In this document: positions 1-64,000 of the stretch, one piece after another
How positions within the stretch are numbered: position 1 is the first letter of the stretch
Layout of the letters: every line of letters begins with the position of its first letter
Origin: Bilabrum cf. latius
Taxonomy: Eukaryota
NCBI GenBank assembly: GCA_965178125.1
Contig: OZ237757.1
Coordinates: 310,001 to 374,000, forward strand
Length of the DNA: 64,000 nucleotides
Direction: 5' to 3'
Made by a program: the position numbers and the translations under genes
Notes under the pieces: generated by a model
Seen by the model: only the letters and a program-made list of their open reading frames with translations
Told to the model about the DNA's origin: nothing
The model's database searches: none

Positions 1-1
1 C

Positions 2-3000
2 GGGAGGTCCGGGTCAGATCTTGATTTGCACCCCGGGTTGGCGGCAGACGCTCCCGCGTACTGGCCCCCTCGGATGGGCGTGCTGCTGCCTGCATGGCAC
101 GGAGCTCACCTAGTCAACGTGTCATTCGCTTCATTCGGACCCCAGGCTGCGACTGCTTAGTCCTCAGGGGATGGCGGCCATGAGGATGACTATGCTGTTG
201 GCGCTTGCTCAATGTGCGAGCGGTTCACGCCCTACGGTGGCGGCTGGGAATCAAGGTGGAACCGGGTCTGGTGGTCGACTGGACGGATGGCAGAATGGGA
301 TCTGGAAACATCCAGGCCGGCGTACCCCGATGCATTTGACAACAACACCGGGAGCGAGATCTCGAGGCGCATGCTGTGGCGCTGGGAGCATGAGGGCGTG
401 ATCGCTGACTTGGACGGGACCTTCTGCCCCTTGCAGCCGGGCGATGTGGCCTACAGCCAGCTCGACTATCCTCACGCGCTACCGAGGACCATCTTGCCAT
501 ATACGCCGCTAGCCGATGTTGCCTCAGCCGATTGTGCAGTGGCTCCAGACCCCGAGTACACGCATGGTCGCGGTGGAGGAGTCGTGTGTGCGGGAACGCC
601 ATGGCGCAGGCTTGCAGCCAACAACACGATCCCCGAGAGTCTGTTCCGCCGAGACTTCACCCTCACTCCCGTAGATGGGTGGCGGCACCGCCTGTCTGCC
701 CCGGTGGATGCCGGCGCGGAAGCGGACGCCCCGTTTTCGAATGCGAGAAGGACGCATCCAGGCGGCTGGGTGGCTCTCGTTCCTGGCAATTCCACCATCC
801 TCATCGGCTTCAGGCATCCAGCATGGCCGGATCTTCACCTGCAGCAGATAGAAGTGGGCGCGGGCGAGTTCGACAACTGGCCCACCCCTGCAGCTCAGTC
901 GCCCGAGCTCGCTGCACTGTCTATGATGCTGCCCTATGAAGTGGGTCACGGCCTTGACCGCTGGACAGACGATGAAGTCTGGCTTAGGTTGGCGTTTCCT
1001 CACGCACTGGACCGTATCGAAGTCGAGTACAACCTCGTGGCTGAGGCCCCACACAATGATATCGTCGTGCAGTCTCCCACGGTCGGAATCCCTGGGCGGC
1101 ACACCATGTTCGGATCGTGGACCATGGACACGGCAGCTACCACTGCCGTCGTTCTGTTGAACGGAAATGACGCCTCCCGCCTGGAACGTGACAACCGCAT
1201 GTGCCGGCATTCGACGTACGCCCGCATCACTGCTTACAGGGCAACAAGTTGGGGCGATGGTGGTGGAGGCGGGGGCGGGGGTGGTGGAGGCGGAGGAGGC
1301 GGCAGTGGAGGTGGTGGAGGCGGCGGTGGAGGCGGCGGTGGAGGTGGTGGTGGGAGCGGAGGAGGAGGTGGCGGTGGAGGTGGCTCCTCGCCATGCCCCA
1401 CCCGATGCGAGCTTCTAGGGTACCGCGAGACATTCAAGAGGCTGTGGTCCTTCTCTTCCACGTGGACTGGCATGCCATGCATGGGATACACCGGGCTGCC
1501 CGTTACCGGACAGACCGTCGTCATCTCAGCCAACAAGCACGTGGTTCTGGATGTATCGACACCTGTTCTCCGTGCACTCGTCATCGAAGGCATTCTTGAG
1601 GTGCACGACAGGGGCGAGGGTACTGCGCCTCTCCTGCTTCAGGCCGAGCACATTATCATCCGGAAGCACGGTGCGCTGCTCGTGGGATCGCCGGCGCGGC
1701 CCTACCGCGGCAACTTTGAGATCCGCATGGTGGGCGACAGGCACAGGCCAGCGTTCCTGAACGGCTTCGACACGTTTGCGCCTAGCAAGGCCATCACTTC
1801 TAACGGAAACCTCACTTTGGTGGGCATCAGCAGGAGACCCTCGTGGACTCGGCTGCTGAGATCCGCCAAGGCTGGCGACACCGAGGTGGTGGTCATGGGC
1901 CAGGCCCAGCTCTGGCGAGCCGGCGATCGCATCGTGTTAGGGCCTACTGGTTTCAGGCACAACGAGACGGAGGAGGCCATCGTTCGCAGCGTGACCCGGC
2001 GCTCTCTCATGGTTGCGGAAGCGGGCGGTTCCAGCGTGGTCGGTTTCGGCCCGGCTGTGGCCGCGCTGGGTACGACTGGGGCCGACCGGGCCGGCAGCGG
2101 TCTCACAGCCTTTGAAACCGTGATGGAGCTGACGGCACCGCTTTCCATGGACCACGATGTGATCGATGACTCTCCTGGTCCCGCCTCTGCTTCCTCTCGC
2201 GGAGTCTTCGGGCCGGGTGATCCCTGGTCCAGTGGATCGCCAGATGTGGTCGCGTGGTCCAGCGGTGAAGACGATGCAGTACAGACTGTAGACCGGCTCC
2301 ATGCCCTTGCCGATGCCTCGGATGAGGCGTTCCCCTCCAGGCCCAAAGCCCTTGCTGGTGGATCGGAGGCCGCCCAAGCTGGAGAGAGTCCAAGAGGTGC
2401 AGAGCTGAGGGCAAGGGCGGCTGCAGACGGAGGGCACGGCTGGATGGCCGGCCACCGTCCGTTCTACGACGGCATGATCAGCGAGCATAGGTTCAGGCCA
2501 GCGGCAGAGGTGGCCGTGCTGACTCGCAACATCCGAATCGTGGGGATCGACCCCCCTGCCTCAGCGCAATTCTTCACCTCTGACGTCACTGCACAGGAGG
2601 AGTCACGGTACGGAGTCAAGGTGCAGATCAGGGACGACCAGGATGAGGTGTGCACCGGGTATCTTGACAACGGCCGCGGTGTGCTGCGCGACGTTGCCAT
2701 GGAGAAGTGCGGGCACGGGGCTGCCGCCATCGTTAACGGTGAGGGCTCCTGCCTCACCTTTGACATGGTCAAGAACCACGGCCCTGCGCCGGCACCGGCA
2801 AGTCGGCCGGCCTGGGACTGGGGCGCAATCCGGCGGTTCGCCTTTCCCCATCCGGCGCCTGCCGCACCCCTCCCGATTTCAACCACCCCTGGCGCCGCCA
2901 CCGATGAGACCTCGGACGATGATGGTTGGGGCGAGCCCGAGGCAGCCGGGCCGTTCCTGGCTCACGGCATCACCTTCCGCAGCCTCTACCATGGTGCGGT

Positions 3001-6000
3001 GGCGGTGACTTAGGAGGCCGAGGGTGTGATTGTTCGCGACGGTGTGGCACACGGCGCGGTTGCGCCCGGCATCGTCGTGCGCACGCGGTACGCAAACGTA
3101 ACTGGCATGCTCATGCTGGCCACTAGGGTGGTGGACGAGCTTACCAACGACGTGGCTCCCAGCCAGGAGCCCATGGAGACTGACGATCACCGTAAGCCGG
3201 GGGCGATCGACGTTCTGGGTGCCGGCCACAGAATTCTGGGCAACGTCGTGGCTGGCGCAGAAAGCGCTGGCTTCACGATCCAGCTGCCCGCTTGCGGCGG
3301 GTACGAAGACGTGCTGCAGAGGCCCGACCGCAATCCCACGAAAGAAGTTGAGCGTGCCCTTCGGTTCGCTTCGACTGTGGTGGCAGGCAACGAGGCCCAC
3401 TCCGTCTCGTTTGGCCTCCTGCCGGTGGAGGACACGGTGTCGCCCGTGATGCGCTGCAGCTCGATCCAGTCGTTTCTGTCCTGGCGCGCGCAGGAGTTCG
3501 GCGTCCTGGCTTGGCTGCAGGGCTCTACAGAGATGCAGGGAGTTACAGTGGCCGGGTCACGTGGCGGTATACTGGTGAACTCATACCGCCCTTCCATGTC
3601 CTCGCACGAGCTAAACACGAAATCTATTGCACTACGGCGAGGTGCCCTCATCGGGCTGCTTCGAGGCGATTCCTCTAAGAACAGCCCGCAGCTCGAGCCT
3701 GATGCAGTGCGGTACAGGTGGTCGTGGGGCGTGCTTCGGATGGAGGAGGAATGGGCGGGCCCGTGGGCAGACGTGCCGGATGCGGTGTACTACCGCAACC
3801 CCAGCTACGGGCGCGTGGGCCTGATCCTACCTTCCTTCGCGTCTGAGGCGAGGACGCCCCGCGAGGAGTGGTCCATGCCCCCGTGGCGAGTGCCCTCCGC
3901 TCCGAGCCTGGGTGGGAGGACAGTCCTGGAAGACGTGTCGATTTCGGGTTTCGTGGACCGGGAGTCGGAGCTGGTTCATGCCCGTGGTGAGGAGGACCCC
4001 TTCACTGCGGAGAGGGGCTCTAGCGACGAGTTCGGTGGTGCCATCCGCCAGTCTCCAACGCACGTCGCTGTCATGTCCAACCCGCTGTCCAAGGATGCGC
4101 AGGCCGTGCTTCACACGGCCAACATCACGTGGCACAGCGCCAGGGCCAGGGGCGGGGGACAGGCCTCCATCGGGCAGGCTGATGTAGCGGAGCAAGATGC
4201 TATTGCAAAGGAACGATCGCATCGTTTCTTCATCCACCCGAGCGACGACAAGGACATCGGTCGGCTGAAGCCGTGCGGTCGCATGGAGTGCGACGGCCAG
4301 AGGCAGGTGCTCCTGACAGACCTCGACGGGTCCTTCGTCTCTGTGCACGGTGTGACGAGCATTGCGGCCCAGTCTGCCAAGAACCCGAATGCCGTGGCGG
4401 GCGCATACAACGAGACTCTTCTGGACCTGGACGATGACGCGCTGCTGTCCAATGTGGAGGCACCGCCTGCCAGCCCGTGGATCGGCAGGCGGCTCGTCTC
4501 GGTGTTCAGCCGATCTGAGCTCAACTTCACGCAGGCGCAAGGAGCCAACTTCTGGAACTTTGTGCCGGTCACCATCAAGGTGCGAACGGTGCTCGGGGTG
4601 CACATCCCGGAGCCAGAGCTAGCCCACTCCAGAGGCATCGCCAGAATCGAAGGAAGGCCGAGCGTGGCTCAGGTCGGCGCAGCTCTGTCGGACGACGCCT
4701 CATTGCCGTCTGGCATACGGGGCCGCAGTGCCGTCGTGTCCTCTTCATCGCCGGTGGACGCTTCCGTGATGCCCGACCTCGACGGGCAAGCCGGTGCGCC
4801 GGACCCGCTGCCGACATACCTCGCCTACGCTGGCGAGGCTGCCGGCTTCGCCTCGCAGGTGGACTCATTCGACCACAGCGGGGCCGCCCCCCTCTCCGAC
4901 TCGATCGAGACCGGCCCGTGCCGCCCCGAGCACGGATGGAACGCCTGGTCCTGTGCGTCACCTCTCCGCCATCGGATGTTTGTGGCTGAATCGCTGGACG
5001 CCGACTCGGAGACCCGTCGGGTGGGTCCCCTCGCCCTGCTTTCCACAGGCTGGAGGGGGGTGCGAGCCGCGGGATACGAAGGTGAGGCCTTGGGAACCGG
5101 GAATGGCAACGACGACGGGCTTGGTGGTGGCTATTTGCAGCTGATCAATGGGCCTGGGGACTGGGGTACCTGCTTTGGGTACTCTTGCTTCACTCGCCCT
5201 TCTACTTTCATGGGCGTGGTGGCCACCCCGCAGCACTACACCATGTACTGGAGTGCCACTGGACCCAGGCGGACGAGGCTGAGGCTGCTGCACGCCGAGG
5301 ACGACGACGCAGTTGTTCTCTCAATCTGGTACGAAGAGCCCAACAAGCTGCAGGTGTCTGTCAACGGCCATGACGTGGATGACATGAACTTTGACGGAGA
5401 CAGGCACAGGTCCTTCATCGAGCCCGGGTATGAGGAGGTGCTTCCACGTACGTGGCATGCGGCCGGAACGAATGCTTACCATAGGGGCACCCGCACGCTG
5501 CACCTCGTGGTCCGTGGTGACGCCGTGGTCAAAGTGCGGACTCTTCCTATGATCCAGGTGTCCATGGTTCTTGCAATGTCGATTGAGGACTTCTTCAACG
5601 ACCAGGAGAACTTTGCCAACCGGGTTGCGTTTGTGCTGGGCATTCCCCTGAGCCAGCTCAGAGTCGTCAATGTCGTCGCTGGTTCAGTCGTCGTATCCAT
5701 TGAGCTGCTGCCGCCCGACCTGACTGGGTCGACGACTGCAGGCGGCGGCGAGGACGCCGCTGACGACGATGAGGCGGCGTGGAGCGCTTGGATCGACGAC
5801 TTCTTCGCGTCGATCAGCGAGGGACAAGGGCCCCTCGGGGGCGCCTCCAATGCTTCGGACGAGTGGATGGCTCAGCAGTACGCTGCCTTCCAGGAGCTGC
5901 AGGAGTAGCTCGAGAGGCAGGAAGCCAACGGGGACGTGAGTGCCACAGCTCGCATGCTGGCCTACCTCCAGCTGCTACAGAACCGCCTGCTCATCGCTGC

Positions 6001-8778
6001 TACCAACGGAGAATTGGAGGCCGCACTGGGAGTGGCTCTGGAACGGCTGCAGCTGGAGCCGCCCAAGGTGCCAGAGCTGGTGTCAAACGCGACTGCGAAC
6101 GGAGAGGTGGATGAGGACTTGAGCGGTGTGCTGAGCGAGAAGCTGAACGCGACCGGAGGGGAGTTACCGCCTGACGTGGCTGCGCTGGTTGGAGCGGGTG
6201 ACGAAAACGGAGGCGGTATTTTGGTGGGCACCGGCGTGGTCGACCTGGTCGCGCCAATCTAGTCGGTGAGTGTGTCTATCGACGCAGGCAGTGCCAACGC
6301 CACCTCCCTAAGCGCAAAGGTCCGTCGGCTCGAAGGTCCCTTGAACACTGTCAGGACCGCGGTGGGAGCCGGCAGGCTCTCGGGCACTGCCGCGGACCCC
6401 ATGCATGGAATCGACGTTCTTGCTCGATACGGCGTAAGCTCGGAGGTTGGTGCCACCCAAGTTGAGGATGCCGCGGAATACGCCTCCCTCGATGCCATCG
6501 GGGCTGCCAGCCACCTGCGCTGCGCGATTGCCGCCGATCCGACCTCTCTGCTAGCAGAGGGCTCAAGGCTGCGCACCGGAGGAAGCGTTGAGGTGCTGGA
6601 GTTTGCACCGTACCAGACCACCGCCGAAGTGGCGCTATCCATGTCATCCAGTCTGCGGGGCGTCCTCGGTGAACTGGCCGTGTCTAGCGGAGCGAGCCGT
6701 AGCTGCGCTGCGGTGGGAATCTAGCTCTCGTTGGTGGAGGGTAGCGAGGACCAAGCCGACCCTCAGAACCGGGAGGATGGTGGGGCGGCTCAGGAGTGGA
6801 GGGCAGCGGCCCACGGTGCGATTATCACGACTACCCTTGTGATCGAGCCTCCGCGCCGGGACCTGGCTCTTATTGGTGATGCTGTGGGTGCCGCTCAGGC
6901 GGCATGCGCTGACGGCGCATGCGCCCGCAACGCAACGCGTGAAGCGGTGCTTGCTGCAGCCGGCATCGCCGACGCATCACTGGTGCTGGATGTAGAGGAG
7001 CAGCCTGCGATGGACGCAAGCCTGCGTGCTAGTCTCCTGGCCGAGCGGGCACGCATCGAAGCCGTGGCTTCCGCTCGATCTGCGGTGGAAGCTGCCTGGG
7101 CCACTTCTTGGGTGGGCGAGGAGCCCAGCGTGGTGTGGGTTGAGCTGCCTGAAGCCGGCCTCGAGTACCTCCCCCAGCCACATTGGGCTCCTGACGCTCC
7201 AGAGCTGCCGGGCGTAGAGGGCCGTCTGGGATCAGCAGTGGTCACTGTGCGGCGGTCTGCGGCAGGCCGCCAGGCTCGCGTGGTAATCGCTGTGCTGGGT
7301 GGTGCAACGGCCGGTGACGTTCCAGCGGTGGAAGTTACCATGGTGGCTGGTGAGAGAGAGGCTCAGGTGGAGCTGGCCCCCGCAGTTGAGGCTGCCCTGG
7401 GCATCGTCACCGCTTCCGGGGCCGCTCGCGCCATGCAGGAAGCATCTGGCCTTGGACTGGCAGTGGTGGCGTGTGCCGGGTGCGTAACTCCTGCAGATGC
7501 TGGCTCGCCAGGACTGGCAGCAATGGGTCTATGCCCCGTGTGGGGCGACACAATGACAGCGGCGGCACTGGCCGCCGGCAATGCCTCCAGTGCCATCGAG
7601 CTGGCGGATGGGTCGGTCAGCAGTGACGCCCGTGCTAATGCTTTGACTGTGTTGCGTGATGCGATGGCAAGAGCTGGAGCCGTGGCAGACTGGTCCATCG
7701 ATTCGTCGACTGCATCAGAAATGCCCATGGCAGAGTGTGCTCGAGCGGCGCTTGACAACGCTGTCTTGGCTGCGGCACAGGCGGGTGCTGCGGCCAGGGT
7801 AGCGGCAGGCGACCTGGACCAGACTGCAGCAGATTCTCTTCTGGGCGCAAGCAGCCCCTCTGACTTGTTCCCTGGGTCTAGTGCAGCCGCAGCTGCGCCT
7901 GCAGCGTCGGTAGAGTGGGCCTCTGTGCCTTCCGATGCGTCGACCGTAGGGATCCAAGTGAGAGCCGTCCCGTCGACCTCTCCAACCCCAACCGCAACAG
8001 CGACCCCCACACCAAGCATTTCGTCGAGTCCCGCTGCGTCCGGCGCACCTGGGATCATCGGCCAGGAGACCGACGGCGGGGGCGATGGCAGCGATGGGTC
8101 TGGTCTCTCTGGGGCAGAGACCGGTATTTTGATCGGCGTGCTGGCCGTGGTGGCCCTGCTGGCAGTCGGTGGAGCGGCTTACTTCCTGCTGACCTAGCGA
8201 GCTCGCAGGGACATCAAGCAGACCCTGCAGGCCCGCTCTGCAATCTCCTCTGGAGGCAAACCCATGTCCGACAAGGAAGCCCGCTTGGAATCGGCGCGGA
8301 GCACCCGGTTCGTGACCTTCCATGCGGCTAATCCGCTCGCGGTGGTACGGGACCGAGCCAAATCGGGCGGAGATGAAGGCAAGACGACAACGCCCGACGG
8401 TGCCGCATCGCCAAGCGCCAGCGGCCTGACCAGCCGAGAGTCTCTTCCTCTTGGTATGCCAACCACGCAGAACCCCCTGCACGCCCTCGAAGCCGGCGAT
8501 CTCACCTATGCGGGTCTTCAGGAGGCTGCAGCAGTTTCAGGCACTAGCGGACCTCGCCGCGCCTCTGCCCAGCCTGGATGGAGGCCCAATCCACTGGCTG
8601 CCGGTGCTGGACGGGTTGGTGGCTAGGCCGGTGAGCTCTCCATTGCTCCGACCACAGCGCGCCGAGAGTCGGCAGATGGCTCTCCCTCAGGATCCACCTC
8701 CTCCCGGTCTCTGCTCGCGGGGAGGCGTCGGTCAAGCTCGCTGATCGCACGGAGCAGGCAACGGATGGCTGCTGCTCG

Positions 8779-8838
<60 letters not shown>

Positions 8839-9295
8839 ACAAGCGAGCCAGGAGATGTACGGTGCCATCGATGCGGGTAGCAGTGACGGGCATGAGACAG
8901 CCTTCGCTGCCGGCATGGTGTCCTCCACTGATGCAGGGGGGATGTCCGAGCCGATCGGTAGCCGCGGTCGCGGGACCGCTCGGCAGGGCCGGGGTCTCGC
9001 ACGGTCGAACGGGGCGTCTCTAGGCCACAGCGCTGGCAGCGGAACGCCGCAGCGCCGCTCGAGCAGCAGAGGGGACGGCCGTCGGAGGCGACGGTCTTCC
9101 ACTCGCGTGTCGGCTGCTGCCTTCGAGGAGGAGAACCCCGTGCATGGCCGATCCAGGAGCGGGCCTGGGTCAGCAGCTGCGTCCCTGGCCGTGGGTGCCG
9201 GCGTGCAGATGGGTGGCGGGGCGGTGTCCTCGGGCGTGTCTTCATCGTCCTCCAGCGGGGACTCTGGGACGGATCACACGGATGCCGCCGAGTAA
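2..9295 (+). CDS. Fibrocystin-L/PKHD1L1-like G8 and beta-helix domain single-pass membrane protein (5' truncated by the window edge; >3090 aa with TAG=Gln)
   Basis: Track ORFs starting at 212, 3026, 5936, 6266, 6731, 8264 and 8765 share one frame. They are separated only by TAG (158, 3011, 5906, 6260, 6722, 8195, 8624) and end at TAA 9293-9295. Motifs: G8 domain (VVISANKHVVLDVSTPVLRALVIEGILEV...AEHIIIRKHGALLVGS..RPY), AAEVAVLTRNIRIVG, GNEAHS, MECDGQRQVLLTDLDGSF, ESLDADSETRR, FANRVAFVLGIPLSQLRVVNV. A hydrophobic TM segment at about 8119-8194 is followed by QRARR. Confidence 0.85.
1253..1385 (+). repeat. Poly-Gly (GGN) low-complexity linker before the G8 domain
   Basis: GGT/GGA/GGC run encoding about 40 Gly interrupted by Ser. 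Confidence 0.9.
8780..8836 (+). repeat. (CAG)19 microsatellite encoding polyQ in the cytoplasmic tail
   Basis: Perfect CAG trinucleotide run, in frame with the G8-protein ORF. Confidence 0.95.
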
Positions 9296-9687
9296 TGGAT
9301 CGGGCGGTTCTTGTGGTCCTACGCGTCGTGACGGCGGGTCGCGGCGGAACGGTATTTCATGAATGTCTGAATTGCTTCGCTTTTCTGGTCTGTCGTGTCG
9401 GGATGGTTTGCTGCGCTCATGCGTAGCGCGCCTTCTGCACGCAGCTTTTTTGCTATCTACACGAATTTAGATAGATTCATATTTGACGGTACTCTCCGAT
9501 CTTATTGAGCTCTCACAATGCGTCTAACCTAAATGTGGCCCACAGCACACACCTCAGTACCACTGCACCACAGCTCCGCCGCGGCTGGGGGCATCATCAT
9601 GCCTGCGTTGCATATTGGCTCTCCCCCTCACAACTCACTTCGTGCATTTTGACTTGATCCCGCGAGGAAAGCATCGCATTCCTATAG

Positions 9688-12600
9688 ATGCTGTTCCTAG
9701 CAGTTAACTTTATAATATGTGCAGTTTCGATGCAAACCGCCAAAGTCAAGGCTGACCCGGTCAGAGAGGGCTCGACCGTACAACTCTCGAAATGTGATGT
9801 TTAGTCCAGTTTACAAGCCTGGACGATCGAGTCTGGCAAGTGAGTTCATTCAGATGTTTATGTTTCTGCATTGATTTCATCCATTTACTCCTTCATTTAG
9901 CCGGCAAGCTGTAAGACCTCCTGCGCAAAAGTATTGCAGATACCCGGACGGGCGCATTAAACTGAGGAATAGTGGGCAGACTGCGGTACTTGATATTATT
10001 CATGCTTTAAATGAGTCAACGGCCCAAGTCCGGGTTTGGCAAGAGGAATCAGAAGCCTGGATGCAGCAGTGGACCTACAGTTCGTCGACCGGAAGGATCC
10101 AGTCCTCGATGAATCAAATGTGCTTATCGGTGATCGAAGACTATGGTCTTGATGGTGCTCCTGTAGTGATGCGAGCATGCAATCTGGGTAAGGTAAATCA
10201 ATGGGAATACTCCAGGGACACTGGTCGGATCAGCAGCTAGCTCGCGAGCGGGTACTGTTTGGACGCTGGCACGGCTTACAACTGCTCCCAGTTGTCAGAT
10301 CGAGTGTATTGCAACCCAGACGCCCCTATTGAAGCCAGACTGGACGACTTGGTCCCCAGAATCAACCCTGCACAGGCGGCGCAGCTCCTGTTCGCGGGGA
10401 GCTCCTGGGGAGTCGGTCTGCTGGGAATTCCCCCCTTCACGTTCGGGGAGGCACTGCACGGCGTGCTAGCGACATGTGGCAAGCCCTTTGACGCCTCATC
10501 GACCGGTTGCCCCACGTCGTTTCCTCACGCCCTGATGCTTGGCGCGAGCTTCAACCGATCGTTGTGGAGGCAGGTCGGCATGGCCATCTCCTTCGAGGCC
10601 AGGGGCCTCGGTAACCAGGCGCAGTGGGGCGGTGGGGCTGCCTGGGCTCCCGATATCAACCTGTTCCGTGACCCTCGCTGGGGCAGGGGGCAGGAGGTGC
10701 CCGGGGAGGACCCTGTGCTCAACTCGGAGTACGCCTTCGAATACGTTACTGGGCTGTAGGGGCTTGATGACGAGGACTACATCCGGGTGGTGGCAACACC
10801 CAAGCACTTCTCCGCCTATGATCTCGAGAATTGGAACGGTACTACGCGCAGTGCGTTCAACGCGATCGTGTCGTTCGGTGAGCTGGTGGAGTATTTCTGG
10901 CCCGCGTTCCGCTCGGCGATCGAACGCGGGGGTGCAAGAAGCGTCATGTGCAGCTACAACGCAGTGACGGTGCGCAACCAGACGCACGCATCGACTGGCA
11001 TCCCATCCTGCGCTAACAGTTTCTTCAACAACGATATTATCCGTGGGGAGTGGGGCTTTGATGGCTTCATAGCATCCGAGTGAGGCACTACTCATGTACA
11101 GACACAGCGCAGCATCGTGGCATTTCTTGCATCGTGATGCCGTGGCGGACCCTTCGGAATCGATGGCTGTTTCATTTAGTGCCTTTGCTTTTCATTTGCA
11201 GCTGCGGTGCCGTTCAGAACATAATGGATCCGCACCAGTATGCGAGTTCCCTTGACGCAGCGGTAGGCGATGCAGTCAGAGGCGGGACCGACGTCAACTG
11301 CGGCTACACTTACAAGCAAAACATGCTCCACGTAAGAAACTTTGCCGACCGAAACTCAATTTCTCCCATTCCCCCCCGCCACCCCCATTTTCAAGCGTCT
11401 AAGCAGTGCCTTGGCGTACATCGCAGTCGGTTGTATCGGGAAACCTGACCGTGGCTGCAGTGCAGCAAGCAGCCCGGCGATACCTACGGCAGGTGATCCG
11501 ACTGGGTGCGATGGATCCGCCCGAGAGAAACCCCTACCTGCAGCTGGGGCCAGAAGTTGTTGACACGCCCGCCCACCGAGAGCTGGCCCTTGACGCGGCT
11601 CGGCAGGGGATTATCCTGCTCCAGAACCAGGGCGGGGTGCTGCCACTGGACGCGTCCAAGCTGTCCTCCATCGCCATGATCGGCCCGCATGCGAACGCAT
11701 CCTAGTCCATGCTCTCCAACTACCACGGTACGAACACCCTGGTCGACTCACACAGCCCGCTGCTTGCGATGCAGCGGTTGGCTCCCAGCACGATCGTGCA
11801 GTACGCCCAGGGATGCGACATCCGCTGCAACGAAACGAGCGGATTTGCAGACGCTGGGCTGCTGGCCCGAACATCGGACGCCGCCGTTGTATTTCTCGGT
11901 TTGGACTAGTCCTAGGAGGCGGAAGGCTTGGACCGCACTTCGATTGATCTGCCAGGGCAGCAGCTGGCCCTGCTTTAGACGGTCGCTCGAGCGATTGGCC
12001 CGTCCAAGCCGCTCGTGGTGGTGTTCATGCACGGCGGGGTTCTTGGTGACGCGTGGATCAAGGCCAACGTTCCGGCTATTGTGGACGCGCACTACCCCGG
12101 GGAGCTCGGAGGGGACGCCATCGCTGAGGTGCTGCTGGGGCAGACCAACCCGAGCGGGCGAGTGACCACCACCTGGTACGCGAGCGACATCACCAGCAAG
12201 CGATCCATGTTCGACATGAGCATCAAGCCGCACGATGACGTGCCCGGGCTGACGTATATGTTCTACGGGCCCGAAGACGGGGCCATTTGGGAATTCGGAG
12301 ATGGCCTGTCCTACACCACCTTCGACGTGCAGTGGGCCTCCGGGGTTGGGGCAGCACCTATGGCTGTGGCGGGGTCCGATGTGGCCAGCGGGGTGCAGGA
12401 GATGTCTTACACGGTGAATGTGACCAACACTGGCTCTGTGGCGGGGGCGTGGAGCGTGCTCGGTTTCGTGACCCCAACAGGGGGTGAGGGGCTGCGGGTG
12501 TCTGGTGCCCGCAGGGAGCTGTTCGACTTCGATCGCACGGCCGTGTTGGCCCCTGGCAAGTCGCAAGTGCTGCACCTGACCATCCCCGCCTCTGTGCTGG

Positions 12601-12737
12601 CCAGTGCAGACGAGGACGGCGAGCTGGTGGTGCGCGAAGGCTCGTACGAGGTGCAGATTGAGGGGCTGCGGGCCGGGATTGAGGTGGGCAGGGGCACGGG
12701 GGCGACTGTATTCTCCGTTACGGGAGCGGGTACATAA
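9688..12737 (+). CDS. Secreted ricin-B (CBM13-like) lectin + GH3 beta-xylosidase/alpha-arabinofuranosidase; exons 9688-9839, 9940-11079, 11202-11331, 11427-12737 (about 910 aa)
   Basis: Signal-like N-terminus MLFLAVNFIICAVS and QxW repeats (LQAWTI, MQQWTY, NQWEY, CLDAG). GH3 motifs EALHGV, TSFP, WAPDINLFRDPRWGRGQEVPGEDP, KHFSAY, VMCSYN, SDCGAV (joined across the intron), IILLQN, YPGELGGDAIA, FGDGLSYTTF. In-frame TAG at 9802, 10238, 10757, 11703, 11907, 11913, 11976; ends TAA. Confidence 0.9.
9840..9939 (+). other. Spliceosomal intron (GTGAGT...TTGCAG), 100 nt
   Basis: Removal joins the signal-peptide exon in frame with the ricin-domain exon (GGC AA|A TAC). Confidence 0.75.
11080..11201 (+). 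other. Spliceosomal intron (GTGAGG...TTGCAG), 122 nt
   Basis: Removal restores the GH3 catalytic motif S-D-C-G-A-V (TCC GA|C TGC). Confidence 0.9.
11332..11426 (+). other. Spliceosomal intron (GTAAGA...TCGCAG), 95 nt
   Basis: Removal restores the frame: NMLH|SVVSGNLTVAAVQQAARR. Confidence 0.8.
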
Positions 12738-12900
12738 ATTGCATTGGCACTAGCGTGTGTATGGGCGCCTGAGATACGTATTCCGGATGTTGACCAGTTC
12801 CAACTGCATTGCATTGTTGCGAACCCGTGGCCGCATCGATTCTCTAGGCTAGACACATCAACTGCATCACCGCCAATCCTAGTCAAAAGAAGAGTACATT

Positions 12901-14474
12901 ATGTTGAATTCCCGCTGCTCGATCAAGCAGCTGCAACGCGTTTGCCGAAGGTCGCGTTGCACTCGGCCGGCACATAGTTTCGCCACTGCAACTGCTGCTA
13001 TGCAACCACCGTCACCGATACAAATCGCCTTGGGGGGTGAGTGGATGAATGTATTGTAGCTAAAATTTCCATTTGTCACCTTTTTATCTGGTATGCCTTG
13101 ATAAGCTCCAATATAGCAGGTTTGAGTATTCGAGGGCTCGAGTTTGGCGACCCCAACAGCCCTCACAAGGTGCTAGCTACACACGGATGGATGGACAATG
13201 CCGGCTCATTCTGGTGGTTAGGATAGAAAGTAGCAGAGCGAGGCATGCACGTAGTTGCGATTGACCTCCCTGGTCATGGCAGGAGCAGCCACCGAGACAG
13301 GTCGGCCCAGAACTCGGCCTCTGCGAACGTGCCTGACATGTTTCTGATCTTGCGAAGGCTAGGTTGGATATCCGATGAAGATATCCCACACGTGCAAGAT
13401 GCGCACTGGACCAAGGAAGCCGGCCAGGAGTACCAGGCTGCGGCGCCGGTGGCCACGCTCGCCCCGGAATCCGACGGGACTGGAGCGGACGCCGCGCCGG
13501 TCCAGCCCGCGCGCCGCGCGCCCCTCGCAAAAGGCAAAGTTGCATCCCTTTCGCTCCTTGGCCACTCTATGGGCGGCGGACTTAGTGTGGTGCTGACGGC
13601 TGCCCTCGGCCCAAAGGTCGTCAGACGCTTGTGCACGGTGGAGGGCTCCGGCCTCCTGTCCAAGCCGGGGCACGCAGCCGCAATGGACGTTCTGGCTGCA
13701 CTGCACTCCCGAGCACGCGCAGAGAACCGGCTCGATTCCCTGCTGGGCCAGCAGTCGTGGCAGTTTGGTTCCGATGCCCCCGCTGGTGCGAGCGCCGGCA
13801 CGACTGCAGGTAGCCTAGACTCGATGGGCAGATCCCTGGGCACCGCGACCCAGCATGGAGTGCTCGCTCTCGGCCGCGAGTTCGGCTCGCTGCACGACGC
13901 AATCGCTGCCCGCTCCGAGACGGTAAAGATGTTCCCTGGGGAACAGTCCCTGTCACTGGAGGCGGCAGCGCCCATCGTCCAGCGCGGCACGCTTCCCTCC
14001 AGCCCTGAGATTGCGGCGGAAGGCCTCCCCTAGGCACCCAAGTTCGCGGCGGTCTAGGCAAGCGCCCTAGGCCAGGCCAGTCCCTGGCACGGCACTTTCA
14101 ACGAATGGGCGGGTACAATGCACGCTGGTGCAGGCAAGGAGAGCGGATTCCTCGAACAGGCCAAGGAGACGGGTCCGGTCCGGTTTAGCCACGACGGCCG
14201 GCTGCGAGAGTCCAGCCTGTTCTACATGACAGAGGAGCAAGGTCTCTCATTCATGCGGGCATGCGCCTCCCCCACTGCAACCGTTGTAGCTAGCCGGGGC
14301 TGGCCCTGGCCAAAGTCGCTGCAGGGGGCCAGAGAGGAGGCCCTGGGAGCGGTGGCCAAATTGGAGGTGGACGATTCGCACCACCCCCACCTCGAGGCAA
14401 AGTCCAGACAGGAAGTGGCGGAGTTCTGCGCTGATTTCTTGGATCCTGCCAGGGAAGATGATCGCAGGCTGTAA
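12901..14474 (+). CDS. Alpha/beta hydrolase, serine hydrolase-like (SERHL family); exons 12901-13036, 13120-14474 (about 496 aa)
   Basis: HGWMDNAGSF, VAIDLPGHGRSSH, nucleophile motif LGHSMGG and C-terminal SHHPHLE. Intron GTGAGT...AGCAG at 13037-13119. TAG at 13224, 14031, 14055; ends TAA. The Arg-rich N-terminus resembles an organellar targeting peptide. Confidence 0.85.
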
Positions 14475-14608
14475 ATTTGGATAGTAAACTATGTACAGTG
14501 CCACAGTGTATGCTGAAAAATTCAACATGCAGTCCTGCGGACCAGAGCTACCATGGAACAAGCACGGCCATGCGACTGGTTGTTCCTTGGGTATTCTTGA
14601 ACTACCCT

Positions 14609-17600
14609 TCAAGGTGCCGCGGCCTCCTCCGAGTCCTCCTGCAGCCGTGTCAGGTCAATGAAGACCTGCTCCAGGGAGCACTGCGACACCGTGAAATCAG
14701 CCACCGGGGGCTCCTACAGCTGCACGGCCTTCTCCTTCCCGGCCGCTGCCGCAGCCGCTGTGCCCAAGCCTTGCCCTGCAGCAACAGATGGGCTCTCGCC
14801 TCGAAGCCGAATCAGCGTGCTGAATAGCTGTGGCATGTACATGGCAGCGTCCCCTTCGATTTCCAGCCTGGCCCACCCGCTGTGCTGCTCGGCAACTTGC
14901 ACTTTCACAGCGGTGCCATCAGCCCTGGGCTGCTTCGGTGCACCCTATGCCTAACCTCCCTGGGCTGGCGCACTGGCCTGCAGTGCTCCATGCTAGCTTC
15001 CTTCCGCTTGCCATGATACTTGCACCTCCAACGCAGCCTCAAGCAGTTCGATCACACCGCGGAGGCCGGGCCCGCCGCCGCGGCAACTCAGCTGCACCTG
15101 GTAGCCCTTGCCGTACAGGTCACGCAGCCGCTGAGGAGAACCCAAGCACGCTAGCCTCCCGTTCACCATAATACCCACACGGCTAGAGAGCGCGCTGGCC
15201 TCCTCCAGCACGTGAGTGGTGAGCACCGTGGCCCTGCCCTCCCTTTGCTTGCGGATGACCTGCCACATGCGGCGACGGGCTGCAGGATCCACGCCTGCAG
15301 ATGGCTCGTCCTGCATGCACAGCTTGGGCGCGTTGACGTACGCAATGGCGAAATTCAGCTTTCGTTTGTTGCCTCCGCTGTATGTTGAAGAGGGCTGGTC
15401 TGCGTACTTGTCTAGCCCAAGCGTCGCCAGTGCGTCCTGCATGACGGCCTGGGCGTCCTCCTTCTTGAGCCCTTTGCACTCGGTGAAGAACTCGAGCACC
15501 TCCCGTCCCGTCAATTTGTCGAAGAGGCTCTCACCCTGTGGACAGAAACCGACCAAAGAATTGTCGTAGATCTTCTGCCTGTCTCGGAAGAGATCGTGCC
15601 CGCACACCTGGACTGTTCCCCACGTTGGAGGTAGCGTTCCCACGCATATGCTTTGCGTGGTGGATTTACCGGCACCATTGGCGCCACACAGGCCAAACAC
15701 TTCGCCCTCCCGCACGACAACGCACATGTCCTTCACCGCGACCTTGGCATTCGGAGTGGATGGGTTGTAAATCTTCTTGACGTGCGAGATGACCAGGCTG
15801 TTGTCGCTGCTGGAGCCACGACCGGCACCCCCTGCCGCCCCTTCAGCAAGCCTAGTGACCCTCTCTCTCTCATCCTTCACGTCCTGGTCCTCCTCCACGT
15901 CTGGCCTCTTGTCGGCAGAGCCAGCGAGTGGGTCCCTGCCCTTCCCATCCGTTCCCACGTTTTGCATGGATGATTCCAGCAGCAAGACGATGAAGAACCA
16001 TGCGACCGCCTGCAAGAGCAGGATCACGACCTTGTCACCAACCACGTACCACGCAACAGAGGCCTGCGGCTCGCAGTCTTCTCCCAGCACACCTCCAGCC
16101 AGCAAGTGGCACTCGCCACGCAGCCTGATGTCACTCAACCCTAGCGCTAGCGCATTGGTGGGTAGCAAGTACGTGAACAAAAGCACGTAAGGCACGGCAT
16201 CTCCGCCAATCCCGTCCCCATCGTCGTTCGGGAGTCGGATCGAAAACGCGATGCCGAAGACCAGGAGGCCTGCAAGGAGCAGTGCAAGAGTGGTCCACGT
16301 CTGCGCGTCTGTCGCCTTGTTGAACGCAAACGAAAACGCGTACCCCTATCCAGGGAGCCCGATTCCGAAGGCCATTAGCAGGACAACGAGCCCAGGGATG
16401 TCGCTAGGCTTGTACACGCCAGAAGCCGTGGCAACTATGACTGTGCCCAGCGCAGGAGGGATGAACTGCACGGCGTCCCACGCCCAGACACCAGCCCAGT
16501 ATGCCACCGCAGACACGCCCTGCACTAGCTGCAGCTGCTTGATCTGGGTCTCCCTTTCCTTCACCACGGTGATGACTTGCAGAGACGGTACCACCGAATA
16601 CCCCATCGACACGTAGAACCCTGCGATCATGCTCGCCACAAAGACGCCGATGATGGCCACATTCTCTGCGTCACGGTCTTTTGTAATGCTCCTAGGGAAT
16701 GGATCAAAGGTCATCCCAAAGGCCATCGAGCCTGGCTCAAGCGCAGCGGGCACGCCGGTCAGCTGTTTCAGCCTCTGCAGCACTGCCGAGTGGTAGTAAG
16801 ACAGCGTCGCTGGAATTGCGCCGGCATATGACCCGTTCCACAGCACGGTCAGCTCATACCTGTCAGCGAATCCGTCCGGGGCAATTCCAGAGCTCTCGTT
16901 ATACCCAGAGTAGCTGAGCACGCTATCGTCAAACAGCAGCCCACTTGGCACGCCAGTCTCGTGGTCTGCGTACGTGTCGCGAATCCATTCAAGGAACACG
17001 GATGCGTTGGCCCCAACCGAATCGGCGGCCACCACCATGTCGGGCACCCCTGTCCCTTCGCCCGTCGTTGGAGCTGATGCATCCACGAGCTCGACGTAGT
17101 TGCGGGCGGCTGCCCTCGCCACCGTGTTGGATGCTCCCACCCGGCGGTATTGCGGGCTAATCGGCACTTGAAGCGGTGTGCTTGGGTTGACCTACCCAGG
17201 CAGCAAGGCAGCCTCGGGCGACAGATCCACCGTGTACAGATCAGGCAGAACGAAGGCTCGCTGTGTCTGAAGCAGGGCAAATGACACGCCCACGATGATG
17301 ATAGGCAAGATCCACATCAGCCAGATTCCCCTGCGGTCCCGCAGAGTCTCTCGCATACGACGCGTGAAGATGGCCTAAATCTGCCTTGACATGGATGGCT
17401 CCAGGCGCTGAAGCACTGAAAAATCCCCTAGCGAAGGGCCGGACCCGCTATGGCCACCCGAGGGAGCACCCCCTCCAGCCGGCAACTGCTAGCCCCCAAA
17501 GAAACCGACTGAATCAGGGGCAGCCGAGGCCCCTGTCACGGCCAGTGCCTCCTCCTCCTCCTTGGCCTCTTCATCCTCGATCGCCTCGGCCAGCTGCAGG

Positions 17601-20600
17601 AAGACAGCTTCGAGCGAGTTGCAACCGATGCCCCAACTTGACACGCCCGCTGCGCGGTACTCTTCCGTGGATGCCTCCACGCCTGCATCTTCGTCTTCGT
17701 CATCACCCAACTTTCCATCCGACTTTGCCGCCGCCCCGACCTGGCTATCGGTGCCATAGGTGCCTTGCGAATTCGGCTCGGCGGGTGCTGTATCTGAACC
17801 CGGCTCATCCCCATTCAGCGAGGAGCCGACATTGGCACCAGCGGATGTCCCGTCACTTGCGGCAGCGGCTGCATCTCTGATCTGAAGCAGGGCAGAGCGC
17901 CTGGCCGCGCCAAGATCCTCGAGTAGGCCCGGGAACTGCTGGATACAGCCCACCGGCAGCTGGATGGTGATGTCTCGATCGCCAGTCTAAGCGTCATTGG
18001 CTCCTTCTCCTTGGCCATGCTTGTCCTCGGTTGCCACTGTTTCGCTCTTAGCCGCGCCATCAGTGGAATCTGAAACAATGACTCCATCGGCAGCAGCCCC
18101 GCCTGTACGAGTCTACCCAGGGCGGGCTTCATCTCCGTCCAAGAGGAAAGCTTCCGGGATTCTGCGGCGGACAGCAGCGAGTGCCCTCCTCACATCCATG
18201 AACTGGCCCGGGGCCGCCGACAGAGTCAGCTCGTAGCTGGTGCTGAAGCGAGACTTGAGAAACATAGGACTGCCAGCCACGCGCAGCTTGCCACGTCCAA
18301 GCACCACGATTCGGTCGCCCACAGCCTCCGCCTCCTGCATGTGGTGAGTAACCAGCACGATAATCCTGCCTTTCTTCCTGCGGTTGATCAGGTCCCACAC
18401 GAATCGCCGGGCAGACGGGTCCAGGGAAGACGATGGCTCGTCCAGCAGCAGGACGGGCTTGTCGCCGACCAGAGACATGGCAATCGTGAGCCGCCGTTTC
18501 TGACCGCCACTCAGCTGCGAAGCAAGGCTGTTCTGATGGTCGGCCATGCCAAGCTCCTCAAGAAGCGCATCGATCTGCCCAGCCTGCGCATCCGCCGGAG
18601 CATCCAGATCCGCCGCTTTGACCCCTTTGATGTCGCTGTACAGCTGCAGGTGCTCTCTCACGGTGAGGTTCTCAAGAAACACGTCCTGCTGCGGACACAC
18701 GCTCACCATCTCACGGACCCCCTGCACGTCCCAGGTGGACGACTTGCCCATCACGTGCAGCTCGCCAGCTGTCACAGGGAACAGCCCAGTGAGCAATCCC
18801 ATCAGCGTGGACTTGCCGCTTCCGTTCTAACCCAGAAGCGCCGTGGTCTGGCCCTGGAAAAAGTCAATGGAGAGGTTGTTGAGTGCCACCACGTCTCCCC
18901 TGCGCTTGGCAATTCCAGTGGGAATCTCGCCGCAATGCTCGTAATCGGGGCGCCCCGCGCTATTCCCGCATCCAAGCAGCCAGCAGCACCATCCTGCCGA
19001 GGTTCTTGCCTCCGCTCCACTCCCCCCCTTTGCCCCCTCGTACACTTTTGACACACCTCGGATGCGGATCCGTTGCCTAGACGTAATAGACTCGGGGAGG
19101 GGCTCCACGGCAACCTCGTGTGCGATCTACGCCGGGTCAAGAGCGGGACGAATCATGTTTGGAGACGTGCCTTCGGCAGACGCCCCCTGTAGGATACCGC
19201 TTGATGTACCATGGGGAAGGTCAGCGGACTCGGAAGCAGACGCAGCCGCGCCACTGCCACTACTCCCGCCCAGTCTGCCTCCGCCAGGAGATTCATCCTG
19301 CTCTTGCTCGATGCGCCCGAGCAAGCGGTTTGATTCAGGCGCATCTGCTGGGTTGGTTTTGGACCTCCGGATACTCCAAGCGCTCTGAATCCCGGGCTGG
19401 CTTCCCTCCAGCCCATCGATACTTGCCGCAGCCGGCCCATCGACCCGTGCACTGCCCCAGTATTGAGGCATGAAGCAAAAGCAGGGCGGGAGCGTGACAC
19501 CGTACTCTGTCGGAATCACCTGCTGCAAGTACCACGCGATGCACCCGTACAGCGCGGCATCCACGAGCATCATAACGAGGAGTGCACCGAGAGACACCTC
19601 TGACTCGGTCACGTCGGCATCGAACATCGTGGCAAACGTGATTCCCGTGCCCTCCTGCTCCGCACGCTGTATGATGATGTTGCCGGCGCTGAAGGCAGTG
19701 GGCCCAAGCAGCGACAGTCCCAGGATGGTCACCCTACTGGTCCCGCTGCTCAGCAGCACAAAGCTGGGTGCAGACGATGCGAGGTAGAGCAGCATGCCCA
19801 CGCCGCCTCCAGCCCGCGCCTCAGAGAAGAGGGCCGAGATCATCACGGCGAACGAGGCGCACGTGGCCGTAAAGCAAACAAAGAACAGCCAGACAACGAA
19901 GAAGCTGGAGTGCTCGAAGATTCCCGCGAAGCTGACGACCACCACAATCACTGTCACCAGCGCGCCGTACTTGATCGCAGCCGTGGCGAGCCAAGAGAGC
20001 CAGTAGGCCGACTCCTGCATGCCCTGTTGCAGCAACGTGACTATAATCTTCTTCTCCTTCTCTTCCAGGATGTGCTGCAGCATAACGCGCATTTGCATGG
20101 AGAATATGAGCGTCATGTAGATCGGGAGCAGTACGCCTAGGGAGGCACTCGCGGTCCAGGCCGGGGTGGGGAGCTGCTGGAATCGAAGCGATAAGTACCA
20201 AGGCAGTGAGTTCACCTCCCTTGCGCTGCTGCCATCGCCGTACTAGGTATTCGATGCGTTCAAAACCGACCTGGCCACCGCCTGCTCAAATGCAGCCTGA
20301 AAGGGCACTACGAAGTCAGCATAAACAAAACTGTTGGAAGGCGGCTCCCCGTCGTTCGGCTTGGGCACTGGTACAAAGGCCGCAGAGCTCCCAGCCCCGG
20401 GCGCAAGCTTATCGCCATTCCCGCGAAGCCTGTACTGTGCCGGTCCTTGCAATCCAGCAATCCAACCGCTTGAATCGATAACAAACGCTGCCGCAACATC
20501 GTCTGGTCTCTAAGACGTGGCCTCAACCAGTGAAACACCGCCACCTCCTGCGGCTCCCTCACACGATTCTCCTGGCGCTCCTTCGCACGTGAAGCAGCGA

Positions 20601-20977
20601 ACTGGGATTGACGTGAGGTTGCCAAATTTTACAGCCACTTTGCTGATGGGCTCGCTGTGGGTAGGGAGACGAAAAGATCCATTAGTTTCGAATTGAAACT
20701 CGCAAGGAGCCACAAATACTTGCATATCCTGTCTAGCCCCGCCAAGTTCAGATGCAAGAGTGGACGACACCTGATATACATCGTAAGCCAAGCGCGGGCT
20801 GTGCTCAAGGACTGCATCCTCGCCCTGCTCTGGCACAGCTCTCGACAGCAGGGTGAGGACGCCAAGGAAAATTATGGGAATTCCGAGCTCGCGGCACAAA
20901 TCGCGACGATTCCTAGACTGAATGAGCAGATTCTTCCATACCAAAGCTTTTACTTGCTGAAATAGTGACGACGGCAT
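14609..20977 (-). CDS. Full-length ABCA-subfamily transporter (2 TMD + 2 NBD, about 2122 aa, no intron needed)
   Basis: Nine track ORFs in one minus frame joined by about 13 TAGs. Motifs: N-terminal QVKALVWKNLL; NBD1 LLG(TAG)NGSGKST, LSGGQKRRL, LLLDEPSSSLDP, VTHHMQEAE; NBD2 GANGAGKST, YSGGNKRKL, DEPSAGVDP, TTHVLEEA; C-terminal SQCSLEQVFI. Ends TGA at 14609-14611. Confidence 0.92.
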
Positions 20978-22074
20978 GCGTCTGAATGATTTGTTGTGAA
21001 AACTTTCACTGAAGGATCCTCTTGCGGTAGGACCGGTTGTAACCTAAAGAAGTATCCAGGAGAGTTCTGGGACAACCTGAGGAAAAAGACTGGAGCAGGT
21101 ACAAGTGCCCACTCGAGTCGTGCGCATACAACAAATCTTGCTGAGTCATTCAAGCTCAATTGAAGTATTTGACCACGTACATTGCATGACGCCCAATTTA
21201 ACGCAAATCCAATCCTACCAGTCCGCAGAACCTGCTCCAGTCCACTACGCCTTGTCAATCGTCGGCTGCAGGGCACATGATGTCCCTGCACGAATCGAAT
21301 TGAGTTGGCCACAAAAAATCACGCAAATGCCACGTGCATGCCCGCATTCCGCGCTATCCAAATCGTCTCACACTTGTCTTAGAGAGCTCATATCGCGCTG
21401 ACAACTGCGCTGACAACTGCAAGCTGGCGCCTCCAGCACCCCATCAGCAGCACGAAGCACCACGGCGGTAGCCAGTTGCAGCCAACGGCTGGGATGCATC
21501 TCTTAACTCTGTGTGACCTCTACCGTGGCGGGTACGTCCATTATTCCTGAAACTCTCCTGCTTGCGACCAATGGCATCGCTAGCCCCAGGCTGCGACCCC
21601 CGGCACGCGACGACAGCTCTCCATCCCCCCTACCCAGCCCGCCACCCACTCCCATCTCCAGACTCATGGGTGGCGGGCTTAGGCCCTTTCCCTCTTGTCA
21701 CACACTTGTCTCAGATAGGCCGACAGCAACATGGCATACAGATTTGATGCACGAAGGTAAGCACTGCCAGTGGAACTAATGCTTGCGTTGAAGTGGGGCA
21801 CTGGCACTGCCTGTACGTTTTGCCAAGTATGTACCCGTGCACCGAGAGATGACAATGTCCTGCGGGTGCGGCTCAGCCAAGATTGGGCTTCAGCCAGCGC
21901 TCTTTTGTAAGGTATTAGTACGGAACATTTATACCAGAAGTATGCAATCAAGGTGGTCCGTGCGATCCGCCAATACTCACTTTGCAGGCCCAGAAATCGA
22001 GCTTTTTTGGACCTCTAAATACCTCACATTAACAGAGAGTCTTAACTCTCAGGAATATCGAGCAGGCATCACTT

Positions 22075-25000
22075 ATGCAAGGACCTGAGGATAAGACCGG
22101 TCTCGACCACTCAACCAAGGACGGTGATGTCCATAATACAACTGCCAGAGGTGAAGTTAATGCAGCGGTCTATGGAGGTGCAATGACAAATCAGGGTACT
22201 TGCGATGACCTTACTGACGATCTCGACTAGGCGATCTCTGCCGCGCTTTCTGAAATAGGAGCCGTCGATCAGTAGACCACATCGTCTCGGTCTTCATCGA
22301 TACCTGGCCCGAGCCTGACCGAGCATGATGAAAGAGGTGCAACTGAATGTACTACTGAATGTACTGCATCGTCTGGTGCTGGTGCTGATGTCCCGTCGGA
22401 TAATCTGGCTGTCTCTCACCAGGAGGATACCCCAACATGGCCAGGGCCTCGCCTCCCTGATGCCAGGTCTGAAGCGTGTTTGCCCCGCATGGACGCAACC
22501 ATTGGCTAGACCGGTGGTACAGATGGATTACAGCCAGCGTTTGAAACCGTTAAGCGGCAGGTGGCGCTGTATCCGTACCAACAGGCTAGCCGCCGGCGAG
22601 AGTTGAACACGATTGGCAAGATTTTCCGGGCAGATATCGCTCGGGCGCTTGGTGGGTTTCCTCCTGTAGGTTTACTGTGGGATAGAGGCTATCCGGTAGC
22701 CTTTTCACCTGGTGATATAGACTCAATACAGGAGCTCACACGGCTAAAATTCGTCCGAGGCGGCACAGCAGGTGGCATCAAGGCCGTCCACGAGGACCTC
22801 GGCCTATTTCTGAAGTTTTCGTTCGACCAGGCAGGCATCTACTAGAGTTCTCGAATGGCAGCCAAAGCTGCCAAGCGGGAGGCGGCGGCGAGTCGGTGGG
22901 TGCATGCCATGGACAGCGTGCACGTGTCAACCCCGTTGCTGGAGTGCGTGGACCTGACCGTGCAATTGGCCGACAAGACAGATCAGTATCGCGTCATCCG
23001 TGTACAAGCGTACTCCAAAGTTGATTTTGACGGCAAACACACGCTTCGAGTCGGATCTTCGGACAGCGCCGAGTCCTACCACGTAGATGCAGAGCAGATC
23101 GACGACGTGGTCGCCCCCTTGGCTAACCATTTTTGCCTGGCTCCGTACGTGCGGGACGTGAGCGCAACAATAGTCCATGAATATGAGTGTAGAGCAGTTG
23201 CGTCGCATTCAGAACAAGCCAGCAGTGCGGCAGGGGTCAGCTTGTCTGGCGCTGTCCGAAGCGCTGCTGCGTCAGCTGCGGACTGTGCTGCTGACGGTTC
23301 GGGAAAGAGGTGCAGTTCCAACGGTTCTGCCGGGTCAATTTTTGACTTTCTTGGTGCTCATGGCTTGTCCAAAGACGTCTGCACGAAACTTGCCGAAACC
23401 TGCAGCCTACCATCGGACGCGACCTGCGACGGCGCTGGGTTGACGAGCGAGGAGTCTGAGCTTGCGCGTGCCGTCTTTGCTGCTGTTCGGTCATCAGGAG
23501 CCGATATGGACTGTGTCTCCGTACAAAGACACGATATATAGCGCAAAGACCGCCGGCTGGTAGGTCGCAAGGTTTGCCTCTAGCTTCCGTTCGATGTGGA
23601 GGTGCATCAGCTGGCGAGCGGCTAGCGAGTGGTGCTGGATACGCACAGGCTGCTGATCCCAGATGTCTCGTGGTTAGACTGGATGAAATCTAACGAGGCC
23701 AGACCAAGAGTATGGGCCGTTTGTAGCTTGGATACGTCCCGCGTGCTCGAAGGTATGCTCGACTCGTTCGCCTTGAATGATGCGCTGGTGCCAGATGTAG
23801 ATCCAGTTGCCCTTGCATCCTCTCTGAATAGATGGGTCGGATCCAATCTTTCCCTACTAGGCATTGGAAGCTCCGAACGAGAACCATGTGAAGTCAAGCT
23901 TGCATTTTCCGTGGCTGACGTTGAGTTTAATCGTGACACCGGATGCATGCTTGCCGTTGGCACCAGCACCGACAGTGCAGCGAAAGTCTTTGCAGTTATC
24001 TCGTGTCCCCGCTGGTACTATTCGGGTAACGCTGCCCTGACGTGCTTGCTACCACCAGAAGCAGCTGTACAACTCCGGAAGCTCGACAAAGGGGTATCTG
24101 GGTTCTGCCCGGACCAAATCATGTTGGGCGCGGAGGGCGATGGGGGTGTTTCGGCAGCGCGAGCTGCTATCGCAAAGCTCTACGAAAATGCTGAATCCAG
24201 CGGTTTGTCGAGGTATCAGGACGAGGTTACCATTGAGGTGTGCAAGGATCTTGAATTTGATCCTGGGGTAGACCATGAGAAGACGAGGGCCGTCCTGAAG
24301 CGAGCCATGCACTCACTCGGACTCGGTCTGCGACATGCGCGGCTGCTGCTGCGGGATGCAAATGCGCACTAGCGGCACGAAATTATCAGTGCGTTGCGAC
24401 TGGGATCACGGTCAGGATCGATTGCAACGGATGTTGCAGAACGGCTGCACAATAGCAAGCTTGTTGCAGAGAGCTTGGGCTTCCTGTCTTCGCCAGGCAC
24501 AAGGCAAGCCGCGCTGGCAGCTGCTGCGCTTTTTGCCTCGAAAGGTATTCTTATGAAAAAGACAGAAATCACGAGCCAATGTACCGCTGGAGCCCTTGTT
24601 TGGGATCGTGGCTCCAACAAGTTGCTGGCAACTGGACCGTCGTGCGTAGGCACCGATCTTGCTGCTGACGGAGGCACCTTCGATACAAAGCCTTTGGTGG
24701 GCGCAACGCAGCTTCTAGACGAACTTGCGCACATACAGAAGGTCGGAGGTACTGGTGAAGATCAAGTCCTGCAGAATATTAGTGAGTTTGGAGCACGATC
24801 TTCTGGGCTTCAGCATCTAAAGATAGCGGCGCGGGCGAGGGCCGCGGCAGTGCGTCTTCGAAGGAGCTCAGCTGGCACTTCTTTGGAATATGAAGCCCAA
24901 TTCCAAGATCTGTTGCCCTACTTGATGCGCATTTGCGATTGCCTAAGGTAGTTACACGATTTCGGGTCAGCGGAGGCGGTACTGCGCGTGTGCCTAGTGT

Positions 25001-26502
25001 TGAAGCCGCATACGCTTGGCAGGCAGTTCCACAATACCATTCTGAACAATCTTGCCCTGTGTGTGGGTGCCCAGGGCAGGTATGAAGAGGCTGAAACGAT
25101 GTTGCTGAAGTGCTGCGACCTTGCTCTTTAGGCTGATGGCGTGAAAGGAAAGAGGTACGCCACTGCCCTGAACAATTTGGGAAGCTAGCTTTCGTCGCAG
25201 GGGAAGACAGACCAGGCCATCCAAGTGTATCAGAATGTGCAAACTTGCATGGGGACGCTGCATTCGAAATTTAGCACCGAGTACGCTACTGCGGCTACCA
25301 ATTTAGGTACGTCCCTTATCGAAGGCAACCGCGCTGACGAAGGTGTGGCTGTGTTGCATGAGGCTAGACAAATCCAGGCCAGCTTGCTCGGCACGATGCA
25401 CCCCGAATACGCAGCCACGCTCGAAAGTATTGCACACGGAATACATTCACTCGGTTAGCTTGACGATGCAATGAAGTTGCGACAAGAGTGCCTTAGCATC
25501 CGGTAGGCCGTCTTTGGAAAAGCTCACCCGCACTGTGCCAGCACGCTCGTCAACATGGCGCTGTGCTTGCAGGAATAGAAGAATCATAGCGAAGCCCTTC
25601 GTATGCTGTACGAGTCTTTAGAGATATATGAAGTGACGATCGAAAAGGGGAGTCGATAGCTCATTGCTACGAAATTCGCGGTTGCAAAGTGTTTATTCGA
25701 AATGGGTCGCTGGGAAGATGCAGCAGCCATGTATGCAGACAGCATGGCCAATCAACCTAGCAAGACTGTGGGGTACGTTAACAGTATGAGTGGATTGGCC
25801 CTATGTCATGTACGCATGGAGAATGCCTCAAAGGCGGTAGCACTTTTGCTATAGTACTCTACGGGTGTGACTGAAGCTGACGGCTTGGATGTCGTTGTGA
25901 GCCTCAGCAATGTTCTCAACATGATCGCCGGTAGTTTGATGGAGACTGGTCAGCTGCGAGATGCGCTGCAGCTTTTGCAGGAATCGTCGTCAATTTACGA
26001 GCTCAGGGTTGCTCATAGATTGGGACCTGACTCAGCTTCCCAGCTGCCGAAGCTCAAGTGCAATGTTGCTGAGTGCTTGATGCAACTACGTCGGATCGAC
26101 GAGGCCTTCCTACTTTTCAAAGAGTTTGCAGAACCTCTCAAGAAGCTTGAAGGGGCACAGAGCCAACCATACGCTCATGTGCTAGCTCAAATGGCTGCGT
26201 GCTACATGACGAAAGGATAGCCCCATGAATCATTCGACCTGCTCGAGCAAGCGAGAGCCGTGTACAGGGAAACCATTGGTACGCTCCACCCAGCTTATTG
26301 CGTGACAGTGAATAACATGCTGCAATGCTGTCGTCGGGCTGGTCATGCACACCGCGAGATTGAGCTGCTGAAGGATCTAGCCAGGTCCTATTCTGGACTC
26401 TACGGCGCTTTCCATGGTAGAAGCCTGGAAATCAAGTAGCGCTTAGTGGCTCGACTGCTGGAGGAAGGTCGTGTGAAAGAAGCTGAAGCACTCATGGTAT
26501 GA
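22075..26502 (+). CDS. CLU (clustered mitochondria)-domain protein with C-terminal TPR array (about 1475 aa)
   Basis: One frame from ATG 22075 to TGA 26500-26502 with about 19 TAGs. CLU-like motifs LFLKFSFD, AAKAAKRE, TLRVGSSDS, PFDVEVH..SG.RVVLDTHRLLIPD. TPR_12-like repeats (LNNLALCVGAQGRYEEAE, YATALNNLGS, HPEYAATLESIA) from about 24950. Start and stop are uncertain. Confidence 0.7.
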
Positions 26503-27266
26503 CCTACATTTTGGAACCTCAAGCTGCTGCGAACAAGGCGTAGTAGAAGTCACAAACGCTCGTGACGGCACGAGCAGGAGCGGCAGCCATGATCCTAGAT
26601 GGATGGGCAAAAGGATGAGGGCGGGGGCGCGGAGGGGGGGCTGAAAGTACACCAGGAAGATGGAGGATTAGTAGAGGAGATGATTGGTGGGGTCATCTGG
26701 TTGATGCGGAGGATAGGAAGGGGGGACACAGACTGGGCAGGTTGAGGTGGGGCGTGTGGGGTGACGAGTGGTCCGTATTGGGCGCTGCACCGAGTGATCG
26801 GAGTGGCTCCGAGTGGGATCGGATCATTCAACCACATGCAAGTGAGGAAGAAAGGAAGTCACAAGTAGACTTGGTCGGCAATTGAGCCGCGTGCGATTCG
26901 GGTGCTGAGGGGCAGCGCCCGCCACTTCTTTTTGTATTGGGTCCGTTGGGCAACCCTGGTGTGCGAATGAGCCGGGCTCCGACCATCGAGTCTTTGCTAA
27001 AGTTGCAATATCTTCATGAGAATGCGAGCAAACGTGCCAGTGCCAGCTGGGGTGCCCGCCAGCTTGCCCTCGTGGTTCCGTGACACGCCCGAGCTGACGT
27101 CAAGTGTTTGAGCCCTTTTGGTACCCTTGCCGCTCTCCAACCAGAAACCATTTGGACGCTAAGGTAAAATCTTTATGAACAAGGGGGGCACTTATTCATC
27201 AGGTGCGCGTTAGCCCCATGGCCAGCACGACAAGGCAGTGCACGGATCCGGAGTCGTCTCGCTTCG

Positions 27267-28092
27267 TTGGGGGTGGAGAAACCTGTTTCACAGGCAATCC
27301 TTTGGATCCCGAGCATGGCAGGACTGGATTTTGTAAGGGAAACTCTGGAAGACGTCACAGATATAATTAAGAGGGGGCTCGACCACGCCCCTCTCCGGGC
27401 GACCGTCATGGTGAAGACCGAGAGCGGCCACGGTCTCAACGTGCGCGCAGAACCCAACGAAGGCTCTGACAAAGTGGGAAAGCTTGCAGACAAACAGAAG
27501 GTCGTCGCTGTGAACTATATCACTCCTACTGACAGTGACTATTCGTGGGCGGCAATCTATTTGTCTTCGGACGACAAGCTTGCAGTCGGTTACGCAGCAG
27601 CCAAGTACCTTGTGATCCCAGAGGACGATCCGGAGGGCGAGAACAACATAGCGCAATCAGATCTTCCAAGCAGGGTGAGCACCACCCCGATTTGCGACTT
27701 CATAGCTTCCGCGATTGCTGGAACCAAGACCGAGTGGTGCACGCAAGATCGGTGGGAAACATTGGTTGGTCCATCGGCTCAAGCTAGCGACATCGCTTTC
27801 CTAGATATTTCTTTCAATTTCGCAATTGCAGGCGGAGATACTTGACTAGGCCTACGATCTTGTGAAATCGGTGAAAGGCACCCGTGCCTTGATCATTGAT
27901 GTGGCAATCACGACTGGCCGCGGGCTCAGTGCTGCAGTAGTCAAGGCCATTGTGGGCCTCGCTGATATTTTAGCGATGTGTGCCGACTCCGTTCACGATA
28001 CAATGCGCGCTGCGCTGCTCAAAAGCCTCGTGGATGGAGATACGTACGAAACTGCCGCCCAATGGGCGCTGGAGGCAGCCAAGGCATACTGA
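27267..28092 (+). CDS. Small protein with a bacterial-type SH3 (SH3b/SH3_3) domain; probable intron 27765-27831; 5' end unresolved
   Basis: VMVKTESGHGLNVRAEPNEGSDKVGKL....KVV...YSWAAIY...GYAAAKYL matches the SH3b pattern (LNVR..P......G......W.......G.V...YL). Removing GTTGGT...TTGCAG joins it to AEILD(TAG)AYDLVK..., which ends at TGA 28090-28092. Confidence 0.6.
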
Positions 28093-28331
28093 TTCAGGTG
28101 ATTGGCGTTCAAAGAGTGCAGCGAATCGGAGCGGTGAGACTGTGGCGACATCTGAAGATCCAGGCTTGCACGCAGAAGGCGCCCAGAGGAACCAGCCTGT
28201 GCAGCACTGGATTGAATAGGCAGCTGCAACCGAATAATAAAAACCAGCAATGCATGTATCAATCCGATACACCCCGCCGGCGTGCTCCCTCGACCACTCA
28301 ATCATCAGAAACCTGATGCTCCAACAGTCGG

Positions 28332-31300
28332 TCAGTACCCGCCCCCGTCCTCCGCCGCCCGCAGCTCTTCCTCCCCCCGTCTCTCCATATCCTCAGCCTC
28401 GGCATCCCTGCCCGCATCCCGCAGCCACCCAGCCGCCTGCAGAGCCGCGTCTCCTCTCACGGCAGGGTCGGGATTCGTGTCTGCCACGCGAGCTGCCTCT
28501 CCAGCCGCCGCATCGGGGTCGCCACGCGACGCAAGCACCCGTGCAAGAGCCAGCCTCGTGCCCGCCAGCTTGCCCGCATCGCCCATGGACGACCCCTCCT
28601 GGCTCAGCGCCCGACGCAATGCAGCCTCCGCTTCCGCAAACCGCCCCGCGGCGCTGTACCACTCGGCCAGCCGCTCCAGCACACCGCCAGCTTCGTCCCC
28701 TCTCAGCCCCAGCCTCATGGCCCTAGCCAGTGCCTCGGCCGCCTCGGGCTCCCTGGGCGGGTTGGCGTGCAGGGAACACAGCGATAGCCATGCCCACGTG
28801 CCCCCGTCCTCGTCATCCGCCCTGTTCCCCTCGCACAGCGCGGCCTCCGCCTGCGTCCAGTCGCCCACGGCAGCCGCAGTGCGCCCGGCACCCTGCCACG
28901 CGCTCGCCCAGCCGAACCTGGAAGCGCACCGCAGGAATGCCGCGGAGGCCTCCTGCAGCACTTCCTTCTCTTCCTCACCCTCACCACCGGCGTCGGGGCT
29001 GGCACCGCCGTGCGCTGCAGCCTCCAGGATCGCCTCCCCGAGACGAAGCGCGGCGGCCGCGCGGGCCGCACGACCCACCGGTGCCTCAAGCGCCAGGGCG
29101 GGAGCATCACCCGGAGCCGCAAATGATATCGCACTCGTCACACCATCAGCCGACCCGCCTGGCCCCTGCGCCCACTGCAGAGCCTCCAGCGCTGCCTCCC
29201 TTGCGCCTGCCTCCCACAAGGCGCGGGCCCGGATCACCCAGGCCCGCGCGGCGCACTCAGAGGTTCCGCTGTTCGACTGCGCGGCGCCCTGCGCGGCCTC
29301 GGCGGCCCGAAGGGATAGGTCCGCCGCAGCCGCGGCACCATCGTCGTCCTGGTCGCCCTCGCCCTCGATGGGCCCCCCGTCGGCGCTCGGGTTCGCCTCC
29401 TCGTCCTCGCCCCCCCCCTCTTCTTCTTCTTCTTCTTCGGCCCCCTTGCCCTCCCCGACCCCGTCGCGACCCAAAGCACTCGTCACACTGCCCAGTCGAC
29501 CGTCTGACCTGCCGGCCAGCGCGGCCTCGGCCCGGGCCGCGAGCAGCCCGGCCGTTGCGGAACCGGGGAGCGCCGTGTCCCGCGCCGCCTCGGATGCGCG
29601 GCGCCCGAGCATGCCAGCCAGCCTGCCGCAGCCCAATCGCGCCAACAGGCGGCAGGCATCGGCCAGTGCCGACCACACGCCAGCCGTGGGGCCGGCCCCG
29701 CGCGCCACCAGACCCGCCAGATCCGTGGCATCGCAGCCACCAACGGACAGCTCGCCGCCGGCCCCCTCCCCCCCGTCCTGCAACCCCCCTTCGCTCTGAC
29801 CGGTCGCAGCAAGCGCCCGCGCTGCCGCCACCGCCTCCGCCTCCGCCCTCCGCATCTGTTCCCCAGCACGGGCCACCAGCTCCTTGGCCTGACGGCGGTG
29901 CGCCTGTCCCGCCCCGCTGCCCGTCGCCGCGTGCTGCGCCGCGCCGTGCTGGCCCCTCACCTCCCTTGCACTGGCCTCGGCAGCAGCCGCCGACCCGGGC
30001 AGCACCGCACCGGCGGCTGCGCCGTCGGTCGAGCGGGCCGCCCGCTGTTCCTCCACGGTGGCCTCACCCACGGCCCGGGCAGCAAGCCGCTCCAGCGCCA
30101 GCGACCACAGGCACCTCGACACCGCAATGGACTGCAGCCTAGCGGCAGCGCCGGGCCCCGCAGAGTCGGCGATGCATGCCGCGTCCCGGCCGTCCTCGTC
30201 GGCCCCTCCAGATGCCAGGGAACAGCAGAGCCCCCGGAGCAGCGCCTCGGCCTCGTCCAGCGAGCCCCGCGCAAGCTGGCACACCCCCAGCGCCATGAGG
30301 CATCTCGCTCGATCGGAGCTGCGAGGGGGCGCCGCCGACAGTGCCTCCCGGAGGGCAGGCTGGGCCTTGTCTGCCTGCCCCATACGGAGGAGGAAGCAGC
30401 CCAGGTCGAGCCACGCGCCCACCGAAAGCGCGGCCGCGGGCACGGCCTGGGGTCCGCCCCTCGAGACCGTTTCCTCGGCGAGGGCCACGCGCCTCTGCAG
30501 CGAACGTTCGGCGGCATGTTCCCTGCCCGTCCACTCCCGCTCCGCCGCCGCGCGGCCTAGGCGATCCAGCGCGGCGTGCAGCGCGCCGGTGGCCCCGCCA
30601 CCAGCGGCAGCTGAAGCCATAGCAGAAGAGGAGGCGAGTTTCGAGGCGGAGGGCCCCGCGACCACTTGCTGGGTCACGCCGGCGGCAAGGGTGGCCAAAG
30701 AGGCGATGGCCTCGCGCTCGGCGGCCTCGGCCGCCGACCTCGGAGTGCTCTTGATCCTGGGCTCGTGGGGCGTCTGGCCGGCGGGGTATCCCCCCCGGTG
30801 CCGCATGCCGGCCTGCTCCCTCTCCCGCGCCTCGAGCAGCTCCGCCTGCTCGAACGCAGCGTTCAGAGCCCGGTGCGCCTGGCCCAGCAGGTAGGTGTAC
30901 GCGTCCGCCAGTCCCTCCTGCCTCAGTGCAGCGGCAGCCGCGCCAGGGGTGGCACCGGCCCTGACCGCCAGCCCGCCCACGCCTCCCGCTTTGACCACCC
31001 TCGCCGCCGCGGATCGGATCCTGGCGCGCATGCCCTCCCACGCACCGGAACCCTGCAGAGACCGCAGCACGCCCTGCCTCATCGCGTCGCGCCGCTCCTC
31101 CCGTGCCGCCGCCGAGGACCCCGCCCGCGCCTCCGACTGGGCCTTGCCGACCTGTGCCGCGGCGTGCTTGGCGTAGGCCTCCGCGATGGCGTGGGCGCAC
31201 AGAGCGATCTCCTGCCGGAAATTGGCCGCGGCGTCAGGGGCCGGTGGCCCGCTCGGGGGCCCGGGGCGGGCGGGCACTAGGTCGCTGGGCTTGAGTGGGG

Positions 31301-33416
31301 GCTGTTCCGGTTTGGGCGGCGACTGCACGAGCGGGGCGTCGATGGCTTCGATGGCCAGCGTGAGCGTGGCGCCAGAGGCCGCGTAGGGGTGCGGCGGGGG
31401 CGCCTCTTCTTCCGGCTCCGGGTCCTTGGCTCCCTTCTTGCCCTTGTCTTTGCCCCCCTTCTTCTTGTCCTTGCCCTTTGCCTTCGGCTTCTTCTTGTCC
31501 TTGCCCCCCTTCTTCTTGTCTTTGCCCTTGCCCTTTTTGCCCCCGCCGCCGCCCCCTCCAAAACTGACACCGGCCTCCGCATCCTCCGCGTCCAGCGCCT
31601 CGATAAACTGACCCCACGCCTCCTCTCTCTGTTCCCCAAGGGCCGCAGCCTCCTCCTTGGCCTTCTCCTCCAGTTCCTCCCGGTCCACCAGAGCGGCAGC
31701 CCCCTCACCATCTCCGTCACCCTCACTCTCGCCGCCCTCCAGAGCCGGCGCACTCGTCACATCGTCGCCAGCCACCGGAAGCGCCTCTGCGACCGCGCCC
31801 ATCGAGTCGCGCTCGGCCAGCTGCGCCAGCCCGGGTCCCACATTGACCACCCCCCTTGCCCTGGGGTCCTCCACAAGAGGCCTCTCCCCGTCGGCTAGGC
31901 CAAACTCGGGATCCAGAGGCATGCGCGCGGCAGCGGCGCGCTCCTCCGAGCCGACCTCGGAGGTGGCCAAAGGCGACTCAACGGATACCCGCCGGAGGGC
32001 CGCCTCGATCCCGCCTTCCTTGGCCGCCGCCACCAGAGCGCCGACCTCGGCGGCGGGCACGAAGACGACCCTGGGGGCCCAACGCACCTCCCAGCGCCAC
32101 GTTCCGCCGCCAGCCGCTCCACCCGCAGCGGTGGCATCTGCATCCCCATCGGCGCCGCCCTCGCTCGCCCCTGCTCCTGCTCCTGCTCCTGCTCCTGCCC
32201 CGCTCGCGGCAGCTGCCGCGTCGCCATCCGCGGCGGTCGCGCCGCCACTCGTCACACCGCCGGAGTCCTTCACGTACGCCAGCCTGCCCTCGCCCATGCG
32301 GAGGGCCCAGTCGGCCGTGGTGCGCACGGGGTACGGGTTCGGCAGCGAACGTTCCTTCGAAGGCTCCCCTTCTTTGCTCTCCCCTTCTTCCCCCTGGCCC
32401 TCCTTGCCTTCCGCCTCGCCCGCCTCAGCCGCAACGCCGCCCGATGCACCGGCTCCGTCCCCATGTGTTCCCTGGGGCCACCGCATCAGCAGCGAGAACC
32501 TGTGCCCGTTCGAATCGCTGCCCCCCTCGGCGCAAGCCCTCGCCCTCGCCTCGTGGTCCTACTCGGTCAGTGAGGCCTCCTCCTCGGGGTCAGGGAACAA
32601 GGGACGGTCTTCCTCATCCGGAGTCCAAAATGGATGCGGAACGTCCAGGAGACGGGCGCCGCGCACTCGCAGGAACCGACCGCCGGCACGGCACTGCGCC
32701 AGGCTCGACGTTGCCTCCACCGTCACGCGCACCTTGGCGGCGTACTCTATGGGGGCTGCATCGGCTTCGCTGCTGCCGGCATCGGGGGCACCCTTTCCTT
32801 TTCCTTTGCTTTTGCCTCCCTTTGCGGCCTTGCCGCCCGCTCCCGCTGCAGCTTCGTCCTGCTCTGATAGCACCGGCAGGCCGGCAGCCTGAAGCAGTTC
32901 TTTTTCCTGGGATGGCGTGACCAATGTAACTTCCTGGTCGATGCTACCACCCGCCAGCAATGATGCCAGCGGAATCCATGCGCACCCGATGGAGGGATCG
33001 CTGCTGGAGGGGCCTCGCTGCTCGCCTTTGTGCACGCGGACGCACAGCCACGCGCCCAGCATGCCCTCCACGGCATCCCGCGAAGCCAGCTATTTTGATT
33101 TTCTCCTGTAATTGAATGATCCTTCTTGTCCAGCAATTACGCTGGAATGCGCGAGCATAGCACTCCTGCCTCCATCCCATACACCGTACCAAAGCTGCTT
33201 CCAGTCAGATGCAGACTCTAGAACCTCTTTCGGAGGGAATGACAAAGCACAATCCTATTTTTGACTCATTAATGCATCTGAAACCGGGCTTGCCCTGACT
33301 AATCGAACGCTTGCCCACCATTTGCCGTCGTCTTCTTCCTGGCCGTCACCTCTTGCTGCGCTAAAGCTAGGCAATCGGACCGTCAACTCGCTTACATCGC
33401 CCGGATAAGCCTACAT
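28332..33416 (-). CDS. CFAP70: Cilia- and flagella-associated protein 70 (TTC18)-like TPR protein (about 1694 aa)
   Basis: ORFs 32559-33071 and 28332-32486 are in frame and joined by TAG. The frame stays open (TAG only) up to ATG 33414-33416. Features: LKPSDLVPARP, AWLDLGCFLLRMGQADKAQPALREAL, C-terminal TPRs (SAWQGAGRTA...AEAALCEGN..D..TWAWLSL) and a Lys-rich insert. Ends TGA. The 5' end is uncertain. Confidence 0.7.
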
Positions 33417-33881
33417 ATACTTGTTATTATACTATGAATTCCAAATATCAAACAGACGCCACGAAAATTGGGCTGTTCTGACACGATAAACTCCGGTCCG
33501 AGCCGTTTAGCACTTTTATTGCTTCATCATTCAATCCAGCAGCATAATGTTCCGCTAACGCCGTGATGAGGATGCGCGGCGACCACGAAGACACCTTCCG
33601 GTTCTTTCTCGATGCACAGCAATCATAATTGAAATCGCGCGAATAGTTAAAGAACCCGAGAACTTCTTCGTTTTCGTTGCTTAGTGTCTTTACCAGGCAG
33701 TTCACTAGCATGGTGAGCAGAAACAGATCGATCTGGTGGAGTTGCGGCTCGGTTGGTGGCCAAGACTGTAGCATCGTGGTGGCATCGCTTCAGCTGCATC
33801 TCTTCGTGTTTCCGCCCAGCCTGGTCGAAAGAAATTAATAAATGCATTGTGTCTTGAAGAATTTGTGGCAATGTGAAGCGC

Positions 33882-36047
33882 ATGATGGATGAAGAGCGAT
33901 TGGTCCCGTCTGTTCCTACATTTTGGGGTAGCCATCGCTTATCGCTATACTACTCGTTGAACTTTGAAGTATTTGCAGCGAATAAGTCCCTTTTGTATTA
34001 AAACTTAATAATTCGTCTCCTTGTAACGCAGGATACCCCCAAGAAAGATCGTTCCACGGATAAACAGAAAGCAGAGGCAGTTGAAGAGACCATCCGTATT
34101 CTGCGCAATGCCCATCAAAATGGCAGTATGTCGTGCAGAAAAACAAGGGCACAGCTTTGGAGGTTTGTGTAGATTGTCAAAGATCGAAGTCGGGACGAAA
34201 ATCCCATTTCAGATAAAGAGGCACGCGATCGCTACCGCAAAGAGGTAAGCAAACTATCGCGAGATAAAGACCGCCCCTCCGACTTTGGCGCGGCGTGCAC
34301 TTCTGCCACCGCGAAGGTGAGTCGCGACTACAATGTTCCAATGGCCAAGAACTCGGTGTCTAAACGTTTTCGGAAGATGGCAGAGACTGGCAGCCTCGCT
34401 GACTTGCCAGTTGATCTGCGCACCTGGCTGCATACGTTCGTCAAGGAAACAGACACCACGCAAGCCGTGGAATATTTCCGCACTAAAAACACTGTCGGGA
34501 ATCGAGGCAGGAAGAGGCGGCGAGACGATACCCACGGGCCTGCCACAGGGCGTGAACGCGCGGACCACGATTCCGAGCACTCGGCAACTCAGCCCTCTGG
34601 TGGCACGGCCGCACCCGGTAGGCGGCGGGGGAGCGGCCGGCGGCCCTCAGGGCGGTCTCCATCGACTAAAGCTACCCGTCGCAACATCACTGCGAAGCAA
34701 GCACGTCAGCCTACGATGAAGAACAGCCGCAGGGTGCGCCGGCGGCGAGAGGCATTGCCCAGCTTTAGCCAGCTGGAAGACGTGCAGCCACAGCCAGAGC
34801 CAGAAGCCGCACCAGAGTGCCAGCCGGCGAGCGGCGGTGGCGGCTCGACCCCAGGGAGAGGCCGCCCCGGATCAGCCCGTCGGTATGCTCGCATCGGACT
34901 ACAGGGGAAGAGGGAGTGGCGGGTACCACTGGCAACCACGGCCGGGGTACCTACATATGTCCCCTCTGCGAGCGCATCCACCAGGGAATTTCGAAGTACG
35001 CCGGGCGTTTACACACCTCCCGAAATGGTATTTAGGGCGAGCTCTAGTACCATCGGATCTGGGTCTACGCCTGGATCTAGCATGCACCTTATAGGAGGAG
35101 CTGGACACTTGTCCATCGCCCCGCCCACCTTCCCAGGACTCGGACCTGCGAACCGCGCGACAGACGGGGGAACGGCTCGCTTTGCGCAAGAAGGTGCGCA
35201 GCTCTTCCAGCAGTACTTACAGGGAGTCGGCGGTGGTGGTTTGGCTGGTGGTGCCGAGGCAGGAGCTCAACGTGAGATGCGCCCAGACGTGACGATTCCT
35301 GCCAGCGTGACAGGTCACACCACAACCCTCCCTCTACTGGCTGCCGCGCCATCGCCATCGTCATCGTCATCGTCATCGTCTGCCCTGCCGTCGTCGTCGC
35401 AATCGGCAGCTGCGGGCACAACGGCTGGTCGTCCAGTCATGCGAAGCGGAGTTGCCAAGCCTCGCGAGCATGCATTCAGGGCGATAGCGCACGGACTGAG
35501 CACCTCCTCGTCGCCCATAACCTCCACCACCGGGGAGTTCTCTCCGTCTTCGTCCGAGTCAGGTGCCTCTGCGACAGAGGGAAGTGCTGGACCGGGCGGC
35601 GGTGGTAGAGACTGGCCTAGTCACAACCTCGGGACTCAGGCTAGCAGTCTGGTCGGAGTGCTTGGTACAAACGGATGGCAGCTCCCTGCCGGCTACAGCT
35701 CCTCATCGTCATCGTCTAATACCTTCGCTCTTGGTATCAATGGAGTGTTCTCCAGCATCCCGCCGGCCATGCGCGAGAGTGGACGCTCCCGCTCGGCAGC
35801 CAGCGGAGACCCAAGCGGTGTATCCGAGCGGCAGACCGACCTGGAGGATCTTCTACCTCTTGCAGGACGGAGCAGACTCGACCGCGCCATATCGGGCGAG
35901 AGTGAAAGCTCGATCAATATGGGGCCCGGGCAAATGGTGTCACACACTGGGGCCGCTGGGCTGCCGCAGATGCCAAGTAGCGGAGCTCGAACCGACTACT
36001 TCCTAACCGAGAACGGTTTCCAGTAGGACGATGAGAATGGTGACTAA
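33882..36047 (+). CDS. Hypothetical Ser/Arg/Gly-rich protein (5' exon structure uncertain)
   Basis: The frame of ORF 34317-36026 is open from a CAG acceptor at 34031 (one TAG). It reads through TAG 36024 to TAA 36045-36047. A possible first exon starts at ATG 33882. Basic NLS-like RGRKRRR; no recognisable domain. Confidence 0.55.
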
Positions 36048-36851
36048 CGGCTAACGGTTGAATCTTCTGCTCGCAATAGAGATCAGCGCGATTGAAGTAC
36101 GGCCAAACGACAAGATCCTGTGGTTTCACGCTGGCATCGACTACGGGCGTCTATAGCCTATCCGGCTGAGAATGCTCGCAAACAGGCACAACAGCGGGCA
36201 ACAGCAATACGTCGTTACCGAAGGACCCTTGCAACAGTGCCAACTTCTAGACTGTCAAGGGGCTCGGTACGGCGATAGCACCCCCTAGCCCCCAACCCCC
36301 CCCCCCCCGCTTCTTCCAACGAGCACCCGCCGACGGGCCAGTGGATGCTGACGCTGCCGCCAGTATGGTGCTGCCAGTGAGCCACAGAGGGGACGGAATC
36401 TAGTTTGCGGACGGCGATAGGCACGCAGGCTCATGCAGGATGAAGGAGATAGTCGAGGGCAGAAGCAGTTTGCTCATTCATTCGGAATTTTCTTTGAGAT
36501 CCATTTCTTAGTGTATTGCGTAACGACCATTAAAGCTCGTTTACTCGACCAAACCGCTAACCGCCCACCAAGGGGACGGCACCCAGTTCCCCAGGGTCCA
36601 GGGAATTGCGCCCCGAAGTGGCCCGTTTTCACTACTCGCTCTATGTGATACATGCGATTAGCTTTATCTAGCTTTATCACTCTATGGGCTCGTCTCCATC
36701 AACCAAAAACCGGAAACCACTGGTTGCAGGGCTTCCGGTTTTATGTGAGTAGTGTGCACTTCCAGGATCTAGGCCGGGGTTTTGCCAGGTCCTTCACACT
36801 AGACTATACTACAGAGAAACAGAAACGAGCAGACTGGACTACACTGCTTTC

Positions 36852-39377
36852 ATGGAAATCCAAGTCTCAAATACCGTTAAGCTATGGGAGGTGGACTCAA
36901 CAGCAAAGCCTCCCCGAATCATCGTGCAGCCATCGCTCGAGAAAATCGCCGCTGAAGAACGCATGCCCAGCGACGCCCGTCTGGTGTCGCTGGCCATTTA
37001 TGGCAAAGCGCGAGCCGGTAAAAGTACCACGCTCAATTATGCGCTGGCTTGGCTCCTCCAGAACGCCTACGACCGTCCCGTTCTCGAAGAATATGTGAAA
37101 CAGAACGATGGCCAGGTGGCAAAGTTCCTGACATGCCCTGTGACTGGAGCCTCAGTGCCGCAGCTGTTTGATACAGCAAACTCAGCAGATCCATGCACCC
37201 GCGGGGCAGATGGAGTGTTCGTGCATCTACCGAGAGGCGCATTTGGGCAGACCACCGATATCGTGGTGCTGCTGATCGACTGCGAGGGATCGGGCGCAGA
37301 GGCCGAGGAGCACGGCAACCGGACGGTGCTTCCGGCTCTTGCATTTTCTTCACATGGTTCACTGATCTACGCGCAGCGGGACGCCATCACCCGAGATGCC
37401 GCACTTGACGCCATCGAGCCCATCGTGGAGATGGCGAAGGGCATAGACCGCTCCCATAAGTACGCAGTCCACAAGTCGGAGGCAGCATCCGGTCGCAAAG
37501 AAGGCGTAAAGGTTGCATCAATCCCAGAAGCAGATGGCTCGGACAGTCCTCAACCCCCCCTTGGTGGCCTTCGCATTATGCAATTCATGTGCAACCTTGC
37601 CACAGGCCATGCCGCCAGGCGCGAGCTTCAAGAAGAAGTCTTCGGGTATGAGGACGACCTCGCGACAAGCGCTGCGTCAGCCGTAGATGGCATCATACCT
37701 GGTCTTTCAAGCGCGATCCCGGCGATGGGGTTGCTGGATGGCGCCAAGAGGAACAAGCAGAGGCAGGTTCTGCGAGGGGCCTTCCGTGGCCTGAGCGTGG
37801 GCTGGCTGCCTGCCGTCGCAAGGAGCAGGAGGCGGGGCGGAAAGGTGCCCGAATCCCAGCAATGCGCGCTTCGCGAAGCCCTCGATACGATGCTGTCCGA
37901 AACGGTCGAGGAGCAGATCAAGAGCAGTGCCGGTAGCAGCAGCATGTTCGGAGATCCGACCATGCGGTCGTGCATCACCACTGCCATTCCGAAGCTCCGG
38001 CTGATCGCTGCCAATGCCAACAAAGTCGCCGATCTGTCCAGGATGGAGGGCATCTCCGTGAAGGACCAGCTCGAGCGCAAGGCAGACCGCATCGCCAAGG
38101 ACGCTGCAAGAGACTTGCTGGACAAGGCGATCGCGGCCGCAGAGCAAAGCGACCTGACGTACATGGACCTTGCCCACCGCCTGGCCAACGTGCGTAGCAT
38201 TCCTGCCATCGAGGCAACGTGCGCACGCCTCAAGGAGGCGGCGCTCGAGGCTGCGCGTGATTCATGCATGAAGAAGACAACGTTGGCTCCTACGAAAATG
38301 GGTGAGAGCTACCTCGAAGCGATCGCGGAGGCGCAGCTGAGGCATCTGAGAGAGGCACTCCTGTCGAGGACCAAGCGAGAGGTTGCAGAGGCGAAGCGGG
38401 CTCTCCAACGGTAGATTGGTCCCAGAATTAGCGCTGCAGGATGCGCTGCCTTGAAGGACAGGAAGGTTCCTAGTCTCGTGGAGGCCGCTGAGGGTGTCGA
38501 CAGGAACTCCTATGACCTGCAGGGCACTGGTGAACGGCGGCAGCTCGCTAGAAACGGAGCAGCGCGCAATCTCACTCAGCTCCTTGACTCCCTTGGCCAT
38601 GGGGACACCGAGGACAAGATGGTCTACAGCTTCGATCACGCCATGCAGGAAGAGCTCGCTGGCTGGGTGTCGGAAGCGAAGCAAGCTGCACTCAACGAGG
38701 CACAGCAATCGCACTCTCTTGCTGACAAAGTGACTAAATAGATGACCTGCATCGCTCGAAATCGAAAAGGGATCTACAACGAGCTCAGTTCGCTGCCCCC
38801 GGCGCCAGCAGCAGTTCAAGCGATCGGTTGCGCACAGGCCCGCGGATCCGGTCAGACAGACCCCATTGAGACTCCCTGGAGCAGTGCAGCCGACCTCATT
38901 GCTTCTATTGACTGCTCGTCTGGCGGTGTCGTGCAGGGAATGATCCAAGAAGAGCGACAAGGATGCATGAGGCAGGTACGTTCGGCCATTTCCACGGCTA
39001 GGAGGATGCTTGACCGCGTGATGCAGTGGGATCAGGACGCGAAGACGCAGCTCCGCCTGCAGAGGGAGAGAGAGGAGGCAGAAAGAAGGAGGCGACAGGC
39101 AGAGGAAGCGGCCAGAAAGGAGCGCAAGAAGCAGGAAGCAGAGGAGGAAAGAAAGCGCAAGGCAGATGAGAAAGCTAGGCTCGAGGCAGCAGTGCGGCCG
39201 AGGTATTATACCTGGGTTTCCAGCGTCAGTTACTCAGATGTCATCGTGAGGCCCAGCAGTTCCAGCAGAAGACCCCTAGGGACGACACCAAGGGGGCATA
39301 CTCTTCACAGGGGGGCACGCGGTGGAGTGTACCACATGTCGAGCGGAGGCAACAGGGTGTACCACAAGGGATACTGA
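36852..39377 (+). CDS. Guanylate-binding protein/atlastin-like large GTPase with coiled coil and C-terminal PBCV-type basic adaptor motif (about 841 aa)
   Basis: G1 GKARAGKSTTLN, G2 PCTRG, G3 LIDCEG. Three in-frame ORFs joined by TAG 38412 and 38739, followed by an ER/K-rich helix and the tail GTTPRGHTLHRGARGGVYHMSSGGNRVY. Ends TGA. Confidence 0.8.
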
Positions 39378-39586
39378 TGCTCCACATCGGCAGGTGACTT
39401 TGATGTTCCCTTTGGGGGGGGGGGTTCCTGACTCAAGTTCCTGAGATCCACGAAATACGCCGCTGATCTTTGCCTGGCTCCGGGTCAATCGATTCTGTAC
39501 ATAGTATACACTATACAACACTTTCCATGCCAGGTCTAACCCGAACAGATCCGAGCGACATCCATCCAGGATCCTATCACGTCCCA

Positions 39587-42500
39587 TCACTGCCGACCAG
39601 TAACTGCATGCTCACAATCTCCCTGGTGCGCGCAAAACGAGCACGACATGAAACCGGGCCGAGCGGGGGCCGCTTCATCCAAATCAGGGCCAATTTGCTC
39701 TGTAGCGCCCAAATCCACCGACCTGCTGCCTGGTCGCACACCGAGAGCGGCCTCCATGTCTAACACGTCATCAACACCACGACGCAGCCGTTCCACCACA
39801 GCTACACCGTAGCCAGCAGAGCCCTTGAACGGCAGCATGACATCTGACGCGTCCACACAGCGCGATCCATCTTCTCCACTAACAACCCCGACGGCATGCG
39901 GCTCCCCCAGCCTGTGCTTGAGCAGTGAAGCATAGGCTGCGAGCTGTGGGCTGTTGCGAGCAATGCCCCTCAACCTCGCTGAAGTGTCAGCATAACCACT
40001 TGCCACCGACTGTTGGCTGCGCCCTGCACGCTCCCACCCTGAGTCGTGGCTCGGGTTGGACTTGATGTCCACGATTGAGTAAGGCATCCCCGGCACTGCA
40101 GCCCAGCCGAAGTCTGCCAGGAGGTCCATGCCGGCCTCCATGCCCTCCACAGATTCTGTATCGAGGATTTCCTCGATGTGCTTAGACCCGAGAAGCTACA
40201 TTGCCGAGCCCATGGATGTACCGGTGCACTCCACCCTGTCAATGATGCCCGTGAACAGCACTGGAATACTCCCTGATGCCGCGTCCCCGCCTGCACCTCC
40301 GCTGCGCTCTGCTTCCTGCAGCCCACCAACCCAGGACTCCTTCCATACACCGGCAGCAGGGTCAAATCGCCCGGACACCTGCAGCTCATGCAGCACGCCG
40401 ACCTCATGGTGCAAATCAGACGCAGGCTCAGGCAGCTTGCTGCTGCTGTCGCTCAGATCTGCGTGTAGGCGGGCACCGATCGCCGCTTCCTGTGCCAGCA
40501 GACATGCCCACCGCAGCAGCGGTCGGGTTGATGCCCACTGGCTGTTCGTCAGCTCCTGCATCGGGATTCCAAGCAACATGGGATCCTCGGCATCTTGCGT
40601 AGATAGAGAGTCATTCGCAGTGCTAGCCTCGGTCGCACCATTTCGTACCGGATCAGGGGCATCGCCATGCCAGTGGGCGGTTGCCGCAGCCACACGGCCT
40701 AGCGGACTCTTTGAAGGTTGTAGTGGGCCGTTCTTATGAACGGTGGACAGGATTGCCTCATGCATCCGGGCGCTGGACCGGCCGCTCCGCCAGGCCCGCA
40801 CCTCATCGGGCGTGACAAGTGCCTTTTCAATTACACCTCTTAGAGTTTTGTCCACTTTGTGCATTGGCATCGCCAGACCTGCCCAGCTGATCTCAGTCTG
40901 CAGTTTCATTGCATGGTACAGCACCTGCTCAATGTCAGTCTTGTCCAGCAGCGCGCCGTCACTCTTGCGACTCGCATCGACTAGAAGATCACGCTGCACG
41001 CCCATCCGACGAAGCAAATCATCGCCCCACTCATGGCTGCTCCAGCCTTGCTCGTCGCACACGTCAGTAAGATACCTCGCTAGCCCCAAGCGGTCCGTAC
41101 CTCCGATCGCGGCTGCCAGCCTGCCCCCGAGCTCCAGAGCCGAATGCACAACCGAGCCGTATGCAAGCTGTACCGACTTGCGCTACGAAGCAACGTCACC
41201 GGCATATCTGGAAAAGTAGAACGACCTCTTGCATCTCTCTAGCTCCATCAGCCGCGAGTGGGACAGCACAACGGGAGCATTGGCCGCTTTGATCGCGTCG
41301 GCTCGAAGATGCGCGACTGCACCGGGCACACTCCCCGAGGGATGCGACATCATTTTGGGGTCTGGTCGCGCGACGTTCTATGCAGCCGGCGACGCCGGTG
41401 AGGCGAATAATCCCTGCGCAACAACGCCAAGTGTGGCCCCACCACTGTGCTCATTGATGACCCTGGGTGACGGGCGCGTCGGCCGCTGGCTGGACATTTT
41501 GGAGCGACGGATCGCAAGCAAAGCGCCTTTGCTTATGGACTTGCGCCAGTTCCATCGCTGGATAGACCTGAGCTTGCCGCCCTCTGGTCCAGTGACAATT
41601 GGTGTGCCAGCTGGCGGAGCGTCAGCCTCAGCGGCATGAATGGATCCAATTGAGGACGTACCTGCGCCGGCTTCCGTCGCATTTTCTCGCAGCTCAGCGT
41701 AGATCTGCTCCATTCCACCTAAGGCCGGGGATACGGGGCCCCCTTTCCCTTCCGCTGCTTCGTGGCAATTGGGAACGATCACGGTATCGAACTGAGAGGC
41801 AGGACCGGGGTACCCTACCCTGTCACTGATCAGCAGCACACCGGTCCTGCGAGTGCCACTTCCATCCGCGCCATCATTGACGCCCTCCCCCGCGTCAATC
41901 CACTCACTGGACCATCCAAGGTCAGCCTCATCGTCCAGGGACGACACGCCCTCCTCGTCCAAAACTGTATGCTCCGATGGTACCACTCGCAGCGACGCAG
42001 CCTGCCGCACCAAATCCAGCTGGTCCTGAGGATTGCTTGCCAAGGCGCGGCTGCTTGCCGACTGCTGTCGCTGTATGGATCGCAGGCGCGAGTAGAGCAC
42101 CTACAGCGGGCGCGCTGCCCCCGCTAGGTCAGGCGCCAGGTTTGTGTCACCCCCCGTCGATAAGGAGGAAGCAATGCCCGAGTCGGTGGCGAACTCGAGG
42201 AGCGCAATGTGCGCTGGCCTGCGAATGACGGCAGCCTGGAGCCGCTGCAGGTCACGAACGAGCCGTTGCCCTGGGTCTAGATTCGCCGAGTCACCTCTCT
42301 GGGACTCGTGTGGCCTCCCAATCGCTGCGGATGAATCGATTCCGAATTGCGACACGGAATTTCCATCTCCATCGTCTGCTTCACTCGCTGTTATGGCGTC
42401 TGCAATAGAGGCGGATCGCGCGTCTTGCTTATCGTTCCACCGTTGAAGCGCGCCCGGGTCTGACGACTGAGCAATGTCACTCCAAGCCCCCTCCTCGAGC

Positions 42501-44473
42501 ATTGTCCTCAGCTTGGTCCCATCACCGCCCGCGCGCTGCGCCAGCACGCTCGCTGTCAGAGCCGACGTGCCGTACAGACTGCTGCTAAGCAGCGCAAGAA
42601 CGGGCGCTGTGTCTTCCGGTCGTGCAGCAGCAACGAATGCCTGCACGCACGTCCACACGGCAGCGTGCTGGATCGGCGCGATAGATCGGTTGTCAACGAT
42701 GTCGCCTCCAGACTGCTGCACCGCTCGGGTCACTGCTTCAGCCAGCTCATCTTGCGCCGAGACAGGCAGCAAGTCTAGCAACAGTGCCACTTTATCACCC
42801 CTACTTACAAGCTGAGTGGACATGGCAGCGATCATCCTGTGCTCCTGCAGATCGTCACCGTCAAGCACCAGCTCGAGGACATGATGCCCGGGAGATGCCA
42901 GCGGTTCGTTTCCTTGCTCTGCCGTCGGGGAAGGAGACTCCCCGTCTTTGCTTGCTGATGCAGCACCCATCAGTCTCCATCCGTGGCCTTGAGAACTGCT
43001 TGGGCACCGCGATGCTGCTGCCTGGACTGTATCGCTTATCGTGGCACTCCTGCGTTGCGCGCCCGGCCGCTCGTTGGCCGACTGTGGTTGGTCTGCCGTG
43101 CTTCTCGCTGCCAAAATAGGCTGCTTTGATGCGTTGGCTAGTGTTTCAGACGTCAAGACAGCCAAGCTATTGGCGAGCTTGCCTAGTACCTCAGTGGAGC
43201 CAGTTGAAGCAGCAGACGATGGGCCTGGTATTTGCCCAGACGACGCACCGCCATTCTGACCGTCTCTAAACCCCTGGCATGCCCACTCGATCAGCTCACG
43301 CTGATCCGCCTCCACAACAGAGGCCGCCCCCGTCCTCCTGGGCTGGTCAAAGTCGGACAGCACAGCGAGACCGAGGTCGTGCCCTGCCTCCGACACGCCA
43401 GCTCCGATCGATCGGAGCAGTGAGGCATCTAATGGTGTGAGGCTCTCTCCCTCCGCGACCAGCATGATCCCGGTCCTGCGCGCGCCATCGAGAGATGCAC
43501 TGGTGCTGGCCCCAGCGCTGCCGCTCGCGCCGACGGGCAGGAGCGCATCGACAATCTGCTCGATGGCGTCGACACGCATGTCCAGTGGGGTATCGCAGTG
43601 AAGGAGCGAGATGAGCGCTTCCGCGTCGTCCTCGTAGCCCCATGGGCTGACCCCAACGCCACCGGGGGAATTCCCCCCTGGGCGTCTCCCTTCCGAACGA
43701 CTGCCGCGGGCCCACGCGTGCCACACTGCGTAGCTTTTCGCCAGCTCTACAGCTGCTCGCAGTGTCTTGGTCGTCTTTGACGCCCGCAACAGTTTGGTTT
43801 TGGTGCCGCGAGGGGGTGACAGCTGGGTCATCAGCTCGCGCAGCTGCTCCCGCTCTGCCTCGGCTGCAGCAAGCCTCGGCTCGAGCCGTGCAGTAGCAAT
43901 TGCAAGGACGCGTTCTGGAGATACGGCTGAGGACCGAAGCCTACGAAATCCATTTATAATAGTTGGTGCATACCGCAGAGGATCACCAACTGGTCGTAGA
44001 CTGCGTAGTGGCAAGGAGGGCAACAACCTCTTGAATTGCTGCACGCTTGGTTGAACGGCCGAACCTTCCGCTTCGTTGACTGAGCTCGAATCAAACGATT
44101 CCACGAGTTCAGTCACATCAGTGGATGATTCTTGGATACCTCTATTGGTGCCAAGAAGAGAACTGCGTAAGGCTTCCTCCCGCATTCGTGCACCAGTTCG
44201 AAACGACAGCTCCTGACCAAGCGAAGACAACGATCGGGGAGCTCCAGTGTGCGTGCCCATAGGGAGAACTTCAGTACAGACGCTGTCGATGCTTGGGGTG
44301 ATAGAATGGCGCAGTGCCACTGGAGTCAAGAGGCAGATGTTGCCGGCTGGCACCTGCTTTGCGCTAATCAGCCTGCCCATTTGCTTGCCCAACTATGCAA
44401 TCACGAAAGAATACGACGGGAAGTTCTACACCAAAACCTTATCGCGACCAACTGCATGAAGAAATCGGCTCAT
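39587..44473 (-). CDS. Degenerate UvrD-like helicase fused to an Fe-S PD-(D/E)XK nuclease (AddB/AdnA/RecB-family-like; about 1628 aa)
   Basis: ORFs 42101-44392, 41378-42100, 40196-41149 and 39587-40150 share one frame joined by TAGs. Nuclease motifs: LSHSRLMELERCKRSFYF...YGSVVHSALE, FTGIIDRV, IVDIKS, QLAAY, CSFCAHQGDC. N-terminal remnants of UvrD motifs: AGNICLLTP, MLVAEGESLTPLD, LAVLSDFDQ, FDTVIVP. The start codon is uncertain. Confidence 0.7.
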
Positions 44474-44616
44474 ATATCGATGCAGACACGTTTGAAGAAT
44501 TGATGGCGAGAGCGCCGAACCTCGACAGGCGCGAAGGAACCTTCGCTTCGCTGCCGATGCCAAAACTTATATTTCTTGGGGTTCAAGATTGCCCTAGACT
44601 CGTATTGCATCAAATC

Positions 44617-47600
44617 ATGGATATTTAGGACGAATTGGACCAGTCGCGTAGGGACCTATCGGAGTTGGTGCAAGAAGTTAAGTATTGGGAGTCGAGAGTG
44701 AGTCAAGCCGCTTTATCTTGCGATACGCTCGTCCGCTTCTGGCATACATGTTCGCCGCACGCCCGATTTCAGGTTAAACAATCGCAGTATGATACCAAGA
44801 GGGCTCATTTTGCAGCGATGAAGCGCGGGACTCGGGAATGTGCAAGAGTAGGCATGTCGTCCATGAATGAGATCTAGGTATCGCTGTTTGCAGCACGGCA
44901 TGCTGGCGTAGGTATGCCTGCTCCTGTCAGACACTTTCTCAGATAGGTAACATAGGCAGCGACTACGTGTGCTGATAGCCAGCTAGCTCAGCTAAAAGGA
45001 CTGGAAAGATGGCTGCACGAGGAAGTAGGCGAGCAGGTGTCTCTTGTACCAACGTCTTCATCCGATTCCGAGAGCGACAGTGACATGTCTGGCTCGCTCG
45101 ATCCATAGGATAAAGTATCGGTTATTTCAGTTGAAAAGAAGCGCGGCATGGGTCAGGATACTGGCGTCGCTCTGCCCCGAGCAGCTGCTGCAGCCCCCGC
45201 GTCAAGCCGAGCCGGGGCAGGTGCTTCAAGCGGGCGAGCATCGGTCGCCAGTGGCATGTCAGCATTTGCACGATCAGACGAAGGCGATGGCAGCTCGATG
45301 GACAGCGAGGATTCCAGTGATTCAGACGCATTGGGCAGTAGCAGTACCCTGGGCCGCGCCCTCACCGCCCAGCAGCCTGGCGTGCACTCGCCACAGCGCG
45401 TAGCCGGCACTGCCCAGAAGTCGCGGTCGAAGAGCGCAGGCAGAATCCGGCAAGGTCACCGAGGCGCAGCATCTCCGCCAGCAAACGGGCCCGCCAGCGG
45501 CAGGCACAGGCGCTCCTCGGTCCCAGCTGGTGGCGCTGCTGTCGTGCCAGAGCACATTCGGGCTGAACTATAGGCAGCAGCACGCTCTGCTGAAGCTGCA
45601 GGCACTGGCAAGAGCGGGAAAAGCAAGCAAGCACATAGCGATGGATTTGATCGAGCCAGGTCCGACCTGTCAGCTGCAGGTGCGCTCCACCTGCTCCCGC
45701 TAGCGTCTCCTCTTCAAGCAGAGCGGCTGCCCAGCGGGGCACCTGAGTCAGCCAGCCAGCTGGGCCGGAAGGAGCTGATGGAACTGCTAGTGGGGCTGTA
45801 CAGGAAGCACGACCGGGCCATTGACATCATGCGCAAGAGGCACGAGCGGTCCATCTCGGCTATGGCGCAGGAGGTGAGGCAGGCCCATGAGCAGGCCAGG
45901 CATGAGAGGGCAGCGAGCAGTGCCAGGCTGGGCGCGCTATCAGGGCTACAATCAAGGCAAGGATCACCCACAAAAAGCTCCCAAGCTCCCATCGCTATTC
46001 GCAAGGAAGCAGATCCTAGGGACGAGATTGCCGGTGAGGGGGGCCATCGACCAGCTGGGGGACAGCGGGAAGGTGTGCACAGAGGTGAGGCGCAGGACTT
46101 TGGGGCACAGAGCATATCGGCTTTATCCATTACTTCTCGAGGATCGCGTGGCTCAGGTCCTTCCGAGATCCAGATGGCAGCGGCAGAGGCGATGTCGGCC
46201 ACAGCTGCAGCCGTCAGGGCCGTATGTAGGAGGCAGAGCGAGCGGGAGAGGGAGAGGACGCGTGGAGATGAGGGCAGTGGATCCCATAGCATGCGCTCGG
46301 TAAGTCCAAAAATTGATGTGGCGTCAGCTGGGCACGGCAGGCCACGCCGGTACTCTGATGACGAAGACGTGGCTGCCCTGCGTCGTGCTGCAGCAGAGGC
46401 TGGAATCGAAAGAGATGAAGAGAAGAAGAGCGGAAATATGGCGGGGTCCATTGATAGTAACGGGGCAAGCGGGTTGCTTGATGCTGGGAAGGGCGCCGAA
46501 GCTACGACTCTAGGCGCCTCGACGACTGACCTTGCCACCCGGGGCATTGGCTTCGAGACGGCACGGACGGTAGCAGGTCTTGAGCAAGGCAAGTCCCCTA
46601 GCAAATTGAAGTCGCGCTAGTCACCTTCAGCATCCACGGATGAGCCGCCGCTTGCTGAGAAGGACCTGTAGGCCAGAGTGGATGCACTAGAGAAGGAAAG
46701 GGAGGAACTCATGGACGAAATGTGGAGGATGACGCAGGCGCTCGAGGTGCTGGCTGGACAGCAGCAACATCAGCAGTATCATTCAAAGGAGCTAGGGGAA
46801 GGGCCACGCATGCAATCACAGCCAAGCCGGCATCAGCGGCAACCGGGTGAAACTGCATCTTTGTCGTTCGGCAGAGCAAATCAATAGGGCGGGACTAGTA
46901 CAGAGCCTGGAAGCAGAATAGCCACTAGATACGGCGAGGAGCAGCGTGAGGATCTGAGCGGCACAAGGTCTTCAGATATATTGGAAAGCGTGAAGGGCCT
47001 TGTTGGCATTGGGCCAGGGCTGGTAGACACTGGCAGGTGGGGCGGTGGTTCAGCGCCAGCACCTGACAGGCCAATGGGTGCAGACAACGAGGATACCAGG
47101 AGGGGAGATGGGGCTGGTCCAAGTGTCAGCAGTGGCGTATTTGCACAGCCAGACCGTGGCAAGGGATCCCTACCAGTGGATGGCGTTGACTCTGATGGGG
47201 GCGGCACCAAATCAGGCAAACAAGGCAGCATTGAACGGGACGAAGACAAGGTAGAAGGCAGCACTGATGGTGGTTGCTCGGGGCAGACCGAGCAGGAAGA
47301 GGGTGAAAGCATGGAAGGGGACCAGTTCTCCTTCAAGGATGACGTGGATGTGGGCGGCGCCACTGATGGTGGTGAAACTGACGCTGCTGGTCTCGTGCAC
47401 AGCTCGGCCGCTGGTAAGGATGCATCCACTAATCAAAGCGACGACGAAGACAGCAAGGCAGCGCAGTCCGCAGACCGCGCAGCACAGCAAGCAGTGCGTC
47501 GGCACCTAGAATCGACGGTGAAGCTCCTCTCGGGGCACCTATCTCAGAACGTGGCCACGCTAGAGCAGTGCCAGGAAGAGCTCCAGGCGACTAGATCCGC

Positions 47601-50600
47601 GCTCCAGGCCACAAAGTCGCGGCTGTCCGATAGGGAACAAGAGCTTGCAGGTACCAGAAAAGACGTCAAATCGTCAGACAGGGCTGTGGGCGAGCTGGAG
47701 GCTCTGATCGATGAGCTGCAGGCGTAGAATGGAGAGCTGTCGGAACAATTGCAGGAGGCCAAGCTTCGTGAAAGAACAGGGCAGCTTGAGCAGCATTCGG
47801 CTGCAGAAACATCGCATTTACTCCCGGAATCGCTTGTTCCAGTCAGCGTGGAGCCTCAGGAGAGACTAGATGCCGGTGTACCGGACTCGGGCTCGGCTGG
47901 CGCGGGAGATCAGTCTGCGCAGGCCGTGATTGTAGCCAGCGCAGAGGCCGCCAGGCGCGAGGCACGCACCTGCCAGCAGCTGCTGGAGCAGTCCCAGCAC
48001 CGGGTGAAGGACCTGGAGGAGGAGCTATCGCAGGCCAGGACGGCAAATGCCTTGCATAGGTCTCAGTCGTTCACCATGAGGACGCAGCTGGAGGGGCTTG
48101 CGAGGGAGGATGAGAGGCAGGGCGTCGGACGGTTGGAGCTGCAGCAGAATGCGGTCGTTGCTGAGGTGCCATCTACACAGCAGGCGTCTAGCGGCTGGCA
48201 AAAGCCACCTTCAGTGAGACTCGCCGCAGCTGCCGGCATTGAGGCTATGGTGGCTGAAGCTAGGCTATCGCCAGCTCCGATTGCAGTGGCAAAGGACGCC
48301 CCGCACGATGCCGGTGAGGAGACGAATGGCGAGGACTGGAAGGGCAGAGCAGAGGCCGCTGAGGAGCTCGTGCCCCGCCTCGCAGCCCAGCTTCGGGAGC
48401 TACAGGCCACTCATGATCAGCTGCTCCGGGATAGTAATCAGCAGCAGCAGTAGCTGCAGCAGCACGCCAAGCAGCCTTCACCCAAGGCTCCCAAGAGGCC
48501 ACCGCCGCGGCGCCCACTACTCGACCGGGATGGTACTGACCTCTTCGCCACTGCCGGCTCGGTGGCATCCATCTAGTCACCGGGCAGATCAAAGCCCACA
48601 CCAGGTGGTGACTGGCAAGGGAGTGATACCAATCGCTCGCGTGACGACCTGGATCGACAACTGTCCGAAGCTGTGGAGGAGGGCTAGGCCGCCCAGTCGC
48701 GCGCTTTGGTGCTTGGTAGTCAGCTGCAAGACGCCAGGGCTGCCCTAGATGCAGAAAAAAGCAAAGTGGAGCAGCTGCAGCGAGACTTGGAGGCTGTCCA
48801 GGCAGCACAAGACTCCATTGCAAGCGACCTCTCTTCCAAAGAGCGCGAGCTCGATTCTGCCAAGCGGAGAGTGCAAGATGCCGAGCATGCGGCCCGCGAT
48901 GCGCGGAGACAACAGCGAGAGGCAGAGGTGGAACGTAACAGCTTGAAGCGCACCTTGGATGGCATGCAGCAGCAGGTAGATCGTGCCAAGCAGTTCCAGA
49001 GGGAAGCTGAGCGCGACTTGGATGATGCCAGACGCCAGCTCCGCAGCGGTGGCGGCAGCAGCCGCGCAGATGGAACGAGAGAATCCAGTAGGCGATACTC
49101 TAGTGAATTCGAAGACGCCTCGCCGGCAGTGGAGAGGAGGCTCAGGCTGCAGCGGGACGAGGCCAGATCGGAGGTGGAGGCGCTCTCGAGGCGCCTGCAG
49201 CTGCTGCGTGACAAAATGGACGCGAGCGAGGCCAAGGCAGAAGCTGCCGTGGACGAGCTGGCTGATGCGCTCGGCGACCGTGCTGCTGCACAACACGTTT
49301 TGGCTGCGGTTGAAGACGAGCTTGATGCTTGCAAGCGAGCCAAGGATGCTTGGCTCGCTGATCTTGCCACAGAGGCCGGCCAGGCGATCAGGGTGCTTGA
49401 GAGCGTGAGCAATGCGGCACGGAGGCTCGCTGGGTCGTTCGGGGATGTAGGTGGAGAGCTTGCGCGGTCTACCACCCGGTCAAGGAGGCGCGAAGGTCTT
49501 ACTCGCAGCGGCAATGCGTCCGATAGCGACAGTGCCGTAAGTGTGGACGAGTGGCTTCGGGGCAGCGGGGCCAAAGCAAGCGCCTCAGGTACTGGCAGAA
49601 AGTCGAAACAGGGGCGAGGAGTTAGGCACAGAGAGAAATTGGAAACCAAGGATGGCCCCCTTCCATTGAGTGTCAGTCGTTTGCACGCGGCGGTGATGCG
49701 CGGCCTCTCCCAGGTCGGGTCAAGCAGCAGATCCGGTGCTTCGAGGGGTCGCGTGACCTCCGTCAAGCAGGTGCAGGAGGCCTGGAGGTCAATTGGCTTG
49801 GCCAGCAAGGCGATTGAGACGATATTTGACGACGCTGAGCGACACTTGCAGCGGTGCAATGCACGAGCAGACAGGCTGCAGGGCAAGCACGAGGAGGCAG
49901 TGGCAGCAGCGGAGGAAGCCAGGCAGCAGGCCATTGCAGCGGAGGAAGTGGCCACAGATGCAGAAATCAGGGCACAGGAAGCGGAGGAGAAGCTAAAAGA
50001 ACAGCATCAGAGCATGGAAGCAGAGCTGAAGGAGGCAAAGCAGCGGGCAAGGCGAGCCGAAGACAAAGCGAACCACCTGGAGAAGCATTAGAGCGTGGCT
50101 GCCCAGGCTGCCCTCGACGCTTAGCACCAGCTAGAGCGAACGCGCAGCCAAGCAGATGACTCTGCAGACAGGGCGGAACGGCTACAGCAAGAAGTGGATC
50201 GACTGGGGCAGCAGGTGGCTGAGGCAGACCGGGCGATAAACTCCCTCGAGGAGCAGCTAAACAGCGCGCGTTCGGATCTAGAGCAAGCCAAGTCGCATGC
50301 GCGGGAGGAGCTGGAACGGCTGGAGCAGCAGCACAGGGCAGACATGCAGCGCACCGCAGATAAGATCGATAGCTTGAGAGAACAGGAGCGCCAGCAGAGG
50401 TCGGAGGCCCATGGGTTGCGACAGGACGCAGGGGACTTGCAGAGTGAGCTTGCGCAAGCATAGGCTGGCCTGGAGTAGGCACGCAATGAGATCGCCCAGC
50501 TGCAAGACGACACCAAAGTGCACTCGCAGCAGCGACGAGCGTTGCAGCAGCAACTGCAAGACGTAGAGAAGGCGCTGCAAGAGGCAGAGACGCGCGAACA

Positions 50601-53214
50601 CATGCTTTAGCGCGATCTGGCTGACCGGCAAGCGCGGCTAGAGGAGGGCAGGGAAGAGATTGAAGGTCTCGAATCTGCCCTGCAAGCCCAAGAATCCCAG
50701 CTGCAACAAGCCAAGCAAGCTCTCCAGGGTGCCCTCAGTGACCGAGAGCAGGCAGAGCAGGACGCGGCTCGAGCCAACGAGGGGAAGCGCATCGCAGAAG
50801 AGAAAGCCTCAGAGTATGAAGATGCCGCGCATCGAGCCCACGCCGATGCCTAGCAGTCTAGGCTTGAGGCAGAGGACGCTCGTGCAGAGGCTGAGGCTGC
50901 GCTGGAAGCCGCGGCTGAGGCAGAGGCGGAGCGTGAGTAGCTCGAGAAGCAGCTGGAATCCACACAGGCAACTCTTGCCGACGCGAAGCAGAGGGAGGTG
51001 TCCAGTCAAGAGGCCTTGCAGGATGCCAGGCAGAGCATCCATGACCTTCACAGAGACCTGGACGAGGCAGCTGCCGGGTCTGCGTCTGAGCGAAGGGAAC
51101 TGCAGTAGGCGCTGGAGGATGCAGGATCGACCGCTGAGGAGGCTGCGCAGGCGCTGCGGGCGGAGCGTCATCGGAGGCAGGGTGCCGAGCAGCAGCTGCA
51201 AGAGGCCGCAGCGGACTTTGAGCGGGAGAGAGCCGGGCGAGGGCACGCCGATTCTCTTTTGAAATCGGCTCGAAGCGAGATCAAGGCGATGCAAGCGGCT
51301 GTGGCCGACCAGCAGTCGCAGTTGGAGCACCTGGAGCAGGTGCAGAACGAGCTGCAGTCCCAGTTGGAGGAGGCGCGTGCGGCACGCCGGGACGCAGAGG
51401 AGCTCGCAGCCGAACGGGACGAAGATGCGACCAGAGCCGACGAGCAAGCCCGCGGCGCGCAATCAGAGGCAGCCGATGCCAAGCATGCCGCAGGACGTGC
51501 CAAGGAGGAATCCACGCGCCTATCCAAGGAAGTCGCCGATCTGGCCCGCAGGATGGATGAGGCAGAGGCGGGGAGAAGGGAGGCTGTCGCGGCGATGGAA
51601 GACGCCCAGCACCGCGCGGATCGCCTCGAAGCGGCACTGAAGCTCGCCCAGACGGAGATGGCTGCCACGTCCGCTGACAGCCGATCGAAGGTGGACGAGC
51701 TTCGCGCGCGCATGCAGGCGGCAGCACGGGCCAGGGAACAAGAGGCCAGCAGGGTGTGGGCGGATGCGGAGGGGGCAGTGCGCGCGGTGGCAGCTGGGCT
51801 TGATGGGCAGGCGGCGGCGTTAGGACTGCTAGATTTCGATCGCAGCGATGGAGGTGACGCGGCAGCATCTGCGTCGTCATCTAAGTCGGGGGTAGGAGTG
51901 CAGGGGGTGATGGCGGCAGCGCGACGCATGGCGGACCAAGCCAGACAGGCCATGCAGCGAGTGGTGCACCTGCAGCAGCAGACCAAAGACGCAGAGCAGC
52001 AAACCTAGGCGCTGAAGGCTGCCCTAGAAGATGCGCGAGAGCGCTCAATTGAGGCGGAGCAGGACCGCGACAAGCTGCAAGCAGAGTGCAAGCAACTCAG
52101 CAGGGCGGAGCAGGAAGCACGAACTGCACTTGAGCAGGCGGAGCGCCGCGCGCAGCAGGCCCTTGACAAGGTGCGTGCAAGCGCCACCATCGCGCGCGAG
52201 TGGGAACAGGCAGCGGCGGGGTACAGGGCAGAGCTTGCCAGGGAGCACGCAGCCAAGGGTAGCTCTGTTGCAGCCATGACGTCTGGTGGCGCGATTCGGC
52301 CCAGGCGCAGCAGCGTAGCAAGTGCAACGTCTGCCAGCGTGCTTCGGCCGTCTGAATTGCAGCAACATCGGAGCACCAGTGCATAGCATGCCCAGCCGTC
52401 GAAGCGATTGGACTCGGGGCATCGTGCAAAGCAGCAGGAGCAGCAGCCGGTGACTGTTGGGGCAGTCGATACCACGCCCGTGAGACGGCCAACCAGGCGA
52501 GATGGCACGCAGGGGGGCGAGGAGCTGCCTGGAACCCCGGATAGCCTGCGATGGTCTGGCGGTAAGCATGTTCGAGGCACAGGGTCGGATGGACTGGGCA
52601 ATGATGGTGCTAATGCTAGCAGCGGCACAAGCTCGCGTCCTAATGGGGGTGACTTTGGCAGGGCCGTGCAGACCCCGCAGATCGTGCGATCCATGCGAAC
52701 AGCCAGCGACCGGCTTGCAGAGCTCGAGAGGCGCGCTGCAGAGCTGAAGCAGGCTGGCGCACAGATGCGTCAAGAGCATGGCTTGCCAGCAGTGCAGGAT
52801 GACGGCCAGTCAGGTCCTCTATCCAATAGGCCAAGCGAGTTGGATGCTTTCAGGGACGCTGGCAAGGGTACCAGTTCTGGCAGTGGGGGGTAGCACCATG
52901 GCCAAACAGGGCACCATGGCCAAACAGGCCCGTCACGGAGCCCTCCTGGACCCACGAGCCGGCCAGCCGATCCCATGGCAGGCCCAGACCGCGGCCGCTC
53001 GCCTTTGCCGAGGAGCCGAGGTGCTCGGGCTCCGGCTGCTGGGCACACTGCCGGAGCTTCGGGACCCCAGCCTGCATCAAGCGGTCGACAGAGTGGCCTC
53101 GGCTCATCGCAGGGGCTGGACAGCAGCCAGATGTCGTCAAGCGGCGCGAGACGAGGCCCCAGCAGGAGGGCCCCAGTTGTGGAGCTAGACATCTATATGG
53201 GGGACGGGGATTGA
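44617..53214 (+). CDS. Giant coiled-coil protein of unknown function (about 2865 aa)
   Basis: One frame from MDI(TAG)DELDQ to TGA 53212-53214 (followed by TAA), interrupted only by more than 20 TAGs. Long E/A/Q/R-rich heptad segments. Confidence 0.75.
52894..52929 (+). repeat. 18-nt tandem duplication (HHGQTG x2)
   Basis: CACCATGGCCAAACAGGG CACCATGGCCAAACAGGC. Confidence 0.85.
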
Positions 53215-53355
53215 TAAATGATTGTGCCACCATGGATCTAGGATGGCAACAGATACAATATTCTTGAAATTTTAAAACAATCCTGGATTCTGGACATTGC
53301 ATTCCTTCTGAAATCCGGGGGCAGCGCGCATCCAGGGCCCCAGAGCCACGCGAGG

Positions 53356-54711
53356 TCACGAGCCACCCGCACCGCCGCTCGCTACCGAGGCACCCTTAGG
53401 TGCAGCGTCCGCGTCCTGGTCCGCGCCGCTGTCGGGTTCCTTCCAGCTGCCATCCTCGGTGGCTCTCGCCTCGAACCAGGCCAAATCCTGCGGCCACGGT
53501 GGCACGCCTCCCGGCCTCGTCCTCTTCTTCGACTTCCAAGCGGATCCTTTCACGAACGGTGAACCGTGAAGCGGCATTGCAGCCCTGTACAGGCCCCGTG
53601 TGAAGAACTAGTGCCCTCCCCACACAGGGTGTCGCCCGTCCAGCAGGCTGAGTTTAGGCCTTTCGCCATCGCTATCCTTCCCGATACCGCCGCCGCCAGG
53701 CATGCTCTCCTCTGCAACGTCTGCCGATTCGCCGCGTGCCCCTGCCGCGCTGCCCCCATCACCTGCCGCTGGCTCTACCGCATCCTCCCCTCCAACTCTC
53801 ACGGGCTCTTTGCCCCCGAACGGCACGATCCACCTCAGGCTGAAAGGGTCTTCGAACCCCTTCCTCGCGATCAGGCACACGGCGCCCACCTCGAACGCAC
53901 CCTCGAACGCGGCCGGGACGTATCCTTCCTCACCCGGCTGCAACCCACGGCGCGGTTCCGGTTTTGCGGCGGCGCCAGGTGCTACTCCCGAACTCGCCTC
54001 GACGGGAGCCCCGGCCGAAGCACCACCTGCCAGCGGCCCGTGGGGGTGCCCGGAGGTATGCCCGCCTGTGGCGGCTTCGGCAGTAGCCGAAGCTCCTGCT
54101 CGTCTGCCTTTGGGGCGCCGTGGAGGCTCTGTCCCGGTTTGCAGTCGATGAGCAGCGGCTGCGGCCATTTTCCCCGAGGGGAGTTGCCCCACGGATGCGT
54201 GCGGAGCATACCTGCCACCGCCCCTCTCGCGAAGGTGGTCGCACTAGGGAAACGCCTCCAACAAGAATCCATACAAACGCTGCCACGGATCATCGAATTT
54301 ATGGTCGCTTGACTCCTTTGATGATTCAAGGGACGGATCCTTAGCGTCAGCTGCGGCTTCATCGACTGGATCGACCGGAGTTGGAGAGAGCCATAGCGTA
54401 GCAGAGCTGCCATGGTCGAACTTATCGAATCGATCTAAACCGATCTCAAACGGTTTCATAGCAATAAGTGCTTTCGATGCCTACGATGCAGCCGCCTCAA
54501 ATTCACTCTCTGGTAAGAACGGGTACATTACGTTCACGTGCGGAGGCCATCTGGTGTGCGCCCTATCAAACTCATACCGAAGGAGCTACAATCTAGCCCA
54601 GCATCGCAGTGGTGGAATAACACACAGCGCAGTCTTAACTACTGGTTCAATCGACCCGGACACCTTTGACATGCTGCTCGGAATGCGTTCTTGCTCCGTT
54701 GCCACCGGCAT
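53356..54711 (-). CDS. 2H phosphoesterase / 2'-5' RNA ligase-family protein (LENG9-like; about 451 aa)
   Basis: TALCVIPP...(TAG)LLRYEFDRAHTRWPPHVNVMYPF, KPFEIGLDRFDKFDHG, YAPHASVGQ, FEVGAVCLIARKGFEDPF. Four TAGs join the track ORFs; ends TGA 53356-53358. Confidence 0.8.
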
Positions 54712-54777
54712 GCTATTTTTGCAAACCGGAACCACACGCTTTCGCGATCGCCACCGCCGGAACATAGCGTAGAAGCC

Positions 54778-56157
54778 ATGGAAAACGTGCTGGAGTAGGT
54801 GAAGCAAAACTTCAACGAAGTTATTGACGGATACAGCACGTGGGTCTTGGTCCTGGCCGGGGTTTCTTTGATCGTGTCAGTGCTGTCGGTGTTTGCTCTG
54901 GTTGTTGCCTGCGCTCGAACTCGCTTCAGGGTAGGCCCTTCCATCATTGAATGGACAAAATTGATGCAATATGGCTGGGATACTATTGGCGTGCCCCTGT
55001 CGATCTGCCTGAGGCAATACCCCGTCGTCGGTGAGCTCGATGCCTTGCATGCGGAGTATTGTGTTCGTTGACTCTTCTCCAATTCGATCTGCTGGTTGCC
55101 ATCGTATATCGTGCTCGCAGCCTCCTGTCAGATTCCGTTCTTTCACAACCTCCGCGACGTGTACTCGTTCGTATTCGGCTGGAAGCGCGACGGAGTGTTC
55201 GTCGAGATCGGCGCCTTTGATGGCGAGACGATTTCCAACACGTGCTGCCTCGCCGACATCGGGTGGGAGGGCCACTACATCGAACCGGTCCCGCAGTACG
55301 CCGCGCAATGCAAAGCGCGTCACGCCCGCAACCCGAAAGTCAGCGTGCACCAGTACGCTGTGGGCAAGACGGCAGACGAGGGCAAGACCATCGAGCTGCA
55401 GGTTGCAGGGCCTTTCAGCAGCGGTGACGACGAAGAGATCGCCGCGATGAACAAAATGGGGCCGCTACTGCAGTTCCTGGCATTCTTCGGCTGGACCGCC
55501 AGCGGAGAGACAGCCAAGGCGACCATCAAGCCCCTCAATGCCGTGCTGGAGGAGGACGCAGGCATGGCGGCTGTGGACGGAAGCGACGGGGAGGACGAGG
55601 GCAAGAAGGGCAAGAAGGGTAAGAAGAGCAGCAAGGGAGGCCCCAGGAAGCGCCGCGGATCGAGGTCTAACGGGGAGCTGGCAGACAGCGCTACCAACGC
55701 CGCTGCCTCCGCCTCAAAGGCGGACCAGAAAGGCGACTCCAAGATCACGACTGCCACCATGCAGCTGGCCACCGCCGATGACGAGGAGGAAGAGAAGGAT
55801 GATTCCGAGTTCGTGAAGCGCGCTCTCAGGAGCGCCGGGTTTGCGACCGGCGAGGACGGCAATGACGCAGAGGAAGATTCGTCGACGGTTCGCTTTGCCA
55901 TGGACGTGATGGTGCTGGACGTGGAAGGCATGGAATGGCAGGTGCTCAAGGACTTTGACCTGCCCAAGCACAGGCCCCGGCTTGCCATCGTGGAGATTTA
56001 GGAGAAGCTCACCCGCATGCAGGGTGACAGGAGGCAGCTGCGCGACGCTGCTCGCATCGAGGAGTATTTCTACAACCACGGGTACTCGATCCTGTACCGT
56101 GATGTGATTAACACCGTGTTTATCCACAGGGCGGTGCGGTGCCACGGAGAGAACTGA
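54778..56157 (+). CDS. FkbM (Methyltransf_21) family SAM methyltransferase with N-terminal membrane anchor; intron 55031-55120 (about 429 aa)
   Basis: TM segment WVLVLAGVSLIVSVLSVFALVVAC. Motifs FVEIGAFDGETISNT, GWEGHYIEP, DVMVLDVEGMEWQVL, PRLAIVEI(TAG), GYSILYRDVINTVF. The intron GTGAGC...CGCAG removes an in-frame TGA. Ends TGA 56155-56157. Confidence 0.85.
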
Positions 56158-56679
56158 ACTGAAAGACGCATTGCGCCGATTGCTACTGCAGCATGCGGTT
56201 GGGCTAGTAGAACATTCCAAGAAGAATGATCGGCTGGGCGGCTCATTGCACTGGTCACTTTGATCAAGGGGGTATGTTGGAGGGAGTCGGGGGAGGGGGG
56301 ATATATTGATGTGAGCAGTTGCATGGGCAGTGGAAGCTCTGGAACTGATGCGGCGAGACTGTGTGCTCCTATCTCCAGGAGGCTTCCAGCGTCGCATGTA
56401 TGCGACGCTGGTGCTTCCTGAATCGGAGTCCAGCTTGCTTGTTGGTTCAATTGCACCGTAGAAATTTCATTTTCGCAACGACCACTGGTCGGCGACCATG
56501 TCTGGCTTCAATTTTGGTTTTGCGACCAATCCAACCCGGAACCAGTTGCAACCGCACCCACGAACTTTTCCGTTCGCGACGCAGGACCGCCACGACCAAA
56601 AATCCAACGGATTCGACGTTTGTGAATACACTTACACGCAAAGTTGTGTCATTACATACTTTCTGTTTGAGTTTTTGGA

Positions 56680-59600
56680 ATGAGAGGGGCGTAGCGGGCC
56701 CCCACGGCCCCCTCAGGCGGCCTTGCTTCGACGATCGGTCGAACAGAGGGGATCTACGCCACTGGGCCGCGATAGTTTAAGAGCTCGAGCCACTCAAGGG
56801 TGGGTACACGCACTCGAACGGCTGGTGCTGCCAGTCATAGGCATCGTGGCAAGTAGGGCACGGCTGGAGGAAGCTAGCGTGCCGCGGGCAGGGGAGGACT
56901 AGACATGGATTTGCTCCAAAGGGCGCAACGGGTTGTAGTAGACGGAGAAAACGTGCAAGATGTGGTGTCACAGCATGCAGCTGGAAGCTTGCGATTGTCG
57001 CCTCTCACGGAATCGAAACAGCCAGAGCGGGAAGCGCCGGTCGCCCCGGTCGACGGCACGTCCCAAATGTTGCCGCAGGCGGCCGCAAGCACATCTGGCG
57101 CTCGGCGCAGTCGGCGATAGCCGCAACCTCACGTGCGCACGGATTTGCAGCCGTACAGCGATCCCCTGCCCGGTTCCACGAAAGGGGCAAATGCCCGTGC
57201 GAGCACAGCCGGCCGTGCTCGCACGCCTTCCGAGGGTGACGACGCGGTGTCGTACCTTGACGACTAGGGCGACAACGGCAGCAAATCATCGAAAGAGATC
57301 GATCCGGACGACGGCGTGAACTGGAGGGAAGAGGCCCACAGGTGGCGACAGGCACATGACGAGCTCCGGCACAGAGCCGACGAGGCCAGCCTGGCTGCGC
57401 GGCGCCGCCAGGCTGCGGAACACGCAGAGACCCGGAGGCAGCTGCTGGAGCTGCAGGCAAGGTAGGCAAAAGCCGAGGCCGAGGCGGCGCAGCTGCGGCA
57501 GCGGATGCGGCGCGCCGGGCTGGCCTCGCGGGACGGTGGTCCCGCGGCGACTCCTGCATTCCGGCCCGGCAGGGGCGGAACCGGCGTGCCTGGGGGTGGT
57601 CAGGGCGGCGACGAGTAGCAGCAACAAAAGGAGGGCCACGACGAAGAGGCAGACGCGGCCGCAGACGAAGAGGCGCTGGGCAAGGCCGTAGAAGCTGCCA
57701 GACAGGCAGCAGCGGCAGAGTGGGAGGGCAAGGTGAAGGACATGGAGGCGGAGCGTGCCAGGGAACTGGCGGTAATCAGGCAGCAGCAGGACGCGGAGCG
57801 GAAGCGACTCGCGGAGCAGCGGGACACGGCGGAGCAGGCATTGAGGTCGGGGATGCGACGGGAGGCGGACGTGTCCAAGGAACTAGTGGTCCTCCGGACC
57901 AGGTCGCACCGTCTCAAGTCCAAGCTTGCAGAGGCGCAGGAGGAGGCCAAGAAACTGGCGGAGCAGCGGGACGCCGCGGTCCGCAGCGGCCGATCGTCAT
58001 CCAAGCCGGCCTCGACGGCCAACGGCAGCTCTGCAGAGACGAGCGCGGCTTCAGCCCGACGAGCCGCCCGAGAAGCCGTCGACGAAGCGCACGCCGACGC
58101 AGCCGATGCAAGCAGCGCGTCGCGCGACGCCAGCGCCCCTGGGATGGCAGAGGCCCAGGCGGCTCTCCGTGAAAGGGAGCAGCGCGTGCTGGAACTGGAG
58201 GCGAACCGCTGGAAGGCAAAGGCCAAGAGGGAGGCGGCGTCCAGGGAACAACTGGAGAGGGAGGTCCTCGCTGAGAGGAAGCGCAGGCACGCCGCAGAGG
58301 AGAGGGCAAAGCTGGAGGCAGACAGGAGGCGTGATGCAGAGTCCCATGCAGTGGCAAGCGCCAGCGTGGGTGCAGGTGGCAGCCAGAGCCACGGCGGCAT
58401 AGGCCCCCGGCCATCCATGACCTCTCTGGGGTCCCACGCGGGTGCCGATGCGTCGACCGCGGGCCAGCTGGAGGAGCTGCACAGCGCGCTGAGGCAGGCG
58501 CAGGAAGAGGCGGCCGAGGCCCGGGCCGCGGAGCGCCGAGCCACGGCGGATGCGCACCTGTGGAAAGTCCGCTGGGAGCAGCAAGACGCGCGCATCAGCG
58601 CCGCGCAGCAGAGGGCGCTGGACAGACGCAGGAGACAGAGAGAGGCTGCAGCGAGGCAGGCGGGGACGGGCGCCGATAGCGGGAGAATGAGTGAAACTGA
58701 CGGCGACGCGATGACTGCCCGAAGCGGTGCTGACGATGGCACCACTGCGCTCGAAGACGCGATGGCGGACGGGCTGCTGCTTGGCTCGTTGGCCAGCGGA
58801 TCACAGCGGGACGTGCTGCTGCTCGGTGCACCGACACCCACCCTAAACAAGCCAGGCATATCGGTGCCCGACCGGTCGAAGTCGCCTTCCGGCATCGCGG
58901 GTGGTGCTAATGACGGTGATGGCAGCGAGGAGGCGCATTTGGATGGCCCCGCCAGGCAGGGGGCAGCAGTTCGCACACCCAGGAGCAGGCAGTCGCGCCG
59001 CAGCGACAGGCTCGACGATGAGTAGGGTGCCGGGCAGCAGTTGGGGGCCTCTTTCCCCTCCCGAGAAAGGGACGGGGGGGTCAATCGTGCTACTTCAGCC
59101 CCTCCCACTCGGGGCGGAAGCAGGCGGCGCGGGGCCGGTTCGCCCGTGTAGCAGCAGGCTGGCGATGCCGGGGACGACCCGGCCCATCCAAGCAATGCCG
59201 GGAAGCCCCCTCGCACCCCGTCGGGTTTGCCGAACAGGACCGTGACGAGTGCCGATAGGGTCGGGAGGGGTGCTGGTGCAGGCACGCCGCCTGTCGTGCA
59301 CACCACAGATCTCGAGACGGCACTGCGGGACCTCACAACGCCCAGCGTGGGCTCACTGCCTGACGGTAGCAGGGCCAGAACGGCACCGTCGGGCAGTCGC
59401 AGGGGCGGGCGCGGCGCCGGTTTGACCACCCCATTGGGCAGCCCCGTGATGCTGCACGAGACCGGCGGTCTGTTTGGCACATCTCCCGGCAAGCAGGGTG
59501 GTCAAGCCGCGGGGTAGGAAGGTTTCCGCATCCCGCCGATGACCGCCGGTGTGGGTCTCGGCGGAAGGGGGCGTCCCGGCTCTGCCCATGATGACGGTCC

Positions 59601-62580
59601 GTTGGACGAGGCCGGAAGCAGCAGGCTGGCCGAGCTGGCTGGGGAGGTGCAGAGGCTGCGCCTGCGGAGCGAGAGAGCGGAGCGGGAGGCGAGGACGTGG
59701 AGGGACGAGGCCAGACAGGCCAAAGCATCGAGGGACAAGGCCGCGGCAAGGCATGCAGAGGCGCTGGCCGCGGCTCGGGTGGCTGTGCAGGAGGCAGAAC
59801 GAAGGACCGATGCAGAGCTGGCTCGGCTGCACGAAGAAAATCGCACGCTTGTCAACCAGCTCGTGTCTTCGCAGGCAGGGATTGACCAGGCCCAGGCACG
59901 GGCAGAGGAGTTGCGCGGGGCAGCGGCGGCTTGGAGAGACAAGGCAGCGAAACAGGAAACTCGCGCGCAGGAAGCCGAGGCGCACGCCCATGCGGAAGCA
60001 CAAGAACTGAATCGGCAGCAGCAGATGCTCCGGGAGGAGCAGCAGAGATAGGGGCATGGCGCAAGCAAGCCGTCCGGTGTAGCCTCTGCACACCACGGTG
60101 GGGAACGTCTACCGCACGCGGACGCGTCAGCCTCGGCCTCGGCCGCTGCCAGCAAAGCTGCCAGGCTGCTGATGGCCCTACGCGCCCCCTTGTTTCGGCG
60201 AAGGAACGAATCGTTCCACCACTGGGCCCATGCGACCGGCGCGGGGATCTACGGCTGGGCCGATCATGATGATGCAGACGCACGGCTGGCCGTGCCAAGC
60301 GGCGGCTCGCAGGGCAGCCAGCGGAGCATCTCTCGCACCGTGCACTCGTCGCCCACGTCTGAAGCCGCCGTGGCGCTCGCCAGCGCGGGAGGCCTCGCTG
60401 CTCGTCTCTCCAAGGAAGCCGATGACATGGAAAGGGACCGCTCCCAGAGAGGAGTGCTGCAGACGGAGCAGTCAAGAGCAAAGACGATGGCGGCACGCAG
60501 CGTTGCCATGGAAACTGCAGCAAGGGACGCGGGCGAGGCCGCCAAGCGCGCCCTCAGAGACGCCTCGGAGGCCAAGGCATAGCTGGGCAAGGAGCGCATG
60601 AAGCTCAACCAGGAAAGGGAGAAGGTGTTCAGGCTCAGCGTGGCGGCAGAAAAGGCCGCGAGAGCGTACCGCGCCAGCAACCTCCGGCACATGGCCTCGC
60701 TCTGTTCTTACGTGGCTGCGCATCGCCGCTCCCTCCGAAAGTGGGCTGCCATGTGGGTGGAAGGGAGGGAGAAGATCGAGGCAGGCGCGGCCAAGCTGCG
60801 GGCCCAGCTGCTGCAGCGCGTCGAGCATGCCCTGCGACAGGCCGGCGGGCTCAAGGAGGCGCTTGCCTCCCTGCCGCACGTGATGGCGTCTGCACCCGAC
60901 GGCGCGCTGCTGCAGCAGGGCAGGGAGGAGCAGGCCAGGCTCTCTACCATGCTGGCGGAGGCAAAGCAGCACAGGGACGAGACGCTCAAGCAGCTCATGG
61001 AGTCGAAGAAGCAGGAAGGAATGAGGCTTGGACAGGCCAGGGCATACGAGCACAAACTGCGGGAAGCTCTGTCTCTGTCTAGCCTGGACGGCAAGCAGAC
61101 GTAGAGCCAGGCGTATTCGTCCGCGGCGGCTGCGTCCACCTCTTCACGAATGGGCATGTCGTCTGGAAGCGTCCGAGGGGGCGGCAGCACCAGCAGCTCG
61201 GCAGCATTGGAGCTGCAGACGGTCGCCATGCAGGCCTCCCAGAGGCACGCTGCCAGGCTGCAGGCTGACTGCGAGGTGGCCGCTGAGAAGGTGGAGCAGG
61301 CCACTCGAGCCGCACGAAAGGCGCAGGAGAAGGCAAACGAGGCCGCGCGCGCCGAATGGGAGGCCATACGAACGGCCATGGCCAGCCGAGACGACTTGCT
61401 GGGTCGTGTGGTGGAGCAGTGGGCCGAGGCACACGGCAGCGTGGTGGATGCAGCCACGGAGGGGGCACGCGTGGACGTGCCCGACGCCAATTAGGCGGCC
61501 AAGGAAGCGAGAGAGTTGCTCGCCAGAGCAGAGGAGGCGCATCGAAGGGCGCAGGAAGCCGGGACCGAGGAGGCCGAGGAGAACGAGGAGGATCTCCGCG
61601 CGAGGCTAGAGGCAGAGGCAAAGGAAACGGTGAGACGGGCGCTGAGGCTCGACTACCTGCAGGCAGAAGCAAGGGACTACGCGGTACGAGAGGCCGTGGG
61701 CGAGCTGGAGGAGATGGGCTCCATCGAGGGGGTCCACAACACTCGTCACACCGGTAGTTTGTAGGGCAGGCGCGGCTCTAACGCCTCTGCGGCGGCGCGG
61801 GGCCCAGCAGAGGGGGGGAGGCGGGGGCGACGCGCCTCGCAGCAAGAAATGGCGCTGATGGCACCGCCAGTTGCCGTGCCGCCGCTGGGGAACAGGCAGG
61901 GCAGCGCGCTGACTCACGCTGCTCAGCTGCAGCTGCAGGCTAGGGCAAGGCAGCAGGCGCGGGCGCAGCAGCCCACCATCACGGGTGCGCTTTGGACGAG
62001 ACGGCCGCTGATCCGAGCCGGAGAAGAGGACCGCATGGCAATGAGTCACGGTGCGCTGCCGCCAGTCAGCACCGGTGGTCGCCAGGGAACAAGAGGAGTA
62101 GGTGGCGGGCGGTCACCGGCCCAGGCGTGGGGCACACCGGGCGGCATGCGTCCGGCCACGCCTATGGATGCACTGGCCGCGTCCAGGGGCCACACACCCG
62201 GGTCTCGAGGGCGGAGCAGGGGTGGTGGTCAATCCAGGGGAGGACTGGGATCCACCGGTGGGTTCAGCGGCGGCCAAGACGGCGGGTTCGGGGCCGGGGT
62301 TGTGGAGGACGACGGGGACGCCAACGTGAGCTCGCTGGAGCTGTCCCTGGCCCGGGCACAGGTGAGGGAGAGGGACGAGGCTGCGAGGCAGAACCACTGG
62401 GGGGCTACCTCCTGGAGGCCTTGGGAGTCGGGTGCGTACCAGGGCATGGAGGACAGGAGGAGGGCGAGGTCGAGGCAGGGCGGGGAGCGCGCGGGGCCAG
62501 GTGCTGGTCGAGGTCAGGGGAGGGGGCGGGGCAGGAGAGCCGGCAGTCGGGGGCGGAGCAGGAAAGGTCGAAAGGGGTGA
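56680..62580 (+). CDS. Large coiled-coil protein with RG-rich C-terminus, unknown function (about 1966 aa)
   Basis: One frame from ATG 56680 to TGA 62578-62580, interrupted only by TAGs. All track ORFs from 56905 to 61849 share this frame. Confidence 0.7.
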
Positions 62581-62699
62581 ATCTTTCACAGACAAGGCCA
62601 GTACAAAGTGGTCGAGAGCCAAGGACGCTGTAGCGTTGCGTTTTAGCAATAAAATATGATATTTGCTTGCAGATCCCAATCTGGGACATTCCGCCCAAC

Positions 62700-64000
62700 A
62701 TGCGAGCAATCCTGGCATCATTGGCGGTTAGCGGCGCGATATGTGCTGCGCAGCTGGTATAGCATCGGTATCCGCTCCAGACTGTATGGCCGATGCCTAA
62801 AGAAATGAAGGTGGATGCGTCGGCAGGCCCGGTATACATTTCCAGCGATTTCAAGGTGGTTTGCCAGGGCCTGTGCGCCGACCCCATCGCTGATGCTCTA
62901 CATCGTTTTGAATAGAACATTTTCATTAATGGCACGCCGTCAGCCGTTCCTAGCCCGGCGCTCAACACCTGCACAATGCAAGTCGAGAAGGATGCTCCCC
63001 TTGCGCTTGGAGCCGACGAGTCGTACACGCTCTCCATCTCATCGAGTGGATGCAAAATAACGGCACCGAATCAGTGGGGTGCACTGTACTCGCTTGAGGT
63101 CCTGTCCTAGCTGATCTTCTGGACGCCCGAGGAGAATACCTACAGCGTCCGCAATGGATCCGTCACGATCAACGATGAGCCGCGGTTCCCCTGGCGCGGG
63201 CTGATGATCGACACGGCTCGGCATTACCTCACCCCGGATTCAATCCGTCAAACCATCATGGCAATGGCGGCGAACCGCATGAACACGCTGCACGTGCACG
63301 TCGTCGAGTGAGTCCTAGGCGCGCGACTTGCAGCCTAGACTTGGCCATTCAGCTCCACGCTATTCTCTTCATGAATTCAATGTTGTATCGCAGCGACCAG
63401 TCGTGGCCTTTGGAGAGCATCAAGTACCCGGATTTCGCCGCGAAAGGCAAGTACTGCCCCCGCTGCGTGTTTACCCCAGAGGTCATGAAGGGCATCGTCC
63501 AGTACGGCGCCAGCTTCGGCATCCGCGTGATGCTTGAATTCGACATGCCCGCCCACAGCAGCATCTGGGCCAACGGGTACCCCGACCTGGTCATCACGTG
63601 CGACGAGCCGGACGCCCAGCCCCTGCTGGACCCCACAGGCCCAGTCTACGAGGTGCTGGACAACCTGCTCACCGAGTTCGCGGGAGTGCAAGACGCGGGT
63701 TACGTGCACCTCGGGGGAGACGAGGTCCACAGCTACGCGTGCTGGAACAGCAGCGCCAAGGTGCAGGCCTACATGAAGCAGCAAGGCATCCCGGCAGGCA
63801 ACATGACCGCGCTCAGGGAGCACTTCCAGTACCAGGTGCAGCTCGTGGTGCAGAAGCACGGGCTGAACTCTGTATTCTGGCAGGAGGTGTTCGAGGTGGG
63901 CACCAAACTGCTGAACACGACCGTCATCAACTCGTGGTCGTCGGCCCAGTCGGTGCTTGACGTGGCGCGGGCGGGACAGCCGGTGATCCAGTCGGACGGT
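62700..64000 (+). CDS. GH20 beta-N-acetylhexosaminidase (3' truncated by the window edge); intron 63308-63393
   Basis: Signal peptide MRAILASLAVSGAICAA. Motifs VWPMP, DESYTL, GALYSLEVLS(TAG)L, DEPRFPWRGLMIDTARHY, NTLHVHVVD|DQSWP, IRVMLEFDMPAH and catalytic HLGGDEV. Absent from the ORF track because of TAGs at 62760, 62913, 63108, the intron and the truncation. Confidence 0.93.

What the first reader, a model, noticed from the sequence alone, without database searches (positions are those of the whole stretch)
1..64000. Nuclear genetic code variant: UAG encodes glutamine while UAA and UGA remain stops
Seen in sequence: all ~15 genes contain in-frame TAG (about 100 in total by hand count). The flanking track ORFs stay in the same frame and continue the same domain, and I found no exonic in-frame TAA or TGA. 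Gene ends are TAA (9293, 12735, 14472, 36045) or TGA (14609, 26500, 28090, 28332, 39375, 39587, 53212, 53356, 56155, 62578). Established knowledge: in most nuclear code variants UAA and UAG are reassigned together (table 6). UAG-only reassignment is rare, reported for the fornicate Iotanema spirale (Gln), an uncultured rhizarian (Leu) and some phyllopharyngean ciliates. The pattern equals NCBI table 15. Inference: a GC-rich flagellate (it has CFAP70) with ~100-nt introns and Ala-rich proteins fits those lineages poorly and may be an independent, undescribed origin. It implies a tRNA-Gln(CUA) and an eRF1 that no longer reads UAG.
Basis: partly seen in the sequence, partly recalled or inferred. 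Interest (0 to 1): 0.96.

Follow-up and report, generated by a model that had tools for sequence, protein, structure and literature searches.

The report
UAG read as glutamine in a protist
This stretch of nuclear DNA comes from a GC-rich single-celled eukaryote that reads the stop codon UAG as glutamine while keeping UAA and UGA as stops, a rare genetic-code variant that its uncultured relatives share.

Summary
With TAG read through, the window resolves into 15 genes, with ORFs up to 3097 codons. There are 111 in-frame TAG in the 15 frames and one more in a spliced exon. There is no internal TAA or TGA in 19,146 coding-frame codons. TAG is as frequent in frame (5.8 per 1000) as out of frame (5.9-7.3 per 1000).

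TAG means glutamine. In the GH3 gene, Q is the commonest residue in 35 homologs at 4 of 6 TAG sites, once at 34 of 35. Summed log-odds favour Q by 13 nats over the next residue. Four metagenomic relatives also carry in-frame TAG, which swaps with CAG/CAA between species.

Contigs that skip five GT..AG introns keep every TAG they cover unchanged, so editing, splicing-out and assembly error are excluded.

All 14 gene ends in the window are TAA (4) or TGA (10).

The lineage is unresolved. It is not Amoeboaphelidium and probably not Iotanema or a ciliate. One ABCA tree groups it with Cafeteria. The tRNA-Gln(CUA) and eRF1 changes are inferred; neither could be tested. The code pattern is known; this is probably a new lineage for it.

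The parts
2..9295 (+). Giant G8-domain membrane protein, 5'-open. 7 in-frame TAG; TAA stop at 9293.
   Evidence: (PF10162 G8, E 8.9e-21)
9940..12737 (+). GH3 glycosidase with ricin-lectin domain. Exons 9940-11079, 11202-11331 and 11427-12737, plus an upstream exon ending at 9839. 6 TAG; TAA stop at 12735. The TAG at 10757 sits in a column that is Q in 34 of 35 homologs.
   Evidence: the joined exons give one 859-codon frame
13041..14474 (+). Alpha/beta hydrolase with intron 13036-13118. 3 TAG; TAA stop at 14472. An X8 contig ends at 14503.
14609..21145 (-). ABCA-type transporter ORF. The likely start ATG is at 20977 (my inference from the homolog consensus and the X5 contig end at 20990). 15 TAG in the ORF, 14 after that start; TGA stop at 14609. 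The TAG 35 codons before the stop precedes the conserved C-terminal motif.
22033..26502 (+). TPR-rich protein. 18 TAG; TGA stop at 26500.
27168..28092 (+). Small gene with a weak SH3_3 match and one 157-nt GT..AG intron (about 27674-27831). 1 TAG in exon 2; TGA stop at 28090.
28332..33506 (-). CFAP70-like TPR protein in a region of about 72% GC. 5 TAG in the ORF, 4 after the first ATG; TGA stop at 28332.
34002..36047 (+). Low-complexity protein with no Pfam family. 2 TAG, one only 7 codons before the TAA stop at 36045.
36561..39377 (+). P-loop-like protein. 4 TAG, 3 after the first ATG; TGA stop at 39375.
39587..44566 (-). Protein with a PD-(D/E)XK nuclease domain. 6 TAG; TGA stop at 39587.
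44368..53214 (+). Coiled-coil protein. 24 TAG, one inside a Q run (NQQQQ-TAG-LQQ); TGA stop at 53212.
53356..54876 (-). Protein of the 2'-5' RNA ligase superfamily. 4 TAG; TGA stop at 53356.
55072..56157 (+). FkbM-type methyltransferase. 1 TAG; TGA stop at 56155.
56671..62580 (+). Coiled-coil protein. 16 TAG, one at the head of a Q run (DE-TAG-QQQ); TGA stop at 62578.
63179..64000 (+). GH20 hexosaminidase, 3'-open. No TAG in its 273 codons.

Best explanation
The window is nuclear DNA of a GC-rich (61%), compact, intron-poor eukaryote. Its cytoplasmic translation reads UAG as glutamine throughout, while UAA and UGA still terminate. This is the pattern of NCBI table 15.

Shown here:
- UAG lies inside reading frames at the same density as in non-coding frames.
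- It aligns with glutamine in homologs.
- It swaps with CAG/CAA between related species.
- It survives unchanged in spliced transcripts.

Inferred from established knowledge of other UAG-only codes (passages of PMC5304391 and PMC9161772):
- A tRNA-Gln with anticodon CUA, probably from a duplicated tRNA-Gln(CUG), decodes UAG but not UAA.
- eRF1 has lost recognition of UAG.

The reassignment predates the split from several uncultured relatives that differ by about 30% in GH3 protein sequence.
For: 1. ORFs. They jump from at most 1408 aa to as much as 3097 aa only when TAG is sense; TAA as sense gives nothing.

2. Frame statistics. In the coding frame of 19,146 codons there are 111 TAG (5.8 per 1000), 0 TAA and 0 TGA. 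The five other frames hold TAG at 5.9-7.3, TAA at 1.7-4.1 and TGA at 7.9-22.7 per 1000.

3. GH3 homolog columns, 35 homologs.
- TAG at 10757: Q in 34 of 35.
- TAG at 11703: Q in 19 of 35.
- TAG at 11913: Q in 21 of 35.
- TAG at 11976: Q in 10 of 35, the commonest residue.
- TAG at 11907: P 15, Q 12.
- TAG at 10238: variable column.

4. Control. Q is the commonest residue at 4 of 6 TAG sites, at 10 of 32 canonical CAG/CAA sites and at 16 of 736 other sites.

5. Log-odds. Summed over the 12 usable TAG columns of GH3 and ABCA, Q scores +7.7 nats, S -5.4 and E -6.6. Q is the only positive residue.

6. Relatives. Metagenome loci L001-L004 (about 70% aa identity) carry 2, 3, 1 and 4 in-frame TAG in GH3.
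- The window's TAG matches CAG or CAA in relatives at 4 columns.
- Relatives' TAG matches CAA or CAG in other relatives at 2 columns.
- One column is TAG in all five sequences.

7. Transcripts. Runs X5 and X8 have contigs that skip five GT..AG introns.
- An X5 contig of 7872 nt covers 13119-20990 with 0 differences (14 ABCA TAG and 3 hydrolase TAG).
- X5 contigs cover 21991-26609 with 0 differences (18 TAG).
- DNA run X3 also shows 0 differences over 12590-28500.

8. ABCA C-terminus. The TAG 35 codons before the stop lies upstream of invariant C-terminal residues L2158 and F2162, so it must be read through.

9. Q runs. TAG occurs inside Q runs (NQQQQ-TAG-LQQ, DE-TAG-QQQ).
Against: - ABCA is uninformative on residue identity. 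Of its 15 TAG sites, 6 could be scored in the control. Q is commonest at 0 of those 6, and their mean Q fraction is 0.04 against 0.18 for canonical Q codons.
- The residue call rests mainly on one gene family (GH3) and its relatives.
- No tRNA gene is present in the window or in five related loci.
- No eRF1 sequence, proteomic data or whole genome was available.
- With only 14 gene ends in the window, occasional use of UAG as a terminator cannot be excluded.
- The run table labels X5 'RNA? (probably DNA)'. Its RNA origin is my inference from the spliced contigs.
Confidence: 0.93

Rival explanations
1. Ambiguous code: UAG is both a glutamine codon and, near true gene ends, a terminator, as stop codons are in Condylostoma, karyorelicts or Blastocrithidia.
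For: Only 14 gene ends could be checked, so rare UAG termination would be missed.
Against: None of the 14 gene ends in the window falls on TAG. TAG lies 7, 21 and 35 codons before the stops of three genes. In ABCA it precedes conserved C-terminal residues. In-frame TAG density equals that of non-coding frames.
Confidence: 0.04
2. Both UAA and UAG encode glutamine (table 6), and UAA is simply rare in frame because the genome is GC-rich.
For: UAR->Gln is the commonest nuclear variant (passages of PMC11687900). TGA is the main stop here: 10 of 14 ends.
Against: There is no in-frame TAA in 19,146 codons. If TAA related to CAA as TAG does to CAG (111/678 x 189 CAA), about 31 would be expected. Four genes end on TAA. 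An X8 contig stops 29 nt after the TAA at 14472.
Confidence: 0.02
3. The TAG codons are not translated as written: they are assembly errors, RNA-edited to CAG, removed by splicing, or the genes are pseudogenes.
For: None found.
Against: Contigs from three studies (X3, X5, X8) match the parts of the window they cover with 0 differences. The X5 contigs are bounded by splice junctions and still keep the TAG codons. Relatives in metagenomes share a TAG at the same site. TAA and TGA are fully excluded from the frames, which pseudogenes would not show.
Confidence: 0.01

Closest known systems
Iotanema spirale (Fornicata): UAG->Gln, UAA and UGA stops (PMC5304391 and PMC9161772, passages read)
   Same: Same code pattern. 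UAG makes up a similar share of glutamine codons: about 8% there and 11.3% here (111 of 978). No UAG terminators were seen in either.
   Different: UAA is the primary stop in Iotanema, whereas TGA closes 10 of 14 genes here. No hit exceeded about 50% identity except one unnamed metagenome fragment at 73%, so no near-identical named protein is in the searched collections. Whether those collections hold Iotanema proteins I did not verify.
Ciliates with UAG->Gln only: Hartmannula sinica, Trochilia petrani, Protocruzia tuzeti (PMC11687900, passages read)
   Same: Same code pattern (table 15).
   Different: The window is a 64-kb, 61% GC contig with 15 genes and introns of 83-157 nt. In the ABCA tree the three ciliate sequences fall in another clade. 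That phyllopharyngeans have gene-sized chromosomes and that ciliates are mostly AT-rich is recalled, not tested here.
Amoeboaphelidium protococcarum (Aphelida): UAR->Gln
   Same: Stop-to-glutamine reassignment in a non-ciliate protist.
   Different: The literature describes both TAG and TAA as Gln there, and its genome is 40.5% GC (Table 1 of PMC10608142). Here TAA is a stop and GC is 61%.
Rhizarian exLh (UAG->Leu) and Scotinosphaera (UAG->Ser)
   Same: UAG is decoupled from UAA.
   Different: Leu scores -11.6 nats and Ser -5.4 against +7.7 for Gln at the 12 usable columns.
Amber-recoded phages (crAss-like and Lak, 'code 15')
   Same: TAG->Gln (search listing).
   Different: Those are phage genomes. 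This window has spliceosomal introns and eukaryotic genes.

Membership tests
UAG->Gln nuclear code with UAA/UGA stops (NCBI table 15 pattern) | In-frame UAG inside conserved coding sequence | tested here: met
   112 TAG in 14 of 15 genes. TAG lies between conserved domains of GH3 and ABCA.
UAG->Gln nuclear code with UAA/UGA stops (NCBI table 15 pattern) | UAG sites correspond to glutamine in homologs | tested here: met
   One GH3 column is Q in 34 of 35 homologs. Q is commonest at 4 of 6 GH3 sites. Log-odds are +7.7 for Q against -5.4 for the next residue. TAG swaps with CAG/CAA in relatives. The ABCA sites are uninformative.
UAG->Gln nuclear code with UAA/UGA stops (NCBI table 15 pattern) | UAA and UGA are not read as sense | tested here: met
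   0 TAA and 0 TGA in 19,146 in-frame codons. The 14 gene ends are 4 TAA and 10 TGA.
UAG->Gln nuclear code with UAA/UGA stops (NCBI table 15 pattern) | UAG is present in mature mRNA (not edited or spliced out) | tested here: met
   Spliced contigs of run X5 cover 35 TAG with 0 differences. That these contigs derive from RNA is inferred from their intron-skipping joints.
UAG->Gln nuclear code with UAA/UGA stops (NCBI table 15 pattern) | UAG is never used as a terminator | tested here: inconclusive
   None of the 14 gene ends falls on TAG. The sample is too small to exclude rare use.
UAG->Gln nuclear code with UAA/UGA stops (NCBI table 15 pattern) | A tRNA-Gln with anticodon CUA | not testable with these tools
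   No tRNA in the window or in L001-L004 and L007. No genome is held.
UAG->Gln nuclear code with UAA/UGA stops (NCBI table 15 pattern) | eRF1 N-domain change that weakens UAG recognition | not testable with these tools
   eRF1 is not in the window and no genome is held.
UAR->Gln code (table 6) | In-frame UAA as a sense codon | tested here: not met
   0 in-frame TAA, against about 31 expected from the CAA:CAG ratio.
Bicosoecid / Bigyra stramenopiles (lineage) | Placement by 18S rRNA or multi-gene phylogeny | not testable with these tools
   No rRNA is in the window. The only hint is one FastTree ABCA tree of 34 rows I selected from the 120 hits, which puts the window in a clade of 5 with local support 100, together with Cafeteria and three unnamed proteins. 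The best named GH3 hits are sponges, a choanoflagellate and a kinetoplastid.
CFAP70 (gene 28332-33506) | Sequence match to CFAP70 | tested here: inconclusive
   The only PDB hit is chain 9ijj_k (CFAP70), E 1.4e-4, over 91 C-terminal residues. Pfam gives only TPR families.

The most novel reading that the evidence does not exclude
This is an independent origin of the UAG-only-to-glutamine code in a lineage where no nuclear code change has been reported, possibly a heterotrophic stramenopile related to bicosoecids. It is shared by a whole clade of uncultured relatives, so the change is old and fixed rather than a single-species oddity.
Probability: 0.35. Interest if true: 0.75.

Novelty: new member of a known kind. 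Interest (0 to 1): 0.62.

Why it matters
Nuclear codes in which UAG and UAA have different meanings are rare. The passages read list Iotanema, Protocruzia, two phyllopharyngean ciliates, one rhizarian and Scotinosphaera.

Each new case tests how translation separates two codons that eRF1 and wobble-pairing tRNAs normally treat together. This one has a contiguous genome assembly, spliced transcript data and several environmental relatives. The tRNA-Gln(CUA) and the eRF1 changes could therefore be compared across species and the change dated.

There is also a practical cost. Gene callers using the standard code cut these proteins at every TAG. One 73%-identical database fragment (P0249) starts 2-3 residues after a TAG site shared with the window and may be such a cut, though a contig edge was not excluded.

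Tried and rejected
Tools that gave nothing:
- Whole-genome access: none is held.
- Rfam and tRNA scans of the window: no matches. tRNA scan of five related loci: none.
- Homolog search with the non-TPR part of the 22033-26502 protein: no hits among proteins of 818-2606 aa.
- Protein atlas on two TAG-free ORFs: gave families (GH20; G8/CEMIP) but no usable taxonomy.
- Cluster look-ups of 20 hits: named only Apiculatamorpha, Salpingoeca helianthica, Polykrikos, Namystynia and Bolivina. None is close.

Weak or uninformative results:
- ABCA columns for residue identity: uninformative.
- Sequencing runs: no RNA holder is listed on record. X5 and X8 were taken as RNA-derived only because their contigs skip introns.
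- Synteny: the ORF downstream of GH3 in L003 does not match the window's hydrolase.

Hypotheses rejected:
- Aphelid (Amoeboaphelidium): rejected on GC content and on the code described for it.

Literature: searches for a nuclear code change in stramenopiles or bicosoecids, for new UAG->Gln reports and for 'table 15' found none beyond the cases listed. Subscription journals and supplementary files were not searchable.
Full report
**What the window is.** The 64-kb window is 61% GC, locally 54-72%. It has no tRNA or Rfam match. Under the standard code the longest stop-to-stop ORF is 1408 aa. With TAG as sense, ORFs of 3097, 2948, 2178, 1969, 1724, 1659 and 1489 aa appear. Making TAA sense instead changes nothing.

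The ORFs encode ordinary eukaryotic proteins:
- a G8-domain giant membrane protein;
- a GH3 glycosidase with a ricin lectin domain;
- an alpha/beta hydrolase;
- an ABCA transporter;
- TPR proteins;
- a PD-(D/E)XK domain protein;
- a 2'-5' RNA ligase-superfamily protein;
- an FkbM methyltransferase;
- a GH20 hexosaminidase;
- two long coiled-coil proteins.

**Checking the observation.** The 15 frames hold 111 in-frame TAG. One more lies in exon 2 of the small spliced gene that ends at 28090. 109 of the 111 lie after the first ATG. One of these, ABCA codon 34, is upstream of the homology-defined start and of the end of the transcript contig at 20990.

14 of 15 genes carry TAG; the 273-codon GH20 fragment has none.

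The frame comparison is the clearest statistic.

| Frame | TAG per 1000 codons | TAA per 1000 | TGA per 1000 |
|---|---|---|---|
| Coding frame (19,146 codons) | 5.8 (111 codons) | 0 | 0 |
| Other five frames | 5.9-7.3 | 1.7-4.1 | 7.9-22.7 |

TAG is under no more counter-selection in frame than out of frame. TAA and TGA are completely excluded from the coding frame.

**Which amino acid.** The GH3 gene is the informative one. I aligned its two large exons with 35 full-length homologs.
- TAG at 10757: Q in 34 of 35, E in 1.
- TAG at 11703: Q in 19 of 35.
- TAG at 11913: Q in 21 of 35.
- TAG at 11976: Q in 10 of 35, the commonest residue.
- TAG at 11907: P 15, Q 12.
- TAG at 10238: a variable column.

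As a control, Q is the commonest residue at 4 of 6 TAG sites, at 10 of 32 canonical CAG/CAA sites and at 16 of 736 other sites.

In ABCA the TAG sites lie at variable or gapped columns. 8 of the 14 TAG sites scored were too gappy. Of the 6 scored, Q is commonest at none. ABCA therefore neither supports nor contradicts Q.

Log-odds summed over the 12 usable columns give Q +7.7 nats, S -5.4 and E -6.6, with all others lower.

**Relatives share the code.** A metagenome scan with the GH3 exon returned four contigs, L001-L004. They are about 70% identical in protein and 55-58% GC. Their GH3 frames hold 2, 3, 1 and 4 in-frame TAG.

In codon alignments:
- the window's TAG faces CAG or CAA in relatives at four columns;
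- TAG in one relative faces CAA or CAG in the others at two columns;
- one column is TAG in all five sequences.

This is what synonymous exchange among glutamine codons looks like. It also shows that the reassignment predates these species' divergence.

A 73%-identical database fragment (P0249, from two metagenome sources) starts 2-3 residues after the shared TAG. That is what standard-code gene calling would produce, but a contig edge was not excluded.

**Artefacts.** I laid contigs of four public runs from four studies on 9500-28500.
- Run X3 covers the region as unspliced DNA, with 0 differences over 12590-28500.
- Runs X5 and X8 have contigs that skip five GT..AG introns of 100, 122, 95, 83 and 157 nt, so they derive from spliced RNA. 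This is my inference; the run table is unsure.
- One X5 contig runs from the exon boundary at 13119 to 20990 with 0 differences and holds 17 TAG codons.
- Two more X5 contigs cover 21991-26609 with 0 differences and hold 18 TAG.

Editing, splicing-out and assembly error are thus excluded for these 35 sites.

**UAA and dual use.**
- If TAA were a glutamine codon used in proportion to CAA as TAG is to CAG, about 31 in-frame TAA would be expected. None is seen.
- An X8 contig ends 29 nt after the TAA at 14472.
- TAG occurs 7, 21 and 35 codons before three stops. In ABCA it lies upstream of invariant C-terminal residues. This argues against position-dependent termination.
- 14 gene ends cannot exclude rare UAG termination.

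**Mechanism.** The decoding outcome is shown; the machinery is inferred. Following the argument in PMC5304391 (passages), a tRNA that reads UAG but not UAA must carry anticodon CUA, one change from tRNA-Gln(CUG). eRF1 must also have lost UAG recognition, as proposed for the GTS-motif change in Iotanema (PMC9161772 passages). Neither gene is in the window and no genome is held.

**Which organism.** This is unresolved.
- The best named ABCA hit by identity is Cafeteria, at 47%.
- In a FastTree tree of 34 rows that I selected from the 120 ABCA hits, the window falls in a clade of five with local support 100, together with Cafeteria and three unnamed proteins. This is one paralog-rich gene with long branches and skewed composition, so it is only a hint.
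- The best named GH3 hits are sponges, a choanoflagellate and a kinetoplastid.
- Amoeboaphelidium is excluded by its 40% GC and by its described UAR->Gln code.
- Iotanema uses UAA as its main stop.
- Ciliate ABCA sequences fall elsewhere in the tree.

**Novelty.** The code pattern is known. The carrier is probably new. Nine literature searches found no report for a stramenopile or any other matching GC-rich flagellate. However, the library omits most subscription journals and supplements were closed. Genome and transcript runs of 2025 exist, so the data producers may already know.

Noticed in passing
window 22855-22952, 26674-26724, 21445-21490: Short segments with several-fold higher summed contig depth (316 and 453 against about 57 in X3). 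Many contigs break with loose ends exactly at their borders, in three runs. They look like short dispersed repeats, and one lies inside the TPR gene.
   Followed up: no
window 10732-10944 and 12287-12546: Extra contigs in X3, X5 and X8 differ from the window at many third-codon-like positions within GH3. These are probably paralogous GH3 copies or a second related organism in the same runs.
   Followed up: no
window 13119-20990: One X5 contig spans the convergent hydrolase and ABCA genes, whose stops are only 135 nt apart. It suggests overlapping 3' ends and very short UTRs: about 13 nt of 5' leader for ABCA and about 29 nt of 3' tail for the hydrolase.
   Followed up: partly
window about 1250-1400 and about 8660-8730 (gene 2-9295): A run of about 50 glycines and a run of 20 glutamines, the latter built from canonical Q codons only, in the G8-domain protein.
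   Followed up: no
window 28001-32000: Local GC of 72%, well above the 61% mean, coinciding with the Ala/Gly-rich CFAP70-like gene. Under the standard code this is the longest open frame (1408 aa) because it holds no TAG after codon 316.
   Followed up: no
L001-L004: At least three distinct relatives, on contigs from two metagenome record sets, have lower GC (55-58%) and share the sense-TAG code. One GH3 TAG position is conserved in all of them.
   Followed up: partly

Follow-up and report, generated by a model that had tools for sequence, protein, structure and literature searches.

GTPases of the GBP clade occur across eukaryotes; the GBPs are immune GTPases in animals, and atlastin and Sey1, which belong to the same clade, perform housekeeping membrane work. 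The P-loop Arg, the switch-I Thr and the D.EG of the G3 motif are functional residues in GBPs, their G4 motif, (T/L)RD, reads the guanine base, and to our knowledge targeting is understood within the clade only for the lipidated animal forms. A literature search for GBPs in protists returned titles and abstract openings with no obvious fusion of the kind described below, and the name 'PBCV-specific basic adaptor' was not found in a literature search. The module of that name (PBCV_basic_adap, Pfam PF08789) has protein kinases as its partners in PBCV-1, and two of these carriers, A278L and A282L, are placed among the DNA-associated virion proteins in PMC3281028.

We describe here a locus in a window of 64,000 nt (the whole stretch of DNA that was analysed) from Bilabrum cf. 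latius, and we lean towards reading it as one gene for a divergent GTPase of the GBP/atlastin/RNF112/Sey1 branch that carries a stalk, an ER/K spacer and a PBCV_basic_adap-like tail that may dock to polyanions. The ORF, the genetic code, the fold class of the G domain and the match of the tail in profile, position and composition are the parts of this proposal that we treat as established.

Organization of the gene and its genetic code

The gene and its punctuation are as follows.
36852..39377, + strand: complete coding sequence of 841 codons and a TGA stop, without introns and with two in-frame TAG sense codons
38412..38414, + strand: TAG at codon 521, in frame in the GTPase ORF
38739..38741, + strand: TAG at codon 630, with an ATG directly after it; X6 record 8 and X7 record 17 both run across it
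39375..39377, + strand: stop codon TGA, four residues past the last conserved Tyr

Translated in the frame of this ORF, 39279–39377 gives exactly GTTPRGHTLHRGARGGVYHMSSGGNRVYHKGY, and then TGA. Since TAGs lie in frame at codons 521 and 630, the fusion of GTPase and tail is visible only with TAG readthrough, as the first-pass annotation pointed out, and the other genes of the window bear this usage out. Twelve long ORFs (17,731 codons) contain 105 in-frame TAGs and stop at TGA (eight) or TAA (four) but never at TAG; seven ORFs of 1489–3097 aa show up only when TAG is read through, and the gene of an ABCA transporter has one TAG within its Walker A motif. TAG is a sense codon, and this is the organism's normal code. 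No tRNA genes were found in the 64-kb window. The residues opposite TAG are H in ABCA4, T, E/N, I/L and E/Q in GH3, and Q in P0009, a relative of the GTPase; the BLASTP alignment to P0009 passes through codon 521, and the Q that faces the TAG there is a biased observation, TAG having been read as Q.

The start of the gene is placed at ATG 36852, to which the N-terminus of the relative P0012 aligns. An in-frame ATG at 36684 was considered and rejected, the contigs of sets X6 and X7 beginning at 36814 and 36826 and P0012 starting in register with ATG 36852. Contigs of X6 are confined to 36814–39411 and those of X7 to 36826–39362, with no joints, unlike the contigs of X1 and X5, which extend beyond the GTPase gene; X6 record 8 (2137 nt) corresponds to 37275–39411, also without joints, and spans the two TAGs together with the tail. 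What kind of data X6 and X7 represent was guessed (X6 being flagged 'probably DNA'), and with the RNA label itself guessed the confinement of these contigs is a weak hint of one gene. The locus is best read as one gene, intron-less and expressed-looking, in a GC-rich and intron-poor eukaryote.

It is very improbable that translation ends at codon 521 or codon 630, leaving the tail to a separate product or outside any product. Relatives do have public gene calls that end at such sites (that of P0003, 83% identical, terminates exactly before codon 521), an ATG stands directly behind the second TAG, and a word-indexed search found nothing homologous to the last 211 residues (631–841). Against this, the pattern of TAG usage among the twelve ORFs, with one codon inside Walker A, would be hard to reconcile with termination; the homology to P0009 crosses codon 521, one contig extends over the two TAGs and the tail, and three ORFs abutting without gaps in the same frame would be an odd arrangement. 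Gene calling with the standard code fragments such proteins in a TAG-recoding organism.

The N-terminal GTPase domain

Four features define the N-terminal half of the protein.
36969..37841, + strand: large G domain of the GBP/atlastin/RNF112 type (about residues 40–330), from sequence, profile, model and fold searches
37002..37025, + strand: P-loop GKARAGKS (residues 51–58), with R54 at the position of the P-loop Arg in GLYRTGKS of GBP1/2
37191..37214, + strand: switch-I region PCTRGADG (residues 114–121), with T116 aligned with the T of HTKGIW (GBP1/2)
37278..37289, + strand: G3 motif DCEG (residues 143–146), aligned with DTEG of GBPs

The GBP signature, consisting of a G..R.GKS P-loop with its Arg, a switch-I Thr and D.EG, is present and aligned with that of hGBP1/2/5 (PF02263); it is conserved in the relatives, and PCTRGADG is invariant among the close ones. 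R54 corresponds to an Arg that we take to be the catalytic finger of GBP1 and atlastin. As in GBPs, a helical stalk follows the G domain and a basic, putative targeting element stands at the C-terminus, although identity to GBPs is only 12–15%, the G domain contains a disordered insert of roughly 40 residues (about residues 198–239), and an ER/K helix with a folded mini-domain takes the place of the polybasic/CaaX end. A GBP-type RD motif (G4) was not placed, the profile alignments ending before G4; a candidate strand, GLRIMQF (residues 241–247), has R-I and no Asp that is conserved across the relatives. Read depth spikes over the G3 motif, a hint of several paralogues.

The first-pass annotation assigned the protein to the GBP/atlastin type, and this is upheld by family profile and by fold, although the single protein lies below the Pfam GBP threshold (PF02263, threshold 21.1), with 13.3 bits (E 0.047) for residues 1–520 and 11.9 bits for the whole. 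A phmmer search of the PDB with residues 1–520 gave no match at E<=10, and a word-indexed homology search with the whole protein returned nothing. The family is orphan-like, with 11 relatives found in 1.84 billion representative proteins, and Pfam GBP is matched by four of its 12 members at E<=1 (best 2.6e-5). When a profile of the 11 relatives was compared with the PDB, the matches were RNF112 (9jju, 9.7e-5), GBP2 (4.1e-4), GBP1 (1.5e-3) and GBP5 (7.5e-3), with atlastin-1 only at E 0.15, and the sequence profile favours GBP/RNF112 over atlastin in this respect. The AlphaFold model of the G domain is poor (mean pLDDT 53); with it, Foldseek gave 48 matches at E<=1e-3, those among the rows listed all being RNF112, GBP or atlastin, and the best was RNF112 (E 9.7e-8). 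A fold search against 48,161 structures scored atlastins highest (Z 12.9, 12.9 and 12.4), together with GBP2 (12.5) and RNF112 (12.4), followed within the same clade by GBP1 (11.2) and Sey1p (10.1); unrelated rows did not exceed 7.7.

RNF112 (ZNF179; 9jju/9jjv/9jjx) is thus the top match by both profile and Foldseek, and its Z of 12.4 extends over 324 residues, but the GTPase is without a RING finger and its C-terminal half is different. Unlike atlastin and Sey1p, it has no hydrophobic membrane hairpin visible in its sequence. By profile and model comparison, a very divergent GTPase of the GBP/atlastin/RNF112 clade makes up the N-terminal half, with predicted GTP binding and hydrolysis.

Stalk, ER/K stretch and linker

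Three segments separate the G domain from the tail.
37842..39023, + strand: all-helical middle or stalk (residues 331–724), with model helices up to residue 519
39048..39194, + strand: ER/K-rich stretch (residues 733–781), with E, R or K at 31/49 positions
39195..39278, + strand: Ser/Arg/Tyr-rich linker (residues 782–809)

A large-G-domain fold succeeded by a helical domain is present in the model, though weakly (pLDDT 53), and P0009 matches the stalk over residues 299–610 (phmmer) or 300–526 (BLASTP). The ER/K stretch is likely to be a single alpha-helix spacer, the helix being predicted, and the tail comes after it, as the first-pass annotation had it and as the ORF translation and the count of E, R and K confirm.

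The C-terminal tail

The core of the tail was delimited by HMM alignment, by gap-free alignment and with AlphaFold.
39285..39368, + strand: PBCV_basic_adap-like core (residues 812–839)

The core reads G-A-R-G-G-V-Y-x5-G-N-R-V-Y, against G-P-R-G-G-x-Y-x5-G-x-K-x-Y in the family, with two conservative changes (P->A, K->R), and the HMM aligns it to residues 32–59 of P0001. The alignment with the family is without gaps, the seven invariant columns (G, R, G, G, Y, G, Y) are shared, and the upstream G.T(I/L) strand of PBCV_basic_adap is also found in the tail. Like the members of PF08789 the tail is basic (four R, one K, four H and no D or E) and extremely C-terminal: its motif ends four residues before the stop, and the motif lies at most 10 residues from the C-terminus in 64/66 family members and in 116/122 tails from bacterial genomes.

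Fourteen phage tails, each of which passes Pfam's own PF08789 threshold, were made into a profile, and this profile gives the GTPase tail 27.3 bits (E 1.1e-10 for a single sequence). When the last 32 residues were shuffled 20,000 times with their composition preserved, no shuffle reached that score (maximum 14.2). Among 1028 six-frame pieces the family tail profile assigns 21.8 bits (E 6.6e-6) to the piece from the GTPase ORF and 5.2 bits to the runner-up, and the relaxed motif G.RGG.[YFW].{3,7}G.[KR].[YFW] has a single occurrence in the six frames of the window, at this tail. Since no shuffle attains the score and the motif and profile match is single in the window, the resemblance goes beyond chance and composition. 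The tail had first been picked by an earlier reader for its motif resemblance, and the core columns of the profile are sharpened by selection because the member sequences were retrieved with the motif; columns outside this selection agree too, the T, S, N and K of the tail being the commonest residues there. AlphaFold predicts three short beta strands (TLHR, VYHM and RVYH) with a mean pLDDT of 79 (about 85 in the core), and in the ESM Atlas PF08789 is carried by each of the three nearest clusters (0.89, 202/256 features).

A profile search was the check proposed with the first-pass annotation, and the outcome that it named as refuting, a tail without a profile match, does occur with the curated PF08789 model (gathering threshold 20.4 bits): this finds no match at E<=10 in tails of 61, 41 or 32 residues, HMMER filters concealing most matches above E about 0.1. 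The same model, however, misses or under-scores canonical relatives (L018 has no match and L035 12.9 bits), and its threshold is reached by none of 10 natural GARGG variants. The GARGG form is itself natural, with 11 matches in 10 viral contigs; the K is kept in 11/11 of these and is invariant across all retrieved family examples, R standing in its place in the tail. In the BFVD a fold search with the tail gave no match at E<=1e-3, with named PBCV adaptor-domain proteins at the non-significant ranks 6 and 11 (E 0.21 and 0.34; overall 0.1–0.3), and a word-indexed search with the 61-residue tail against longer proteins returned nothing.

A search for further GBP plus adaptor architectures, which had also been suggested, was negative: the tail profile detects the module in none of P0003–P0014, L112 and L113, most of these relatives being fragments. 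L112 and L113 come from a metagenome scan in which no C-terminus of a relative is visible, L112 (the same gene as P0004) lying on a contig that ends within the G domain and L113 being a weak 37-residue match. The C-terminal ends of the relatives differ, and that of P0012 is a CaaX-like CVIC.

The tail could also be a convergent or chance Gly/Arg/Tyr-rich end (RGG-box-like, of low complexity, and RNA-binding or condensate-forming) that is unrelated to PBCV_basic_adap, which we consider unlikely without dismissing it. Such an origin would fit the silence of the curated model, the changes at two top-conserved positions, one of them the otherwise invariant K, the non-significant BFVD match and the conservation of the tail in no relative found, and at about 28 residues the core is too short for secure homology. 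It fits poorly with the shuffles, with a gap-free alignment that shares the invariant columns and agrees at unselected ones, with a C-terminal position as in the family, with an RGG that is single and not repeated, and with the ordered three-stranded sheet of AlphaFold and the ESM features indicating PF08789. On sequence grounds the mini-domain looks like a divergent member of PBCV_basic_adap, and its fusion with the GTPase looks real; the resemblance proposed in the first-pass annotation holds for family profile, alignment, position, ESM and AlphaFold, and fails with the curated model.

Distribution of the module and possible role of the tail

Chromosomally encoded bacterial proteins end in the module at no fewer than 120 loci (in Bacteroidota, Pseudomonadota, Cyanobacteria and others), and in phage-sized viral contigs it is C-terminal at 111 loci or more. 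It is mainly a bacterial and phage module without virus specificity, and the family is understated both by the Pfam PF08789 model and by the name 'PBCV-specific'. The tails closest in appearance are bacterial and of the YH.S..G type (e.g. L141 and L151), a search of viral contigs with the tail gave 597 pattern matches of which none was confirmed, and the domain is too short for rooting. Given how common the module is in bacteria and in contigs of phage size, a viral source of the tail is not indicated, and the 'captured viral targeting or decoy module' of the first-pass annotation finds no support.

The same annotation proposed an anti-giant-virus effector, which is unsupported, nothing in the analysis bearing on immunity. 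A cell-autonomous effector of this kind, with a tail acquired from a virus resembling chloroviruses and used for targeting or as a decoy, seems improbable to us. It would accord with the immune role of GBPs in animals, with the chlorovirus proteins that contain the domain, two of them associated with DNA in the virion, with the several paralogues hinted at by the depth spike, and with the differing C-termini of the relatives (CVIC in P0012), which are expected if targeting elements are swapped. However, bacterial chromosomes and contigs of phage size contain the module far more often than its name implies, the tails that look nearest are bacterial, the neighbouring genes have no defence theme, and the GBP clade has housekeeping membrane roles as well (atlastin, Sey1). 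It is also doubtful that the protein is a protist counterpart of animal GBP defence, in which a small, fast-diversifying GTPase family would carry interchangeable C-terminal ends (CaaX or a basic beta mini-domain), the mini-domain, shared with DNA-associated kinases of chlorovirus virions, directing the GTPase to nucleic acid of viruses or bacteria or to a polyanionic envelope; if true, this would provide the first function for PBCV_basic_adap and take GBP-type immunity beyond animals and plants.

For the reading towards which we lean, one gene for a GBP-like GTPase with a docking tail, the GTPase would self-assemble upon nucleotide binding, as GBPs and atlastins do, the ER/K helix would hold the tail off the stalk, and the tail might dock the protein to a polyanionic target (DNA, acidic lipid or glycan), as a stand-in for the polybasic/CaaX end of animal GBPs and for the CVIC end of P0012. 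Targeting to a polyanionic surface is, we infer, the likely role of the tail. If the tail is such a docking device, this one protein would suggest a function for PF08789 that can be put to the test, and would exemplify the exchange of targeting ends on GBP-like scaffolds.

A GTPase was never among the partners of the module found here, and the combination of a GBP-like GTPase with a basic adaptor tail is a new one. The partners in small phage and bacterial proteins, which often bear signal peptides, are SH3b, SNase and DUF5763; in the Bilabrum protein a presumably rigid ER/K spacer connects a GBP-type engine with a module that is very common at bacterial, phage and chlorovirus C-termini.

Gene structure and the use of TAG

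The GTPase gene is organized as follows.

36852-39377, +, ORF of 841 codons from ATG 36852
38412-38414, +, in-frame TAG at codon 521
38739-38741, +, in-frame TAG at codon 630
Residues 733-781, E/R/K-rich stretch (31 of 49 residues E, R or K), upstream of the tail
Between this stretch and the tail, Ser/Arg-rich linker
39279-39377, +, basic tail

Translation of 39279-39377 in the ORF frame gives GTTPRGHTLHRGARGGVYHMSSGGNRVYHKGY followed by TGA, exactly the tail given by the first-pass annotation, which was also right that an ER/K stretch precedes it and that the fusion is visible only when the TAGs at codons 521 and 630 are read through. TAG readthrough is the normal code of this organism. With standard stops the window contains 27 ORFs of at least 300 aa (longest 1408 aa), and with TAG read through 39, including ORFs of 3097, 2948, 2178, 1969, 1724, 1659 and 1489 aa. 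Twelve long ORFs, together 17,731 codons, contain 105 in-frame TAGs and terminate at TGA (8) or TAA (4), never at TAG. The TAG-bearing long ORFs encode ordinary eukaryotic domains (ABCA-type transporter, CLU and TPR, G8, GH3 and 2H phosphoesterase), and one in-frame TAG of the ABCA gene falls within its Walker A motif. BLASTP homology to the relative P0009 is continuous across codon 521, where P0009 has Q, a match that is a hint only as to the amino acid, since TAG was entered as Q in the comparison; other TAG sites are ambiguous, and the reading of the tail is independent of which residue TAG encodes. We note that the window is a GC-rich (61 %), gene-dense and apparently intron-free eukaryotic stretch in which TAG is the only reassigned codon.

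The N-terminus of another relative, P0012, aligns in register with ATG 36852. An upstream ATG at 36684 was rejected as the start: the in-frame extension (36684-36851) holds a TAG, lies outside the contigs of sequencing runs X6 and X7 and is probably not translated. If it were, the product would begin MGSSPST, which is myristoylation-like. Contig cover is confined to 36814-39411 in X6 and 36826-39362 in X7, ending without loose ends, whereas contigs of runs X1 and X5 continue through both flanks of the gene. One X6 contig of 2137 nt is a single piece (37275-39411) that crosses both TAGs and the tail with no joints reported. These extents hint weakly at a transcript that lacks introns, has short UTRs and begins downstream of ATG 36684; the types of runs X6 and X7 are guesses, X6 being flagged 'probably DNA', and no run is recorded as RNA. 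Contig depth over the G3 motif (VLLIDCEGSG; 37263-37339) exceeds that on either side, by about 5-6 fold in X6 and X7 and by a factor of about 2 in X1, and a 74-nt variant contig there has G>A at 37305; together these suggest several paralogues of the GTPase in the organism.

Relationships of the GTPase

Taken alone the protein is nearly an orphan, with no match in a phmmer search of the PDB or in a word-indexed homology search, and a score of 13.3 bits (E-value, 0.047) against Pfam GBP, for which the threshold is 21.1. A full HMMER pass through 1.84 billion representative proteins found 11 relatives of residues 1-724, mostly fragments that result from gene calling with the standard code, with the common motifs G.AR.GKS(T/S), PCT.G.D, LP.GAFG, DCEG.G and LPAL. 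Four of the 12 family sequences match Pfam GBP (best 2.6e-5). In the PDB, the 12-sequence profile matches RNF112 (9.7e-5), GBP2 (4.1e-4), GBP1 (1.5e-3) and then GBP5, and atlastin-1 comes at 0.15; the alignments take in the P-loop together with its internal Arg, the Thr of switch I and D.EG. Despite a poor AlphaFold model (mean pLDDT 53, pTM 0.48), two fold searches agree on the GBP/atlastin/RNF112 clade. Foldseek returned 48 matches at E<=1e-3, those listed being all RNF112, GBP or atlastin, and a search of 48,161 representatives without Foldseek was headed by atlastins (Z 12.9, 12.9, 12.4), GBP2 (12.5), RNF112 (12.4), GBP1 (11.2) and Sey1p (10.1), followed by SMG9 (8.8-9.9) and unrelated helical proteins (<=7.7). 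A GBP-type RD motif was sought in the GTPase and could not be placed. Profile and fold make it very probable that the protein stems from the GBP/atlastin clade and works like its members, yet it is not a Pfam-level GBP, and the GBP/atlastin assignment of the first-pass annotation stands in the former sense only.

The tail and its family

Curated Pfam PF08789 (PBCV_basic_adap) does not report the tail at E<=10, whether as 61, 41 or 32 residues. The model itself is of the right family but insensitive, as follows from a scan of 74 ORFs that are real members: 20 of 24 matched at E<=1, 10 of 50 at E<=0.01, and 15 of the 74 passed the gathering score. None of 10 natural GARGG variants passes, and of the two viral-contig tails most like that of the GTPase, L018 is missed and L035 scores 12.9 bits.

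Family profiles give a different result. The tail, itself first picked out for its look, scores 27.3 bits against 14 non-redundant Pfam-passing tails and 25.1 bits against all 60 tails, in a profile sharpened by motif-based retrieval of members. Its score in a search of 1028 six-frame pieces of the window is 21.8 bits (E-value, 6.6e-6; runner-up 5.2), and none of 20,000 shuffles of its last 32 residues exceeds 14.2 bits. The alignment is gap-free, with the invariant G, R, G, G, Y, G and Y, and agreement extends to columns unused in retrieval. Two residues depart from the family core: P->A, which occurs naturally in the family, and K->R, absent from every retrieved example. AlphaFold, given the family alignment, models the tail as three short strands (TLHR, VYHM, RVYH; pLDDT 79). 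PF08789 is present in each of the three nearest ESM Atlas clusters (0.89, 0.79, 0.75), and in a BFVD fold search proteins named as chlorovirus adaptor-domain proteins rank 6th and 11th, with E-values of only 0.2-0.3. The resemblance noticed at first reading is thus borne out by the family, if not by the curated model, and we consider homology of the tail to PBCV_basic_adap likely.

A DNA scan with the core pattern GPRGG.Y-5-G.K.Y found at least 111 loci in IMG/VR; in bacterial assemblies (one genome per species) the number was at least 120. All matches listed are in frame, and among them the module ends within 10 residues of the stop in 64 of the 66 non-redundant examples from viral contigs and in 116 of the 122 from bacteria. 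Despite its name, the module mainly forms the C-terminus of small proteins from bacteria and phages. Many of these proteins begin with a hydrophobic leader and have SH3b, SNase or DUF5763 domains; bacteria among the matches listed include Bacteroidota, Pseudomonadota, Cyanobacteria and Acidobacteriota. Capture of the tail from a virus, as first proposed, thus finds no support. The PBCV-1 kinases A278L and A282L carry the module and appear among DNA-associated virion proteins (PMC3281028).

A Cys-rich subtype (C.C......C.GPRGG.YC...G.K.Y) occurs among the viral-contig (L001-L111) and bacterial (L124-L243) loci, is mostly unreported by PF08789 and, among the matches listed, is frequent in SH3b-domain proteins of Pseudomonas and Sphingomonas. 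Two neighbouring ORFs of L122 (IMG/VR contig, 67,950 nt) end in the module as tandem GARGG variants. The neighbouring ORFs L035 and L036 of a 184,228-nt contig also each have the module at their end.

Possible function and neighbouring genes

The architecture and family resemblances of the protein are direct observations. By established knowledge of GBPs and atlastins, the G domain would drive nucleotide-dependent dimerization or oligomerization. The basic mini-domain could dock the protein onto a polyanionic surface, with the putative ER/K helix as a spacer, to judge from its composition and position, from the PBCV-1 kinases and by analogy. GBP1 ends in a polybasic/CaaX element, an analogue of the basic tail, and the end of P0012 offers another: this complete-looking relative (439 aa) has a C-terminal coiled coil, a Pro-rich linker and then CVIC, which we take to be a prenylation box of CaaX type, like those of animal GBP1/2/5. 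Nothing supports the antiviral role that had been suggested. A GBP-clade GTPase with a PF08789-like tail was found neither in the single paper found to name the domain nor among the retrieved relatives, mostly fragments; we regard it as a new combination of known parts.

Of the two neighbouring genes, one encodes a low-complexity protein and the other a protein with a PD-(D/E)XK domain. The latter gene, convergent (39587-44473, -), encodes 1628 aa; the nuclease match is weak (E-value, 1.3e-5), and the protein also has a C-terminal cluster of Cys residues, CSFCAHQGDCEH. At its start this ORF shares about 79 nt with that of a 2939-aa coiled-coil gene (44395-53214), so the start codon of one or the other probably lies further in.
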